A DNA stretch of 64,000 bases, taken from NCBI GenBank assembly GCA_951406725.2, contig OX597840.1, forward strand, positions 32,922,001-32,986,000. Reading direction: 5' to 3'. How positions within the stretch are numbered: the stretch's first letter is position 1; every line of letters begins with the position of its first letter. A program made the translations under genes and the position numbers. Under the pieces are notes generated by a model. The model saw nothing but the letters and a program-made list of their open reading frames with translations, made no database searches and was not told the DNA's origin. Source of the stretch: Octopus vulgaris (taxonomy: Eukaryota). This document shows, in pieces, positions 1 through 64,000 of this stretch.

Positions 1-61
<61 letters not shown>

Positions 62-179
62 AAAAAATACAAACAGGGACAAGAACGCAAAACATTTAGA
101 AGACGATACAAAAAACACGGACAGGACATTCGAAGCCTTCAATCTTCAGTCAAGAACTGGATCATCCTCGCAATTTCGG

Positions 180-258
<79 letters not shown>

Positions 259-259
259 T

Positions 260-456
260 GTGTGTCTGTGTTTGTCCCCCCAGCATCGCTTGACAACCGA
301 TGCTGGTGTGTTCACATCCCCGTAACGTAGCGGTTCGGCAAAAGAGAACCGATGGAATGAGTACTAGGCTTCCAAAGAATAAGTCCTGGGGGTCGATTTT
401 CTCGACCGTGCTCCAGCATGGCCGCAGTCAAATGACCGAAACAAGTAAAAGAGTAA
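260..456 (+). mobile_element. 3' half of microsatellite-containing SINE (family S2)
   Basis: GTTTGTCCCCCCAGCATCGCTTGACAACCGATGCTGG...CCAGCATGGCCGCAGTCAAATGACCGAAACAAGTAAAAGAG; same block recurs at ~11270, ~11560, ~18050, ~19050 and ~25400. Confidence 0.8.
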
Positions 457-469
457 AAAAAATAACCGC

Positions 470-688
470 TCGTAAATTTACATGTCAAATTTATACGTCA
501 AATTTATGTTAAATTTATATGTCAAATTTATGTCAAATTTACATGTCAAATTTATGTCAAATTTATATGTCAAATTTATATGTCAAATATACATGTCAAA
601 TTTATACGTCAAATTTATGTTAAATTTATATGTCAAATTTATATGTCAAATTCATATGTCAAATTTATATGTCAAATTTATACGTCAT
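470..688. repeat. AT-rich minisatellite, 11-13 bp unit (TATGTCAAATTTA)
   Basis: Tandem GTCAAATTTA(TA/CA)T repeats visible directly. Confidence 0.9.
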
Positions 689-1207
689 TTGTGACTCTTT
701 GTAATCTATGTGTAAAAATATATTTTCATTGTCTTATACTTAACAGATGATGGGATTACGAAATGTTCGTCCATAATGAAGCATTATCCTGGATTGATAT
801 TGTTCCTGACGGCACTCTTGGTCCTGATCGGAATTGGTTTAGTGGTGAACGAAGTCTACATGTACTGGGATGAAATACAAAGTAAAAACGAACGGAAATA
901 ACTCGGCTTTGGAAACGACACATTGTGCCAGGGGGAACTGTAGATGGCTTAAATGGACGTATTTTATTGACCCCTTTCTCTCGACCTTTCTCTCCTTGGT
1001 CAATGACATCGACGACATCCCTTCCACAAATTGACGCCCTCCCACATCTCATATGAGGACTTCCAACAACGGCTTCACCAATTAACGGATTTGCAATTGA
1101 CGTGTCTTAGACAAACCCGTGGAAGCCCAAACTGAAAGACAAATTTGAAACAAGAGCTCGAAGAGCTATACTTCTCTGAAGAGTGTGTGTGTGTGTGTAT
1201 GTGTGTG

Positions 1208-1286
<79 letters not shown>

Positions 1287-2242
1287 GTGGCGAATACTCG
1301 TTATAAATATCACCACCAGTGGCCTAGCATGTATAAAAAAAAGTCAATAGACAACATATTCGTATTTCAAATATTTCAAAATAGAAAATTACCCTTTAAC
1401 AGGTAATTTTTACATGCTAGAAATGGCAGCCAACCACGGCCAAAAACCACAATTTTATAGCAAATTTCGAAGTACATGAAAAATAAAAACCTTTACTTTT
1501 ACCTATACCAATGCTTTCGAATTTCTTTAGCAAATAATATTGCTTGCCATCTTATATGTATATATATTTGTGTATATATATTTATGTATATATGTATGTG
1601 TGTATGTATATCGTTTCTTGGAATATTTTCTGCTGATTTCCCCGGTGATTTGGTTCCTCATATTTTTATACAACACAGCAAGAATCGAACCGAACTCCAT
1701 TTCCTACAAACGGCGCAGTATTTTATTTTAATTTACCGGGCCATGTTCGTATACATTGCAACGAAACGTAATGTCAATTCATGTACGATTTGAAACCGGA
1801 ACGACCGCAACTGAATTCATTGAAATCCTCGGTCTACATTTCTTTAATATCTTTGTAACATCATGGGACTTCTCATTCTCGATATATCATTATGAGTGTT
1901 AAGAATTTGACGAGGTAAACCCATACGTTTGCGTAAAAATCTGACATTTTGGACATCTTGGTGTCTATAATAACATATTGACAATTAACACTATAATTAG
2001 CAAATATTAAATATGAAAAAAGAGAAAAAGAAAGAGCGAAAAAAACCCCAATGAAATATTTAAATCTGTGTCACCTGTTAATCAGAGAAATTCCTTAATT
2101 AGTTGGATTTAATTTGCTGAAGGGAATCGGCGGGAAGCAGTAATTATCTATTTTTATGTTTCGTTTTGAAAGAAAATAAAATTCAAATGTTTCGCACATA
2201 TAAAATCTTTGGTGTTTTTCCTTTGCTAAAATTTGAACCATC

Positions 2243-2656
2243 GGATCTTTTCGGTTTGAACGGCAGTTTTTTCTAGCGGTGTCATATGAAATTGTCACCC
2301 ATAATTATGACCCTAGTATCGATCTATTACATTTCAATCTGTTTTAGGGTTAAGGTTAGTTAGGGGTGAGGGAAAGGGTATCTTTTTTTCTTCACAAATG
2401 TAGATAAACCCAATCTGTTTCTTAAACGAGGGACATATTCATACGGCACAGAATGTTTTTTACCTCAACAGACGTCATTGATTGGTTGAAATTACAGAAA
2501 CTGTAACAACAAATATCTCACAAACTATAGAATTTTCTCAATAAAGCCAACAGAAAATGATGTTTTATAAACACATTCTACCAGTATACGAAGTTTAAAA
2601 GTGTTTAGTTACGTGGAAATTATTTAAAAAAACTGCCATTCAAATCGAAAAGATCC
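2243..2656. mobile_element. Non-autonomous DNA transposon (MITE) with ~30-bp terminal inverted repeats
   Basis: Left GGATCTTTTCGGTTTGAACGGCAGTTTTTT, right AAAAAACTGCCATTCAAATCGAAAAGATCC; flanks gAACCATC / aAACCATC resemble a 7-8 bp TSD. Confidence 0.8.
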
Positions 2657-3536
2657 AAACCATCCTTTTAATAAGCATTTATAGTTTAATCATACACACA
2701 CGCACGCGCGCACACACACACAGACACAGACACACACACACATAGACACACACTCAGCACTTTCTGAATATACTGTCCGCATTCGATGTGTTAGCGACGT
2801 CAGATACTCAACCTCTGTAAAGCGGTTTTTTGCACGATTATTATCTTGTAAACACACACATTATTAATGTGCCCCTGCGCGGCACTCCCGGTGCATGAGT
2901 CACTTTTGTAGTACACATACATACATACATATATACATACATACATATATATACATACATACATACATACATACATACATACATTATGGCTGCCCCCTCG
3001 TTATCGAGTATTGCCATTGCACGAAGCTTAATCAATGTTGTTATCGTGCAATGCCTGTGCAAGAAGATATTTTTTTAAGTGAGGAAAGGCTGTGCACTGA
3101 GTCAATCCCACTCACTAAGCAACAGCAGCCATAATCCGTAAAGAAAAACAAGTCAACATCATCGGTAACCACTGAGCCGCAGGTTTTATGTCGGAGTTAT
3201 CCCAGTTACCTGAGTTACCTTCTCCTAGAAGGATGCCCTAACAAAGGCTAGGAGTCCTTCACTCCCAATGGTTTAACTGCGCGATCGGGTATTCAGTCCG
3301 ATTATTTCTATGTCCCCGCGAATGATACATCCTTAAGGCATTTATTGGATGGCCGTTGACTCTCAAGAGTTCCTCCGCCCTTTGACGGGTTTTGCTTTTC
3401 ATTCCGCAGGGTGTCCAATAAACACCCTCCTCACCAAGCAAGCTTGGTGGGGTTGCCGGTTTAGTCGCCAACGACCCGACCATGCAACAGGTTGTACTGG
3501 GTTACATGTTACCAGTAGCAATCGAAAGTGACCTGA

Positions 3537-5445
3537 CATACATACATACATACATACATACATACATACATACATACATACATACATACATACATACATA
3601 CATACATACATACATACATACGTACGTACGTACATACATACATACATACATACATACATACATACATACATACATACATACATACATACATACATACATA
3701 CATACGTACGTACGTACATACATACATACATACATACATACATACATACATACATACATACGTACATACGTACATACATACATACGTACGTACGTACATA
3801 CATACATACATACATACATACATACATACATACATACATACATACATACATACATACATACATACATACATACGTATGTACGTACGTACATACATACATA
3901 CATACATACATACATACATACATACATACATACATACATACATACATACGTACGTACGTACGTACGTACGTACGTACATACATACATACATACATACATA
4001 CATACATACATACATACATACATACATACGTACGTACGTACGTACGTACGTACGTACATACATACATACATACATACATACATACATACATACATACATA
4101 CATACATACGTACGTACGTACGTACATACATACATACATACATACATACATACATACATACATACATACATACATACATACATACATACATACATACATA
4201 CGTACGTACGTACATACATACATACATACATACATACATACATACATACATACGTACGTACGTACGTACGTACGTACGTACATACATACATACATACATA
4301 CATACATACATACATACATACATACATACATACATACGTACGTACGTACGTACGTACGTACGTACGTACATACATACATACATACATACATACATACATA
4401 CATACATACATACATACATACATACATACATACATACACACATACATACATACATACGTACGTACGTACATACATACATACATACATACATACATACATA
4501 CATACATACATACATACATACATACATACATACATACATACATACGTACGTACGTACATACATACATACATACATACATACATACATACATACATACATA
4601 CATACATACATACGTACGTACGTACGTACATACATACATACATACATACATACATACATACATACATACATACATACATACATACATACATACATACATA
4701 CATACATACGTACGTACGTACATACATACATACGTACGTACGTACGTACATACATACATACATACATACATACATACATACATACATACATACATACATA
4801 CATACATACATACATACGTACGTACGTACGTACATACATACATACATACATACATACATACATACACGCATGCATACATACATACATACATACAAACATA
4901 CATACATACATACATACATACATACATACATACATACATACATACGTACGTACGTACATACATACATACATACATACATACATACATACATACATACATA
5001 CATACATACATACATACATACATACATACGTACGTACGTACATACATACATACATACATACATACATACATACATACATACATACATACATACATACATA
5101 CATACATACGTACGTACGTACATACATACATACATACATACATACATACATACATACATACATACATACATACATACATACATACATACATACATACATA
5201 CATACATACATACGTACGTACGTACATACATACATACATACATACATACATACATACATACATACATACATACATACATACATACATACATACATACATA
5301 CATACGTACGTACGTACGTACATACATACATACATACATACATACATACACGCATGCATACATACATACATACATACAAACATACATACATACATACATA
5401 CATACATACATACATACATACACACATGCGTACATACATACATAC

Positions 5446-5478
<33 letters not shown>

Positions 5479-8334
5479 CATACATACATACATACATACA
5501 TACATACATAAATACATACATACATACATACATACATACATACATACATACATACATACATACATACATACATACATACATACGTACATACATACATACA
5601 TACATACATACATACATACATACATACATACATACATACATACATACGTACGTACGTACATACATACATACATACATACATACATACATACATACATACA
5701 TACATACATACATACATACGTACATACATACATACATACGTACGTACGTACATACATACATACATACATACATACATACATACATACATACGTACGTACG
5801 TACATACACACATACATACATACATACATACATACATACACACATACGTACGTACATACATACATACATACATACATACATACATACATACATACATACA
5901 TACGTACGTACATACATACATACATACATACATACATACATACATACATACGTACATACATACATACACACATGCATACATACACACATACATACATACA
6001 TACATACACACATGCATACATACATACATACACACATACATACATGCATACATACATACATACATACATACATACATACATACACACATACATGCATACA
6101 TACACACATACATACATACATACATACATACATACATACATACATACATACATACATACATACATACATACATACATACATACATACATACATACATACA
6201 TACATACGTACGTACATACATACATACATACATACATACATACGTACATACATACATACACACATACATACATACATACATACATACATACATACATACA
6301 TACATACATACATACATACATACATACACGCATACATACATACATACATACATACATACATACATACATACATACATACATACATACATACATACATACA
6401 TACATACATACATACATACATACATACATACATACATACATACATACATACATACATACATACATACATACACGCATACATACATACATACATACATACA
6501 TACATACATACATACATACATACATACATACATACATACATACATACATACATACATACATACATACATACATACATACATACATACATACATACATACA
6601 TACATACATACATACATACATACATACATACATACATACATACATACATACATACATACATACATACATACATACATACATACATACATACATACATACA
6701 TACATACATACATACATACATACATACATACATACATACATACATACATACATACATACATACATACATACATACATACATACATACATACATACATACA
6801 TACATACATACATACATACATACATACATACATACATACATACATACATACATACATACATACATACATACATACATACATACATACATACATACATACA
6901 TACATACATACATACATACATACATACATACATACATACATACATACATACATACATACATACATACATACATACATACATACATACATACATACATACA
7001 TACATACATACATACATACATACATACATACATACATACATACATACATACATACATACATACATACATACATACATACATACATACATACATACATACA
7101 TACATACATACATACATACATACATACATACATACATACATACATACATACATACATACATACATACATACATACATACATACATACATACATACACACA
7201 TACATGCACATACATACATACATACATACATACATACATACATACATACATACATACATACATACATACATACATACATACATACATACATACATACATA
7301 CATACATACATACATACATACATACATACATACATACATACATACATACATACATACATACATACATACATACATACATACATACATACATACATACATA
7401 CATACATACATACATACATACATACATACATACATACATACATACATACATACATACATACATACATACATACATACATACATACATACATACATACATA
7501 CATACATACATACATACATACATACATACATACATACATACATACATACATACATACATACATACATACATACATACATACATACATACATACATACATA
7601 CATACATACATACATACATACATACATACATACATACATACATACATACATACATACATACATACATACATACATACATACATACATACATACATACATA
7701 CATACATACATACATACATACATAAATACATACATACATACATACATACATACATACATACATACATACATACATACATACATACATACATACATACATA
7801 CATACATACATACATACATACATACATACATACATACATACATACATACATACATACATACATACATACATACATACATACATACATACATACATACATA
7901 CATACATACATACATACATACATACATACATACACACATACATACATACATACATACATACATACATACATACATACATACATACATACATACATACATA
8001 CATAAATACATACATACATACATACATACATACATACATACATACATACATACATACATACATACATACATACATACATACATACATACATACATACATA
8101 CATACATACACACATACATACATACATACATACATACATACATACATACATACATACATACATACATACATACATACATACATACATACATACATACATA
8201 CATACATACATACATACATACATACATACATACATACATACATACATACATACATACATACATACATACATACATACATACGTACGTACATACATACACA
8301 CATGCATACATACATACATACATACATACATACA
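3537..8334. repeat. ~4.8 kb (CATA)n microsatellite with (CGTA)n interruptions
   Basis: Direct; it produces the spurious YIHT/MYVC ORFs. Confidence 0.98.
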
Positions 8335-8639
8335 GGCTTTGGATTGCCGAATGAAGAGATACAGGAAATCCAAGAAGGCTACCGGATGCTAGGCTGCTTT
8401 TGGTCAAGGTGGGCTGCATGGTGTTGTAAAAGAATATTGCCAAAGGATATCGTCGGTTCCTTAGCGACAACAATTCCTTTGTCATTTCCTTGAGACTACT
8501 AATACTTCGTCCCATGTCTTCAAATGTCTCCTTCTTCTGTGTTTAGCCCCCTTGTGGGTAATAAAAAAACATATATAACTTGCACTGTGTACATCTTGCG
8601 GAACCTGCTTACTTACACCTTTCCTACACACCGAACTGG

Positions 8640-8990
8640 GCCATTTACCTGAAGCGTGTAGGGTCCTGTTTGTTCTCCTAATTACTAGAACATTGGTCTT
8701 TGTTAAAAGTTAACCATTAGACCCTTTGATTCCAGGTTTTGCATCCACGCCTGGAATTTCTTTTCTAGTTCCCTTACAAAGTCTGCTATGAGCGTAATAT
8801 CATCAGCGCATAGCAGATCCTAGTGGCGGCTTGTCTTGATTTCTTCTGTTTTGGCCTGGAGGACAACGATGAATAGGAGAGGAATGAGAACCAAACCCTG
8901 ATGAACGCCTACCTGAACGCCAACTTCATCCCTCTGCTCATGATTAACTCAGTTCATGGCCTGTACAGCTGTCACAAGCCACTCGTCTAC
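8640..8990 (-). mobile_element. Decayed RTE-type LINE reverse transcriptase fragment
   Basis: Minus strand reads VQVGVHQGLVLIPLLFIVVLQA...LLCADD with stops; homologous to the RT at 13650-13850. Confidence 0.65.
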
Positions 8991-9026
8991 TTCCGGCTCC
9001 CTCAGAGCCGACTATATCAAACGCTA

Positions 9027-9220
9027 GGGCGGCGAGCTGGCAGACACGTTAGCGCGCCGGGCGAAATGCTTAGCGGTATTTCGTCTGTCGTTACGTTCTG
9101 AGTTCAAATTCCGCCGAGGTCGACTTTCCCTTTCATCCTTTCGGGGTCGATAAATTAAGTACCAGTTACGCACTGGGGTCGATGTAATCGACTTAATCCC
9201 TTTGTCTGTCCTTGTTTGTC
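9027..9220 (+). mobile_element. tRNA-type SINE (family S1), 3'-truncated
   Basis: GGCGGCGAGCTGGCAGA head, B-box-like GAGTTCAAATTCC, core GGTCGACTTT..CCTTTCATCCTTTCGGGGTCGATAAATTAAGTACCAG. Confidence 0.85.
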
Positions 9221-9858
9221 CATTAAGCTGGTGTTAGTAACATAAATTGTGACTAAGGTTTGGTGGAAGATATTAAAACAAAACTTATGAAAACAAGACT
9301 TTTGTACTCAGAGCCAGAGGCAGTTCCAGCCAAGCTGGTATCAAAAGGGTTAAAATTGTTTCTCTATTATATATTTTAACCCTTTTGTTACCATATTTCT
9401 GTTGAGATGCTCTGAGTTTCTTTCAATTAATTTTAAATATAACAAAGAATTTAGTGAAATAACTTAGTTATCATTAAGCTAGTGTTAGGAACATAAATTG
9501 TGACTAAGGTTTGGTGGAAGATTTTAATTCAGAACTTATGAAAACCAAACATTTGTACAATAGAGCCAGAGGCAGTTTCAGGCAGGTTGGTATCAAAAGA
9601 GTTAAGAATTGTTTCTCTATTATATATTTTAACCCTTTCGTTACCATATTTCTGTTGAGAGGCTCTGTGTTTCTTTCAATTAATTTTAAATATAACAAAG
9701 AATTTAGTGAAATAACTTAGTTATCATTAAGCTAGTGTTAGGAACATAAATTGTGACTAAGGTTTGGTGGAAGATTTTAATTCAAAACTTAAGAAAACAA
9801 GACATTTGTACTACAGAGCCAGAGGCGGTTTCAGGTGGGTTGGTTACGAAAGGGTTAA
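9221..9858. mobile_element. Tandem (~2.5 copies, ~253 bp period) piggyBac-like MITE
   Basis: Units bounded by TTAA-CCCTTTCGTTACC ... GGTTACGAAAGGG-TTAA (9376-9605, 9629-9858, partial 9221-9353). Confidence 0.7.
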
Positions 9859-10084
9859 AAGCTCCGGTACAAGAGACACGTGATTAGAATGTCGCAGGAA
9901 AGCATCGCAAGACGGATTCTTCAACTTGGGTAACAGGTAGGAGTACTAGAGGTATATCAAGAATGAGATGATTGAATAATGTTCGTTAGCCTCAGATGGT
10001 CACGCCTGGGAATCGATCCAGAAAGGATAATGATGCTTGCTTTTGACAGGACCCTGAGGACTCGGGCACCACGACCTTCCCAAG

Positions 10085-10473
10085 AATGTGGAAGCACTCC
10101 GTCGGTTACGACGACGAGGGTTCCGGTTGATCCGAATCAACGGAACAGCCTGCTCGTGAAATTAACGTACAAGTGGCTGAGCACTCCACAGACATGTGCA
10201 CCCTTAACGTAGTTCTCGGGGATATTCAGCGTGACACAGAGTGTGACAAGGCCGGCCCCTTGAAATACAGGTACAACAGAAACAGGAAGTAAGAGTGAGA
10301 GAAAGTTGTGGTGAAAGAGTACAGCGGGGATCACCACCATCCCCTGCCGGAGCCTCGTGGAGATTTAGGTGTTTTCGCTCAATAAACACTCACAACGCCC
10401 GGTCTGGGAATCGAAACCGCGATCCTATGACCGCAAGTCCGCTGCCCTAACCACTGGGCCATTGCGCCTCCAC
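10085..10473 (-). mobile_element. tRNA-derived SINE (family S3)
   Basis: Minus strand head GGAGGCGCAATGGCCCAGTGGTTAGGGCAGCGGAC...GGTTTCGATTCCC with Pol III A/B boxes, followed by a non-tRNA body; left boundary approximate. Confidence 0.75.
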
Positions 10474-10559
10474 CTTCCCAAGAATAATATGTAGAGGAAA
10501 AGAAGATAGATGGACGGACGAAACTACAAATATGGTTTTAATATTAAATTAAAGATTAA

Positions 10560-11205
10560 GGGCGGCGAGCTGGCAGAATGGTTAGCACGCCGGACGAAAT
10601 GCTTTGCGGTATTTCGTCTGCCGCTACTGTCTGAGTTCAAATTCCGCCGAGGTCGACTTTGCCTTTCATCCTTTCGGGGTCGATAAATTAAGTACCAGTT
10701 ACGCACTGGGGTCGATCTAATCGACTTAATCCGTTTGTCTGTCCTTGTTTGTCCCTTTTGTGTTTAGCCCCTTGTGGGTAGTAAAGAAATAGGTATTTCG
10801 TCTGCCGCTACGGTCTGAGTTCAAAATCCGCCGAGGTCGACTTTGCCTTTCATCCTTTCGGGGTCGATAAATTAAGTACCAGTTACGCACTGGGGTCGAT
10901 GTAATCGACTTAATCCCTTTGTCTGTCCTTGTTTGTCCCCTCTATGTTTAGCCCCTTGTGGGCAATAAAGAAATAAGAATCGTTAATACACCGGGAAAAA
11001 TGTTTAATGGGATTACTAGTAAGCCGGACGAAATTCTTCACGGCATGTCATCCGTCTTCACATTCTGAGTTCAAATTCCGCCGAGGTCGACTTTGCCCTT
11101 TATCCTTTCGGGGTCGATAAAATAAGTATCAGTTGAGCACTGGGGTCGATGTAATCGATTTACCACCTCCTCTAAACTTGCTGGCCTCGTGCCAAAATTT
11201 GAAAC
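10560..11205 (+). mobile_element. Head-to-tail multimer of SINE S1
   Basis: Full monomer 10560-10791, 5'-truncated monomer ~10792-10977, a third head, then a variant copy with a different tail. Confidence 0.85.
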
Positions 11206-11264
11206 CATTATTTAAATTAAAGACATTTTATATAGAATATCCTCGAATTAATCTCACTCATTTA

Positions 11265-11459
11265 CTCATTTACTCATTTGACTGTGGCCATGCTGGAGCA
11301 CCGCTTTTTAGTAGAGCAAATCGACCCCCAGGACTTATTCTTTAGAAGCCTAGTACTGATTCTATTGGTATCTTTTGCCGAACCGCTAAGTTACGGGGAC
11401 GTAAACACACCAGCATCGGTTGTCAAGCGATGTTGGGGGGGATAAACGCAGACACACAA

Positions 11460-11550
<91 letters not shown>

Positions 11551-12055
11551 CTCTTTACTCTTTACTCTTATACTTGTTTCAGTCATTTGACTGCGGCCAT
11601 GCTGGAGAACCGCCTTTAATCGAGCAACTCGACCCCGGGACTTATTCTTTTGTAAGCCTAGTACTTATTCTATCGGTCTCTTTTGCCGAACCGCTAAGTA
11701 ACGGGGATATAAACACACCAGCATCGGTTGTCAAGCAATGCTAGGGGGACAAACACAGACACAGAAACACGCACACGCATATATATACATATATACGACG
11801 GGCTTCTTTCAGTTTCCGTCTACCAAATTCACTCACAAGGCTTTGGTCGGCCCGAGGCTATAGTAGAAGACACTTGCCCAAGGTGTATATATATACATAT
11901 ATACAACAGGCTTTTTTTCAGTTTCCGTCTACCAAATCCACTCACAAGGCCCGAGGGTATAGTAGAAGACACTTGCCCAAGGTGCCACGCAGTGGGACTG
12001 AACCCGGAACCATGTGGCTGGTAAGCAAGCTACTTACCACACAGCCACTCCTGGC
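11265..12055 (-). mobile_element. Two adjacent SINE S2 copies with internal (CA)n/(TA)n
   Basis: Reverse complement of the complete copy at 17756-18255; a partial internal duplication lies at ~11790-11985. Confidence 0.8.
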
Positions 12056-12110
12056 AAGAAATGAAATTTTTGTCTTAGAATTTCTTTCTGCTTTTGAATA
12101 TATTCTTCAA

Positions 12111-12195
12111 TTGTCACAACCGAATGACGTCACATCATCGAAGCGTTTTCTCCATTTTGCATACAAACGCTTACCAACACACACACGCGCACACA

Positions 12196-12275
<80 letters not shown>

Positions 12276-12340
12276 AACAAACATCTTTTCTTTATTTATT
12301 TTAAGAGACGAATTGTCGCGGTGCACCTCTAAGCAGTGTG
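12111..12340 (+). promoter_or_regulatory. Candidate Pol II promoter module with CRE palindrome (copy 1)
   Basis: TTGTCACAACCGAATGACGTCACAT is identical at 25971-25995; second shared motif CGGTGCACCTC..AGCAGTGTG; both precede an ATG plus splice donor. Confidence 0.45.
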
Positions 12341-12455
12341 TATTTAAAAACAGACAAACGTACAAAAAGAATAAAAAAAAAAAAAATTATTCTTTACCAA
12401 AAATCTTCAAAGACAGGATTTTAAATATAAACAAAAAGAAGAAAAAGCAACGAAC

Positions 12456-12489
12456 ATGGCGCTAGGATATCTGAAAAGCTATATACCGA
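12456..12489 (+). CDS. Candidate first coding exon ([11 protein letters not shown], phase-1 donor)
   Basis: AACATGG start context, 34 nt, then GTATGT donor at 12490; same layout at 26627. Confidence 0.35.
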
Positions 12490-12502
12490 GTATGTATACA
12501 CA

Positions 12503-12668
<166 letters not shown>

Positions 12669-12857
12669 CATATATATATATATATAGGATCTTTTCTTTT
12701 TGATGGACGGAATTTTCTAGTTAACTAAACAATTTGAAACTTCGTATACTTGTAGAATGTGTCAAAAGAAAACATTATTGTAAACAAAATTGAAAACAAA
12801 ATTGTAATTCGTAACTTTAACGTAGTTTAATTCTTCGAATTTTAACCAATGAAATCC

Positions 12858-12893
<36 letters not shown>

Positions 12894-13049
12894 ATTTGTG
12901 TTGCAAGATTCTTGATGTGAAGTCGTGTGTTGAAACAGATATTGTTTTATTTCTGGACGGTTATTTTTTGTTTGGCAAATAACAACACACCATTTATTCG
13001 TTCTTCACTCGTTTATCACTGTTCTTATTCTAACTCATGTCCATCGTCC

Positions 13050-15940
13050 AGAAATATTTCGTCACACATCTGTGACCTACTTACTTCATTTCTTTCAAGC
13101 CTACGCATGTCCTCAGCAATCATGGCCTATGTTGTACTGCCGTGTAGCATAGCAGTTCACACAAATGCATCATAGTCTACCTTTCATCCTGAGCGAGAGG
13201 CTCTCAGTTGCCAGCAGAGGTAGGAGCTCCCTGAACTTTGCCCAGACTATTCTTATTCTAGCTGCTGCACTCGCAGAGCAACCAACCCCACTACAGACTT
13301 GGTCACCTAGGTAGCGGAAACTATTAACTACAAGTTTCTCTCCCTGGCATGTGATGGAATCTGTTTTCTGTACATCTCCAGGACTTATTGCCCCTGTGCA
13401 TCTGCCACACGCAAAAACTATCTTCCTGGTTAACCGTCCTTTGTTATTGCTGCACCATTTATGTATCCATAGCTTACAGTGGGTACATCGTATGGAGTTT
13501 CTACCCACGCCTTTTCTACAGATCGAGCAGGGCCATCTACCTGAAGGGGTTTGTGAATTGACAGCCTTCGTACTTTCTAAGACTTTGGATTTTGCTAGGT
13601 TAACCCTAAGGCCCTTCGATTCTAGACCTTGCTTCCACACACTAAACTTCGTCTCTAGTTCTGGCAGTGACTCGGCTATTAGAGCAAGGTCATCAGTATA
13701 GAGAAGCTCCCAGGGGCATCCCTGTCTTGCATTCCTCTGTTATTTCCTGGAGGACTATGATGAATAAGAGGGGGCTGAGGACTGATTCTTGGTGAACGCC
13801 TACTTCTACTCGAAATTCTTCCCCATACTCTTTGCCAACCCTCACCTTACTGACAGCATTCCTGTACAGGGCTTGTACAGCTCTTACCAACCACTCGTCC
13901 ATCTGCAGTCTCCGCATTGACCACCAGATAAGGGATCGGGGGACCCAGTCAAAGGCTTTCTCCAAGTCAACAAAAGCCAAGTACAGAGGTTTATCTATGG
14001 CAAGATATTTCTCCTGCAGCTGCCTTACCAGAAATATAGCACCAGTAGTGTTTCTGCCTGGCACAAAACCAAACTGCTTCTCATCTAGGCTAACTCTCTC
14101 CCTAATTAGTTGTGCTATGACCCTCTCTGTAACTTTCATCACCTGATCCAATAATTTGATACCCCTGTAGTTATTTCCCCCTAAGGCATCACCTTTACCT
14201 TTGTAGCAGTTGACTATGGTGCTACGACATCAGGCATTGGGTATGAATCCTTCATGAACTACCTTATTTACGTTGCAGGCGACAAGACTATAACACACGC
14301 CGCCTGATATTTTAAACATTTCAGAGGTGATTCCTGACGGGCCAGGTGCTTTTCTTGTCTTCATATCTTTAATTACTTTATCTACCAGGGTACTGTCGAT
14401 TCGGGTTGTTGGTCCCTCAATTGGGTCACCTTTAGCAGACTCTCTTCCTCCCATTCATTCTCCACATTCAGCAGTCTTTCATAATGACATCTCCAAGCCT
14501 CATTCTTTGCAGAATCATTAAACGCAAGGGCACCATCATCCATGCGGATACATTTCTCTCCTGTGACATCGCGGTTTTCTCTCACACACTGTCTAGCGAT
14601 CCGAAATACTTCAGTTCTTTGGTCCTCACATAGCTGGACATTGGCAAACTTCTTTTCTGCTTCTCCCTTGGCTATATATACCTGTCCCTAAGCTTCTCTT
14701 TTGGTTATCCGATACATTCTCCTGCTACCCTAACTCTTCCAGGCCTTCTAAGCCTGCTTCTTTGCTCTAATGGCCCTGTCTACAGTATTGTTCCACCACC
14801 ATGTGACCCTAGGTCTGGAAGGAACTTTGCAGCAGCCACAGATTTGGTCTGTGGCGCTCAGCAAGCTGTCTCGCAGGAATTCCCAGCTGCCTTCTATGTC
14901 ACAGGACTGTAGCTCCTCCTCCCTATCATCAAATTTCTCGGTAAGTATATCCCTAAATCTCTGAGCATGTGAATGGTTTTTAAGCTTCCAAGTCCTTCTA
15001 CCTAGATTGGTCTGCTTTTTTGCATCCTTCTGGCCTCGCATATAAAGTCACTAATATCTAGTCTATGCTGGGCGGTGGGTACATTCTTCACCAGGGAGGG
15101 TCTTTATATTTAAGAGGAACCATGCATCCCGCTGTCTGGTGAGAATGAAATCAATCTAGTTAGCAGAATCCCCTGATTGATAGATTATCAGGTGGCTTGC
15201 TGGCTTCCTGAAGCTGGTGTTGCAGATCAATAGGTTATTTGCATCGCAGAACTCTGGGAGCTTAGTTCCCTCTTAATGTCTGGTACCAACTCCATAGCAC
15301 CCATGTACACTATGGAAGATACCAGGTTGCTGTCCGACATGCCCATTAAAATCTCCAGCCACAAAGATGAGATCATTGTCACTCGTCTTTGAGGTAGCCT
15401 GCAGAAGAATTTCATAAAAGTGATCCTTCTGTTCATTTGGTTGAGAGGCATCCCAGGGTTGGCAAAGAGTATGAGGAAGAATTCCGAGTAGAAGTAGGCA
15501 TTCACCAAGACTCTGTCCTCAGCCCCCTCTTATTCATCATAGTCCTCCAGGAAATAACAGAGGAATGCAAGACAGGGATGCCCCGGGGAGCTTCTCTATA
15601 CTGATGACCTTGCTCTAATAGCCGAGTCACTGCCAGAACTAGAGACGAATTGTAACTATACCACCCTACAAGACTAGCCTGAGTTTAAGTACTTTATCAC
15701 ACACCCTCACTACCTCTATGATCTTATCCACCCATTTCTCTGCAAGAAGTATGCCCACACCCTCTATTCCTTCACCATTACCTTACAGAAGGGCTTATAC
15801 CTATGCGCTTTGCCTGTGAGGACTCTGGCTGAAGCTCCTCTCCACCTTACCTCTTGTACACAACATACATCAAAAGGTCTCCGTTCAAGCATCTCTACAA
15901 TCTCGCTAGACCTACATTTCAATGTGCCTACATTTACAGT
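13050..15940 (-). mobile_element. Degenerate RTE-clade LINE (APE endonuclease + RT) with many stops and frameshifts
   Basis: Fragments TVNVGTL..CCVQEVRWRG (APE), WWWN, KAPGPSGI, QFGFVPGR, AFVDLEKAFD, GVHQESVLSPLLF, YTDD, Cys-rich CSIC..CTHC..WIHKWC insert, FRYLG. Confidence 0.9.
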
Positions 15941-16150
15941 GCTGGCAGAATCGTTAGCATGTCGGGCGAAATGCTTAGCGGTACTTCGTCTGCCGTTACG
16001 TCCTGAGTTCAAATTCCGCCGTGGTCGACTTTACCTTTCATCCTTTCGGGGTCGATTAAATAAGTACCAGTTACGTACTGGGGTCGAGGTAATCGACTTA
16101 ATCCGTTTGTCTGTCCTTGTTTGTTCCCTCTGTGTTTAGCCCCTCTGTGA
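15940..16150 (+). mobile_element. SINE S1 copy at the 5' end of the RTE ORF
   Basis: GCTGGCAGAATCGTTAGCA...GAGTTCAAATTCCGCC...TGTGTTTAGCCCCTCTGTG. Confidence 0.85.
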
Positions 16151-17755
16151 AGTGGTTGGCATTTGGAAGGGCCTCCAGCTGTAAAAATCATATCACAACA
16201 AACCTCGCCTGTGCTGATGCCACACAAAAAGCAAAGCAATCTGCAGAGTGGTTGGTGTTAGGAAGGGCATCCAGCCGTAAAAACAGTGGAAGCAGATACT
16301 TTTTTGGATTTGGTTTGCAAGATTCTTTATATGAGTTCGTGTGTTGAAGCATATTCTGTTGTGTATGGGGAGAGTTATTTAGGAAAATAAAAATGAGAAA
16401 AAAGTGGAAATTTTACCGGTGCGTGTGTTACATTATAAGGCACAAAAAGAAAATGACTCTCCCCAGGCACAACAGTATATATATATTCACACCCACACAA
16501 CACACCGATACACACACACACATACAAACAAACACACACACACTCACACACACTCACACATACACACACACGCAAACACATATATGTAAACAAATTTTCT
16601 TTATAGTTCCAGGTTTTTCAAGCCCTTGTGTTTGGTCTAAACTTGACAAAACTTTTATCTACATTGCGCTGCCGTTGTCATTTATAATGTTAACCTTAAC
16701 ATTTTACTGGCTGATACGGCAAAGTTTGCCATTTGAAAAGAAAGCGGCGACCCCAGGACAATAAAAAAACGGCTGCTGGAAAAAGGGATAAATCTTGCAA
16801 AATGCGGATTGTATAAAACGGTCTTAGAATATGTCTACCAAGAATGATTCCAGTCACAATAATATCCCTTTCCTTCCAAAACACCAACTTTATCAATAAC
16901 GGTTGCATCAAGAATGGTTCCAACAGCGAGTCCATGATGTTCCTCCGCACAAGAGCCAAGGAAACCGAAAGACACGATCTAACAAGAGCCGGAAAAGCTG
17001 TTTAAAGTGTATATATAAAACGTTTCTTTGTTTTAAGAATGTTCCCAGAGATATTGGTTCCTCAGCATTGATCCAACATTATGTTACGCCAGTTTTGCAT
17101 AATGTCACACAACAAGAATCGATTCTAACTCCTTAGAAAAACCCGCCACCGTTATTTTCTTTTTGTTTTTGCGAAGACATGTTCGTATGTATTGCCTAAT
17201 ATTTTTGAAACGAGAAAACGCGGTGTTATTCCTGTTGTGATTTGAACCCGGAACTACACAACTAGATCTTATTAAATCTTCGTGGCACACCTCTTTAATA
17301 TCTTTGTCATACCATGACCCTTCTTAATCCCAATATATTATTAGGTGTGTTGAGAATTTGACAAGGTAAAACCACGCTTGCTTAACAACCCTCAGGTATA
17401 TTGGACATTTCCGCGGAGTTTATGATATGACGGCAATTAACATAATTAACCAATATCAATGTAATTAAAGAAAAATGAACGAAAGAAACAAGGAAAGAAA
17501 CGAAGAAATACTTCACGGATCAGTGGTCATACGCTGTATCTCCCGTATTAACGAAATCGAGAAATTTCTGATGGATTCGAACTCGTAGTAACCGGGATTG
17601 ATTATTCAATTTATTGATTTTTCTTCTCCACAAAAATAAACAATTTCGCACCTTTAAAGAATTTGTGGTTTTACTTTGCTATGGATCGAACCAGATTTTA
17701 AAAGGCAGGTAATTGTAGTGTTGTTATTTTATGGCCGGAAAGGTTTTTTTTCCAG

Positions 17756-18255
<500 letters not shown>

Positions 18256-19039
18256 TAGTACAGCAGCTCCCAAAGTTACCTCTCTGCACCTAGGACCTGG
18301 CTGGATAAGAAGTTCACTTTGCAACCACATGACTACTGGGTTCAATCCTACCCTGCGGCAATAGTCTCTGGCTGACCATTGCTCTGGGAGTGGATTTGGG
18401 AGACGGGATCTGTGGAAACCTATTGTGTGTGTGTGTGTACATATGTGTGTGCGTGTGTGTGTATGTTTGTTGTGTTTGTTCAACCACTATCTACAGCTAG
18501 ACTACCGGTGTTAGTTTATTTACGTCCTCGTAACTTAACGATTCAGTAAAAATAGAATTAATACAAAGGCTCTTACGGAAACAATACCGTGCTTTATAAA
18601 AATACTGGGATCGATTTGTTCAAGACAGTACCCCAGCATGGCCGCAGTCTAATGGCTGAAACAGATAAAGGACAAAATAATTGCTTTGTAATTTAGGGAC
18701 CAGGCCTGGCACACGAGGAAAGGTTTAACTTGATTAAATCGACACCAGTACTTGATCGGTATTGTACTTGTTGTCCCTGGATGGGTATGAAAAGCTAAGT
18801 GACATCGGTGCGATTTGAACCCAGGACAATTACTGGAAGGTATTTTTAAACATCCTTTTTAAGCAACTATAAATTATTTGTAGCTTAAGTGTCAGGACAG
18901 CTGTTTTGAGGGGAGGGGTAGAAATCGATACTTACTTCCTTGCACTCAGTCTGGGTCGATTCCTTAAGTACCAGTTGCGTACTGGGGTTGAGATAATCGA
19001 CTGGCCTCCACCCCTAAAATTTCCGGCCTTGTACCTAGA

Positions 19040-19460
19040 TTTACTCTTTAACTCTTTTACTTGTTTCAGTCATTTGACTGTGGCCATGCTGGAACACCGC
19101 CTTTAGTCGAGTAAATCGACCCCAGGACTTATTCTTTGTAAGCCTAGTACTTACTCTATCGGTCTCTTTTGCCGAACCGCTAAGTTACGGGGACGTAAAC
19201 ATACCAGCATCGTTTGTCAAGTGATGTTGGGGAGGCCAAACACAGACACACAAACACACACAAACACACATATACATATACATATACATATATTCGACGG
19301 GCTTCTTTCAGTTTCTGTCTACCAAATTCACTCACAAGGCTTTGGTCGGCCCGAGGCTATAGTAGAAGACACTTGCCCAAGGTGCCAATCAGTGGGACTG
19401 AACCCGGAACCATGTGGCTGGTAAGCAAGCTACTTACCCCACAGCCACTCCTACGCCTAG
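19040..19460 (-). mobile_element. Complete SINE S2
   Basis: Reverse complement of 17756-18255. Confidence 0.85.
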
Positions 19461-19921
19461 ATTAGAAAAAAAAAATGAACGTACGTACATACACACACCG
19501 AGATATGGCTAGTTAGATGGGTGTAAGCGGGTGTCTCGACACCCGGTGATGGAAATGAATAAGGGTGGATGTGCAGGGAAAAGTGCTTCCCTTTGTTTTA
19601 GCTCACGGAAAAGGCCCTGGCTTGTAACATCTAGTACCCAAGTACCCACCCCCACCGGGTGGCTAATACCCACATACATTGCTGAAGAATAAAAAACCAA
19701 GTTGATCTCTGTGGGAACTGATCTCTGAACGTAAAGAAAGAAAATGCTAGAATAGATAAGGCGAGGCGTGGCTAGGCGGTAAGAAGCTTGCTTCTTAACC
19801 ACATGGTTCCTGGTTCAGTTCCACTGCATGGCACTATGGGGAAGTGTATTCTACTATAGTCTTGGGCAGACCAAAGCCTTGTGAAAGAATGAGGTAGGTG
19901 GAAATTGTGAGAAGTCCGTTG

Positions 19922-19952
<31 letters not shown>

Positions 19953-20051
19953 ATGTATGTATGTATGTATGTATGTATGTATGTATGTATGTGTGTATGT
20001 ATGTATGTGTGTGTATGTGTATGTATGTATGTGTGTGTATGTGTGTGTGTA

Positions 20052-20099
<48 letters not shown>

Positions 20100-20229
20100 T
20101 TTGTATCTTTGCTTGCTATTTCCAACTCACCGCTTGACAACCGGTGTTGGTGTGTTTTAACATTCTAGCTCACTTCTGCTGTTTACAGCAGGGCTTGGAA
20201 GGAACGTGTGTATCGTGTGACCATCTCAT

Positions 20230-20660
20230 TGACCATGACAGAGAAAGTTGTCATGGCAATACCTGCTCAGAGGTCCACAGTGAGTTGCAGAAAGTGTATG
20301 GAGAGGAGTGTATGAGCTGCACACAAGTGTACGAGTGGTTCAGACGTTTCCGAGATGGCCGAAAAATTTCGGTATTGACGAACGTTCTGGAAGACCCGCA
20401 ACCAGTAGAACAGAAAAACATCGCAGATGTGCGTGCAGCTGTGAGAGGAAATCGTCGAATCACCATCCGTGAGTTATCAGAGGATGTGCAGATTAGTTAC
20501 GGTTCAGTTCTGTCCATTATCACTGAAGATTTGGGTATGAGACCCCTGTCTGCCAAGTTTGTGCCAAAACTGCTTTCAGCTGACCAAAAAGACACTTGGG
20601 TTTCAGTTGCATAAGATCTCCTTGATTGTGTTGATAACGATGAAAACTTTTTGAGGACTT
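20230..20660 (+). pseudogene. Mariner transposase N-terminal HTH remnant
   Basis: LQKVYGEECMS..QVYEWFRRFRDGR...NRRITIRELSE...IITEDLGMR..SAKFVPKLLS; frameshifted and truncated before the catalytic domain. Confidence 0.85.
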
Positions 20661-21069
20661 TGTGTAGGCCTCTGAGCATATGGTTTTAAGGAATTCTTGG
20701 CCCAGTCTGTGTGGGTCATACTTACAGTCATAAGGATGAGAGGGAAAGAGCGAAGGGTGACTGTGTGCATGGTCCGAGAGGGAGCAGAAAGAACCTCTTT
20801 CTGGTTATGGAGCTAAAGAGAGAAATTCAGCTGGAAGCGAGGAGAAGTTGAAGAGCAGTGATTTGGTTACCAATGAGTGAGTGTTACGGTACAGCTTCGA
20901 AACACACACACACACACACACACATTTAATATTTTTGGACTAATGGGAATATATGTTGATTAGTGTGTTGAAGTGTTGAGTAGAGCACTGGCATGGTTTG
21001 GTCTACCTAGGGTGATCCGCAGTCGATGTATATATCCGTTGGATCTACTTCAGGAATTCCGCAGTATTT

Positions 21070-21105
<36 letters not shown>

Positions 21106-21780
21106 CAGTGTGTAGTGGGAATTTTTTTTATTTCATGACTCCAGTGCTAACGAGGTCGCCAAGCGCCAGTAAAACAAGAGATGTTATATCAAGAGACAAA
21201 ATGATTATGAAAAGACAGAAAAAAAAACAAAGAGTCTAGGAAAGAAGGAAATGGATGTGTAGGCAAATTTGCTGTTGTTTTTATTGTTGTTGTTGTTAAG
21301 CAACAAGACGGGTAAGGGTGATTAGGTGGTGGTCTAGGGCTTAGGGGCGGGAGACCCCAGACCTTGGAAAAAAAAACTTTGGTCGTCTTGTTGTAGTCGA
21401 GGGTTCTTCGTTGACGCCCGACACCCCTGGGAGGTGGCGCTCGAAGTCGCTGGAAATGGAGATCCCCAGGTTCAAATTCTAGGATGGCAGGCAAATCTGC
21501 TGTGAGGGTGGGGTTAGGAGTGGTGGTGGAAGGGGCGAATATTTTATCCCACTTGCAAAAGATTCTATGGGATCGCCAATTACATGCATACATGCATGGT
21601 TTGAAATCTTGTAAACTTACTAAGTCGGTGCAAACTTTCCAAGGGTTCAAGAAGTCCCTGTGTGTCAATTTGTTTTGAGTGGGATAAAGTGTTGCATAGC
21701 AATGGACCCCACTTTTCAGCGCAACCAGCTCTCAGACGAGGGGTGAAACATAGGTTGAGACGACCAGAAAACCAACTGTA

Positions 21781-21812
<32 letters not shown>

Positions 21813-21999
21813 CGAGTTCATCATATAGAAAGTTCTAATGAGAGCTAGGGGGTCTTTACCCCCAGTAGTTCATGCCAGCCCATGCCTGGGACCCTAACAA
21901 GTGCCACTACTCCGGGACAATAGTGGTTAAATTATGGTTCCGCATTCCCTTAAACCCTGGAATTCCCGTAACAGGTCTCTAATACTAGATGTGGTATAA

Positions 22000-22405
22000 T
22001 TTCTTTATTGCCCACAAGGGGCTAAACATAGAAGGGATAAACAAAGACAGACAAACGGATTAAGTCGATTACATCGAGTCCCGTGCGTAACTGGTACTTA
22101 ATTTATCGACCACGAAAGGATGAAAGGCAAAGTCGACCTCGGCGGAATTTGAACTCAGAACGTAGCGGCAGACGAAATACCTATTTCTTTACTACCCACA
22201 AGGGGCTAAACACAGAGGGAAAAAACAAGGACAGACAAACGGATTAAGTCGATTATATCGACCGCAGTGCGTAACTGGTACTTATTTAATCGACCTCAAA
22301 AAGATGAAAGGCAAAGTCGACCTCGGCGGAATTTGAACTCAGAACGTAGCGGCAGACGAAACACCGCTAAGCATTTCGCCCGGCGTGCTAACGTTTCTGC
22401 CAGCT
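22000..22405 (-). mobile_element. Head-to-tail dimer of SINE S1
   Basis: Two consecutive S1 bodies; junction on the minus strand AAAGAAATAG|GTATTTCGTCTGCCG, the same as at 10791. Confidence 0.85.
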
Positions 22406-22658
22406 CGCGACTATACGAAATGCAGTACAGTCAGACCCAGGACATAACATACACACACACATACATATATACAACCATAAATACAAATATACATACATAT
22501 GTACACACATACATACATACATACATACATACATACATACATACATACATACATACATACATACATACATACATACATACACACATACACTATGAGGCCT
22601 ATTTTCTTAATTATACTAAACGTATTCTTATTCAAAACAAATATGTTTATATTTGCAG

Positions 22659-22843
22659 GTATATTTGGAATACAACAAGACGATAGAAAAAATGTGTTGT
22701 TCTTATACATCGCATTCGTTCTGACGATCTTTATCCTCATCATGAGATTTTTGCTGCTAATCTGGACCATCTCTTCAGCATCACGAAACCTTATGAATAG
22801 AAGACCTAGTCATGATTCGGAGACTTTGTTAAAGACCGTATAA
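22659..22843 (+). CDS. Candidate terminal exon encoding a single transmembrane segment
   Basis: Acceptor TTTATATTTGCAG, phase-1 open frame IFGIQQDDRKNVLFLYIAFVLTIFILIMRFLLLIWTISSASRN...KTV*. Confidence 0.3.
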
Positions 22844-24039
22844 TGTTGTGGCGGTGATCATTAATAATATTCTTACAAAAGACGTCTCGAGACCTGCATC
22901 AGCAGTAGTTTCTCGGGATTTATGTAGTTTCTTCAGATATGTCAGACTTTCATTTCTGCATATACATGTCGCATTGTTGCGGGCATTTGTCTTCACACTG
23001 ACTCTACTTGTTGTGGTGTCATATGACCTTTACATTAGCCCTAATCATTACACAGCGAGGAGAAAAAGATAAAACAGGCCCCCGGAAAAGAAGCAACCCT
23101 AAAAATGCGGGTTGTATAAAGGGATGTTTAGAAACCGAGTCATCTTCAAGAACAATTCCCTCACCGGAAAACAGCGTGACCATTAGCAATATACTCAACA
23201 ACAGCCGCATCAATAGTAACAAGACGAACATCTGCATCGGACATAGCTGTGAAAATTCTCATTGTTTTGGTTTGATATGGGAGAAGTTAGTTTATATATC
23301 CCGTAAACGGCAAAATTCGCCAGTTATCTGACCATTTTTTCTTGCAATGAGAAAATAAATCTGAAATTTTTCGCACGTTTACTATTTTTGTTATTTTTTT
23401 TTTAGGATACAAATTAAAGCAATTTTTTTGTTATTATAGGCAGACGATTTTTAGTTTAGCAATTACCAGTTAGAAAGCGTTGAATCCTCATCATCATCTT
23501 CATCATCTTCGTCATCATCGTCGTCGTCGTCGTCATGATCATCCACGTCATCATCATCATCATAGCCATCATGATATATATATATATATACTAACATGTA
23601 TATATATATATATATATATATGAGCAAAACGCCCCCCCCCGTTCAATGGGCGGTGATGAGTTGTCAAACATTTAAACCAAATTTTCTCAAAACAACTTGT
23701 CCGACCGTCCCATAGGCCTCCCCTCTGAGAAACACTGATTTAACCTAAATTTGAGACACCATGCATTTTTCTCGTGCATTTTCCGATGTACTTGTGCGTA
23801 CAAATGCACGTTCCCACGGCTTTATCGATCGCATTCTCACCTGGAATCGATTTTTGTAATTTTTTAAAGACTTATACACACCCTGATACCGTCGGTATCT
23901 ACATATCAAATTTGAGCGCAATCGGATGGAGGATGCCCGAGATCCTAGAAGACAAACACACAGACAGACAGAACGGATTTTATATAATAGATATGTTGCT
24001 TGGCTTGTCTTCTTGCTCTTGCTTGATGGGGCTAGGGTC

Positions 24040-25260
24040 GTTCCAGGTCAGTGGTCTCCAGGGTCCACCAGTGCTCTCCATCGGTGATGTTCCTGTTCCA
24101 GCCTCTCCGCATCCCCCAAGGTGACGTCGAGCCTCTGAAGATCTTCCCCTAGTCTCGTACAGCCATCTGGTGCAGGGCCTACCACTAGGCCTCTTCCAGC
24201 TCGTAAGCTGCAGAGTCGAATGAGAGTAAAGCCCTTGCAGGATGATCTAGCGGAAGACAGAGCACATGTCCGTACCGGCGCATGCGAACGAAAGCTATGG
24301 AGTGGGCCGCCGCGGGTTGATCGGTGCGCGCATGTAGTTCTTTGTTGGAAACATGGTGGTACCATCTTATGCTCTCGAATGTTCTCGATGACTATCAGGG
24401 CTCTGCTATGAAAGCTGTTGATCTTCTTTGCCAGGATCTTCAAGAGGGGGGCACGTTTCTGCCTTATAGAAGTGAATGGATAAGGCGGCGAGAAACGTTA
24501 GCACGCCGGGCGAAATGCTTAGCAGTATTTCGTCTGCCGTTACGTTCGGAGTCCAAATTCCGCCGAGGTCGACTTCGGGGTCGATAAATAAAGTACCAGT
24601 TATGCACAGGGGTCGATGTAATCGACTTATTCCCTTTTTCTGTCCTTGTTTGTCCCCTCTGTGTGTAGCCCCTTGTGGACAAAAAAGAAATAAGAAACGT
24701 TAGCACGCCGGGCGGAATGCTTAGCAGTATTTCGTCTGCCGTTACGTTCGGAGTCCAAATTCCGCCGAGGTCGACTTCGGGGTCGATAAATAAAGTACCA
24801 GTTATGCACAGGGGTCGATGTAATCGACTTATTCCCCTTTTCTCTCCTTGTTTGTCCCCTCTGTGTGTAGCCCCTTGTGGGTAGTAAAGAAATAAGAAGT
24901 GAATGGATAAGTCCGATGTGTTGTCGATGAGGAGCTTCGTTTTCCGGGAGAAAAAGCAGTAGCGCTAGGGGGCTGCCATGGGGAGATGTTGAAGACGGGC
25001 AGAGGAAACACGACCCTGTGGATCACTCGTAACGTCAGCCATATGACTGCTCCCAAATGACTGAACCCAGTGCATCATCTTCCCCTTCTGGAAATGGAAG
25101 GGCGACAAACTCATCTGCAGCAATCACAGAGGAACCACCCTCCTCTCTATAACGGGCAATCTCTTCATCAGGATCTTACTCAACTGTACCGAACGCGAGG
25201 GAATGCATCTCTCGAAGCGGGCCTTTTAAAAACAGATTCATCTGCAGATCATATGATTTC
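24040..25260 (-). mobile_element. Decayed 3' part of an RTE-like LINE, interrupted by a SINE dimer
   Basis: KKINSFHSRAL..I...EDLQRLDVTL...RWRALV resembles an RTE C-terminus; sequence resumes after the TSD at 24911. Confidence 0.55.
24485..24894 (+). mobile_element. SINE S1 dimer flanked by a 17-bp TSD
   Basis: AGAAGTGAATGGATAAG at 24468-24484 and 24895-24911; both monomers share one internal deletion. Confidence 0.9.
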
Positions 25261-25312
25261 ATAATTAGTGCACAAAATGCACTTTTTAATCGTCAGTGCA
25301 AGCATAATCAAT

Positions 25313-25394
<82 letters not shown>

Positions 25395-25399
<5 letters not shown>

Positions 25400-25587
25400 A
25401 CTCTTTTACTTGTTTCAGTCATTTGACTGCGGCCATGCTGGAGCACCGCCTTTAGTCGAGCAAATCGACCCCGGGACTTATTCTTTGTAAGCCCATTACT
25501 TATTCTATCGGTCTCTTTTGCCGAACCGCTAAGTGACGGGGACGTAAACACACCAGCATCAGTTGTCAAGCAATGCTAGGGGGACAA

Positions 25588-25600
<13 letters not shown>
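25395..25600 (-). mobile_element. 3' half of SINE S2
   Basis: TTTTACTCTTTTACTTGTTTCAGTCATTTGACTGCGGCCATGCTGGAGCACC... Confidence 0.8.
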
Positions 25601-25618
<18 letters not shown>

Positions 25619-25970
25619 CACATATACATGCAAACATATATACATATATATATCTTTATCTGCATGTATGCATGCATATATGTGTGCCTCTGTGTTTGTC
25701 CCGTTCCACAGTTTTACAACCGGTGTTGGTATGTATAAGTCCCCGTAACATAGCGGTGTGGCAAAAGAGACTGCTAAAGTAAGTACCAAACCTAAAAAGA
25801 AAAATACGTATTAGGCGTGGTTCCTTCGATTAAAAATTCTTGAGGGCAGTGCTCCAGCTTGACCGCAGTCTGATGACAAAAACAAGTAAATAAGAAAAAA
25901 AATGTCTTCGGTGAGGAACGAACCTTGTATCTTATCATTTCTGTCCATATTTAGATATTAAATTCTAGAT

Positions 25971-26046
25971 TTGTCACAACCGAATGACGTCACATAAAGC
26001 GGTTTCTCTATATCTCCAACACATACACACAGAGTCACACATATGT

Positions 26047-26091
<45 letters not shown>

Positions 26092-26093
26092 TG

Positions 26094-26149
<56 letters not shown>

Positions 26150-26297
26150 TGTATATATATATATGTATATATACATATTTGTTCATGTATATATATATAT
26201 ATATAATATAAATGTATATATATATATATGTGTGTGTGTGTATGTTTGTATTTATATATATATATATAAATATATCTGTATATGTATACGTATCTAA

Positions 26298-26387
<90 letters not shown>

Positions 26388-26497
26388 GTATCTATATATC
26401 CACAAACGTTTTTGTATGTGTATAAACACATACACACATATGGGCATTATAGATTTTCTATATTCCAACGAAAGACGGTGCACCTCAAGGCAGTGTG
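25971..26497 (+). promoter_or_regulatory. Candidate promoter module with CRE palindrome (copy 2)
   Basis: 25-nt identity with 12111-12135; CGGTGCACCTCAAGGCAGTGTG at 26476-26497; spacer expanded by microsatellites. Confidence 0.45.
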
Positions 26498-26539
26498 AAA
26501 CCTGAAATAGAAATCGGAGAAAAAAAGTTAGGGTCCAGC

Positions 26540-26574
<35 letters not shown>

Positions 26575-26626
26575 CGACAACAACGACAACAACAACAACA
26601 ACAAACGGGAAAGAAAACGAAACATT

Positions 26627-26663
26627 ATGGATACAGTGAGATTTGTCCAAGAGAAGATTGCAA
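26627..26663 (+). CDS. Candidate first coding exon (MDTVRFVQEKIA, phase-1 donor)
   Basis: ATTATGG start, 37 nt, then GTATGT donor at 26664; same position relative to the promoter motifs as 12456. Confidence 0.35.
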
Positions 26664-26920
26664 GTATGTTTTGATACTCTTTAACAGGCTCTTATGCTTA
26701 TGTATGTATGTATGTATGTATGTATGTATGTATGTATGTATGTATGAGTGTATGTGTGTATGTATGTATGTGTGTATGTGTGCGTGTATGTGTGTATGTA
26801 TGTATGTATGTACGTATATATATATATATATGTATGCATGTATGCATGTGTGTGTATGTATGTATGTATGTATGTATGAACGTATGTATATGTATGCATG
26901 TATGTATGTGTATGTATGTT

Positions 26921-26960
<40 letters not shown>

Positions 26961-27008
26961 GCTATCTATCTGTCTGCCTGTCTGCCTGTCTGTCTGTCTG
27001 TCTTTTTT

Positions 27009-27117
27009 ACGATCCCTTTTGATGGAAAAATTGCCCCCCTTTTTTCCCCCCAAAGAAAAGCTCTACTTTGTAATCTGTCCCGTCTGTGTTCAGCCCTTTG
27101 TGGCTAATAAAGAAACA

Positions 27118-27202
<85 letters not shown>

Positions 27203-27249
27203 GTCTATCTATCTGTGTCTGTCTGTGTGTCTGTCTATTTGTCTGTCTG

Positions 27250-27298
<49 letters not shown>

Positions 27299-27645
27299 GT
27301 GGTAACATGTAACAATATTGACCGAGGTTACCGTGGTCTCTTCCGTAGGCTTTTCTTCCCACGGATAAACCTTATCTGCTTCCCCCTTTACACCGTACAT
27401 CATGACACTGTGATATACGATCCCTATTGATCGTTTTTTTTCTTTTTCCCCTTTTTTCCTTTCCTTTTTTATCCTTTTTTCTTTTCTTTTGTTTCTTTTC
27501 CTTTTCTTCTTTTTTTTCTTCTTCTTTCCCTCTTACGATCCCTTTTGATCGAAAACCTACCCCACTTTTTTTTTTCTCTCCCAAAAAGAAAAGCTCTACT
27601 TTGTAATCTGTCCCGTCTGTGTGCAGCCCTGTGTGGCTAATAAAG

Positions 27646-27648
<3 letters not shown>
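27009..27648 (+). mobile_element. Two 3'-end fragments of a retroposon with an S1/Tx1-like tail, embedded in microsatellites
   Basis: ACGATCCCTTTTGAT...GCTCTACTTTGTAATCTGTCCCGTCTGTGT.CAGCCCT.TGTGGCTAATAAAGA at ~27009-27115 and ~27535-27646. Confidence 0.6.
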
Positions 27649-27693
<45 letters not shown>

Positions 27694-27892
27694 ATTCGCT
27701 AGCCTCTGCACGCATTTTTTTTCTCTCCTTGTTTCTTTCTGTGTTTCTTTTCTGTGTATCTTTCTGTTGAAGAGCGTAGGCTCGAAACGTAAAAGACTTT
27801 GTTTTATTTATATTCCTGAGCGCCATACTAATACATCATTTGTTTGTACTCCACCTGCCTTCGACTTTTGTTTATTTTCATCAAGCTTCCCG

Positions 27893-27932
<40 letters not shown>

Positions 27933-27934
<2 letters not shown>

Positions 27935-28570
27935 TAGCAGTATCGCCCGGCGTTGCTCGGGTTTGTAAGGGAAATAACTATATAAGCATTTTTAGAGAGT
28001 TATAGCCAAAAAATAGCAAAAAATGCATTAAAAATGGAAAAAATATGATGGTAAATTTTTTGAAAAATCGTTGACTCATCGTAGACATTTTTAGAGAGTT
28101 ACTTCCCTTATATAATAGCGAAAAAATGCATTAAAATGGAAAAAAAACGATGGTAGATTTTTTTAAAAATCGTAGACTCATGTAGACGCTTTCTTAGCCA
28201 TTTCTGTTTTGGTGTCTTCAAGCCATGAAGTCGTTGTTCTAAAAGAACGCTGGTCTCCTTGACAACGCATTACGACGTTGATTTCCTTACACTCCCTTCC
28301 CCACGAGGTGCAGGTGTGAGCGTGGACGCCAACTCCGCCGCCATCGACACACGAAAAATTATGCATAAAATGGAATAAAAAATGATGTTAAATTATTTTT
28401 AAAATCGTAGACTCATCGTAGACGCGCGCTAATACTCAGACGGGCTCGATATGAATCACGACTATAAGCTACCCGAATTTGGTTAAACTGCACCGCAAAA
28501 TGTGGGAGTAGTTAGGAATCTAAATCGAAGGGGACAGACACTCACACAACTACAGTTTTATATATATAGA
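27933..28570 (+). mobile_element. Helitron/Helentron-like non-autonomous element
   Basis: Starts ACTAGCAGTATCGCCCGGCGTTGCTCGGG (5' hairpin) within (TA)n; ends GACAGACAC...TTTTATATATATAG; internal degenerate tandem repeats. Confidence 0.55.
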
Positions 28571-28599
28571 TATACATAGCGCAGTAGTGGTGAGATGTG

Positions 28600-28850
28600 A
28601 CAGCAAAGAAAAGCATACATTCACTCTCTGCATGCAATTAGACTCGGAAAGTTCGTGAGGAACCCATTGACCCAATTTGCTGACTTTTCCGATAACACAC
28701 AGGTCTCAATGAATGGTTGAATGACCAAATCCAAGCTTCTCTGCTAGTTCCTCAACAGTTACGATGAGATTTTGTTCCACCAGGGTTTTCAGGATGTCCT
28801 TGTCGAGTTCTACAGATCTTTCAGGATGAGGCTCGTCTTCTAGGCTGTTC
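28600..28850 (-). pseudogene. Mariner transposase remnant
   Basis: Minus strand reads KLGQWVPHELSE, containing the diagnostic WVPHEL motif. Confidence 0.75.
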
Positions 28851-29051
28851 CAATATAGCTTTGAAAAAAATAGCTGTTAAAATCGAAATGCACTCTTCAA
28901 AACTTGCACTATGAATAAGGACAAGATAAAATTACTACCTGCTTTTATAGCAAGTTAATATAAGTAGTTTATCCCATTCCCCTCTGACTTTGTGTTCAAG
29001 CTGTTGAAAAAACCGCATTATTATATATATATACATACATACATACATACA

Positions 29052-29083
<32 letters not shown>

Positions 29084-29225
29084 CACACACACTCTCTCTC
29101 TCTCACACACATGCACACATTTATATTCTGTTATTCTTTTATATGTTTCAGCCTTGAGGTTGTGGCCATGCTGGATCATGTGTGTGTGTGTGTGTGTGTC
29201 TATCTGTCTGTCTGTCTGTATGTAT

Positions 29226-29325
29226 NNNNNNNNNNNNNNNNNNNNNNNNNNNNNNNNNNNNNNNNNNNNNNNNNNNNNNNNNNNNNNNNNNNNNNNNNNN
29301 NNNNNNNNNNNNNNNNNNNNNNNNN
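29226..29325. other. Assembly gap (100 N)
   Basis: Exactly 100 N, typical of a placeholder scaffold join. Confidence 0.99.
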
Positions 29326-30077
29326 AGTCTGGGCCTCTGCTTGTATAGCCATTGTTATGATCTGGCCCTGCCAAAATCCCTCCTCCTCCACTGTAGCTTG
29401 GAGGATGTTGATTTTTTCTTTCAGGCCCAGCATCACTGCCGCCACCAGGCATGAGGCGTCTGCCTCTGGGGGAATATTTCTCATTACTATCTTTGAAGTC
29501 CTTCTTCCTTTGTACAAGGGTAGAAGGACTAGATTTCCCGCTTTCTGAGGTTCTGTGGATAGCTTCTTAGCTATTTCTTCGGTTCTGAACCTCACTTCTA
29601 CTGTTCCGAACCGTCTTCCTCTATTGATGTAAGTGATATCTTTTCTGATTGTCTTCAGGCACTCCTCTATTTTGCATTCTTCCACTTTTTGTATGCTTTT
29701 TGTAGTCGTGCTGTATGTCTTGTATATAATTCTTTTCTTTTCTATCTCTTCCTTTTTTTCCATATCTTTTTTCACTGCAATTTCATTTCCTTCTTTCTTT
29801 AGAAGGTCTTCATATTTCTCTAGGTTTTCTATATCTATATCTTTCTGTTTGCGTCCAACAACTTCCGCAAACTTCTTTGTTGGGGCCTTTTGTTCTGGCG
29901 TTACCGCCGATTCTTTTTCCGGTGTCACCGCCGGCGTGCTTCTCTCACCCGAGGTTTGAGATTCTTCATCACCTGAGATGGGTGAATAGGTAATGGGGAA
30001 ATCCATTTCGAATTTTCCTTCCAGTTTGCATTCACTGCCTTCCAAAGACATTCTGGCTTTGCAGCCGTTAGTAGAAA

Positions 30078-30112
<35 letters not shown>

Positions 30113-30358
30113 AATGTGTTTCGTACACGAAGGCACACAATAATTCCCCCACGGGGGGAACTACGTACACAACCTTCGCGCGAAGGCCACTAACCGTCTT
30201 ATTGAAAAGACACAAAATAACAATATTAACACAGCAACAATAAACTACTAACTTTCAACAACACTATTTCAGACAAAAAACTCACGTTTCGTTTTTGAGA
30301 ATCAATGAATAAGTCAAAGTAACGTCCTGTCGGGTTCACGACTGCATAATGTTGGGTG
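29326..30358 (-). mobile_element. Partial unit 0 (5' region and N-terminal ORF1, cut by the gap)
   Basis: ORF1 ATG at 30051; poly(A) 30081-30111. Confidence 0.9.
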
Positions 30359-33300
30359 TTTTATTATTACCCACAAGGGGCCAACAAAGAGGGGACAATA
30401 CAACCTGATGTGGGGTCAGATTCACGTATGAGGTTACAAAAGTATGAGTTTAAAAATTTCAAAATTTACAAAAATTGCAAAAATTATAAAAATCGAATGA
30501 GAAAAACAGACCGGAAGACACTACAGGTGGAGTGGGGGCGGGTTCAGCTCGGACCCCACGAGCCCCGCCTCACCACTGATACTTTTGGTTTCGTTTTGAT
30601 CTACATTTATGTGGTGTCATTCATTCTCAACTTCCGTGCTACATCCTTCCATCGTTCTTCATACACTCTTTTAGTCAGGCATTTTCTCTCCAGCCCTATC
30701 TTCCTTTTCAGGTGGTAGATGAAGTAATTCATCAACCCAGGGCCGGATATGAACTTGCCTGACCGTATACCTTTCATTCTCGTCTTCCATATCACCTCCT
30801 TCGCAATTGCTACCACAACGAGAAAACAAGTCTTACCTTCTTTCGCGAGGAAATCTGGTGGGTCAATTTTTTAATACACTCAGTCGACAGCTGTACTCTT
30901 CGTGTGCTTGACAACAGCTGTTCGGCATAAACCCACACCTCAGACACGTCCGAACAATGAACAATAGCGTGCGGGACGGTTTCCCTATCCCGCCCGCATC
31001 TTGGACACATCGGACTGTCTTGGCCACCGTGCCTTGCGAGTTTATCCCGAACAGGTAGAGCTCCTCTGTAGCATTGCCATGCCAGAGACTTCTGGAAGTT
31101 GTCCAGAGTCTTCGGCTCGAACGTACGTCGGAACAGACTAGCCAGCTGATTATCGTCGAGACCCAGGGTTTCCCCCAAGGTGTCTTCACATTCCGCCTCT
31201 ACCAACCCTCTATAGAAGAATGTGGTGGAACCCCCACCGCAGGCGTTGCCCGAGCGACGGAATAGCAGGAGGGCCTTTCGACACTCCGTATACCATGTAC
31301 CGAGTTTCGATCTACGATTCAACCAGGTTTCCCATCCACCGAAACTAGTGAACTTGGGAAACATCAGTTTTGCTAACGGAGACCACACCCGTTCACCATC
31401 CAGGTAGAGCCACAGATGTCTTAACCTCAGCGCATGTCTGCGCATCATCAGCCAAGGCATCCCTAGCCCACCCTTTAACGGTTGTTGACAGCAAGTAGAG
31501 CGTTTCACAAGTGGTTTCCCGCCCTTCCACAGGAAGTAGAAGAGCTGTCTTTCCAACTTGGTCAACCACGAATCAGGGCATGGAACGACGGAAAGGCGGT
31601 AGATGATAACCGATGCGATAAACACATTGGCCACCTCCGCCCTCCCTTTCAAGGATAGCCACCGCCTAGACCAGGTCTTGGCTACTGCAGCCACCTTGCT
31701 CGTTACCTCGCCCCAATTCTTCTCTATTTGGAGGTCTGGACCGAACCAGACCCCTAGCAGTTTAATCGGACCCTCCGTCCAACGTCCCACGACGCTGTCA
31801 GGAGGCATCGACTTGCCTCTCCAGGTGCCGAGTTGCAAGCCGACTGACTTTTCGCGATTAACTTTTGCTCCTGTCACCGTCTCGTAATCCTCTATGGCCT
31901 TGCCTACTTTACATAGGTGGTCCATTTCGGTCACGATGATGGTGATGTCGTCCGCGTACGCTGACACTGATTTTCCATTACCTGGCTGTCTCGGGATGCC
32001 GCTCAGTTTTCGCAGTAATGGCTCAAGAGCCATCACGTACAAAAGCGGGGAGAGCGGACACCCTTGACGAACCGAGCGTTTGATTTTGAACGGCTTCGAC
32101 AAGAAGCCGTTCACCCGAACTACCGAGTCGATGTTGTCGTAAATTTGGATAATCCACCTGAGGAAGCCAAGGCCCAGCCCGAACTGTGCCAGAGCAGACA
32201 CCAGGTAACGATGGTCGACCCTATCAAAAGCTTTGGATTGGTCTAAATGGACCAGTGCCCCACCCTTGCCAGAATCACTATTAAACCCCTCTATAGTGTA
32301 CCGCATTAGATGGAGATTATCCTGAATGGTTCTGCCCGGAACGGCACATGTCTGTGCCTCCCCGATCAGACCATCCGCGACACGCGCCAATCTTTTCGAT
32401 AACACTTTGGCCAAAATCTTCAACTCTGTGTTTAGCAGAGTGATGGGCCTGAAATTATCAATGCACTCCCCCTTGCTCGGGTCCTTTCTGACGAGAGTCA
32501 CCACTCCCCGGCGCACAGATCTGGGTATCAACCCGTTCTGCTGCCAGTTCGCATAGACTTCCGCCAGTAGGTGCCCGAACAAGTCTGGCATATTCTTATA
32601 TAACTCGTAGGGTAGACCATCCAAACCCGGCGCCTTGCCCGCGCCGCAGTCCGCCATTGCCTCCACCACCTCCTCAGGCGTGATTGGCCCTTCACAGCCC
32701 TCCGCATCTCGCCCCGATAAGCGCGGCAGCCCGTCGAGTAGGTCCGTAAAGGCCCTCCTCCTATCCAGTCCGCCGCACTCACCGAAAAGCTGAGCGAAGT
32801 GCTCCTGAAAGGCCTCACACATCTCCTCGGGTTCGTCTATCAACTCACCTTGTTGGTTCTTCAAAGATCGAATCGTGGCATCGTTGCCATTCCGGGCTTC
32901 CACCACTCGGGCCCATCTCACGGCGTTGATTCCTTCACATCCCATATGACGGATTCTAGCCCTGACAATGCAGCCCATGTGTTTGGCCTCGAGGTGCTGG
33001 TTTAACACCAGTCTCTTGGACGCCACCTGAGCCGCAGAGCCAGTTTTCATGGCTTCCTCTAATTCCTTAACTAGAGTAGTTACCCTTCTAGCCTCTCTAG
33101 ACACTACTCCTATGCTATATCTAATAGACTCAAACTTGATGGCTCGTTTGAGGGCGTACCACCATTTGTTATTAATGATGGCACCAGACAGCGCCCTCTG
33201 AATTATGGTCCTAATCCGGTCTCTGTACTCCTTAATCGCCAAAAGGGACGTATTAAGTTTCCAGTAACCGGATCCTCTCTTTCTAACCTTATCTATGTCA

Positions 33301-35362
33301 AGCTTACAGGTGACCATTTTATGATCACTGTAGCTGATCGGGTAAAACTGTGGACGCTTAGCTATTTTACTGTCTACCTTTCTAATTAGAATTCTATCTA
33401 TGTATGACCTGGAAGATCCGTCGCTGTTTGACCATGTCCACAATGGAGCGTTCGGAAATTCCAACCTATAAGGATCTGCTAGCTCAAAGCGGCTTAGCAG
33501 TTCCAGGAAGCATGTTTACCTTTTCTATCATTCGAGCCAACACAATCTACATCCGCTTTGCAAATTGTGTTAAAGTCTCCTAGCACCAACTATTGAATGC
33601 GAAGTACCGAGAAAGTTCTCTAGATCACGATAATAATCACTTTGCCCATTATTACTGCAGGGTGCGTAAATTGCAACCAGTCTGATAACTTTACCGTTAC
33701 TGAACGTCAAATCCATGACGACCAGCCTACCTTCTGGGTCTGAAAAATTAACTTTTTCTCAAAAACCCGGTTTCTTTTTAGTAGGACCAACACCCCACTC
33801 CCGCCTGCAGGACTGCCAGGAGAGAAAAAACTCTCGTAGCCGTCAAACAGTGGGAGTAGATCTCTTGGCCCCTTTAACCGGGTTTCTGTAGCAACAATAA
33901 CATCCAAATTGCGCGACCTGATATCATTAAGGAAGCGACCTTGCTTCCCGCTTGATCCCAGGCCGCGCACATTTAAACAACCAACAGAAATGTAGTTCAT
34001 CACTTACCTTATATCGGTAGTTTGGCTTTTTCGGCGGTTTCGCCTTCTTCTTCATTTTTTTTCTTTGGCTCGTGGGGGAGTCCGACGTAGGCCCTCGTAT
34101 AGATATGGAGACATGTCCAGTCTCAGAGGGCCCACGTCGTGGAAGAACTCGGATTTTATCCTCCTGTAGTCCTTCCGGCCTATTTTATATATGATGAAGT
34201 CTTTCATCTTCCTTACACGTTCCACCTTGGCCATGGCTGCCAACACATTGACAAGTCTGTTGTTAGTAGCCTTAATGGCCATAAATGAAGAAGTAACCTC
34301 TTTCCTTTTCTTTAGGTTTTCTTCTTCTTGAGGGGTGGTTTCAGTTTTCCGTTTTTTTTTGGTAACTTTAGACCACCCCTCCTCTTTTTCGTTTTCTTTT
34401 TCCTTTTCTGCAGCTTTTTCCACCTCTTTGGTTTCCTTTTTTTCCTCCGTTTCTTCTTTCTCCGACGGTTCTTCTGTCTGCGGTTTCGGTTGACACTCCG
34501 CTCTCACGTGCCCCTTCTTTCCGCAGCCGAAGCACCTCGGTTTTCTTCCTTCTACAAATACTAGAACTCGCTCCTCCTCATCTAGCCTCAGCACCTCTGG
34601 TATTTCTTCCAGAGTCTGGGCCTCTGCTTGTATAGCCATTGTTATGATCTGGCCCTGCCAAAATCCCTCCTCCTCCACTGTAGCTTGGAGGATGTTGATT
34701 TTTCTTTCAGGCCCAGCATCACTGCCGCCACCAGGCATGAGGCGTCTGCCTCTGGGGGAATATTTCTCATTACTATCTTTGAAGTCCTTCTTCCTTTGTA
34801 CAAGGGTAGAAGGACTAGATTTCCCGCTTTCTGAGGTTCTGTGGATAGCTTCTTAGCTATTTCTTCGGTTCTGAACCTCACTTCTACTGTTCCGAACCGT
34901 CTTCCTCTATTGATGTAAGTGATATCTTTTCTGATTGTCTTCAGGCACTCCTCTATTTTGCATTCTTCCACTTTTTGTATGCTTTTTGTAGTCGTGCTGT
35001 ATGTCTTGTATATAATTCTTTTCTTTTCTATCTCTTCCTTTTTTTCCATATCTTTTTTCACTGCAATTTCATTTCCTTCTTTCTTTAGAAGGTCTTCATA
35101 TTTCTCTAGGTTTTCTATATCTATATCTTTTGTTTGCGTCCAACAACTTCCGCAAACTTCTTTGTTGGGGCCTTTTGTCCTGGCGTTACCGCCGATTCTT
35201 TTTCCGGTGTCACCGCCGGCGTGCTTCTCTCACCCGAGGTTTGAGATTCTTCATCACCTGAGATGGGTGAATAGGTAATGGGGAAATCCATTTCGAATTT
35301 TCCTTCCAGTTTGTATTCACTGCCTTCCAAAGACATTCTGGCTTTGCAGCCGTTAGTAGAAA

Positions 35363-35394
<32 letters not shown>

Positions 35395-35642
35395 GAATGT
35401 GTTTCGTACACGAAGGCACACAATAATTCCCCCACGGGGGGGAACTACGTACACAACCTTCGCGCGAAGGCCACTAACCGTCTTATTAAAAAGACACAAA
35501 ATAACAATATTAACACAGCAACAATAAACTACTAACTTTCAACAACACTATTTCAGACAAAAAACTCACGTTTCGTTTTTGAGAATCAATGAATAAGTCA
35601 AAGTAACGTCCTGTCGGGTTCACGACTGCATAATGTTGGGTG
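30359..35642 (-). mobile_element. LINE unit A (ORF1 and ORF2 frameshifted as assembled)
   Basis: ORF2 pieces 33707-34003, 30810-33464, 30607-30816; ORF1 pieces ~34052-35336; boundary set at the SINE-like tail. Confidence 0.9.
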
Positions 35643-38600
35643 TTTTATTATTACCCACAAGGGGCCAACAAAGAGGGGACAATACAACCTGATGTGGGGT
35701 CAGATTCACGTATGAGGTTACAAAAGTATGAGTTTAAAAATTTCAAAAATTCACAAAAATTGCAAAAATTATAAAAATCGAATGAGAAAAAACAGACCGG
35801 AAGACACTACAGGTGGAGTGGGGGCGGGTTCAGCTCGGACCCCACGAGCCCCGCCTCACCACTGATACTTTTGGTTTCGTTTTGATCTACATTTATGTGG
35901 TGTCATTCATTCTCAACTTCCGTGCTACATCCTTCCATCGTTCTTCATACACTCTTTTAGTCAGGCATTTTCTCTCCAGCCCTATCTTCCTTTTCAGGTG
36001 GTAGATGAAGTAATTCATCAACCCAGGGCCGGATATGAACTTGCCTGACCGTATACCTTTCATTCTCGTCTTCCATATCACCTCCTTCGCAATTGCTACC
36101 ACAACGAGAAAACAAGTCTTACCTTCTTTCGCGAGGAAATCTGGTGGGTCAATTTTTTTAATACACTCAGTCGACAGCTGTACTCTTCGTGTGCTTGACA
36201 ACAGCTGTTCGGCATAAACCCACACCTCAGACACGTCCGAACAATGAACAATAGCGTGCGGGACGGTTTCCCTATCCCGCCCGCATCTTGGACACATCGG
36301 ACTGTCTTGGCCACCGTGCCTTGCGAGTTTATCCCGAACAGGTAGAGCTCCTCTGTAGCATTGCCATGCCAGAGACTTCTGGAAGTTGTCCAGAGTCTTC
36401 GGCTCGAACGTACGTCGGAACAGACTAGCCAGCTGATTATCGTCGAGACCCAGGGTTTCCCCCAAGGTGTCTTCACATTCCGCCTCTACCAACCCTCTAT
36501 AGAAGAATGTGGTGGAACCCCCACCGCAGGCGTTGCCCGAGCGACGGAATAGCAGGAGGGCCTTTCGACACTCCGTATACCATGTACCGAGTTTCGATCT
36601 ACGATTCAACCAGGTTTCCCATCCACCGAAACTAGTGAACTTGGGAAACATCAGTTTTGCTAACGGAGACCACACCCGTTCACCATCCAGGTAGAGCCAC
36701 AGATGTCTTAACCTCAGCGCATGTCTGCGCATCATCAGCCAAGGCATCCCTAGCCCACCCTTTAACGGTTGTTGACAGCAAGTAGAGCGTTTCACAAGTG
36801 GTTTCCTGCCCTTCCACAGGAAGTAGAAGAGCTGTCTTTCCAACTTGGTCAACCACGAATCAGGGCATGGAACGACGGAAAGGCGGTAGATGATAACCGA
36901 TGCGATAAACACATTGGCCACCTCCGCCCTCCCTTTCAAGGATAGCCACCGCCTAGACCAGGTCTTGGCTACTGCAGCCACCTTGCTCGTTACCTCGCCC
37001 CAATTCTTCTCTATTTGGAGGTCTGGACCGAACCAGACCCCTAGCAGTTTAATCGGACCCTCCGTCCAACGTCCCACGACGCTGTCAGGAGGCATCGACT
37101 TGCCTCTCCAGGTGCCGAGTTGCAAGCCGACTGACTTTTCGCGATTAACTTTTGCTCCTGTCACCGTCTCGTAATCCTCTATGGCCTTGCCTACTTTACA
37201 TAGGTGGTCCATTTCGGTCACGATGATGGTGATGTCGTCCGCGTACGCTGACACTGATTTTCCATTACCTGGCTGTCTCGGGATGCCGCTCAGTTTTCGC
37301 AGTAATGGCTCAAGAGCCATCACGTACAAAAGCGGGGAGAGCGGACACCCTTGACGAACCGAGCGTTTGATTTTGAACGGCTTCGACAAGAAGCCGTTCA
37401 CCCGAACTACCGAGTCGATGTTGTCGTAAATTTGGATAATCCACCTGAGGAAGCCAAGGCCCAGCCCGAACTGTGCCAGAGCAGACACCAGGTAACGATG
37501 GTCGACCCTATCAAAAGCTTTGGATTGGTCTAAATGGACCAGTGCCCCACCCTTGCCAGAATCACTATTAAACCCCTCTATAGTGTACCGCATTAGATGG
37601 AGATTATCCTGAATGGTTCTGCCCGGAACGGCACATGTCTGTGCCTCCCCGATCAGACCATCCGCGACACGCGCCAATCTTTTCGATAACACTTTGGCCA
37701 AAATCTTCAACTCTGTGTTTAGCAGAGTGATGGGCCTGAAATTATCAATGCACTCCCCCTTGCTCGGGTCCTTTCTGACGAGAGTCACCACTCCCCGGCG
37801 CACAGATCTGGGTATCAACCCGTTCTGCTGCCAGTTCGCATAGACTTCCGCCAGTAGGTGCCCGAACAAGTCTGGCATATTCTTATATAACTCGTAGGGT
37901 AGACCATCCAAACCCGGCGCCTTGCCCGCGCCGCAGTCCGCCATTGCCTCCACCACCTCCTCAGGCGTGATTGGCCCTTCACAGCCCTCCGCATCTCGCC
38001 CCGATAGCGCGGCAGCCCGTCGAGTAGGTCCGTAAAGGCCCTCCTCCTATCCAGTCCGCCGCACTCACCGAAAAGCTGAGCGAAGTGCTCCTGAAAGGCC
38101 TCACACATCTCCTCGGGTTCGTCTATCAACTCACCTTGTTGGTTCTTCAAAGATCGAATCGTGGCATCGTTGCCATTCCGGGCTTCCACCACTCGGGCCC
38201 ATCTCACGGCGTTGATTCCTTCACATCCCATATGACGGATTCTAGCCCTGACAATGCAACCCATGTGTTTGGCCTCGAGGTGCTGGTTTAACACCAGTCT
38301 CTTGGACGCCACCTGAGCCGCAGAGCCAGTTTTCATGGCTTCCTCTAATTCCTTAACTAGAGTAGTTTCCCTTCTAGCCTCTCTAGACACTACTCCTATG
38401 CTATATCTAATAGACTCAAACTTGATGGCTCGTTTGAGGGCGTACCACCATTTGTTATTAATGATGGCACCAGACAGCGCCCTCTGAATTATGGTCCTAA
38501 TCCGGTCTCTGTACTCCTTAATCGCCAAAAGGGACGTATTAAGTTTCCAGTAACCGGATCCTCTCTTTCTAACCTTATCTATGTCAAGCTTACAGGTGAC

Positions 38601-40929
38601 CATTTTATGATCACTGTAGCTGATCGGGTAAAACTGTGGACGCTTAGCTATTTTACTGTCTACCTTTCTAATTAGAATTCTATCTATGTATGACCTGGAA
38701 GATCCGTCGCTGTTTGACCATGTCCACAATGGAGCGTTCGGAAATTCCAACCTATAAGGATCTGCTAGCTCAAAGCGGCTTAGCAGTTCCAGGAAGCATG
38801 TGTTACCTTTTCTATCATTCGAGCCAACACAATCTACATCCGCTTTGCAAATTGTGTTAAAGTCTCCTAGCATAACTATTGAATGCGAAGTACCGAGAAA
38901 GTTCTCTAGATCACGATAATAATCACTTTGCCCATTATTACTGCAGGGTGCGTAAATTGCAACCAGTCTGATAACTTTACCGTTACTGAACGTCAAATCC
39001 ATGACGACCAGCCTACCTTCTGGGTCTGAAAAAATTAACTTTTTTCTCAAAAACCCGGTTTCTTTTTAGTAGGACCAACACCCCACTCCCGCCTGCAGGA
39101 CTGCCAGGAGAGAAAAAACTCTCGTAGCCGTCAAACAGTGGGAGTAGATCTCTTGGCCCCTTTAACCGGGTTTCTGTAGCAACAATAACATCCAAATTGC
39201 GCGACCTGATATCATTAAGGAAGCGACCTTGCTTCCCGCTTGATCCCAGGCCGCGCACATTTAAACAACCAACAGAAATGTAGTTCATCACTTACCTTAT
39301 ATCGGTAGTTTGGCTTTTTCGGCGGTTTCGCCTTCTTCTTCATTTTTTTTTCTTTGGCTCGTGGGGGAGTCCGACGTAGGCCCTCGTATAGATATGGAGA
39401 CATGTCCAGTCTCAGAGGGCCCACGTCGTGGAAGAACTCGGATTTTATCCTCCTGTAGTCCTTCCGGCCTATTTTATATATGATGAAGTCTTTCATCTTC
39501 CTTACACGTTCCACCTTGGCCATGGCTGCCAACACATTGACAAGTCTGTTGTTAGTAGCCTTAATGGCCATAAATGAAGAAGTAACCTCTTTCCTTTTCT
39601 TTAGGTTTTCTTCTTCTTGAGGGGTGGTTTCAGTTTTCCGTTTTTTTTGGTAACTTTAGACCACCCCTCCTCTTTTTCGTTTTCTTTTTCCTTTTCTGCA
39701 GCTTTTTCCACCTCTTTGGTTTCCTTTTTTTCCTCCGTTTCTTCTTTCTCCGACGGTTCTTCTGTCTGCGGTTTCGGTTGACACTCCGCTCTCACGTGCC
39801 CCTTCTTTCCGCAGCCGAAGCACCTCGGTTTTCTTCCTTCTACGAATACTAGAACTCGCTCCTCCTCATCTAGCCTCAGCACCTCTGGTATTTCTTCCAG
39901 AGTCTGGGCCTCTGCTTGTATAGCCATTGTTATGATCTGGCCCTGCCAAAATCCCTCCTCCTCCACTGTAGCTTGGAGGATGTTGATTTTTTCTTTCAGG
40001 CCCAGCATCACTGCCGCCACCAGGCATGAGGCGTCTGCCTCTGGGGGAATATTTCTCATTACTATCTTTGAAGTCCTTCTTCCTTTGTACAAGGGTAGAA
40101 GGACTAGATTTCCCGCTTTCTGAGGTTCTGTGGATAGCTTCTTAGCTATTTCTTCGGTTCTGAACCTCACTTCTACTGTTCCGAACCGTCTTCCTCTATT
40201 GATGTAAGTGATATCTTTTCTGATTGTCTTCAGGCACTCCTCTATTTTGCATTCTTCCACTTTTTGTATGCTTTTTGTAGTCGTGCTGTATGTCTTGTAT
40301 ATAATTCTTTTCTTTTCTATCTCTTCCTTTTTTTCCATATCTTTTTTCACTGCAATTTCATTTCCTTCTTTCTTTAGAAGGTCTTCATATTTCTCTAGAT
40401 TTTCTATATCTATATCTTTCTGTTTGCGTCCAACAACTTCCGCAAACTTCTTTGTTGGGGCCTTTTGTTCTGGCGTTACCGCCGATTCTTTTTCCGGTGT
40501 CACCGCCGGCGTGCTTCTCTCACCCGAGGTTTGAGATTCTTCATCACCTGAGATGGGTGAATAGGTAATGGGGAAATCCATTTCGAATTTTCCTTCCAGT
40601 TTGCATTCACTGCCTTCCAAAGACATTCTGGCTTTGCAGCCGTTAGTAGAAAATATTTTTTTTTTTTTTTTTTTTTTTTTTTGAATGTGTTTCGTACACG
40701 AAGGCACACAATAATTCCCCCACGGGGGGGAACTACGTACACAACCTTCGCGCGAAGGCCACTAACCGTCTTATTAAAAGACACAAAATAACAATATTAA
40801 CACAGCAACAATAAACTACTAACTTTCAACAACACTATTTCAGACAAAAAACTCACGTTTCGTTTTTGAGAATCAATGAATAAGTCAAAGTAACGTCCTG
40901 TCGGGTTCACGACTGCATAATGTTGGGTG
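35643..40929 (-). mobile_element. LINE unit B (frameshifted as assembled)
   Basis: ORF2 pieces 39013-39291, 37815-39050, 35893-37956; ORF1 39215-40626 with one shift. Confidence 0.9.
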
Positions 40930-41180
40930 TTTTATTATTACCCACAAGGGGCCAACAAAGAGGGGACAATACAACCTGATGTGGGGTCAGATTCACGTAT
41001 GAGGTTACAAAAGTATGAGTTTAAAAATTTCAAAAATTTACAAAAATTGCAAAAATTATAAAAATCGAATGAGAAAAAAACAGACCGGAAGACACTACAG
41101 GTGGAGTGGGGGCGGGTTCAGCTCGGACCCCACGAGCCCCGCCTCACCACTGATACTTTTGGTTTCGTTTTGATCTACAT

Positions 41181-44100
41181 TTATGTGGTGTCATTCATTC
41201 TCAACTTCCGTGCTACATCCTTCCATCGTTCTTCATACACTCTTTTAGTCAGGCATTTTCTCTCCAGCCCTATCTTCCTTTTCAGGTGGTAGATGAAGTA
41301 ATTCATCAACCCAGGGCCGGATATGAACTTGCCTGACCGTATACCTTTCATTCTCGTCTTCCATATCACCTCCTTCGCAATTGCTACCACAACGAGAAAA
41401 CAAGTCTTACCTTCTTTCGCGAGGAAATCTGGTGGGTCAATTTTTTTAATACACTCAGTCGACAGCTGTACTCTTCGTGTGCTTGACAACAGCTGTTCGG
41501 CATAAACCCACACCTCAGACACGTCCGAACAATGAACAATAGCGTGCGGGACGGTTTCCCTATCCCGCCCGCATCTTGGACACATCGGACTGTCTTGGCC
41601 ACCGTGCCTTGCGAGTTTATCCCGAACAGGTAGAGCTCCTCTGTAGCATTGCCATGTCAGAGACTTCTGGAAGTTGTCCAGAGTCTTCGGCTCGAACGTA
41701 CGTCGGAACAGACTAGCCAGCTGATTATCGTCGAGACCCAGGGTTTCCCCCAAGGTGTCTTCACATTCCGCCTCTACCAACCCTCTATAGAAGAATGTGG
41801 TGGAACCCCCACCGCAGGCGTTGCCCGAGCGACGGAATAGCAGGAGGGCCTTTCGACACTCCGTATACCATGTACCGAGTTTCGATCTACGATTCAACCA
41901 GGTTTCCCATCCACCGAAACTAGTGAACTTGGGAAACATCAGTTTTGCTAACGGAGACCACACCCGTTCACCATCCAGGTAGAGCCACAGATGTCTTAAC
42001 CTCAGCGCATGTCTGCGCATCATCAGCCAAGGCATCCCTAGCCCACCCTTTAACGGTTGTTGACAGCAAGTAGAGCGTTTCACAAGTGGTTTCCTGCCCT
42101 TCCACAGGAAGTAGAAGAGCTGTCTTTCCAACTTGGTCAACCACGAATCAGGGCATGGAACGACGGAAAGGCGGTAGATGATAACCGATGCGATAAACAC
42201 ATTGGCCACCTCCGCCCTCCCTTTCAAGGATAGCCACCGCCTAGACCAGGTCTTGGCTACTGCAGCCACCTTGCTCGTTACCTCGCCCCAATTCTTCTCT
42301 ATTTGGAGGTCTGGACCGAACCAGACCCCTAGCAGTTTAATCGGACCCTCCGTCCAACGTCCCACGACGCTGTCAGGAGGCATCGACTTGCCTCTCCAGG
42401 TGCCGAGTTGCAAGCCGACTGACTTTTCGCGATTAACTTTTGCTCCTGTCACCGTCTCGTAATCCTCTATGGCCTTGCCTACTTTACATAGGTGGTCCAT
42501 TTCGGTCACGATGATGGTGATGTCGTCCGCGTACGCTGACACTGATTTTCCATTACCTGGCTGTCTCGGGATGCCGCTCAGTTTTCGCAGTAATGGCTCA
42601 AGAGCCATCACGTACAAAAGCGGGGAGAGCGGACACCCTTGACGAACCGAGCGTTTGATTTTGAACGGCTTCGACAAGAAGCCGTTCACCCGAACTACCG
42701 AGTCGATGTTGTCGTAAATTTGGATAATCCACCTGAGGAAGCCAAGGCCCAGCCCGAACTGTGCCAGAGCAGACACCAGGTAACGATGGTCGACCCTATC
42801 AAAAGCTTTGGATTGGTCTAAATGGACCAGTGCCCCACCCTTGCCAGAATCACTATTAAACCCCTCTATAGTGTACCGCATTAGATGGAGATTATCCTGA
42901 ATGGTTCTGCCCGGAACGGCACATGTCTGTGCCTCCCCGATCAGACCATCCGCGACACGCGCCAATCTTTTCGATAACACTTTGGCCAAAATCTTCAACT
43001 CTGTGTTTAGCAGAGTGATGGGCCTGAAATTATCAATGCACTCCCCCTTGCTCGGGTCCTTTCTGACGAGAGTCACCACTCCCCGGCGCACAGATCTGGG
43101 TATCAACCCGTTCTGCTGCCAGTTCGCATAGACTTCCGCCAGTAGGTGCCCGAACAAGTCTGGCATATTCTTATATAACTCGTAGGGTAGACCATCCAAA
43201 CCCGGCGCCTTGCCCGCGCCGCAGTCCGCCATTGCCTCCACCACCTCCTCAGGCGTGATTGGCCCTTCACAGCCCTCCGCATCTCGCCCCGATAGGCGCG
43301 GCAGCCCGTCGAGTAGGTCCGTAAAGGCCCTCCTCCTATCCAGTCCGCCGCACTCACCGAAAAGCTGAGCGAAGTGCTCCTGAAAGGCCTCACACATCTC
43401 CTCGGGTTCGTCTATCAACTCACCTTGTTGGTTCTTCAAAGATCGAATCGTGGCATCGTTGCCATTCCGGGCTTCCACCACTCGGGCCCATCTCACGGCG
43501 TTGATTCCTTCACATCCCATATGACGGATTCTAGCCCTGACAATGCAACCCATGTGTTTGGCCTCGAGGTGCTGGTTTAACACCAGTCTCTTGGACGCCA
43601 CCTGAGCCGCAGAGCCAGTTTTCATGGCTTCCTCTAATTCCTTAACTAGAGTAGTTTCCCTTCTAGCCTCTCTAGACACTACTCCTATGCTATATCTAAT
43701 AGACTCAAACTTGATGGCTCGTTTGAGGGCGTACCACCATTTGTTATTAATGATGGCACCAGACAGCGCCCTCTGAATTATGGTCCTAATCCGGTCTCTG
43801 TACTCCTTAATCGCCAAAAGGGACGTATTAAGTTTCCAGTAACCGGATCCTCTCTTTCTAACCTTATCTATGTCAAGCTTACAGGTGACCATTTTATGAT
43901 CACTGTAGCTGATCGGGTAAAACTGTGGACGCTTAGCTATTTTACTGTCTACCTTTCTAATTAGAATTCTATCTATGTATGACCTGGAAGATCCGTCGCT
44001 GTTTGACCATGTCCACAATGGAGCGTTCGGAAATTCCAACCTATAAGGATCTGCTAGCTCAAAGCGGCTTAGCAGTTCCAGGAAGCATGTGTTACCTTTT

Positions 44101-44576
44101 CTATCATTCGAGCCAACACAATCTACATCCGCTTTGCAAATTGTGTTAAAGTCTCCTAGCATAACTATTGAATGCGAAGTACCGAGAAAGTTCTCTAGAT
44201 CACGATAATAATCACTTTGCCCATTATTACTGCAGGGTGCGTAAATTGCAACCAGTCTGATAACTTTACCGTTACTGAACGTCAAATCCATGACGACCAG
44301 CCTACCTTCTGGGTCTGAAAAAATTAACTTTTTCTCAAAAACCCGGTTTCTTTTTAGTAGGACCAACACCCCACTCCCGCCTGCAGGACTGCCAGGAGAG
44401 AAAAAACTCTCGTAGCCGTCAAACAGTGGGAGTAGATCTCTTGGCCCCTTTAACCGGGTTTCTGTAGCAACAATAACATCCAAATTGCGCGACCTGATAT
44501 CATTAAGGAAGCGACCTTGCTTCCCGCTTGATCCCAGGCCGCGCACATTTAAACAACCAACAGAAATGTAGTTCAT
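41181..44576 (-). CDS. ORF2: APE endonuclease + reverse transcriptase + C-terminal CCHC, L1/Tx1 type, 1131 aa
   Basis: APE: CLNVRGL, ETR, IYAP, GDFN, IDRI, SDH; RT: PGLDG, FRPITLLN, DQSKAFDRV, RQGCPLSP, YADD, LLGV; GGLG motif; CPRC-x8-H-x4-C. Confidence 0.97.
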   Translation of the reverse strand: MNYISVGCLNVRGLGSSGKQGRFLNDIRSRNLDVIVATETRLKGPRDLLPLFDGYESFFSPGSPAGGSGVLVLLKRNRVFEKKLIFSDPEGRLVVMDLTFSNGKVIRLVAIYAPCSNNGQSDYYRDLENFLGTSHSIVMLGDFNTICKADVDCVGSNDRKGNTCFLELLSRFELADPYRLEFPNAPLWTWSNSDGSSRSYIDRILIRKVDSKIAKRPQFYPISYSDHKMVTCKLDIDKVRKRGSGYWKLNTSLLAIKEYRDRIRTIIQRALSGAIINNKWWYALKRAIKFESIRYSIGVVSREARRETTLVKELEEAMKTGSAAQVASKRLVLNQHLEAKHMGCIVRARIRHMGCEGINAVRWARVVEARNGNDATIRSLKNQQGELIDEPEEMCEAFQEHFAQLFGECGGLDRRRAFTDLLDGLPRLSGRDAEGCEGPITPEEVVEAMADCGAGKAPGLDGLPYELYKNMPDLFGHLLAEVYANWQQNGLIPRSVRRGVVTLVRKDPSKGECIDNFRPITLLNTELKILAKVLSKRLARVADGLIGEAQTCAVPGRTIQDNLHLMRYTIEGFNSDSGKGGALVHLDQSKAFDRVDHRYLVSALAQFGLGLGFLRWIIQIYDNIDSVVRVNGFLSKPFKIKRSVRQGCPLSPLLYVMALEPLLRKLSGIPRQPGNGKSVSAYADDITIIVTEMDHLCKVGKAIEDYETVTGAKVNREKSVGLQLGTWRGKSMPPDSVVGRWTEGPIKLLGVWFGPDLQIEKNWGEVTSKVAAVAKTWSRRWLSLKGRAEVANVFIASVIIYRLSVVPCPDSWLTKLERQLFYFLWKGRKPLVKRSTCCQQPLKGGLGMPWLMMRRHALRLRHLWLYLDGERVWSPLAKLMFPKFTSFGGWETWLNRRSKLGTWYTECRKALLLFRRSGNACGGGSTTFFYRGLVEAECEDTLGETLGLDDNQLASLFRRTFEPKTLDNFQKSLTWQCYRGALPVRDKLARHGGQDSPMCPRCGRDRETVPHAIVHCSDVSEVWVYAEQLLSSTRRVQLSTECIKKIDPPDFLAKEGKTCFLVVVAIAKEVIWKTRMKGIRSGKFISGPGLMNYFIYHLKRKIGLERKCLTKRVYEERWKDVARKLRMNDTT

Positions 44577-45915
44577 CACTTACCTTATATCGGTAGTTTG
44601 GCTTTTTCGGCGGTTTCGCCTTCTTCTTCATTTTTTTTTCTTTGGCTCGTGGGGGAGTCCGACGTAGGCCCTCGTATAGATATGGAGACATGTCCAGTCT
44701 CAGAGGGCCCACGTCGTGGAAGAACTCGGATTTTATCCTCCTGTAGTCCTTCCGGCCTATTTTATATATGATGAAGTCTTTCATCTTCCTTACACGTTCC
44801 ACCTTGGCCATGGCTGCCAACACATTGACAAGTCTGTTGTTAGTAGCCTTAATGGCCATAAATGAAGAAGTAACCTCTTTCCTTTTCTTTAGGTTTTCTT
44901 CTTCTTGAGGGGTGGTTTCAGTTTTCCGTTTTTTTTTGGTAACTTTAGACCACCCCTCCTCTTTTTCGTTTTCTTTTTCCTTTTCTGCAGCTTTTTCCAC
45001 CTCTTTGGTTTCCTTTTTTTCCTCCGTTTCTTCTTTCTCCGACGGTTCTTCTGTCTGCGGTTTCGGTTGACACTCCGCTCTCACGTGCCCCTTCTTTCCG
45101 CAGCCGAAGCACCTCGGTTTTCTTCCTTCTACGAATACTAGAACTCGCTCCTCCTCATCTAGCCTCAGCACCTCTGGTATTTCTTCCAGAGTCTGGGCCT
45201 CTGCTTGTATAGCCATTGTTATGATCTGGCCCTGCCAAAATCCCTCCTCCTCCACTGTAGCTTGGAGGATGTTGATTTTTTCTTTCAGGCCCAGCATCAC
45301 TGCCGCCACCAGGCATGAGGCGTCTGCCTCTGGGGGAATATTTCTCATTACTATCTTTGAAGTCCTTCTTCCTTTGTACAAGGGTAGAAGGACTAGATTT
45401 CCCGCTTTCTGAGGTTCTGTGGATAGCTTCTTAGCTATCTCTTCGGTTCTGAACCTCACTTCTACTGTTCCGAACCGTCTTCCTCTATTGATGTAAGTGA
45501 TATCTTTTCTGATTGTCTTCAGGCACTCCTCTATTTTGCATTCTTCCACTTTTTGTATGCTTTTTGTAGTCGTGCTGTATGTCTTGTATATAATTCTTTT
45601 CTTTTCTATCTCTTCCTTTTTTTCCATATCTTTTTTCACTGCAATTTCATTTCCTTCTTTCTTTAGAAGGTCTTCATATTTCTCTAGATTTTCTATATCT
45701 ATATCTTTCTGTTTGCGTCCAACAACTTCCGCAAACTTCTTTGTTGGGGCCTTTTGTTCTGGCGTTACCGCCGATTCTTTTTCCGGTGTCACCGCCGGCG
45801 TGCTTCTCTCACCCGAGGTTTGAGATTCTTCATCACCTGAGATGGGTGAATAGGTAATGGGGAAATCCATTTCGAATTTTCCTTCCAGTTTGCATTCACT
45901 GCCTTCCAAAGACAT
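44503..45915 (-). CDS. ORF1: nucleic-acid-binding protein with CCHC zinc knuckle, ~470 aa
   Basis: First ATG after the poly(A) gives MSLEGSECK...; knuckle CFGCGKKGHVRAEC; K/E-rich tracts; the C-terminus depends on an A-run length. Confidence 0.88.
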   Translation of the reverse strand: MSLEGSECKLEGKFEMDFPITYSPISGDEESQTSGERSTPAVTPEKESAVTPEQKAPTKKFAEVVGRKQKDIDIENLEKYEDLLKKEGNEIAVKKDMEKKEEIEKKRIIYKTYSTTTKSIQKVEECKIEECLKTIRKDITYINRGRRFGTVEVRFRTEEIAKKLSTEPQKAGNLVLLPLYKGRRTSKIVMRNIPPEADASCLVAAVMLGLKEKINILQATVEEEGFWQGQIITMAIQAEAQTLEEIPEVLRLDEEERVLVFVEGRKPRCFGCGKKGHVRAECQPKPQTEEPSEKEETEEKKETKEVEKAAEKEKENEKEEGWSKVTKKKRKTETTPQEEENLKKRKEVTSSFMAIKATNNRLVNVLAAMAKVERVRKMKDFIIYKIGRKDYRRIKSEFFHDVGPLRLDMSPYLYEGLRRTPPRAKEKKMKKKAKPPKKPNYRYKVSDELHFCWLFKCARPGIKREARSLP

Positions 45916-45941
45916 TCTGGCTTTGCAGCCGTTAGTAGAAA

Positions 45942-45976
<35 letters not shown>

Positions 45977-46223
45977 AATGTGTTTCGTACACGAAGGCAC
46001 ACAATAATTCCCCCACGGGGGGGGAACTACGTACACAACCTTCGCGCGAAGGCCACTAACCGTCTTATTAAAAGACACAAAATAACAATATTAACACAGC
46101 AACAATAAACTACTAACTTTCAACAACACTATTTCAGACAAAAAACTCACGTTTCGTTTTTGAGAATCAATGAATAAGTCAAAGTAACGTCCTGTCGGGT
46201 TCACGACTGCATAATGTTGGGTG

Positions 46224-49200
46224 TTTTATTATTACCCACAAGGGGCCAACAAAGAGGGGACAATACAACCTGATGTGGGGTCAGATTCACGTATGAGGTT
46301 ACAAAAGTATGAGTTTAAAAATTTCAAAAATTTACAAAAATTGCAAAAATTATAAAAATCGAATGAGAAAAAACAGACCGGAAGACACTACAGGTGGAGT
46401 GGGGGCGGGTTCAGCTCGGACCCCACGAGCCCCGCCTCACCACTGATACTTTTGGTTTCGTTTTGATCTACATTTATGTGGTGTCATTCATTCTCAACTT
46501 CCGTGCTACATCCTTCCATCGTTCTTCATACACTCTTTTAGTCAGGCATTTTCTCTCCAGCCCTATCTTCCTTTTCAGGTGGTAGATGAAGTAATTCATC
46601 AACCCAGGGCCGGATATGAACTTGCCTGACCGTATACCTTTCATTCTCGTCTTCCATATCACCTCCTTCGCAATTGCTACCACAACGAGAAAACAAGTCT
46701 TACCTTCTTTCGCGAGGAAATCTGGTGGGTCAATTTTTTTAATACACTCAGTCGACAGCTGTACTCTTCGTGTGCTTGACAACAGCTGTTCGGCATAAAC
46801 CCACACCTCAGACACGTCCGAACAATGAACAATAGCGTGCGGGACGGTTTCCCTATCCCGCCCGCATCTTGGACACATCGGACTGTCTTGGCCACCGTGC
46901 CTTGCGAGTTTATCCCGAACAGGTAGAGCTCCTCTGTAGCATTGCCATGCCAGAGACTTCTGGAAGTTGTCCAGAGTCTTCGGCTCGAACGTACGTCGGA
47001 ACAGACTAGCCAGCTGATTATCGTCGAGACCCAGGGTTTCCCCAAGGTGTCTTCACATTCCGCCTCTACCAACCCTCTATAGAAGAATGTGGTGGAACCC
47101 CCACCGCAGGCGTTGCCCGAGCGACGGAATAGCAGGAGGGCCTTTCGACACTCCGTATACCATGTACCGAGTTTCGATCTACGATTCAACCAGGTTTCCC
47201 ATCCACCGAAACTAGTGAACTTGGGAAACATCAGTTTTGCTAACGGAGACCACACCCGTTCACCATCCAGGTAGAGCCACAGATGTCTTAACCTCAGCGC
47301 ATGTCTGCGCATCATCAGCCAAGGCATCCCTAGCCCACCCTTTAACGGTTGTTGACAGCAAGTAGAGCGTTTCACAAGTGGTTTCCTGCCCTTCCACAGG
47401 AAGTAGAAGAGCTGTCTTTCCAACTTGGTCAACCACGAATCAGGGCATGGAACGACGGAAAGGCGGTAGATGATAACCGATGCGATAAACACATTGGCCA
47501 CCTCCGCCCTCCCTTTCAAGGATAGCCACCGCCTAGACCAGGTCTTGGCTACTGCAGCCACCTTGCTCGTTACCTCGCCCCAATTCTTCTCTATTTGGAG
47601 GTCTGGACCGAACCAGACCCCTAGCAGTTTAATCGGACCCTCCGTCCAACGTCCCACGACGCTGTCAGGAGGCATCGACTTGCCTCTCCAGGTGCCGAGT
47701 TGCAAGCCGACTGACTTTTCGCGATTAACTTTTGCTCCTGTCACCGTCTCGTAATCCTCTATGGCCTTGCCTACTTTACATAGGTGGTCCATTTCGGTCA
47801 CGATGATGGTGATGTCGTCCGCGTACGCTGACACTGATTTTCCATTACCTGGCTGTCTCGGGATGCCGCTCAGTTTTCGCAGTAATGGCTCAAGAGCCAT
47901 CACGTACAAAAGCGGGGAGAGCGGACACCCTTGACGAACCGAGCGTTTGATTTTGAACGGCTTCGACAAGAAGCCGTTCACCCGAACTACCGAGTCGATG
48001 TTGTCGTAAATTTGGATAATCCACCTGAGGAAGCCAAGGCCCAGCCCGAACTGTGCCAGAGCAGACACCAGGTAACGATGGTCGACCCTATCAAAAGCTT
48101 TGGATTGGTCTAAATGGACCAGTGCCCCACCCTTGCCAGAATCACTATTAAACCCCTCTATAGTGTACCGCATTAGATGGAGATTATCCTGAATGGTTCT
48201 GCCCGGAACGGCACATGTCTGTGCCTCCCCGATCAGACCATCCGCGACACGCGCCAATCTTTTCGATAACACTTTGGCCAAAATCTTCAACTCTGTGTTT
48301 AGCAGAGTGATGGGCCTGAAATTATCAATGCACTCCCCCTTGCTCGGGTCCTTTCTGACGAGAGTCACCACTCCCCGGCGCACAGATCTGGGTATCAACC
48401 CGTTCTGCTGCCAGTTCGCATAGACTTCCGCCAGTAGGTGCCCGAACAAGTCTGGCATATTCTTATATAACTCGTAGGGTAGACCATCCAAACCCGGCGC
48501 CTTGCCCGCGCCGCAGTCCGCCATTGCCTCCACCACCTCCTCAGGCGTGATTGGCCCTTCACAGCCCTCCGCATCTCGCCCCGATAGGCGCGGCAGCCCG
48601 TCGAGTAGGTCCGTAAAGGCCCTCCTCCTATCCAGTCCGCCGCACTCACCGAAAAGCTGAGCGAAGTGCTCCTGAAAGGCCTCACACATCTCCTCGGGTT
48701 CGTCTATCAACTCACCTTGTTGGTTCTTCAAAGATCGAATCGTGGCATCGTTGCCATTCCGGGCTTCCACCACTCGGGCCCATCTCACGGCGTTGATTCC
48801 TTCACATCCCATATGACGGATTCTAGCCCTGACAATGCAACCCATGTGTTTGGCCTCGAGGTGCTGGTTTAACACCAGTCTCTTGGACGCCACCTGAGCC
48901 GCAGAGCCAGTTTTCATGGCTTCCTCTAATTCCTTAACTAGAGTAGTTTCCCTTCTAGCCTCTCTAGACACTACTCCTATGCTATATCTAATAGACTCAA
49001 ACTTGATGGCTCGTTTGAGGGCGTACCACCATTTGTTATTAATGATGGCACCAGACAGCGCCCTCTGAATTATGGTCCTAATCCGGTCTCTGTACTCCTT
49101 AATCGCCAAAAGGGACGTATTAAGTTTCCAGTAACCGGATCCTCTCTTTCTAACCTTATCTATGTCAAGCTTACAGGTGACCATTTTATGATCACTGTAG

Positions 49201-51238
49201 CTGATCGGGTAAAACTGTGGACGCTTAGCTATTTTACTGTCTACCTTTCTAATTAGAATTCTATCTATGTATGACCTGGAAGATCCGTCGCTGTTTGACC
49301 ATGTCCACAATGGAGCGTTCGGAAATTCCAACCTATAAGGATCTGCTAGCTCAAAGCGGCTTAGCAGTTCCAGGAAGCATGTGTTACCTTTTCTATCATT
49401 CGAGCCAACACAATCTACATCCGCTTTGCAAATTGTGTTAAAGTCTCCTAGCATAACTATTGAATGCGAAGTACCGAGAAAGTTCTCTAGATCACGATAA
49501 TAATCACTTTGCCCATTATTACTGCAGGGTGCGTAAATTGCAACCAGTCTGATAACTTTACCGTTACTGAACGTCAAATCCATGACGACCAGCCTACCTT
49601 CTGGGTCTGAAAAAATTAACTTTTTCTCAAAAACCCGGTTTCTTTTTAGTAGGACCAACACCCCACTCCCGCCTGCAGGACTGCCAGGAGAGAAAAAACT
49701 CTCGTAGCCGTCAAACAGTGGGAGTAGATCTCTTGGCCCCTTTAACCGGGTTTCTGTAGCAACAATAACATCCAAATTGCGCGACCTGATATCATTAAGG
49801 AAGCGACCTTGCTTCCCGCTTGATCCCAGGCCGCGCACATTTAAACAACCAACAGAAATGTAGTTCATCACTTACCTTATATCGGTAGTTTGGCTTTTTC
49901 GGCGGTTTCGCCTTCTTCTTCATTTTTTTTTCTTTGGCTCGTGGGGGAGTCCGACGTAGGCCCTCGTATAGATATGGAGACATGTCCAGTCTCAGAGGGC
50001 CCACGTCGTGGAAGAACTCGGATTTTATCCTCCTGTAGTCCTTCCGGCCTATTTTATATATGATGAAGTCTTTCATCTTCCTTACACGTTCCACCTTGGC
50101 CATGGCTGCCAACACATTGACAAGTCTGTTGTTAGTAGCCTTAATGGCCATAAATGAAGAAGTAACCTCTTTCCTTTTCTTTAGGTTTTCTTCTTCTTGA
50201 GGGGTGGTTTCAGTTTTCCGTTTTTTTTTGGTAACTTTAGACCACCCCTCCTCTTTTTCGTTTTCTTTTTCCTTTTCTGCAGCTTTTTCCACCTCTTTGG
50301 TTTCCTTTTTTTCCTCCGTTTCTTCTTTCTCCGACGGTTCTTCTGTCTGCGGTTTCGGTTGACACTCCGCTCTCACGTGCCCCTTCTTTCCGCAGCCGAA
50401 GCACCTCGGTTTTCTTCCTTCTACGAATACTAGAACTCGCTCCTCCTCATCTAGCCTCAGCACCTCTGGTATTTCTTCCAGAGTCTGGGCCTCTGCTTGT
50501 ATAGCCATTGTTATGATCTGGCCCTGCCAAAATCCCTCCTCCTCCACTGTAGCTTGGAGGATGTTGATTTTTTCTTTCAGGCCCAGCATCACTGCCGCCA
50601 CCAGGCATGAGGCGTCTGCCTCTGGGGGAATATTTCTCATTACTATCTTTGAAGTCCTTCTTCCTTTGTACAAGGGTAGAAGGACTAGATTTCCCGCTTT
50701 CTGAGGTTCTGTGGATAGCTTCTTAGCTATTTCTTCGGTTCTGAACCTCACTTCTACTGTTCCGAACCGTCTTCCTCTATTGATGTAAGTGATATCTTTT
50801 CTGATTGTCTTCAGGCACTCCTCTATTTTGCATTCTTCCACTTTTTGTATGCTTTTTGTAGTCGTGCTGTATGTCTTGTATATAATTCTTTTCTTTTCTA
50901 TCTCTTCCTTTTTTTCCATATCTTTTTTCACTGCAATTTCATTTCCTTCTTTCTTTAGAAGGTCTTCATATTTCTCTAGATTTTCTATATCTATATCTTT
51001 CTGTTTGCGTCCAACAACTTCCGCAAACTTCTTTGTTGGGGCCTTTTGTTCTGGCGTTACCGCCGATTCTTTTTCCGGTGTCACCGCCGGCGTGCTTCTC
51101 TCACCCGAGGTTTGAGATTCTTCATCACCTGAGATGGGTGAATGAATAGGTAATGGGGAAATCCATTTCGAATTTTCCTTCCAGTCTGCATTCACTGCCT
51201 TCCAAAGACATTCTGGCTTTGCAGCCGTTAGTAGAAAA

Positions 51239-51275
<37 letters not shown>

Positions 51276-51519
51276 GTGTTTCGTACACGAAGGCACACAA
51301 TAATTCCCCCACGGGGGGGGAACTACGTACACAACCTTCGCGCGAAGGCCACTAACCGTCTTATTAAAAGACACAAAATAACAATATTAACACAGCAACA
51401 ATAAACTACTAACTTTCAACAACACTATTTCAGACAAAAAACTCACGTTTCGTTTTTGAGAATCAATGAATAAGTCAAAGTAACGTCCTGTCGGGTTCAC
51501 GACTGCATAATGTTGGGTG
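46224..51519 (-). mobile_element. LINE unit D
   Basis: ORF2 46474-49868 with a 1-nt loss in a C-run at ~47040; ORF1 has a 4-nt GAAT duplication at ~51140. Confidence 0.9.
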
Positions 51520-54500
51520 TTTTATTATTACCCACAAGGGGCCAACAAAGAGGGGACAATACAACCTGATGTGGGGTCAGATTCACGTATGAGGTTACAA
51601 AAGTATGAGTTTAAAAATTTCAAAAATTTCACAAAAATTGCAAAAAATTATAAAAATCGAATGAGAAAAAACAGACCGGAAGACACTACAGGTGGAGTGG
51701 GGGCGGGTTCAGCTCGGACCCCACGAGCCCCGCCTCACCACTGATACTTTTGGTTTCGTTTTGATCTACATTTATGTGGTGTCATCCATTCTCAACTTCC
51801 GTGCTACATCCTTCCATCGTTCTTCATACACTCTTTTAGTCAGGCATTTTCTCTCCAGCCCTATCTTCCTTTTCAGGTGGTAGATGAAGTAATTCATCAA
51901 CCCAGGGCCGGATATGAACTTGCCTGACCGTATACCTTTCATTCTCGTCTTCCATATCACCTCCTTCGCAATTGCTACCACAACGAGAAAACAAGTCTTA
52001 CCTTCTTTCGCGAGGAAATCTGGTGGGTCAATTTTTTTAATACACTCAGTCGACAGCTGTACTCTTCGTGTGCTTGACAACAGCTGTTCGGCATAAACCC
52101 ACACCTCAGACACGTCCGAACAATGAACAATAGCGTGCGGGACGGTTTCCCTATCCCGCCCGCATCTTGGACACATCGGACTGTCTTGGCCACCGTGCCT
52201 TGCGAGTTTATCCCGAACAGGTAGAGCTCCTCTGTAGCATTGCCATGCCAGAGACTTCTGGAAGTTGTCCAGAGTCTTCGGCCCGAACGTACGTCGGAAC
52301 AGACTAGCCAGCTGATTATCGTCGAGACCCAGGGTTTCCCCCAAGGTGTCTTCACATTCCGCCTCTACCAACCCTCTATAGAAGAATGTGGTGGAACCCC
52401 CACCGCAGGCGTTGCCCGAGCGACGGAATAGCAGGAGGGCCTTTCGACACTCCGTATACCATGTACCGAGTTTCGATCTACGATTCAACCAGGTTTCCCA
52501 TCCACCGAAACTAGTGAACTTGGGAAACATCAGTTTTGCTAACGGAGACCACACCCGTTCACCATCCAGGTAGAGCCACAGATGTCTTAACCTCAGCGCA
52601 TGTCTGCGCATCATCAGCCAAGGCATCCCTAGCCCACCCTTTAACGGTTGTTGACAGCAAGTAGAGCGTTTCACAAGTGGTTTCCTGCCCTTCCACAGGA
52701 AGTAGAAGAGCTGTCTTTCCAACTTGGTCAACCACGAATCAGGGCATGGAACGACGGAAAGGCGGTAGATGATAACCGATGCGATAAACACATTGGCCAC
52801 CTCCGCCCTCCCTTTCAAGGATAGCCACCGCCTAGACCAGGTCTTGGCTACTGCAGCCACCTTGCTCGTTACCTCGCCCCAATTCTTCTCTATTTGGAGG
52901 TCTGGACCGAACCAGACCCCTAGCAGTTTAATCGGACCCTCCGTCCAACGTCCCACGACGCTGTCAGGAGGCATCGACTTGCCTCTCCAGGTGCCGAGTT
53001 GCAAGCCGACTGACTTTTCGCGATTAACTTTTGCTCCTGTCACCGTCTCGTAATCCTCTATGGCCTTGCCTACTTTACATAGGTGGTCCATTTCGGTCAC
53101 GATGATGGTGATGTCGTCCGCGTACGCTGACACTGATTTTCCATTACCTGGCTGTCTCGGGATGCCGCTCAGTTTTCGCAGTAATGGCTCAAGAGCCATC
53201 ACGTACAAAAGCGGGGAGAGCGGACACCCTTGACGAACCGAGCGTTTGATTTTGAACGGCTTCGACAAGAAGCCGTTCACCCGAACTACCGAGTCGATGT
53301 TGTCGTAAATTTGGATAATCCACCTGAGGAAGCCAAGGCCCAGCCCGAACTGTGCCAGAGCAGACACCAGGTAACGATGGTCGACCCTATCAAAAGCTTT
53401 GGATTGGTCTAAATGGACCAGTGCCCCACCCTTGCCAGAATCACTATTAAACCCCTCTATAGTGTACCGCATTAGATGGAGATTATCCTGAATGGTTCTG
53501 CCCGGAACGGCACATGTCTGTGCCTCCCCGATCAGACCATCCGCGACACGCGCCAATCTTTTCGATAACACTTTGGCCAAAATCTTCAACTCTGTGTTTA
53601 GCAGAGTGATGGGCCTGAAATTATCAATGCACTCCCCCTTGCTCGGGTCCTTTCTGACGAGAGTCACCACTCCCCGGCGCACAGATCTGGGTATCAACCC
53701 GTTCTGCTGCCAGTTCGCATAGACTTCCGCCAGTAGGTGCCCGAACAAGTCTGGCATATTCTTATATAACTCGTAGGGTAGACCATCCAAACCCGGCGCC
53801 TTGCCCGCGCCGCAGTCCGCCATTGCCTCCACCACCTCCTCAGGCGTGATTGGCCCTTCACAGCCCTCCGCATCTCGCCCCGATAGGCGCGGCAGCCCGT
53901 CGAGTAGGTCCGTAAAGGCCCTCCTCCTATCCAGTCCGCCGCACTCACCGAAAAGCTGAGCGAAGTGCTCCTGAAAGGCCTCACACATCTCCTCGGGTTC
54001 GTCTATCAACTCACCTTGTTGGTTCTTCAAAGATCGAATCGTGGCATCGTTGCCATTCCGGGCTTCCACCACTCGGGCCCATCTCACGGCGTTGATTCCT
54101 TCACATCCCATATGACGGATTCTAGCCCTGACAATGCAGCCCATGTGTTTGGCCTCGAGGTGCTGGTTTAACACCAGTCTCTTGGACGCCACCTGAGCCG
54201 CAGAGCCAGTTTTCATGGCTTCCTCTAATTCCTTAACTAGAGTAGTTACCCTTCTAGCCTCTCTAGACACTACTCCTATGCTATATCTAATAGACTCAAA
54301 CTTGATGGCTCGTTTGAGGGCGTACCACCATTTGTTATTAATGATGGCACCAGACAGCGCCCTCTGAATTATGGTCCTAATCCGGTCTCTGTACTCCTTA
54401 ATCGCCAAAAGGGACGTATTAAGTTTCCAGTAACCGGATCCTCTCTTTCTAACCTTATCTATGTCAAGCTTACAGGTGACCATTTTATGATCACTGTAGC

Positions 54501-56532
54501 TGATCGGGTAAAACTGTGGACGCTTAGCTATTTTACTGTCTACCTTTCTAATTAGAATTCTATCTATGTATGACCTGGAAGATCCGTCGCTGTTTGACCA
54601 TGTCCACAATGGAGCGTTCGGAAATTCCAACCTATAAGGATCTGCTAGCTCAAAGCGGCTTAGCAGTTCCAGGAAGCATGTGTTACCTTTTCTATCATTC
54701 GAGCCAACACAATCTACATCCGCTTTGCAAATTGTGTTAAAGTCTCCTAGCATAACTATTGAATGCGAAGTACCGAGAAAGTTCTCTAGATCACGATAAT
54801 AATCACTTTGCCCATTATTACTGCAGGGTGCGTAAATTGCAACCAGTCTGATAACTTTACCGTTACTGAACGTCAAATCCATGACGACCAGCCTACCTTC
54901 TGGGTCTGAAAAAATTAACTTTTTCTCAAAAACCCGGTTTCTTTTTAGTAGGACCAACACCCCACTCCCGCCTGCAGGACTGCCAGGAGAGAAAAAACTC
55001 TCGTAGCCGTCAAACAGTGGGAGTAGATCTCTTGGCCCCTTTAACCGGGTTTCTGTAGCAACAATAACATCCAAATTGCGCGACCTGATATCATTAAGGA
55101 AGCGACCTTGCTTCCCGCTTGATCCCAGGCCGCGCACATTTAAACAACCAACAGAAATGTAGTTCATCACTTACCTTATATCGGTAGTTTGGCTTTTTCG
55201 GCGGTTTCGCCTTCTTCTTCATTTTTTTTTTCTTTGGCTCGTGGGGGAGTCCGACGTAGGCCCTCGTATAGATATGGAGACATGTCCAGTCTCAGAGGGC
55301 CCACGTCGTGGAAGAACTCGGATTTTATCCTCCTGTAGTCCTTCCGGCCTATTTTATATATGATGAAGTCTTTCATCTTCCTTACACGTTCCACCTTGGC
55401 CATGGCTGCCAACACATTGACAAGTCTGTTGTTAGTAGCCTTAATGGCCATAAATGAAGAAGTAACCTCTTTCCTTTTCTTTAGGTTTTCTTCTTCTTGA
55501 GGGGTGGTTTCAGTTTTCCGTTTTTTTTGGTAACTTTAGACCACCCCTCCTCTTTTTCGTTTTCTTTTTCCTTTTCTGCAGCTTTTTCCACCTCTTTGGT
55601 TTCCTTTTTTTCCTCCGTTTCTTCTTTCTCCGACGGTTCTTCTGTCTGCGGTTTCGGTTGACACTCCGCTCTCACGTGCCCCTTCTTTCCGCAGCCGAAG
55701 CACCTCGGTTTTCTTCCTTCTACAAATACTAGAACTCGCTCCTCCTCATCTAGCCTCAGCACCTCTGGTATTTCTTCCAGAGTCTGGGCCTCTGCTTGTA
55801 TAGCCATTGTTATGATCTGGCCCTGCCAAAATCCCTCCTCCTCCACTGTAGCTTGGAGGATGTTGATTTTTTCTTTCAGGCCCAGCATCACTGCCGCCAC
55901 CAGGCATGAGGCGTCTGCCTCTGGGGGAATATTTCTCATTACTATCTTTGAAGTCCTTCTTCCTTTGTACAAGGGTAGAAGGACTAGATTTCCCGCTTTC
56001 TGAGGTTCTGTGGATAGCTTCTTAGCTATTTCTTCGGTTCTGAACCTCACTTCTACTGTTCCGAACCGTCTTCCTCTATTGATGTAAGTGATATCTTTTC
56101 TGATTGTCTTCAGGCACTCCTCTATTTTGCATTCTTCCACTTTTTGTATGCTTTTTGTAGTCGTGCTGTATGTCTTGTATATAATTCTTTTCTTTTCTAT
56201 CTCTTCCTTTTTTTCCATATCTTTTTTCACTGCAATTTCATTTCCTTCTTTCTTTAGAAGGTCTTCATATTTCTCTAGGTTTTCTATATCTATATTTTTC
56301 TGTTTGCGTCCAACAACTTCCGCAAACTTCTTTGTTGGGGCCTTTTGTCCTGGCGTTACCGCCGATTCTTTTTCCGGTGTCACCGCCGGCGTGCTTCTCT
56401 CACCCGAGGTTTGAGATTCTTCATCACCTGAGATGGGTGAATAGGTAATGGGGAAATCCATTTCGAATTTTCCTTCCAGTTTGTATTCACTGCCTTCCAA
56501 AGACATTCTGGCTTTGCAGCCGTTAGTATAAA

Positions 56533-56567
<35 letters not shown>

Positions 56568-56816
56568 AATGTGTTTCGTACACGAAGGCACACAATAATT
56601 CCCCCACGGGGGGGGGAACTACGTACACAACCTTCGCGCGAAGGCCACTAACCGTCTTATTAAAAAGACACAAAATAACAATATTAACACAGCAACAATA
56701 AACTACTAACTTTCAACAACACTATTTCAGACAAAAAACTCACGTTTCGTTTTTGAGAATCAATGAATAAGTCAAAGTGACGTCCTGTCGGGTTCACGAC
56801 TGCATAATGTTGGGTG
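51520..56816 (-). mobile_element. LINE unit E (ORF2 intact)
   Basis: ORF2 51772-55167 open; ORF1 55176-56506 with one homopolymer shift. Confidence 0.92.
51772..55167 (-). CDS. ORF2 APE-RT-CCHC, second intact copy
   Basis: Same motifs as unit C, with a few substitutions (E>V, E>G, T>A, N>D). Confidence 0.97.
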   Translation of the reverse strand: MNYISVGCLNVRGLGSSGKQGRFLNDIRSRNLDVIVATETRLKGPRDLLPLFDGYESFFSPGSPAGGSGVLVLLKRNRVFEKKLIFSDPEGRLVVMDLTFSNGKVIRLVAIYAPCSNNGQSDYYRDLENFLGTSHSIVMLGDFNTICKADVDCVGSNDRKGNTCFLELLSRFELADPYRLEFPNAPLWTWSNSDGSSRSYIDRILIRKVDSKIAKRPQFYPISYSDHKMVTCKLDIDKVRKRGSGYWKLNTSLLAIKEYRDRIRTIIQRALSGAIINNKWWYALKRAIKFESIRYSIGVVSREARRVTTLVKELEEAMKTGSAAQVASKRLVLNQHLEAKHMGCIVRARIRHMGCEGINAVRWARVVEARNGNDATIRSLKNQQGELIDEPEEMCEAFQEHFAQLFGECGGLDRRRAFTDLLDGLPRLSGRDAEGCEGPITPEEVVEAMADCGAGKAPGLDGLPYELYKNMPDLFGHLLAEVYANWQQNGLIPRSVRRGVVTLVRKDPSKGECIDNFRPITLLNTELKILAKVLSKRLARVADGLIGEAQTCAVPGRTIQDNLHLMRYTIEGFNSDSGKGGALVHLDQSKAFDRVDHRYLVSALAQFGLGLGFLRWIIQIYDNIDSVVRVNGFLSKPFKIKRSVRQGCPLSPLLYVMALEPLLRKLSGIPRQPGNGKSVSAYADDITIIVTEMDHLCKVGKAIEDYETVTGAKVNREKSVGLQLGTWRGKSMPPDSVVGRWTEGPIKLLGVWFGPDLQIEKNWGEVTSKVAAVAKTWSRRWLSLKGRAEVANVFIASVIIYRLSVVPCPDSWLTKLERQLFYFLWKGRKPLVKRSTCCQQPLKGGLGMPWLMMRRHALRLRHLWLYLDGERVWSPLAKLMFPKFTSFGGWETWLNRRSKLGTWYTECRKALLLFRRSGNACGGGSTTFFYRGLVEAECEDTLGETLGLDDNQLASLFRRTFGPKTLDNFQKSLAWQCYRGALPVRDKLARHGGQDSPMCPRCGRDRETVPHAIVHCSDVSEVWVYAEQLLSSTRRVQLSTECIKKIDPPDFLAKEGKTCFLVVVAIAKEVIWKTRMKGIRSGKFISGPGLMNYFIYHLKRKIGLERKCLTKRVYEERWKDVARKLRMDDTT

Positions 56817-59800
56817 TTTTATTATTACCCACAAGGGGCCAACAAAGAGGGGACAATACAACCTGATGTGGGGTCAGATTCACGTATGAGGTTACAAAAG
56901 TATGAGTTTAAAAATTTCAAAAATTCACAAAAATTGCAAAAATTATAAAAATCGAATGAGAAAAAAACAGACCGGAAGACACTACAGGTGGAGTGGGGGC
57001 GGGTTCAGCTCGGACCCCACGAGCCCCGCCTCACCACTGATACTTTTGGTTTCGTTTTGATCTACATTTATGTGGTGTCATTCATTCTCAACTTCCGTGC
57101 TACATCCTTCCATCGTTCTTCATACACTCTTTTAGTCAGGCATTTTCTCTCCAGCCCTATCTTCCTTTTCAGGTGGTAGATGAAGTAATTCATCAACCCA
57201 GGGCCGGATATGAACTTGCCTGACCGTATACCTTTCATTCTCGTCTTCCATATCACCTCCTTCGCAATTGCTACCACAACGAGAAAACAAGTCTTACCTT
57301 CTTTCGCGAGGAAATCTGGTGGGTCAATTTTTTTAATACACTCAGTCGACAGCTGTACTCTTCGTGTGCTTGACAACAGCTGTTCGGCATAAACCCACAC
57401 CTCAGACACGTCCGAACAATGAACAATAGCGTGCGGGACGGTTTCCCTATCCCGCCCACATCTTGGACACATCGGACTGTCTTGGCCACCGTGCCTTGCG
57501 AGTTTATCCCGAACAGGTAGAGCTCCTCTGTAGCATTGCCATGTCAGAGACTTCTGGAAGTTGTCCAGAGTCTTCGGCTCGAACGTACGTCGGAACAGAC
57601 TAGCCAGCTGATTATCGTCGAGACCCAGGGTTTCCCCCAAGGTGTCTTCACATTCCGCCTCTACCAACCCTCTATAGAAGAATGTGGTGGAACCCCCACC
57701 GCAGGCGTTGCCCGAGCGACGGAATAGCAGGAGGGCCTTTCGACACTCCGTATACCATGTACCGAGTTTCGATCTACGATTCAACCAGGTTTCCCATCCA
57801 CCGAAACTAGTGAACTTGGGAAACATCAGTTTTGCTAACGGAGACCACACCCGTTCACCATCCAGGTAGAGCCACAGATGTCTTAACCTCAGCGCATGTC
57901 TGCGCATCATCAGCCAAGGCATCCCTAGCCCACCCTTTAACGGTTGTTGACAGCAAGTAGAGCGTTTCACAAGTGGTTTCCTGCCCTTCCACAGGAAGTA
58001 GAAGAGCTGTCTTTCCAACTTGGTCAACCACGAATCAGGGCATGGAACGACGGAAAGGCGGTAGATGATAACCGATGCGATAAACACATTGGCCACCTCC
58101 GCCCTCCCTTTCAAGGATAGCCACCGCCTAGACCAGGTCTTGGCTACTGCAGCCACCTTGCTCGTTACCTCGCCCCAATTCTTCTCTATTTGGAGGTCTG
58201 GACCGAACCAGACCCCTAGCAGTTTAATCGGACCCTCCGTCCAACGTCCCACGACGCTGTCAGGAGGCATCGACTTGCCTCTCCAGGTGCCGAGTTGCAA
58301 GCCGACTGACTTTTCGCGATTAACTTTTGCTCCTGTCACCGTCTCGTAATCCTCTATGGCCTTGCCTACTTTACATAGGTGGTCCATTTCGGTCACGATG
58401 ATGGTGATGTCGTCCGCGTACGCTGACACTGATTTTCCATTACCTGGCTGTCTCGGGATGCCGCTCAGTTTTCGCAGTAATGGCTCAAGAGCCATCACGT
58501 ACAAAAGCGGGGAGAGCGGACACCCTTGACGAACCGAGCGTTTGATTTTGAACGGCTTCGACAAGAAGCCGTTCACCCGAACTACCGAGTCGATGTTGTC
58601 GTAAATTTGGATAATCCACCTGAGGAAGCCAAGGCCCAGCCCGAACTGTGCCAGAGCAGACACCAGGTAACGATGGTCGACCCTATCAAAAGCTTTGGAT
58701 TGGTCTAAATGGACCAGTGCCCCACCCTTGCCAGAATCACTATTAAACCCCTCTATAGTGTACCGCATTAGATGGAGATTATCCTGAATGGTTCTGCCCG
58801 GAACGGCACATGTCTGTGCCTCCCCGATCAGACCATCCGCGACACGCGCCAATCTTTTCGATAACACTTTGGCCAAAATCTTCAACTCTGTGTTTAGCAG
58901 AGTGATGGGCCTGAAATTATCAATGCACTCCCCTTGCTCGGGTCCTTTCTGACGAGAGTCACCACTCCCCGGCGCACAGATCTGGGTATCAACCCGTTCT
59001 GCTGCCAGTTCGCATAGACTTCCGCCAGTAGGTGCCCGAACAAGTCTGGCATATTCTTATATAACTCGTAGGGTAGACCATCCAAACCCGGCGCCTTGCC
59101 CGCGCCGCAGTCCGCCATTGCCTCCACCACCTCCTCAGGCGTGATTGGCCCTTCACAGCCCTCCGCATCTCGCCCCGATAGGCGCGGCAGCCCGTCGAGT
59201 AGGTCCGTAAAGGCCCTCCTCCTATCCAGTCCGCCGCACTCACCGAAAAGCTGAGCGAAGTGCTCCTGAAAGGCCTCACACATCTCCTCGGGTTCGTCTA
59301 TCAACTCACCTTGTTGGTTCTTCAAAGATCGAATCGTGGCATCGTTGCCATTCCGGGCTTCCACCACTCGGGCCCATCTCACGGCGTTGATTCCTTCACA
59401 TCCCATATGACGGATTCTAGCCCTGACAATGCAGCCCATGTGTTTGGCCTCGAGGTGCTGGTTTAACACCAGTCTCTTGGACGCCACCTGAGCCGCAGAG
59501 CCAGTTTTCATGGCTTCCTCTAATTCCTTAACTAGAGTAGTTACCCTTCTAGCCTCTCTAGACACTACTCCTATGCTATATCTAATAGACTCAAACTTGA
59601 TGGCTCGTTTGAGGGCGTACCACCATTTGTTATTAATGATGGCACCAGACAGCGCCCTCTGAATTATGGTCCTAATCCGGTCTCTGTACTCCTTAATCGC
59701 CAAAAGGGACGTATTAAGTTTCCAGTAACCGGATCCTCTCTTTCTAACCTTATCTATGTCAAGCTTACAAGTGACCATTTTATGATCACTGTAGCTGATC

Positions 59801-61827
59801 GGGAAAAACTGTGGACGCTTAGCTATTTTACTGTCTACCTTTCTAATTAGAATTCTATCTATGTATGACCTGGAAGATCCGTCGCTGTTTGACCATGTCC
59901 ACAATGGAGCGTTCGGAAATTCCAACCTATAAGGATCTGCTAGCTCAAAGCGGCTTAGCAGTTCCAGGAAGCATGTGTTACCTTTTCTATCATTCGAGCC
60001 AACACAATCTACATCCGCTTTGCAAATTGTGTTAAAGTCTCCTAGCATAACTATTGAATGCGAAGTACCGAGAAAGTTCTCTAGATCACGATAATAATCA
60101 CTTTGCCCATTATTACTGCAGGGTGCGTAAATTGCAACCAGTCTGATAACTTTACCGTTACTGAACGTCAAATCCATGACGACCAGCCTACCTTCTGGGT
60201 CTGAAAAAATTAACTTTTTCTCAAAAACCCGGTTTCTTTTTAGTAGGACCAACACCCCACTCCCGCCTGCAGGACTGCCAGGAGAGAAAAAACTCTCGTA
60301 GCCGTCAAACAGTGGGAGTAGATCTCTTGGCCCCTTTAACCGGGTTTCTGTAGCAACAATAACATCCAAATTGCGCGACCTGATATCATTAAGGAAGCGA
60401 CCTTGCTTCCCGCTTGATCCCAGGCCGCGCACATTTAAACAACCAACAGAAATGTAGTTCATCACTTACCTTATATCGGTAGTTTGGCTTTTTCGGCGGT
60501 TTCGCCTTCTTCTTCATTTTTTTTTTCTTTGGCTCGTGGGGGAGTCCGACGTAGGCCCTCGTATAGATATGGAGACATGTCCAGTCTCAGAGGGCCCACG
60601 TCGTGGAAGAACTCGGATTTTATCCTCCTGTAGTCCTTCCGGCCTATTTTATATATGATGAAGTCTTTCATCTTCCTTACACGTTCCACCTTGGCCATGG
60701 CTGCCAACACATTGACAAGTCTGTTGTTAGTAGCCTTAATGGCCATAAATGAAGAAGTAACCTCTTTCCTTTTCTTTAGGTTTTCTTCTTCTTGAGGGGT
60801 GGTTTCAGTTTTCCGTTTTTTTTGGTAACTTTAGACCACCCCTCCTCTTTTTCGTTTTCTTTTTCCTTTTCTGCAGCTTTTTCCACCTCTTTGGTTTCCT
60901 TTTTTTCCTCCGTTTCTTCTTTCTCCGACGGTTCTTCTGTCTGCGGTTTCGGTTGACACTCCGCTCTCACGTGCCCCTTCTTTCCGCAGCCGAAGCACCT
61001 CGGTTTTCTTCCTTCTACGAATACTAGAACTCGCTCCTCCTCATCTAGCCTCAGCACCTCTGGTATTTCTTCCAGAGTCTGGGCCTCTGCTTGTATAGCC
61101 ATTGTTATGATCTGGCCCTGCCAAAATCCCTCCTCCTCCACTGTAGCTTGGAGGATGTTGATTTTTTCTTTCAGGCCCAGCATCACTGCCGCCACCAGGC
61201 ATGAGGCGTCTGCCTCTGGGGGAATATTTCTCATTACTATCTTTGAAGTCCTTCTTCCTTTGTACAAGGGTAGAAGGACTAGATTTCCCGCTTTCTGAGG
61301 TTCTGTGGATAGCTTCTTAGCTATTTCTTCTGTTCTGAACCTCACTTCTACTGTTCCGAACCGTCTTCCTCTATTGATGTAAGTGATATCTTTTCTGATT
61401 GTCTTCAGGCACTCCTCTATTTTGCATTCTTCCACTTTTTGTATGCTTTTTGTAGTCGTGCTGTATGTCTTGTATATAATTCTTTTCTTTTCTATCTCTT
61501 CCTTTTTTTCCATATCTTTTTTCACTGCAATTTCATTTCCTTCTTTCTTTAGAAGGTCTTCATATTTCTCTAGGTTTTCTATATCTATATCTTTCTGTTT
61601 GCGTCCAACAACTTCCGCAAACTTCTTTGTTGGGGCCTTTTGTTCTGGCGTTACCGCCGATTCTTTTTCCGGTGTCACCGCCGGCGTGCTTCTCTCACCC
61701 GAGGTTTGAGATTCTTCATCACCTGAGATGGGTGAATAGGTAATGGGGAAATCCATTTCGAATTTTCCTTCCAGTTTGTATTCACTGCCTTCCAAAGACA
61801 TTCTGGCTTTGCAGCCGTTAGTAGAAA

Positions 61828-61859
<32 letters not shown>

Positions 61860-62106
61860 GAATGTGTTTCGTACACGAAGGCACACAATAATTCCCCCAC
61901 GGGGGGGAACTACGTACACAACCTTCGCGCGAAGGCCACTAACCGTCTTATTAAAAGACACAAAATAACAATATTAACACAGCAACAATAAACTACTAAC
62001 TTTCAACAACACTATTTCAGACAAAAAACTCACGTTTCGTTTTTGAGAATCAATGAATAAGTCAAAGTGACGTCCTGTCGGGTTCACGACTGCATAATGT
62101 TGGGTG
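56817..62106 (-). mobile_element. LINE unit F
   Basis: ORF2 57068-60462 with a 1-nt loss in a C-run at ~58930; ORF1 60471-61801 with one shift. Confidence 0.9.
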
Positions 62107-64000
62107 TTTTATTATTACCCACAAGGGGCCAACAAAGAGGGGACAATACAACCTGATGTGGGGTCAGATTCACGTATGAGGTTACAAAAGTATGAGTTTA
62201 AAAATTTCAAAAATTCACAAAAATTGCAAAAATTATAAAAATCGAATGAGAAAAAACAGACCGGAAGACACTACAGGTGGAGTGGGGGCGGGTTCAGCTC
62301 GGACCCCACGAGCCCCGCCTCACCACTGATACTTTTGGTTTCGTTTTGATCTACATTTATGTGGTGTCATTCATTCTCAACTTCCGTGCTACATCCTTCC
62401 ATCGTTCTTCATACACTCTTTTAGTCAGGCATTTTCTCTCCAGCCCTATCTTCCTTTTCAGGTGGTAGATGAAGTAATTCATCAACCCAGGGCCGGATAT
62501 GAACTTGCCTGACCGTATACCTTTCATTCTCGTCTTCCATATCACCTCCTTCGCAATTGCTACCACAACGAGAAAACAAGTCTTACCTTCTTTCGCGAGG
62601 AAATCTGGTGGGTCAATTTTTTTAATACACTCAGTCGACAGCTGTACTCTTCGTGTGCTTGACAACAGCTGTTCGGCATAAACCCACACCTCAGACACGT
62701 CCGAACAATGAACAATAGCGTGCGGGACGGTTTCCCTATCCCGCCCGCATCTTGGACACATCGGACTGTCTTGGCCACCGTGCCTTGCGAGTTTATCCCG
62801 AACAGGTAGAGCTCCTCTGTAGCATTGCCATGTCAGAGACTTCTGGAAGTTGTCCAGAGTCTTCGGCTCGAACGTACGTCGGAACAGACTAGCCAGCTGA
62901 TTATCGTCGAGACCCAGGGTTTCCCCCAAGGTGTCTTCACATTCCGCCTCTACCAACCCTCTATAGAAGAATGTGGTGGAACCCCCACCGCAGGCGTTGC
63001 CCGAGCGACGGAATAGCAGGAGGGCCTTTCGACACTCCGTATACCATGTACCGAGTTTCGATCTACGATTCAACCAGGTTTCCCATCCACCGAAACTAGT
63101 GAACTTGGGAAACATCAGTTTTGCTAACGGAGACCACACCCGTTCACCATCCAGGTAGAGCCACAGATGTCTTAACCTCAGCGCATGTCTGCGCATCATC
63201 AGCCAAGGCATCCCTAGCCCACCCTTTAACGGTTGTTGACAGCAAGTAGAGCGTTTCACAAGTGGTTTCCTGCCCTTCCACAGGAAGTAGAAGAGCTGTC
63301 TTTCCAACTTGGTCAACCACGAATCAGGGCATGGAACGACGGAAAGGCGGTAGATGATAACCGATGCGATAAACACATTGGCCACCTCCGCCCTCCCTTT
63401 CAAGGATAGCCACCGCCTAGACCAGGTCTTGGCTACTGCAGCCACCTTGCTCGTTACCTCGCCCCAATTCTTCTCTATTTGGAGGTCTGGACCGAACCAG
63501 ACCCCTAGCAGTTTAATCGGACCCTCCGTCCAACGTCCCACGACGCTGTCAGGAGGCATCGACTTGCCTCTCCAGGTGCCGAGTTGCAAGCCGACTGACT
63601 TTTCGCGATTAACTTTTGCTCCTGTCACCGTCTCGTAATCCTCTATGGCCTTGCCTACTTTACATAGGTGGTCCATTTCGGTCACGATGATGGTGATGTC
63701 GTCCGCGTACGCTGACACTGATTTTCCATTACCTGGCTGTCTCGGGATGCCGCTCAGTTTTCGCAGTAATGGCTCAAGAGCCATCACGTACAAAAGCGGG
63801 GAGAGCGGACACCCTTGACGAACCGAGCGTTTGATTTTGAACGGCTTCGACAAGAAGCCGTTCACCCGAACTACCGAGTCGATGTTGTCGTAAATTTGGA
63901 TAATCCACCTGAGGAAGCCAAGGCCCAGTCCGAACTGTGCCAGAGCAGACACCAGGTAACGATGGTCGACCCTATCAAAAGCTTTGGATTGGTCTAAATG
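62107..64000 (-). mobile_element. Partial unit G (3' UTR and C-terminal half of ORF2); array runs past the window edge
   Basis: ORF2 is open from the window edge to the stop at 62357. Confidence 0.92.

Follow-up and report, generated by a model that had tools for sequence, protein, structure and literature searches.

The window analysed here, a stretch of 64,000 nucleotides of the Octopus vulgaris genome (contig OX597840.1, positions 32,922,001 to 32,986,000), contains a head-to-tail array of putative Tx1-like retrotransposons whose reality is confirmed. This array probably lies in a landing site used by several families of elements, where it would have grown by repeated insertion in the same orientation, neighbouring units being then duplicated locally.

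The array and the boundaries of its units

Self-BLAST of the window reveals a direct repeat of ~5.29 kb, at 99.5-99.65% identity, that spans positions 29326-64000 with every unit on the minus strand, and the six full units delimited by their A-tracts are 5285-5298 bp long and differ pairwise by 2-14 substitutions. Together with the APE, RT and zf-RVT domains of ORF2, these data bear out the preliminary description of a long, one-orientation array of near-identical two-ORF units of Tx1/L1 type. Inside the array, TRF detects only the T-run of the unit itself and a 9/19-bp repeat.

The position of the unit boundary had to be revised. It had first been set at a poly(A) tract, a candidate that was rejected, as this A27-31 tract (45945..45975 in unit W5, and the same in every unit) lies inside the 5' UTR and is not a tail: the ends of arrays at other genomic loci place the true boundary ~250 bp before it, and the homologous place in sister subfamilies carries A5-A10, ~30 nt before the ORF1 ATG. 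Repeat annotation can thus wrongly set a LINE boundary at an internal A-tract in this case. The units terminate at AATAATAAAACA, their 3' ends in the window being at 62105, 56815, 51518, 46222, 40928, 35641 and 30357, and one and the same 18-mer is present at all seven true junctions. The earlier statement that all seven junctions are alike therefore holds for these true junctions, but not for the A-tract junctions on which it was made, since among the seven units one carries an additional TA there and one a substitution.

Read along the minus strand, the array comprises in the window the 3' part of its first unit, W1 (62105..64000), which starts outside the window, followed by W2 (56815..62104), W3 (51518..56814), W4 (46222..51517), W5 (40928..46221), a natural copy taken as reference, W6 (35641..40927), W7 (30357..35640) and the 5' 1.03 kb of W8 (29326..30356). 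The 5' edge of the array is found 3.4 kb right of the window, at G000:C27:32989399 (window 67399). On the other side, a scaffold gap of 100 N (29226..29325) cuts W8 and forms the left edge of the array in the window, so that the SINE-rich left half, previously presented as a contrasting neighbour, is separated from the array by this gap and not shown to adjoin it. At the break point, the window stops at unit base 1034 and the unplaced contig C58 begins at base 1035. C58 likely continues the array, which terminates in an ORF1-only element, and the whole array likely counts 12 units over ~63-63.5 kb.

It is very improbable that the array is an artefact of assembly, produced by repeat expansion or haplotype stacking. 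Such an origin would fit an array that stops at a scaffold gap and whose continuation is unplaced, a further locus at a distance of 1.1 Mb whose upstream 6 kb are 98% identical and which is also gap-ended, and flanking TIRs without a common TSD, the array being described here from the assembly. Nevertheless, structured substitutions, locus-specific TSDs that fit empty alleles, arrays of mixed families and a continuity exact at 1034/1035 are hard to obtain by error. The copy number of 12 and the near-identical pairs may be off.

The element

In W5, ORF1 (44503..45915) has 470 codons and ORF2 (41181..44576) encodes 1131 aa with an APE endonuclease, an RT with a YADD motif and a C-terminal zinc motif, Pfam assigning PF03372 (APE), PF00078 (RT) and PF13966 (zf-RVT) with catalytic motifs present. 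The best solved relative of ORF2 is human L1 ORF2p (E 2.6e-71, residues 3-867), ahead of R2 (1e-24), and this comparison of structural relatives places the RT in the L1 group rather than with the R2 type. The 40 homologues are mostly unnamed, an automatic TX1 name being attached to one weak match. A separate ORF1 with a CCHC knuckle is a feature of the Tx1 clade, whereas a poly(A) tail and a Transposase_22-type ORF1 characterize vertebrate-type L1. One C-X2-C-X4-H-X4-C knuckle is present in all eight ORF1s examined, that of W5 included, while no poly(A) was seen at the 3' ends read and no Pfam match on ORF1. As judged from its sequence, the element would thus be a Tx1-like non-LTR retrotransposon of the L1 group.

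ORF2 is open over 1131 aa in two of the six complete window units (in W3, at 55167-51772), most window copies being frameshifted as assembled. The 442-443-aa ORF1 of two natural copies at other loci is not found among the window ORF1s, that of W5 reaching 470 codons because of a homopolymer indel. In the unit alignment, 21 of 32 gap columns fall in homopolymers, and some of the frame breaks may therefore be consensus errors.

The true 3' UTR of W5 (40928..41180, ~250 nt) is devoid of poly(A), and the last ~45 nt of the element 3' UTR resemble the tail of the tRNA-type SINEs of the window, which makes this LINE a candidate partner of an abundant SINE. At the other end, the 5' leader is shown, at the level of sequence comparison, to be built from landing-site sequence: the leader of W5 (46155..46223, 69 nt) consists of three stacked pieces, which match landing-site variants at other loci over 16/17, 16/18 and 22/24 nt.

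A landing site shared by several families

While no target was recognisable according to the preliminary description, the right flank of the array, outside the window, consists of a landing site of ~100 bp that is present in many copies, with dozens of loci where it is either empty or occupied. Genome-wide, it has 76 exact anchors; a search with the upstream flank gave 126 candidates, and among the 40 listed, 30 loci were read, 14 of them empty and 16 filled (L062 was scored as filled from its 5' UTR ahead of a gap), with every insert in sense orientation. The occupants belong to the array's own family or to autonomous sister families, or are ORF1-only elements; in all, the site is used by four or more autonomous lineages and by three ORF1-only forms. 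Self-targeting, one of the options initially put forward, is among the likely contributors.

Regarding the 42 exact 3'-end matches, 37 are followed by the leader of another element or by the site and five by unrelated DNA; 36 lie in site loci, one is the inner junction of an off-site dimer and five are dispersed. According to the available part of PMC4494074, an element is target-specific when >20% of its flanks fall in one target type, which is the case here, even though the five dispersed copies indicate that targeting is not strict.

None of the multicopy targets considered at first, namely snRNA genes, tRNA genes, 5S and microsatellites, was recognised in Rfam and tRNA scans of the window, in Rfam scans of six flank loci or in the site sequence itself. 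More precisely, the window contains no tRNA and nothing that reaches the Rfam gathering score, the six flank loci gave only sub-threshold matches, mostly to miRNA models, with the three alignments shown lying on AT/GT repeats, and the site sequence is not a microsatellite.

Insertions have TSDs of 13-24 bp, no clean match being returned by the TSD script at three of 15 loci. Empty alleles match three filled loci, L071 being that of the dimer at C27:19.66 Mb, L076 that of a single copy on C8 and L054 that of the dimer at C30:13.36 Mb, and in another run, X9, the joints 4092>9364 and 4104>9362 bypass the element in L137. The cut lies 38-41 bases from a TATA-like motif in six of the 12 other loci, which share ancestry, and at 29, 34, 59, 66, 81 or 86 in the rest; the cuts spread over ~60 bp of differing local sequence. 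Only eight of 29 loci have an initiator-like TCA[G/T] at 30-35, and the older form of the site lacks it.

Two ways of placing the cut can be proposed. A loose endonuclease preference combined with leader homology has about an even chance of being responsible, and placement by distance from a promoter-bound factor is conceivable but somewhat doubtful. Similarly, the chances are balanced that transcription starts in the landing site, each round copying site sequence into the leader. The octamer TATTTAAA would serve as a distance marker in the landing site for both the start-site and the position-targeting readings.

The carrier transposon

Young copies of the site are shown to sit in a Merlin-like non-autonomous TIR transposon. 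Its TIR is 265 bp long and starts with GG, inverted pairs are 98-99% identical, and an 8-bp TSD flanks five of nine such pairs, being absent at three and uninformative at one. A same-strand left TIR is found within 60 kb upstream of 24 of the 76 anchors, compared to 0/76 in the control direction and 0.07 expected. No exact TIR is present near the other 52 anchors; 14 of these loci were read, and all but one fall in an older site subfamily, the landing site being older than its capture by the Merlin-like carrier. A left TIR lies 10.6 kb upstream of the window array, and C58 holds the downstream half of the site and a right TIR, but these two TIRs have no common 8-bp TSD; this carrier copy is thus recombinant, or C58 comes from a paralogue or the other haplotype.

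When empty, the carrier composite reaches about 23 kb (the copies examined measure 6.2 kb and 23.6 kb). Its cargo consists of RTE, mariner, Tc1-like and Helitron-like fragments, the labels RTE, CR1-like and Helitron-like being presumptive, as they were assigned by eye. A multicopy host gene was considered as carrier and discarded, the ORFs seen in the flanks being simple repeats and transposon fragments. Compared to the Merlin definition in the available part of PMC8101967 (TIR of 24-462 bp, terminal GG, 8-9-bp TSD), the carrier agrees in its terminal GG and TIR length, an 8-bp TSD being seen in 5/9 pairs but not for the window and C58 TIRs. It departs from the definition by a very large composite cargo, and no IS1016-like DDE transposase was recognised by eye in the ORFs of the 6.2-kb and 23.6-kb copies.

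Growth of the array

Since a tree of 40 units had low support within the young family, a pairwise substitution matrix was used instead. W1 and W2 differ by three substitutions and W4-W6 by 2-3, a level that can be noise, since polishing affects such counts in a repeat array. The remaining window pairs differ by 7-12, which equals their distance from copies on other chromosomes. W1 differs by 12 substitutions from W4 and by eight from C30b_1, on another chromosome: the units are not mutually closer than they are to outside copies, contrary to what a single founder would give. Besides, two neighbouring C58 units share one mosaic segment from a sister family.

These data bear on the idea that unequal crossover alone turned one inserted copy into a macrosatellite, possibly a structural or piRNA-source locus. 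Although the identical leader at all junctions of the window array and the near-identity of neighbours speak for it, this scenario is quite improbable in view of the several unit lineages, as distant as copies on other chromosomes, the two units with the sister-family mosaic, the ORF1-only element at the array end, the interstitial positions, and the short arrays present in the same site at no fewer than eight other loci. The unequal crossover suggested earlier is retained as a likely contributor, and its single founder is not. The subtelomeric position suggested for the locus is not supported either: C27 measures 40.2 Mb, the window being at 32.9 Mb, and the sister arrays are interstitial on C27, C30, C22, C24 and C10.

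Other loci illustrate how units accumulate. The units of the dimer at C30:13.36 Mb are 27 substitutions apart and have different junctions, the three units at C22:14.18 Mb are 51-115 substitutions apart, and at C3:93.39 Mb the 23 bp duplicated by an upstream ORF1-only element comprise the beginning of the element downstream of it. In mixed arrays, the autonomous families are 79-97% identical in ORF2, and ORF1-only elements gave no ORF2 match in the three tested.

Alternatively, read-through concatemers could be the main builder, transcripts passing a weak 3' end and multi-unit RNAs being inserted as blocks. The element has no poly(A) tail, and at C15:65.74 Mb a two-unit, 10.5-kb dimer lies off site within one perfect 15-bp TSD, its inner junction being seen again at two C10 loci. 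However, this dimer could have arisen in two steps, as a separate 16-bp duplication, made by the upstream unit, lies in the leader of the downstream one; junctions are mostly locus-specific and fit the empty allele of the same locus; and whole copying of a 63-kb transcript would be unlikely. Concatemers as the main builder are thus improbable. Among the joints listed (15 of 166, and 12 of 44 in a second table), none is head-to-tail. As regards the single leader at all window and C58 junctions, duplication-only and concatemer models predict it likewise.

Repeated insertion followed by local duplication would proceed as follows. Target-primed reverse transcription would duplicate the target, and an intact target would thereby stay at the 5' edge of the array, open to further hits. 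Unequal exchange would then copy neighbours, as in W1-W2, W4-W6 and the C58 mosaic pair, and the non-autonomous carrier would move sites, filled or empty, among chromosomes.

Comparison with known systems

HeT-A, TART and TAHRE of Drosophila belong to the Jockey group, another clade than that of the octopus element, and HeT-A is devoid of RT. As far as the available part of PMC10088271 goes, the octopus arrays resemble theirs by the head-to-tail, one-orientation arrangement and the mixing of autonomous and ORF1-only elements, but insertions make TSDs and chromosome-end placement is not observed for the arrays on C27, C30, C22, C24 and C10.

The available part of PMC4494074 describes Tx1 of Xenopus laevis in Tx1D, crocodilian Tx1-Mar and SINEU-3 in Mariner-N4_AMi, and Tx1-9_AMi in Harbinger, and raises transcription from the flanking transposon. 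As in octopus, the Tx1-type LINEs described there favour one site within a DNA transposon that is itself non-autonomous, a TSD is sandwiched between tandem inserts and non-autonomous partners use the same target. The octopus system differs by its Merlin-like composite host, up to 23 kb when empty, with a site that predates capture, by the number of its users (four or more autonomous lineages, three ORF1-only forms), by its arrays of up to 12 full units and by cuts over ~60 bp; no long arrays of full-length elements are described in that part of the source.

In the accessible portion of 10.1101/158386, the R1 tandem array of Drosophila melanogaster is presented with double insertion as a route to satellites. 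Both systems associate a site-specific non-LTR element, a duplicated target between units, and double insertion followed by unequal exchange, whereas the R1 target is rDNA and the octopus target a mobile site that is not an RNA gene, and the octopus array comes from several founders instead of one dimer. Finally, from what is available of PMC5006619, Dictyostelium TRE5/TRE3 are APE-RT-zinc elements with a favoured distance from a promoter element and no strict sequence, a likeness only suggested for the octopus element; they target tRNA genes via TFIIIB, while no tRNA or Rfam gene is found near the octopus site (six flank loci).

In the part of PMC13282606 available, L1-Tx1 appears only as a table row among recently active families. 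The octopus landing-site system was not found in the literature searched, which covered neither Repbase Reports, subscription papers nor supplements, where families or target may be described. The grouping of cuts 38-41 bases from the TATA-like motif and the dimer within one TSD are new observations. A landing pad for several families, with leaders taken from captured site sequence, would likewise be new.

Implications

A joint reading, tentative and rather unlikely as a whole, would bring these features together as a guild of promoter-borrowing Tx1 elements. The shared landing pad would be a mobile TATA-type Pol II core promoter on DNA-transposon composites, downstream of which autonomous and ORF1-only families would cut at a set distance in any local sequence. 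The elements would be transcribed from the pad and take up its start region as stacked leaders, and would oust one another from the promoter-proximal slot, giving mixed interstitial arrays reminiscent of HeT-A/TART, which would move again as read-through dimers or within the carrier. If this were true, the tRNA-type SINE, which is abundant and has the shared 3' tail, would be moved by that machinery too.

It can now be tested if Tx1 elements that target transposons recognise a sequence or a position, and if the target is their promoter. The genome offers a series of intermediates, from the empty site to the single copy, the dimer, the mixed array and the 12-mer, with young elements that have open ORFs, and these intermediates illustrate the route to satellite DNA that has been proposed to begin with double insertion.

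Repeat structure and target site

Self-comparison of the window bears out the one-orientation array of ~5.29-kb repeats in the preliminary description: the periodicity runs through 29326-64000 at 99.5-99.65% identity between repeats, every unit is on the minus strand, and the array is real. Its left edge is a 100-N gap, and six units delimited by their A-tracts differ by 2-14 substitutions. ORF2 (44576-41181, 1131 aa) combines APE, RT and zf-RVT domains, its nearest solved structure being human L1 ORF2p, while ORF1 has a single CCHC knuckle. Elsewhere in the window, a 4.8-kb (ACAT)n array (3536-8334; ~1200 copies at 96%) is a source of long spurious ORFs.

The flanks of arrays on different chromosomes are alike over 4-6 kb at 95-99%. 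With the upstream 151 bp as query, 126 candidate sites were obtained, 40 of which were listed and 30 of these read; 14 were empty and 16 filled, always in sense orientation. The element has a multicopy landing site of ~100 bp; the preliminary description had recognised no target. The exact 3' ends of the window family (n=42) fall in site loci in 36 cases, in an off-site dimer in one and at dispersed positions in five. Insertions carry target-site duplications (TSDs) of 13-24 bp, three of the filled loci are matched by empty alleles, and in one sequencing run (X9) two joints bypass exactly the element of locus L137.

The carrier transposon

The young sites, in which a TATA-like octamer lies 74-139 bp from the downstream 30-mer, are embedded in a long element with 265-bp terminal inverted repeats (TIRs) beginning with GG, and 8-bp TSDs flank five of nine inverted TIR pairs. 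These characters agree with the features stated for Merlin in PMC8101967. No transposase was identified among the ORFs of the 6.2-kb and 23.6-kb carrier copies, judged by eye. The cargo includes mariner and Tc1-like fragments, together with pieces judged by eye to be RTE and Helitron-like; the ends of an inner segment, whose 5' motif has 15 exact copies, are reminiscent of HINE/Helentron elements. The genome contains 992 copies of the initial 18 nt of the TIR. Among the 76 exact genomic copies of the downstream 30-mer, 24 are preceded on their own strand by an exact left TIR, against none in the control direction, and 52 lack a nearby exact TIR. Fourteen of the latter were read: 13 represent an older site subfamily, mostly 92-96% alike, in which the empty site is nearly constant, and three of the 14 have a Tx1-type tail.

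Several carrier copies, including that at C13:49.868 Mb, hold in their downstream part an extended CTG/CAG-type triplet tract, along with a 70-bp minisatellite that is rich in GC and varies in length. A diverged (88%) TIR copy lies in the left half of the window (12687-12855). At C4:29914636-29980207, a TIR pair 65.6 kb apart with matching 8-bp TSD bounds what would be a very large non-autonomous element, lacking the exact 30-mer.

Unit boundaries and extent of the array

When the stretch from the ORF2 stop to the A-tract was searched against the genome, matches ended at base ~252 or began at ~253. Mapping of eight regions showed that every array ends at AATAATAAAA(C/G)A and begins just past that point of the sequence, so that the A-tract lies inside the 5' UTR; in its place, A5-A10 is present in sister subfamilies. 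The preliminary description had proposed locating the array ends, and one was found: the array starts at C27:32989399, 3.4 kb beyond the right side of the window. The break falls at unit base 1034, and the unplaced contig C58, which has an identical leader variant, opens at base 1035. C58 contains the remainder of the broken unit, four further units, an ORF1-only element of 1.29 kb and the downstream half of the site. We infer that the array continues on C58; the paper join has 12 units over 63.5 kb, and its outer TIRs share no TSD.

At C27:31864226-31885000, 1.1 Mb away from the window, lies another locus with a like upstream 6 kb (98%) and an identical first junction, but its inner junctions are unlike those of the window array and it also terminates in a gap; it is either a paralogue or the other haplotype. 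Other arrays contain rearranged units, with an inverted block at C10:43.62-43.64 Mb and one unit with an internal deletion and shuffle at C22:14.23 Mb.

Array growth

Units differ by 27 substitutions in a two-unit array and by 51-115 in a three-unit array, with different lineages and junctions in both. At C3:93.39 Mb, the 23-bp duplication of the upstream element takes in the start of the downstream one, and the upstream element was therefore inserted later. Within the window array, numbered from right to left, W1-W2 and W4-W6 form near-identical blocks, although such small substitution differences may be polishing noise; two adjacent C58 units share one mosaic segment, and the remaining window-array units diverge as far as copies on other chromosomes do. 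Several lineages, mosaic units and this divergence led us to reject a single-founder macrosatellite, and with it the earlier proposal of a LINE amplified by unequal crossover, in so far as this would act alone. Arrays probably grow by repeated insertion at a regenerated target, followed by local duplication of neighbouring units, as described for the R1 array in 10.1101/158386. Against this model of insertion and duplication stands the single leader common to all junctions of the window array.

An off-site two-unit dimer (C15:65.73-65.75 Mb) has a single perfect 15-bp outer TSD; this suggests that read-through copies are also mobile, and formation by two-step insertion fits too.

Transcription and families using the site

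Three stacked pieces make up the initial 69 nt of the unit, each matching a variant of the site found elsewhere in the genome (16/17, 16/18 and 22/24 nt); the following 61 nt match none of these variants well. As the leader is built of such pieces, its sequence suggests that transcripts begin in the site. The duplicated stretch begins 38-41 bases from the TATTTAAA octamer at six of the 12 resolved loci (3 of 15 were unresolved), with differing local sequence, and the offset is 29-86 at the other six; 8 of 29 loci show an initiator-like motif, a weak signal. The Tx1-like element is hypothesized to borrow its promoter from the site; transcription from a flanking transposon is likewise raised for SINEU in PMC4494074. 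An 11-nt word preceded by a T-rich run is common to the bases before ORF1 (45915-45945) and the downstream part of the site (L188-L201), after which comes a splice-donor-like motif; site and 5' UTR may be of common origin.

The site hosts autonomous lineages, whose ORF2 shares 79-97% identity with that of the window element, as well as ORF1-only elements (1.3, 1.7 and 1.9 kb) that carry related tails and give no ORF2 match; both kinds occur singly and in mixed arrays. That these form a multi-family guild of promoter borrowers is less likely than not. The window also contains tRNA-type SINEs (10608-10975, 21999-22365, 24491-24898), whose terminal ~45 nt are 83-88% identical to the 3' end of the LINE (best E 1e-7, versus 0.03 for the best of 20 shuffles); several are head-to-tail dimers, the second unit beginning ~12 or ~44 nt into the SINE head. 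On sequence grounds, the two are candidate partners.

Relation to known systems

The element likely belongs to Tx1 proper. A telomeric array and, from Rfam searches of the window and six flank loci, an RNA-gene-targeting family were rejected, and the subtelomeric option raised earlier is not supported. The octopus system works like the transposon-targeting families Tx1/Tx1D, Tx1-Mar and Tx1-9_AMi described in PMC4494074, and combines this targeting with the double-insertion route of R1 outlined in 10.1101/158386. It was not found in the literature searched, Repbase and supplements lying outside that search.

What the first reader, a model, noticed from the sequence alone, without database searches (positions are those of the whole stretch)
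30359..30402. LINE 3' end matches the 3' tail of the abundant SINE S1: candidate Tx1-LINE/SINE pair
Seen (plus-strand view): LINE TTATTACCCACAAGGGGCCAA-CAAAGAGGGGACAATACAA. SINE S1 tail consensus TTATTACCCACAAGGGGCTAAACACAGAGGGGACAAACAA (copies at 10745-10790, 10930-10975, 22003-22045, 22188-22230, 24850-24893; a lone tail at ~8538-8568). In RNA sense both end in a GCCC-CUUGU-GGGY stem-loop followed by AAUAAA-like sequence. Known: stringent SINEs share a 3' stem-loop with the LINE that mobilises them (L2, CR1, RTE examples). This is less commonly described for L1/Tx1-type elements in animals. Inference: this LINE family or a close relative drives S1, and this point is the true 3' end of the element.
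Basis: partly seen in the sequence, partly recalled or inferred. Interest (0 to 1): 0.85.

Follow-up and report, generated by a model that had tools for sequence, protein, structure and literature searches.

The report
Tx1 retrotransposon tail shared with SINE
The marked site is the real end of a young jumping gene that sits in head-to-tail copies and shares its last ~45 letters with a short repeat filling about 3% of this genome, so its wider family (likely an older sister lineage, not this copy) probably copies that repeat, and several family members sit just upstream of predicted self-cutting RNA motifs, a target we did not find in print.

Summary
Observation confirmed. The motif (30357-30403, minus strand) is the true 3' end of a Tx1-clade LINE that forms a >=7-unit head-to-tail array (unit 5.29 kb, >=99.7% identical). 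Terminal, solo and 5'-truncated copies across the genome stop at it; the A31 tract further on lies in the next unit's 5' UTR. The tail matches a tRNA-type SINE (36 of 41 letters; score 53, shuffles at most 29) whose tail has 91,523 exact matches, against 43 for this LINE subfamily. The tail is clade-wide: it also ends sister Tx1 lineages (down to ~59% ORF2 identity) and ORF1-only derivatives. Older relatives match the SINE better (50 of 56), so this young subfamily is unlikely to be the driver. The stem-loop is weak and covariation is not significant. SINE 3' flanks begin with three 4-mers matching its own tandem junctions. Best model: stringent tail recognition, with short 3' read-through RNA helping choose the site (inferred). 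New variant of a known kind; interest 0.6.

The parts
30357..30403 (-). 3' terminal tail of the Tx1 LINE, shared with the SINE; true 3' end at 30357
30340..30356 (-). 17-nt target-site-duplication-like junction, the same at all 7 junctions and also present at the 5' edge of the array
   Evidence: reading as a TSD is inferred because the array's 3' edge is lost in the gap
30291..30339 (-). 5' leader of the next unit, similar to the leader of the multicopy target locus P (captured target sequence)
30052..30290 (-). core 5' UTR of the next unit, with two conserved hairpins (about 30125-30190) and an internal A31 tract (30081-30111) that is not a 3' poly(A) tail
   Evidence: (z -4.7)
29326..30051 (-). 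start of ORF1 of a further unit, cut by the 100-N assembly gap at 29226-29325
30357..35640 (-). array unit carrying the finding; ORF2 open for its last 901 codons (30810-33515), with frameshifts upstream
41181..44576 (-). intact ORF2, 1131 aa: APE endonuclease, RT, zf-RVT
44503..45915 (-). intact ORF1, 470 aa, with a CCHC knuckle (Pfam E 0.18); ZCCHC3-like by embedding (0.90)
29326..64000 (-). head-to-tail array of >=7 units, spacing 5284-5297 nt, 99.7-99.96% identical; 5' edge about 3.4 kb beyond the window
10560..10975 (+). SINE tandem: full unit plus unit starting at position 49
21999..22408 (-). SINE tandem: near-full unit plus unit starting at position 49
24491..24894 (+). SINE tandem of two units starting at position 16; one 16-17 nt direct repeat flanks the whole dimer
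15941..16149 (+). SINE copy with the tail cut in the hairpin
8534..8569 (+). lone tail (extremely 5'-truncated SINE or LINE copy)

Best explanation
The site is the 3' end of a Tx1-clade LINE, and its ~45-nt tail, kept by every relative examined in this genome and by the abundant SINE, is likely the RNA signal that the clade's reverse transcriptase recognises, so the SINE was probably mobilised by this clade, most likely by an older sister lineage. Shown: 3' end, clade membership, clade-wide tail, TSDs of similar length, better tail match of older lineages, subfamily-specific targets. Inferred mechanism: ORF2p binds the tail and nicks DNA with loose specificity. A few bases of RNA that read through past the tail would pair with the nicked strand, so each source copy tends to re-insert into sequence like the one it sits in. 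That regenerates the target (12-17 nt TSD) and gives head-to-tail arrays of LINEs, mixed LINE/ORF1-only arrays, and SINE tandems. The window's subfamily lives in the leader of a multicopy locus (P) just downstream of a TATA-like box, probably borrowing that promoter. P and two unrelated targets carry hammerhead-type motifs 60-150 nt downstream, as Penelope repeats and retrozymes do.
For: 3' end: 13 of 42 genome matches to a 719-nt query spanning the junction stop at query 472-477. All 32 distinct 3' ends printed share the tail and then diverge, as do 40 of 40 further copies picked by ORF2 similarity. Contigs of three independent runs go loose at 30355-30359. Clade: RT tree groups the element (support 0.99) with 4 metagenome elements flanked by U2 snRNA, i.e. 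Keno-like. Tail: present in lineages at 90, 80, 64 and 59% ORF2 identity, partly at 43%, and in 1.7-1.8 kb ORF1-only units. In 400 kb of unselected sequence, 35 of 35 tail motifs were in SINEs and SINE hits covered 3.0% of bases. Older family Z matches the SINE over 50 of 56 and 51 of 58 letters (scores 80, 77) against 36 of 41 (53) for the window. TSD: exact 10-19 nt repeats in 22 of 40 LINE loci, mode 12; about 10-20 nt in clear SINE cases. Targets: 27 of 33 distinct 3' flanks of exact subfamily-A tails are P-derived. There are at least 8 insertion points and 5 families in the P leader, with many empty P copies. Sister subfamilies use targets B, C, D and (TATC)n. Read-through: the endonucleases of L185 (target P) and L186 (target D) differ at about 3 of 239 residues, and the predicted DNA-contacting hairpin is the same in A, C and D. 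Of 71 non-tandem SINE copies, 14 begin their flank with GGTA (background 0.25%), 8 with AGAA and 22 with TATA, the first letters of the SINE's own tandem junctions and of (TA)n. The flank class tracks a SINE allele (6 of 19 against 1 of 24, Fisher p 0.03). Hammerhead-type folds: C, D and older P copies, against 32 of 4000 random positions with a looser pattern. D is a 480-bp tandem repeat with 1058 candidate copies.
Against: No mobilisation assay; sequence sharing alone does not show which LINE acted. No full-length ORF2-coding member of family Z was found; the Z copies seen are ORF1-only or short. The hairpin is weak and shows no significant covariation. SINE and LINE do not share targets (0 of 114), which needs the inferred read-through step to explain. 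Endonucleases also differ in a loop near residues 119-123 between subfamilies, so protein specificity may contribute. Mismatches between the two TSD copies that point to RNA-templated bases number only about 2-3. Only 3-5 off-target LINE copies could be read. Target B (the largest group, 27 tails) and (TATC)n have no hammerhead nearby. The P motif has C where the core needs U, matches the pattern in 4 of 10 loci, is partly deleted in the younger copies next to this subfamily, and has no Rfam hammerhead match. D scores only 14.5 bits (gathering 34) on Hammerhead_1. Promoter use at P rests on motifs and captured leaders only. The tail was not found in 80 distant relatives from other organisms (best score 29, reverse-strand control 26). 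Identical junctions in the window array fit unequal crossing-over as well as repeated insertion.
Confidence: 0.72

Rival explanations
1. Same tail-sharing pair, but targets are set by the endonuclease alone, as held for other Tx1 elements; read-through RNA plays no part and SINE flanks reflect the taste of an unseen, less specific family.
For: Kojima 2015 (PMC4494074, passages) states that target choice is mainly set by the endonuclease. Subfamily B has its own endonuclease changes. Most LINE nicks follow a C on the top strand (read).
Against: Near-identical endonucleases sit in unrelated targets. No LINE target seen begins with GGTA, yet that is the SINE's own junction and tracks a SINE allele.
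Confidence: 0.35
2. The window's own subfamily drove the SINE expansion.
For: 36 of 41 tail letters match; intact ORFs; similar TSD length.
Against: 43 against 91,523 exact tails. It is younger than most SINE copies, ends in different terminal letters, matches worse than sister lineages, and shares no targets with the SINE.
Confidence: 0.07
3. The ancestral Tx1 picked up the tail from a SINE, or both share it passively, and another LINE clade mobilises the SINE.
For: The tail is absent from distant Tx1 relatives in other organisms. RTE, CR1 and R4 families are reported active in an octopus genome (PMC13282606).
Against: The tail is kept at the exact 3' terminus across lineages whose 3' UTRs have otherwise diverged. 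All non-SINE tails that could be assigned belonged to Tx1 or its ORF1-only derivatives.
Confidence: 0.12
4. The motif is host target DNA (a SINE end into which the LINE inserts), not part of the LINE.
For: Tx1 elements often target other repeats (PMC4494074).
Against: Every copy carries its own LINE-lineage form of the tail upstream of the TSD, empty targets lack it, and no SINE head lies at the 5' edge.
Confidence: 0.02
5. The many LINE-in-P loci are segmental copies of one insertion, not target specificity.
For: P flanks are 90-99% identical over kilobases on many chromosomes.
Against: Different insertion points, different families, 5'-truncated copies and empty sites within P.
Confidence: 0.06

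Closest known systems
Tx1 clade, Keno / Tx1-Mar group (Kojima 2015, PMC4494074; passages and part 3 of 5 read)
   Same: APE-RT ORF2, CCHC ORF1, RT grouped with U2-flanked elements, insertion into other repeats, two unrelated target sites within one group, tandem insertion, capture of target sequence at the 5' end, a SINE (SINEU) tied to Tx1.
   Different: SINEU was tied to Tx1-Mar by shared target and age; it ends in poly(A), and the passage read names no LINE with a similar 3' part. Here the tie is a shared non-poly(A) tail, the SINE does not share the target, and the targets include hammerhead-bearing repeats.
Stringent SINE/LINE pairs (L2, CR1, RTE; L1-clade pairs of maize and Chlamydomonas) (Ohshima 2013, PMC3747384; passages read)
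   Same: SINE and LINE share the last tens of nucleotides with a small predicted hairpin.
   Different: That review counted only 3 SINEs with L1-clade tails, in plants and a green alga; no Tx1 or mollusc pair was in the table rows seen. The hairpin here lacks compensatory support.
RTE-related SINEs whose 3' repeats correlate with the TSD start (Nishiyama and Ohshima 2018, PMC6007223; abstract read)
   Same: The RNA 3' end is proposed to help pick the priming site.
   Different: There the guide is a built-in microsatellite; here it would be read-through flank that differs between source copies.
Non-LTR retrozymes and Penelope minimal type I hammerheads (Cervera and de la Pena 2020, PMC7229834; bioRxiv 10.64898/2026.07.22.740005; passages read)
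   Same: Target D is a low-GC tandem repeat with one type I hammerhead-like motif per unit; C and P have minimal forms.
   Different: The D unit is 480 bp, slightly above the 150-450 bp quoted. No passage read mentions LINEs that target these repeats.

Membership tests
Tx1 clade non-LTR retrotransposon | ORF2 with APE endonuclease, RT and C-terminal zinc motif | tested here: met
   Pfam PF03372, PF00078, PF13966; best PDB sequence match is L1 ORF2p, E 2e-71
Tx1 clade non-LTR retrotransposon | ORF1 with CCHC knuckle and ZCCHC3-like RNA-binding domains | tested here: inconclusive
   CCHC at E 0.18; atlas hits 0.90-0.92 to CCHC and ZCCHC3-domain clusters
Tx1 clade non-LTR retrotransposon | RT groups with known-type Tx1 (U2-targeting Keno-like) elements | tested here: met
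   FastTree on 64 RTs, support 0.99 with 4 U2-flanked elements; no named Repbase references were available
Tx1 clade non-LTR retrotransposon | Target preference (over 20% of flanks of one kind, Kojima's rule) with TSD | tested here: met
   27 of 33 distinct flanks P-derived; TSD mode 12 nt
Stringent SINE/LINE pair | Shared 3'-terminal sequence at the true ends of both | tested here: met
Stringent SINE/LINE pair | Conserved 3' stem-loop with compensatory changes | tested here: inconclusive
   4-bp consensus stem, one-sided G-U/G-C change, covariation not above shuffles
Stringent SINE/LINE pair | Same insertion signature and age | tested here: inconclusive
   TSD lengths overlap; targets differ (0 of 114); age fits family X (5.6% among the 30 best hits) better than the window family
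Stringent SINE/LINE pair | Tail-dependent trans-mobilisation | not testable with these tools
   needs a cell assay
tRNA-derived SINE | A and B boxes, 150-400 nt, TSD, high copy number | tested here: met
   about 232 nt, boxes read by eye from the sequence, TSDs and copy number; ARAGORN and Rfam found no tRNA
MetaSINE | Meta central domain | tested here: inconclusive
   by eye no likeness to bivalve MetaSINE sequences in part 1 of 4 of the supplement; the cuttlefish member was not seen
Deu/Nin SINE superfamily | Nin/Deu central domain | not tested
   resemblance is recalled only; no reference sequence found
Non-LTR retrozyme (target D) | Tandem units each with a type I hammerhead | tested here: met
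   480-bp tandems; full descriptor match; Rfam only 14.5 bits, E 0.7
Non-LTR retrozyme (target D) | Self-cleavage and circular RNA | not testable with these tools
   needs in vitro cleavage and RNA blots
Penelope pLTR / hammerhead repeat (target P) | Intact type I core next to a Penelope ORF or in tandem | tested here: inconclusive
   fold present in 4 of 10 loci with C for the core U; no Rfam hit; no Penelope ORF seen at P

The most novel reading that the evidence does not exclude
A Tx1 radiation in which the target is remembered by RNA: each subfamily reads through its tail into its host repeat and uses that flank as a guide, so targets switch in one jump without endonuclease change. The clade has settled again and again just upstream of hammerhead ribozymes of retrozymes and Penelope repeats, which would supply a promoter in front and cut the transcript behind, leaving a ready-made guide. 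The same machinery, guided by the SINE's own read-through, built about 3% of the genome.
Probability: 0.25. Interest if true: 0.85.

Novelty: new variant of a known kind. Interest (0 to 1): 0.6.

Why it matters
It names a likely engine for one of the most abundant SINEs of this genome, and gives an animal case of stringent 3' recognition in the L1/Tx1 group, where the review read lists only plant and algal pairs. That bears on whether poly(A)-type recognition is derived. The young, intact subfamilies with near-identical proteins but different targets are a natural test set for how site-specific retrotransposons change targets. If a short 3' RNA flank redirects insertion, that matters for RNA-programmed gene insertion.

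Tried and rejected
Poly(A) at 30081-30111 as the 3' end: rejected, it lies in the 5' UTR (only 55 candidates for that stretch against 1665 for the 3' part). Rfam on the window: 0 hits; ARAGORN: 0. Rfam on target loci: only microsatellite-driven miRNA hits. P as a protein gene or snRNA: no long ORF other than transposon remnants within about 10 kb. RNA evidence: no RNA holder on record; contigs of guessed-RNA runs on P and on the LINE junction cannot show start, strand or level, so expression is not judged. Search for a LINE with LINE-type upstream letters and SINE-type tail: 3 matches, one a deleted SINE and two family Z. Tail in 80 metagenome relatives: none above control. One search used the ORF2 C-terminus, not the endonuclease as planned; it was still used as a copy list. 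Earlier findings: none. Two papers were not held, so their statements are not used. No structure or complex prediction was run.

Full report
Setting. The window is G000:C27:32922001-32986000 of a 2.8-Gb genome in 227 contigs. The repeat content suggests an octopus; that is my inference, not a tested label. From 29326 to the end, the window is a head-to-tail array of a 5.29-kb element on the minus strand. Six complete units are 99.74-99.96% identical, with 23 substitution and 32 indel columns. Intact units encode a 470-aa ORF1 and a 1131-aa ORF2 with APE endonuclease, RT and zf-RVT. The array abuts a 100-N gap at 29226-29325.

Observation. The quoted motif is at 30364-30403 and repeats in every unit; the SINE tails are where stated. 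The match is far above chance: score 53 at the last 46 nt of the unit, against a maximum of 29 in 300 shuffles. The hairpin is a 4-bp consensus stem with no folding or covariation support.

Is it the true 3' end? Yes. A 719-nt query across the junction gave 42 matches; 27 ran through (internal junctions), 13 stopped at query 472-477, which is window 30357, and 2 were small side matches. All 32 distinct ends printed share the tail and then diverge, as do all 40 copies fetched from a protein search (40 of 150 listed were fetched). Contigs from three runs go loose at 30355-30359. The stretch 30112-30356 and the A31 tract open solo copies and arrays, so they are the 5' part of the next unit.

Clade. 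The RT groups at support 0.99 with four metagenome elements flanked by U2 snRNA, the Keno signature (the tree used 64 sequences, including about a third of the 80 loci). No named reference sequences were available, so the label rests on the U2 flanks, domain content and target behaviour.

Who owns the tail? It ends subfamilies at 88-98% DNA identity, families at about 80, 64 and 59% ORF2 identity, a degenerate form at 43%, and 1.7-1.8 kb ORF1-only units. It was not found in 80 distant relatives from other organisms. The SINE is about 232 nt with A and B boxes read by eye. It covers 3.0% of 400 kb taken at round coordinates (76 hits, 41 with a 3' end) and has 91,523 exact 27-nt tail matches. 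The window subfamily has 43 exact 38-nt tails. An older group (Z; L455-L486, 20 of 30 loci with an ORF1 match and none with ORF2) matches the SINE over 50 of 56 and 51 of 58 letters and ends with nearly the same terminal letters; the window matches 36 of 41. SINE copies are a median 7.6% from their majority (n=60). The abundant (TATC)n-associated family X (4111 candidates) is 5.6% among its 30 best hits, a figure biased low. So the tail came from, and is likely read by, this clade, but the young subfamily in the window is not the main driver.

Targets. Arrays of this subfamily on C8, C22, C24, C27, C30 and C58 share flanks. The host is a multicopy non-coding locus P (128-172 candidates). Insertions fall in a zone of about 70 nt just downstream of a TATA-like box; older copies also show CCAAT-like and octamer-like motifs (read; motif names recalled). 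At least eight insertion points, five families, 5'-truncated copies and many empty sites show repeated targeting. Of 33 distinct flanks of exact subfamily-A tails, 27 are P-derived, 1 is target D and 5 are other. Sister subfamilies use a repeat holding a Tx1 ORF1 remnant (B, 12-nt TSD), target C, target D, or (TATC)n. Copies inserted in D still carry P leader at their 5' end, which suggests transcription from the P promoter and a later switch of target (inferred). In the window all seven junctions carry the same 17 nt that precedes the first unit. This fits repeated insertion into a regenerated target or unequal exchange; a neighbouring array at C27:31.87 Mb has different junctions, which favours independent insertions there.

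Hammerheads. C, D and the older P copies carry a type I hammerhead-like fold 60-150 nt downstream on the sense strand. Two Z copies lie before looser cores, one next to what reads as a GIY-YIG remnant (domain name recalled). Background: 10 sites in 400 kb and 0 in shuffles for the full pattern; 32 of 4000 random positions for the loose pattern. D is a 480-bp tandem repeat with many identical copies, as described for non-LTR retrozymes (PMC7229834, passages). Against: B and (TATC)n have none; the P motif has C for the core U, passes in 4 of 10 loci and is partly deleted in young P; Rfam gives D 14.5 bits and P nothing.

How targets may be chosen. Endonucleases of copies in P and D differ at about 3 of 239 residues and share the hairpin that contacts DNA in L1-type enzymes (role of the hairpin recalled). 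The SINE shares no LINE target (0 of 114), but 72 of 102 SINE 3' flanks begin with GGTA, TATA or AGAA. GGTA and AGAA are the first letters of SINE positions 49 and 16, where its tandems join; 31 of 102 copies are followed by such a unit. Among the 71 others, GGTA (14), AGAA (8) and TATA (22) remain far above background, and GGTA goes with one SINE allele (p 0.03). Family X copies outside the microsatellite mostly still begin with its first letters (6 cases). I infer that short read-through RNA pairs with the nicked strand. I put this step at about 55-60%, endonuclease-only choice at about 35%.

Literature. Ohshima 2013 (PMC3747384, passages) counts three SINEs with L1-clade tails, none animal. 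Kojima 2015 (PMC4494074, passages and part 3 of 5) links SINEU to Keno-related Tx1-Mar by target, and reports tandem insertion and targeting of other transposons. An octopus repeat annotation lists 13 recently active L1-Tx1 families and leaves most SINEs unclassified (PMC13282606, part 1 of 3 and passages). MetaSINE, mollusc and bivalve SINE papers (PMC4824008, passages and supplement part 1 of 4; PMC4758252, PMC11481361, PMC5804259, passages) named no Tx1 partner in what was read. PMC6007223 (abstract) proposes RNA 3' repeats help pick priming sites. Nine searches found no report of this pair or of Tx1 targeting hammerhead repeats. Repbase reports, subscription papers and unread supplements could hold either.

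Verdict. Observation confirmed; interpretation partly supported. A real Tx1-clade/SINE tail pair with an older sister as likely driver, plus target switching and hammerhead-adjacent targets that merit testing. New variant of a known kind; interest 0.6.

Noticed in passing
window 30125-30190 (minus), and L186, L191, L206 5' ends: Two hairpins in the 5' UTR are kept across subfamilies whose surrounding UTR has diverged (z -4.7); no Rfam match. Could be a promoter or translation element.
   Followed up: partly
L367, L368, L372, L375-L378: ORF1-only 1.7-1.8 kb non-autonomous Tx1 derivatives with the same tail, in tandem in the P leader and mixed with full elements.
   Followed up: partly
L186:5655-6600 and genome-wide: Young 480-bp tandem retrozyme-like family with a long palindrome and 1058 candidate copies, many identical and some in inverted arrangement.
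   Followed up: partly
L134-L153 (locus P, about -10 kb to +8 kb): P sits in a 10-20 kb block copied to many chromosomes with decayed mariner, Tc1 and RTE pieces, a long microsatellite and a 70-bp GC-rich tandem repeat; how it spreads is unknown.
   Followed up: partly
L384-L423: Minimal type I hammerhead-like motifs are common in this genome: 10 per 400 kb, 0 in shuffles.
   Followed up: no
window 27052-27688: Pieces of the older (TATC)n-associated Tx1 family X, with its tail, beside the (TATC)n run at 27118-27298.
   Followed up: partly
G000:C58 (50-kb contig; L007-L010, L379, L380): Carries the same array with nearly the same junction and the downstream part of P; may be the other haplotype or the missing 3' side of the window array.
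   Followed up: partly
L206 and 26 similar tails (target B): The largest young subfamily inserts into a repeat that itself contains a remnant of a Tx1 ORF1.
   Followed up: partly
L291, L293, L294, L301: Metagenome contigs with Tx1 elements beside U2 snRNA sequence (Keno-like).
   Followed up: partly
window 3536-8334: A 4.8-kb (ACAT)n microsatellite, which produces the long false ORFs.
   Followed up: no
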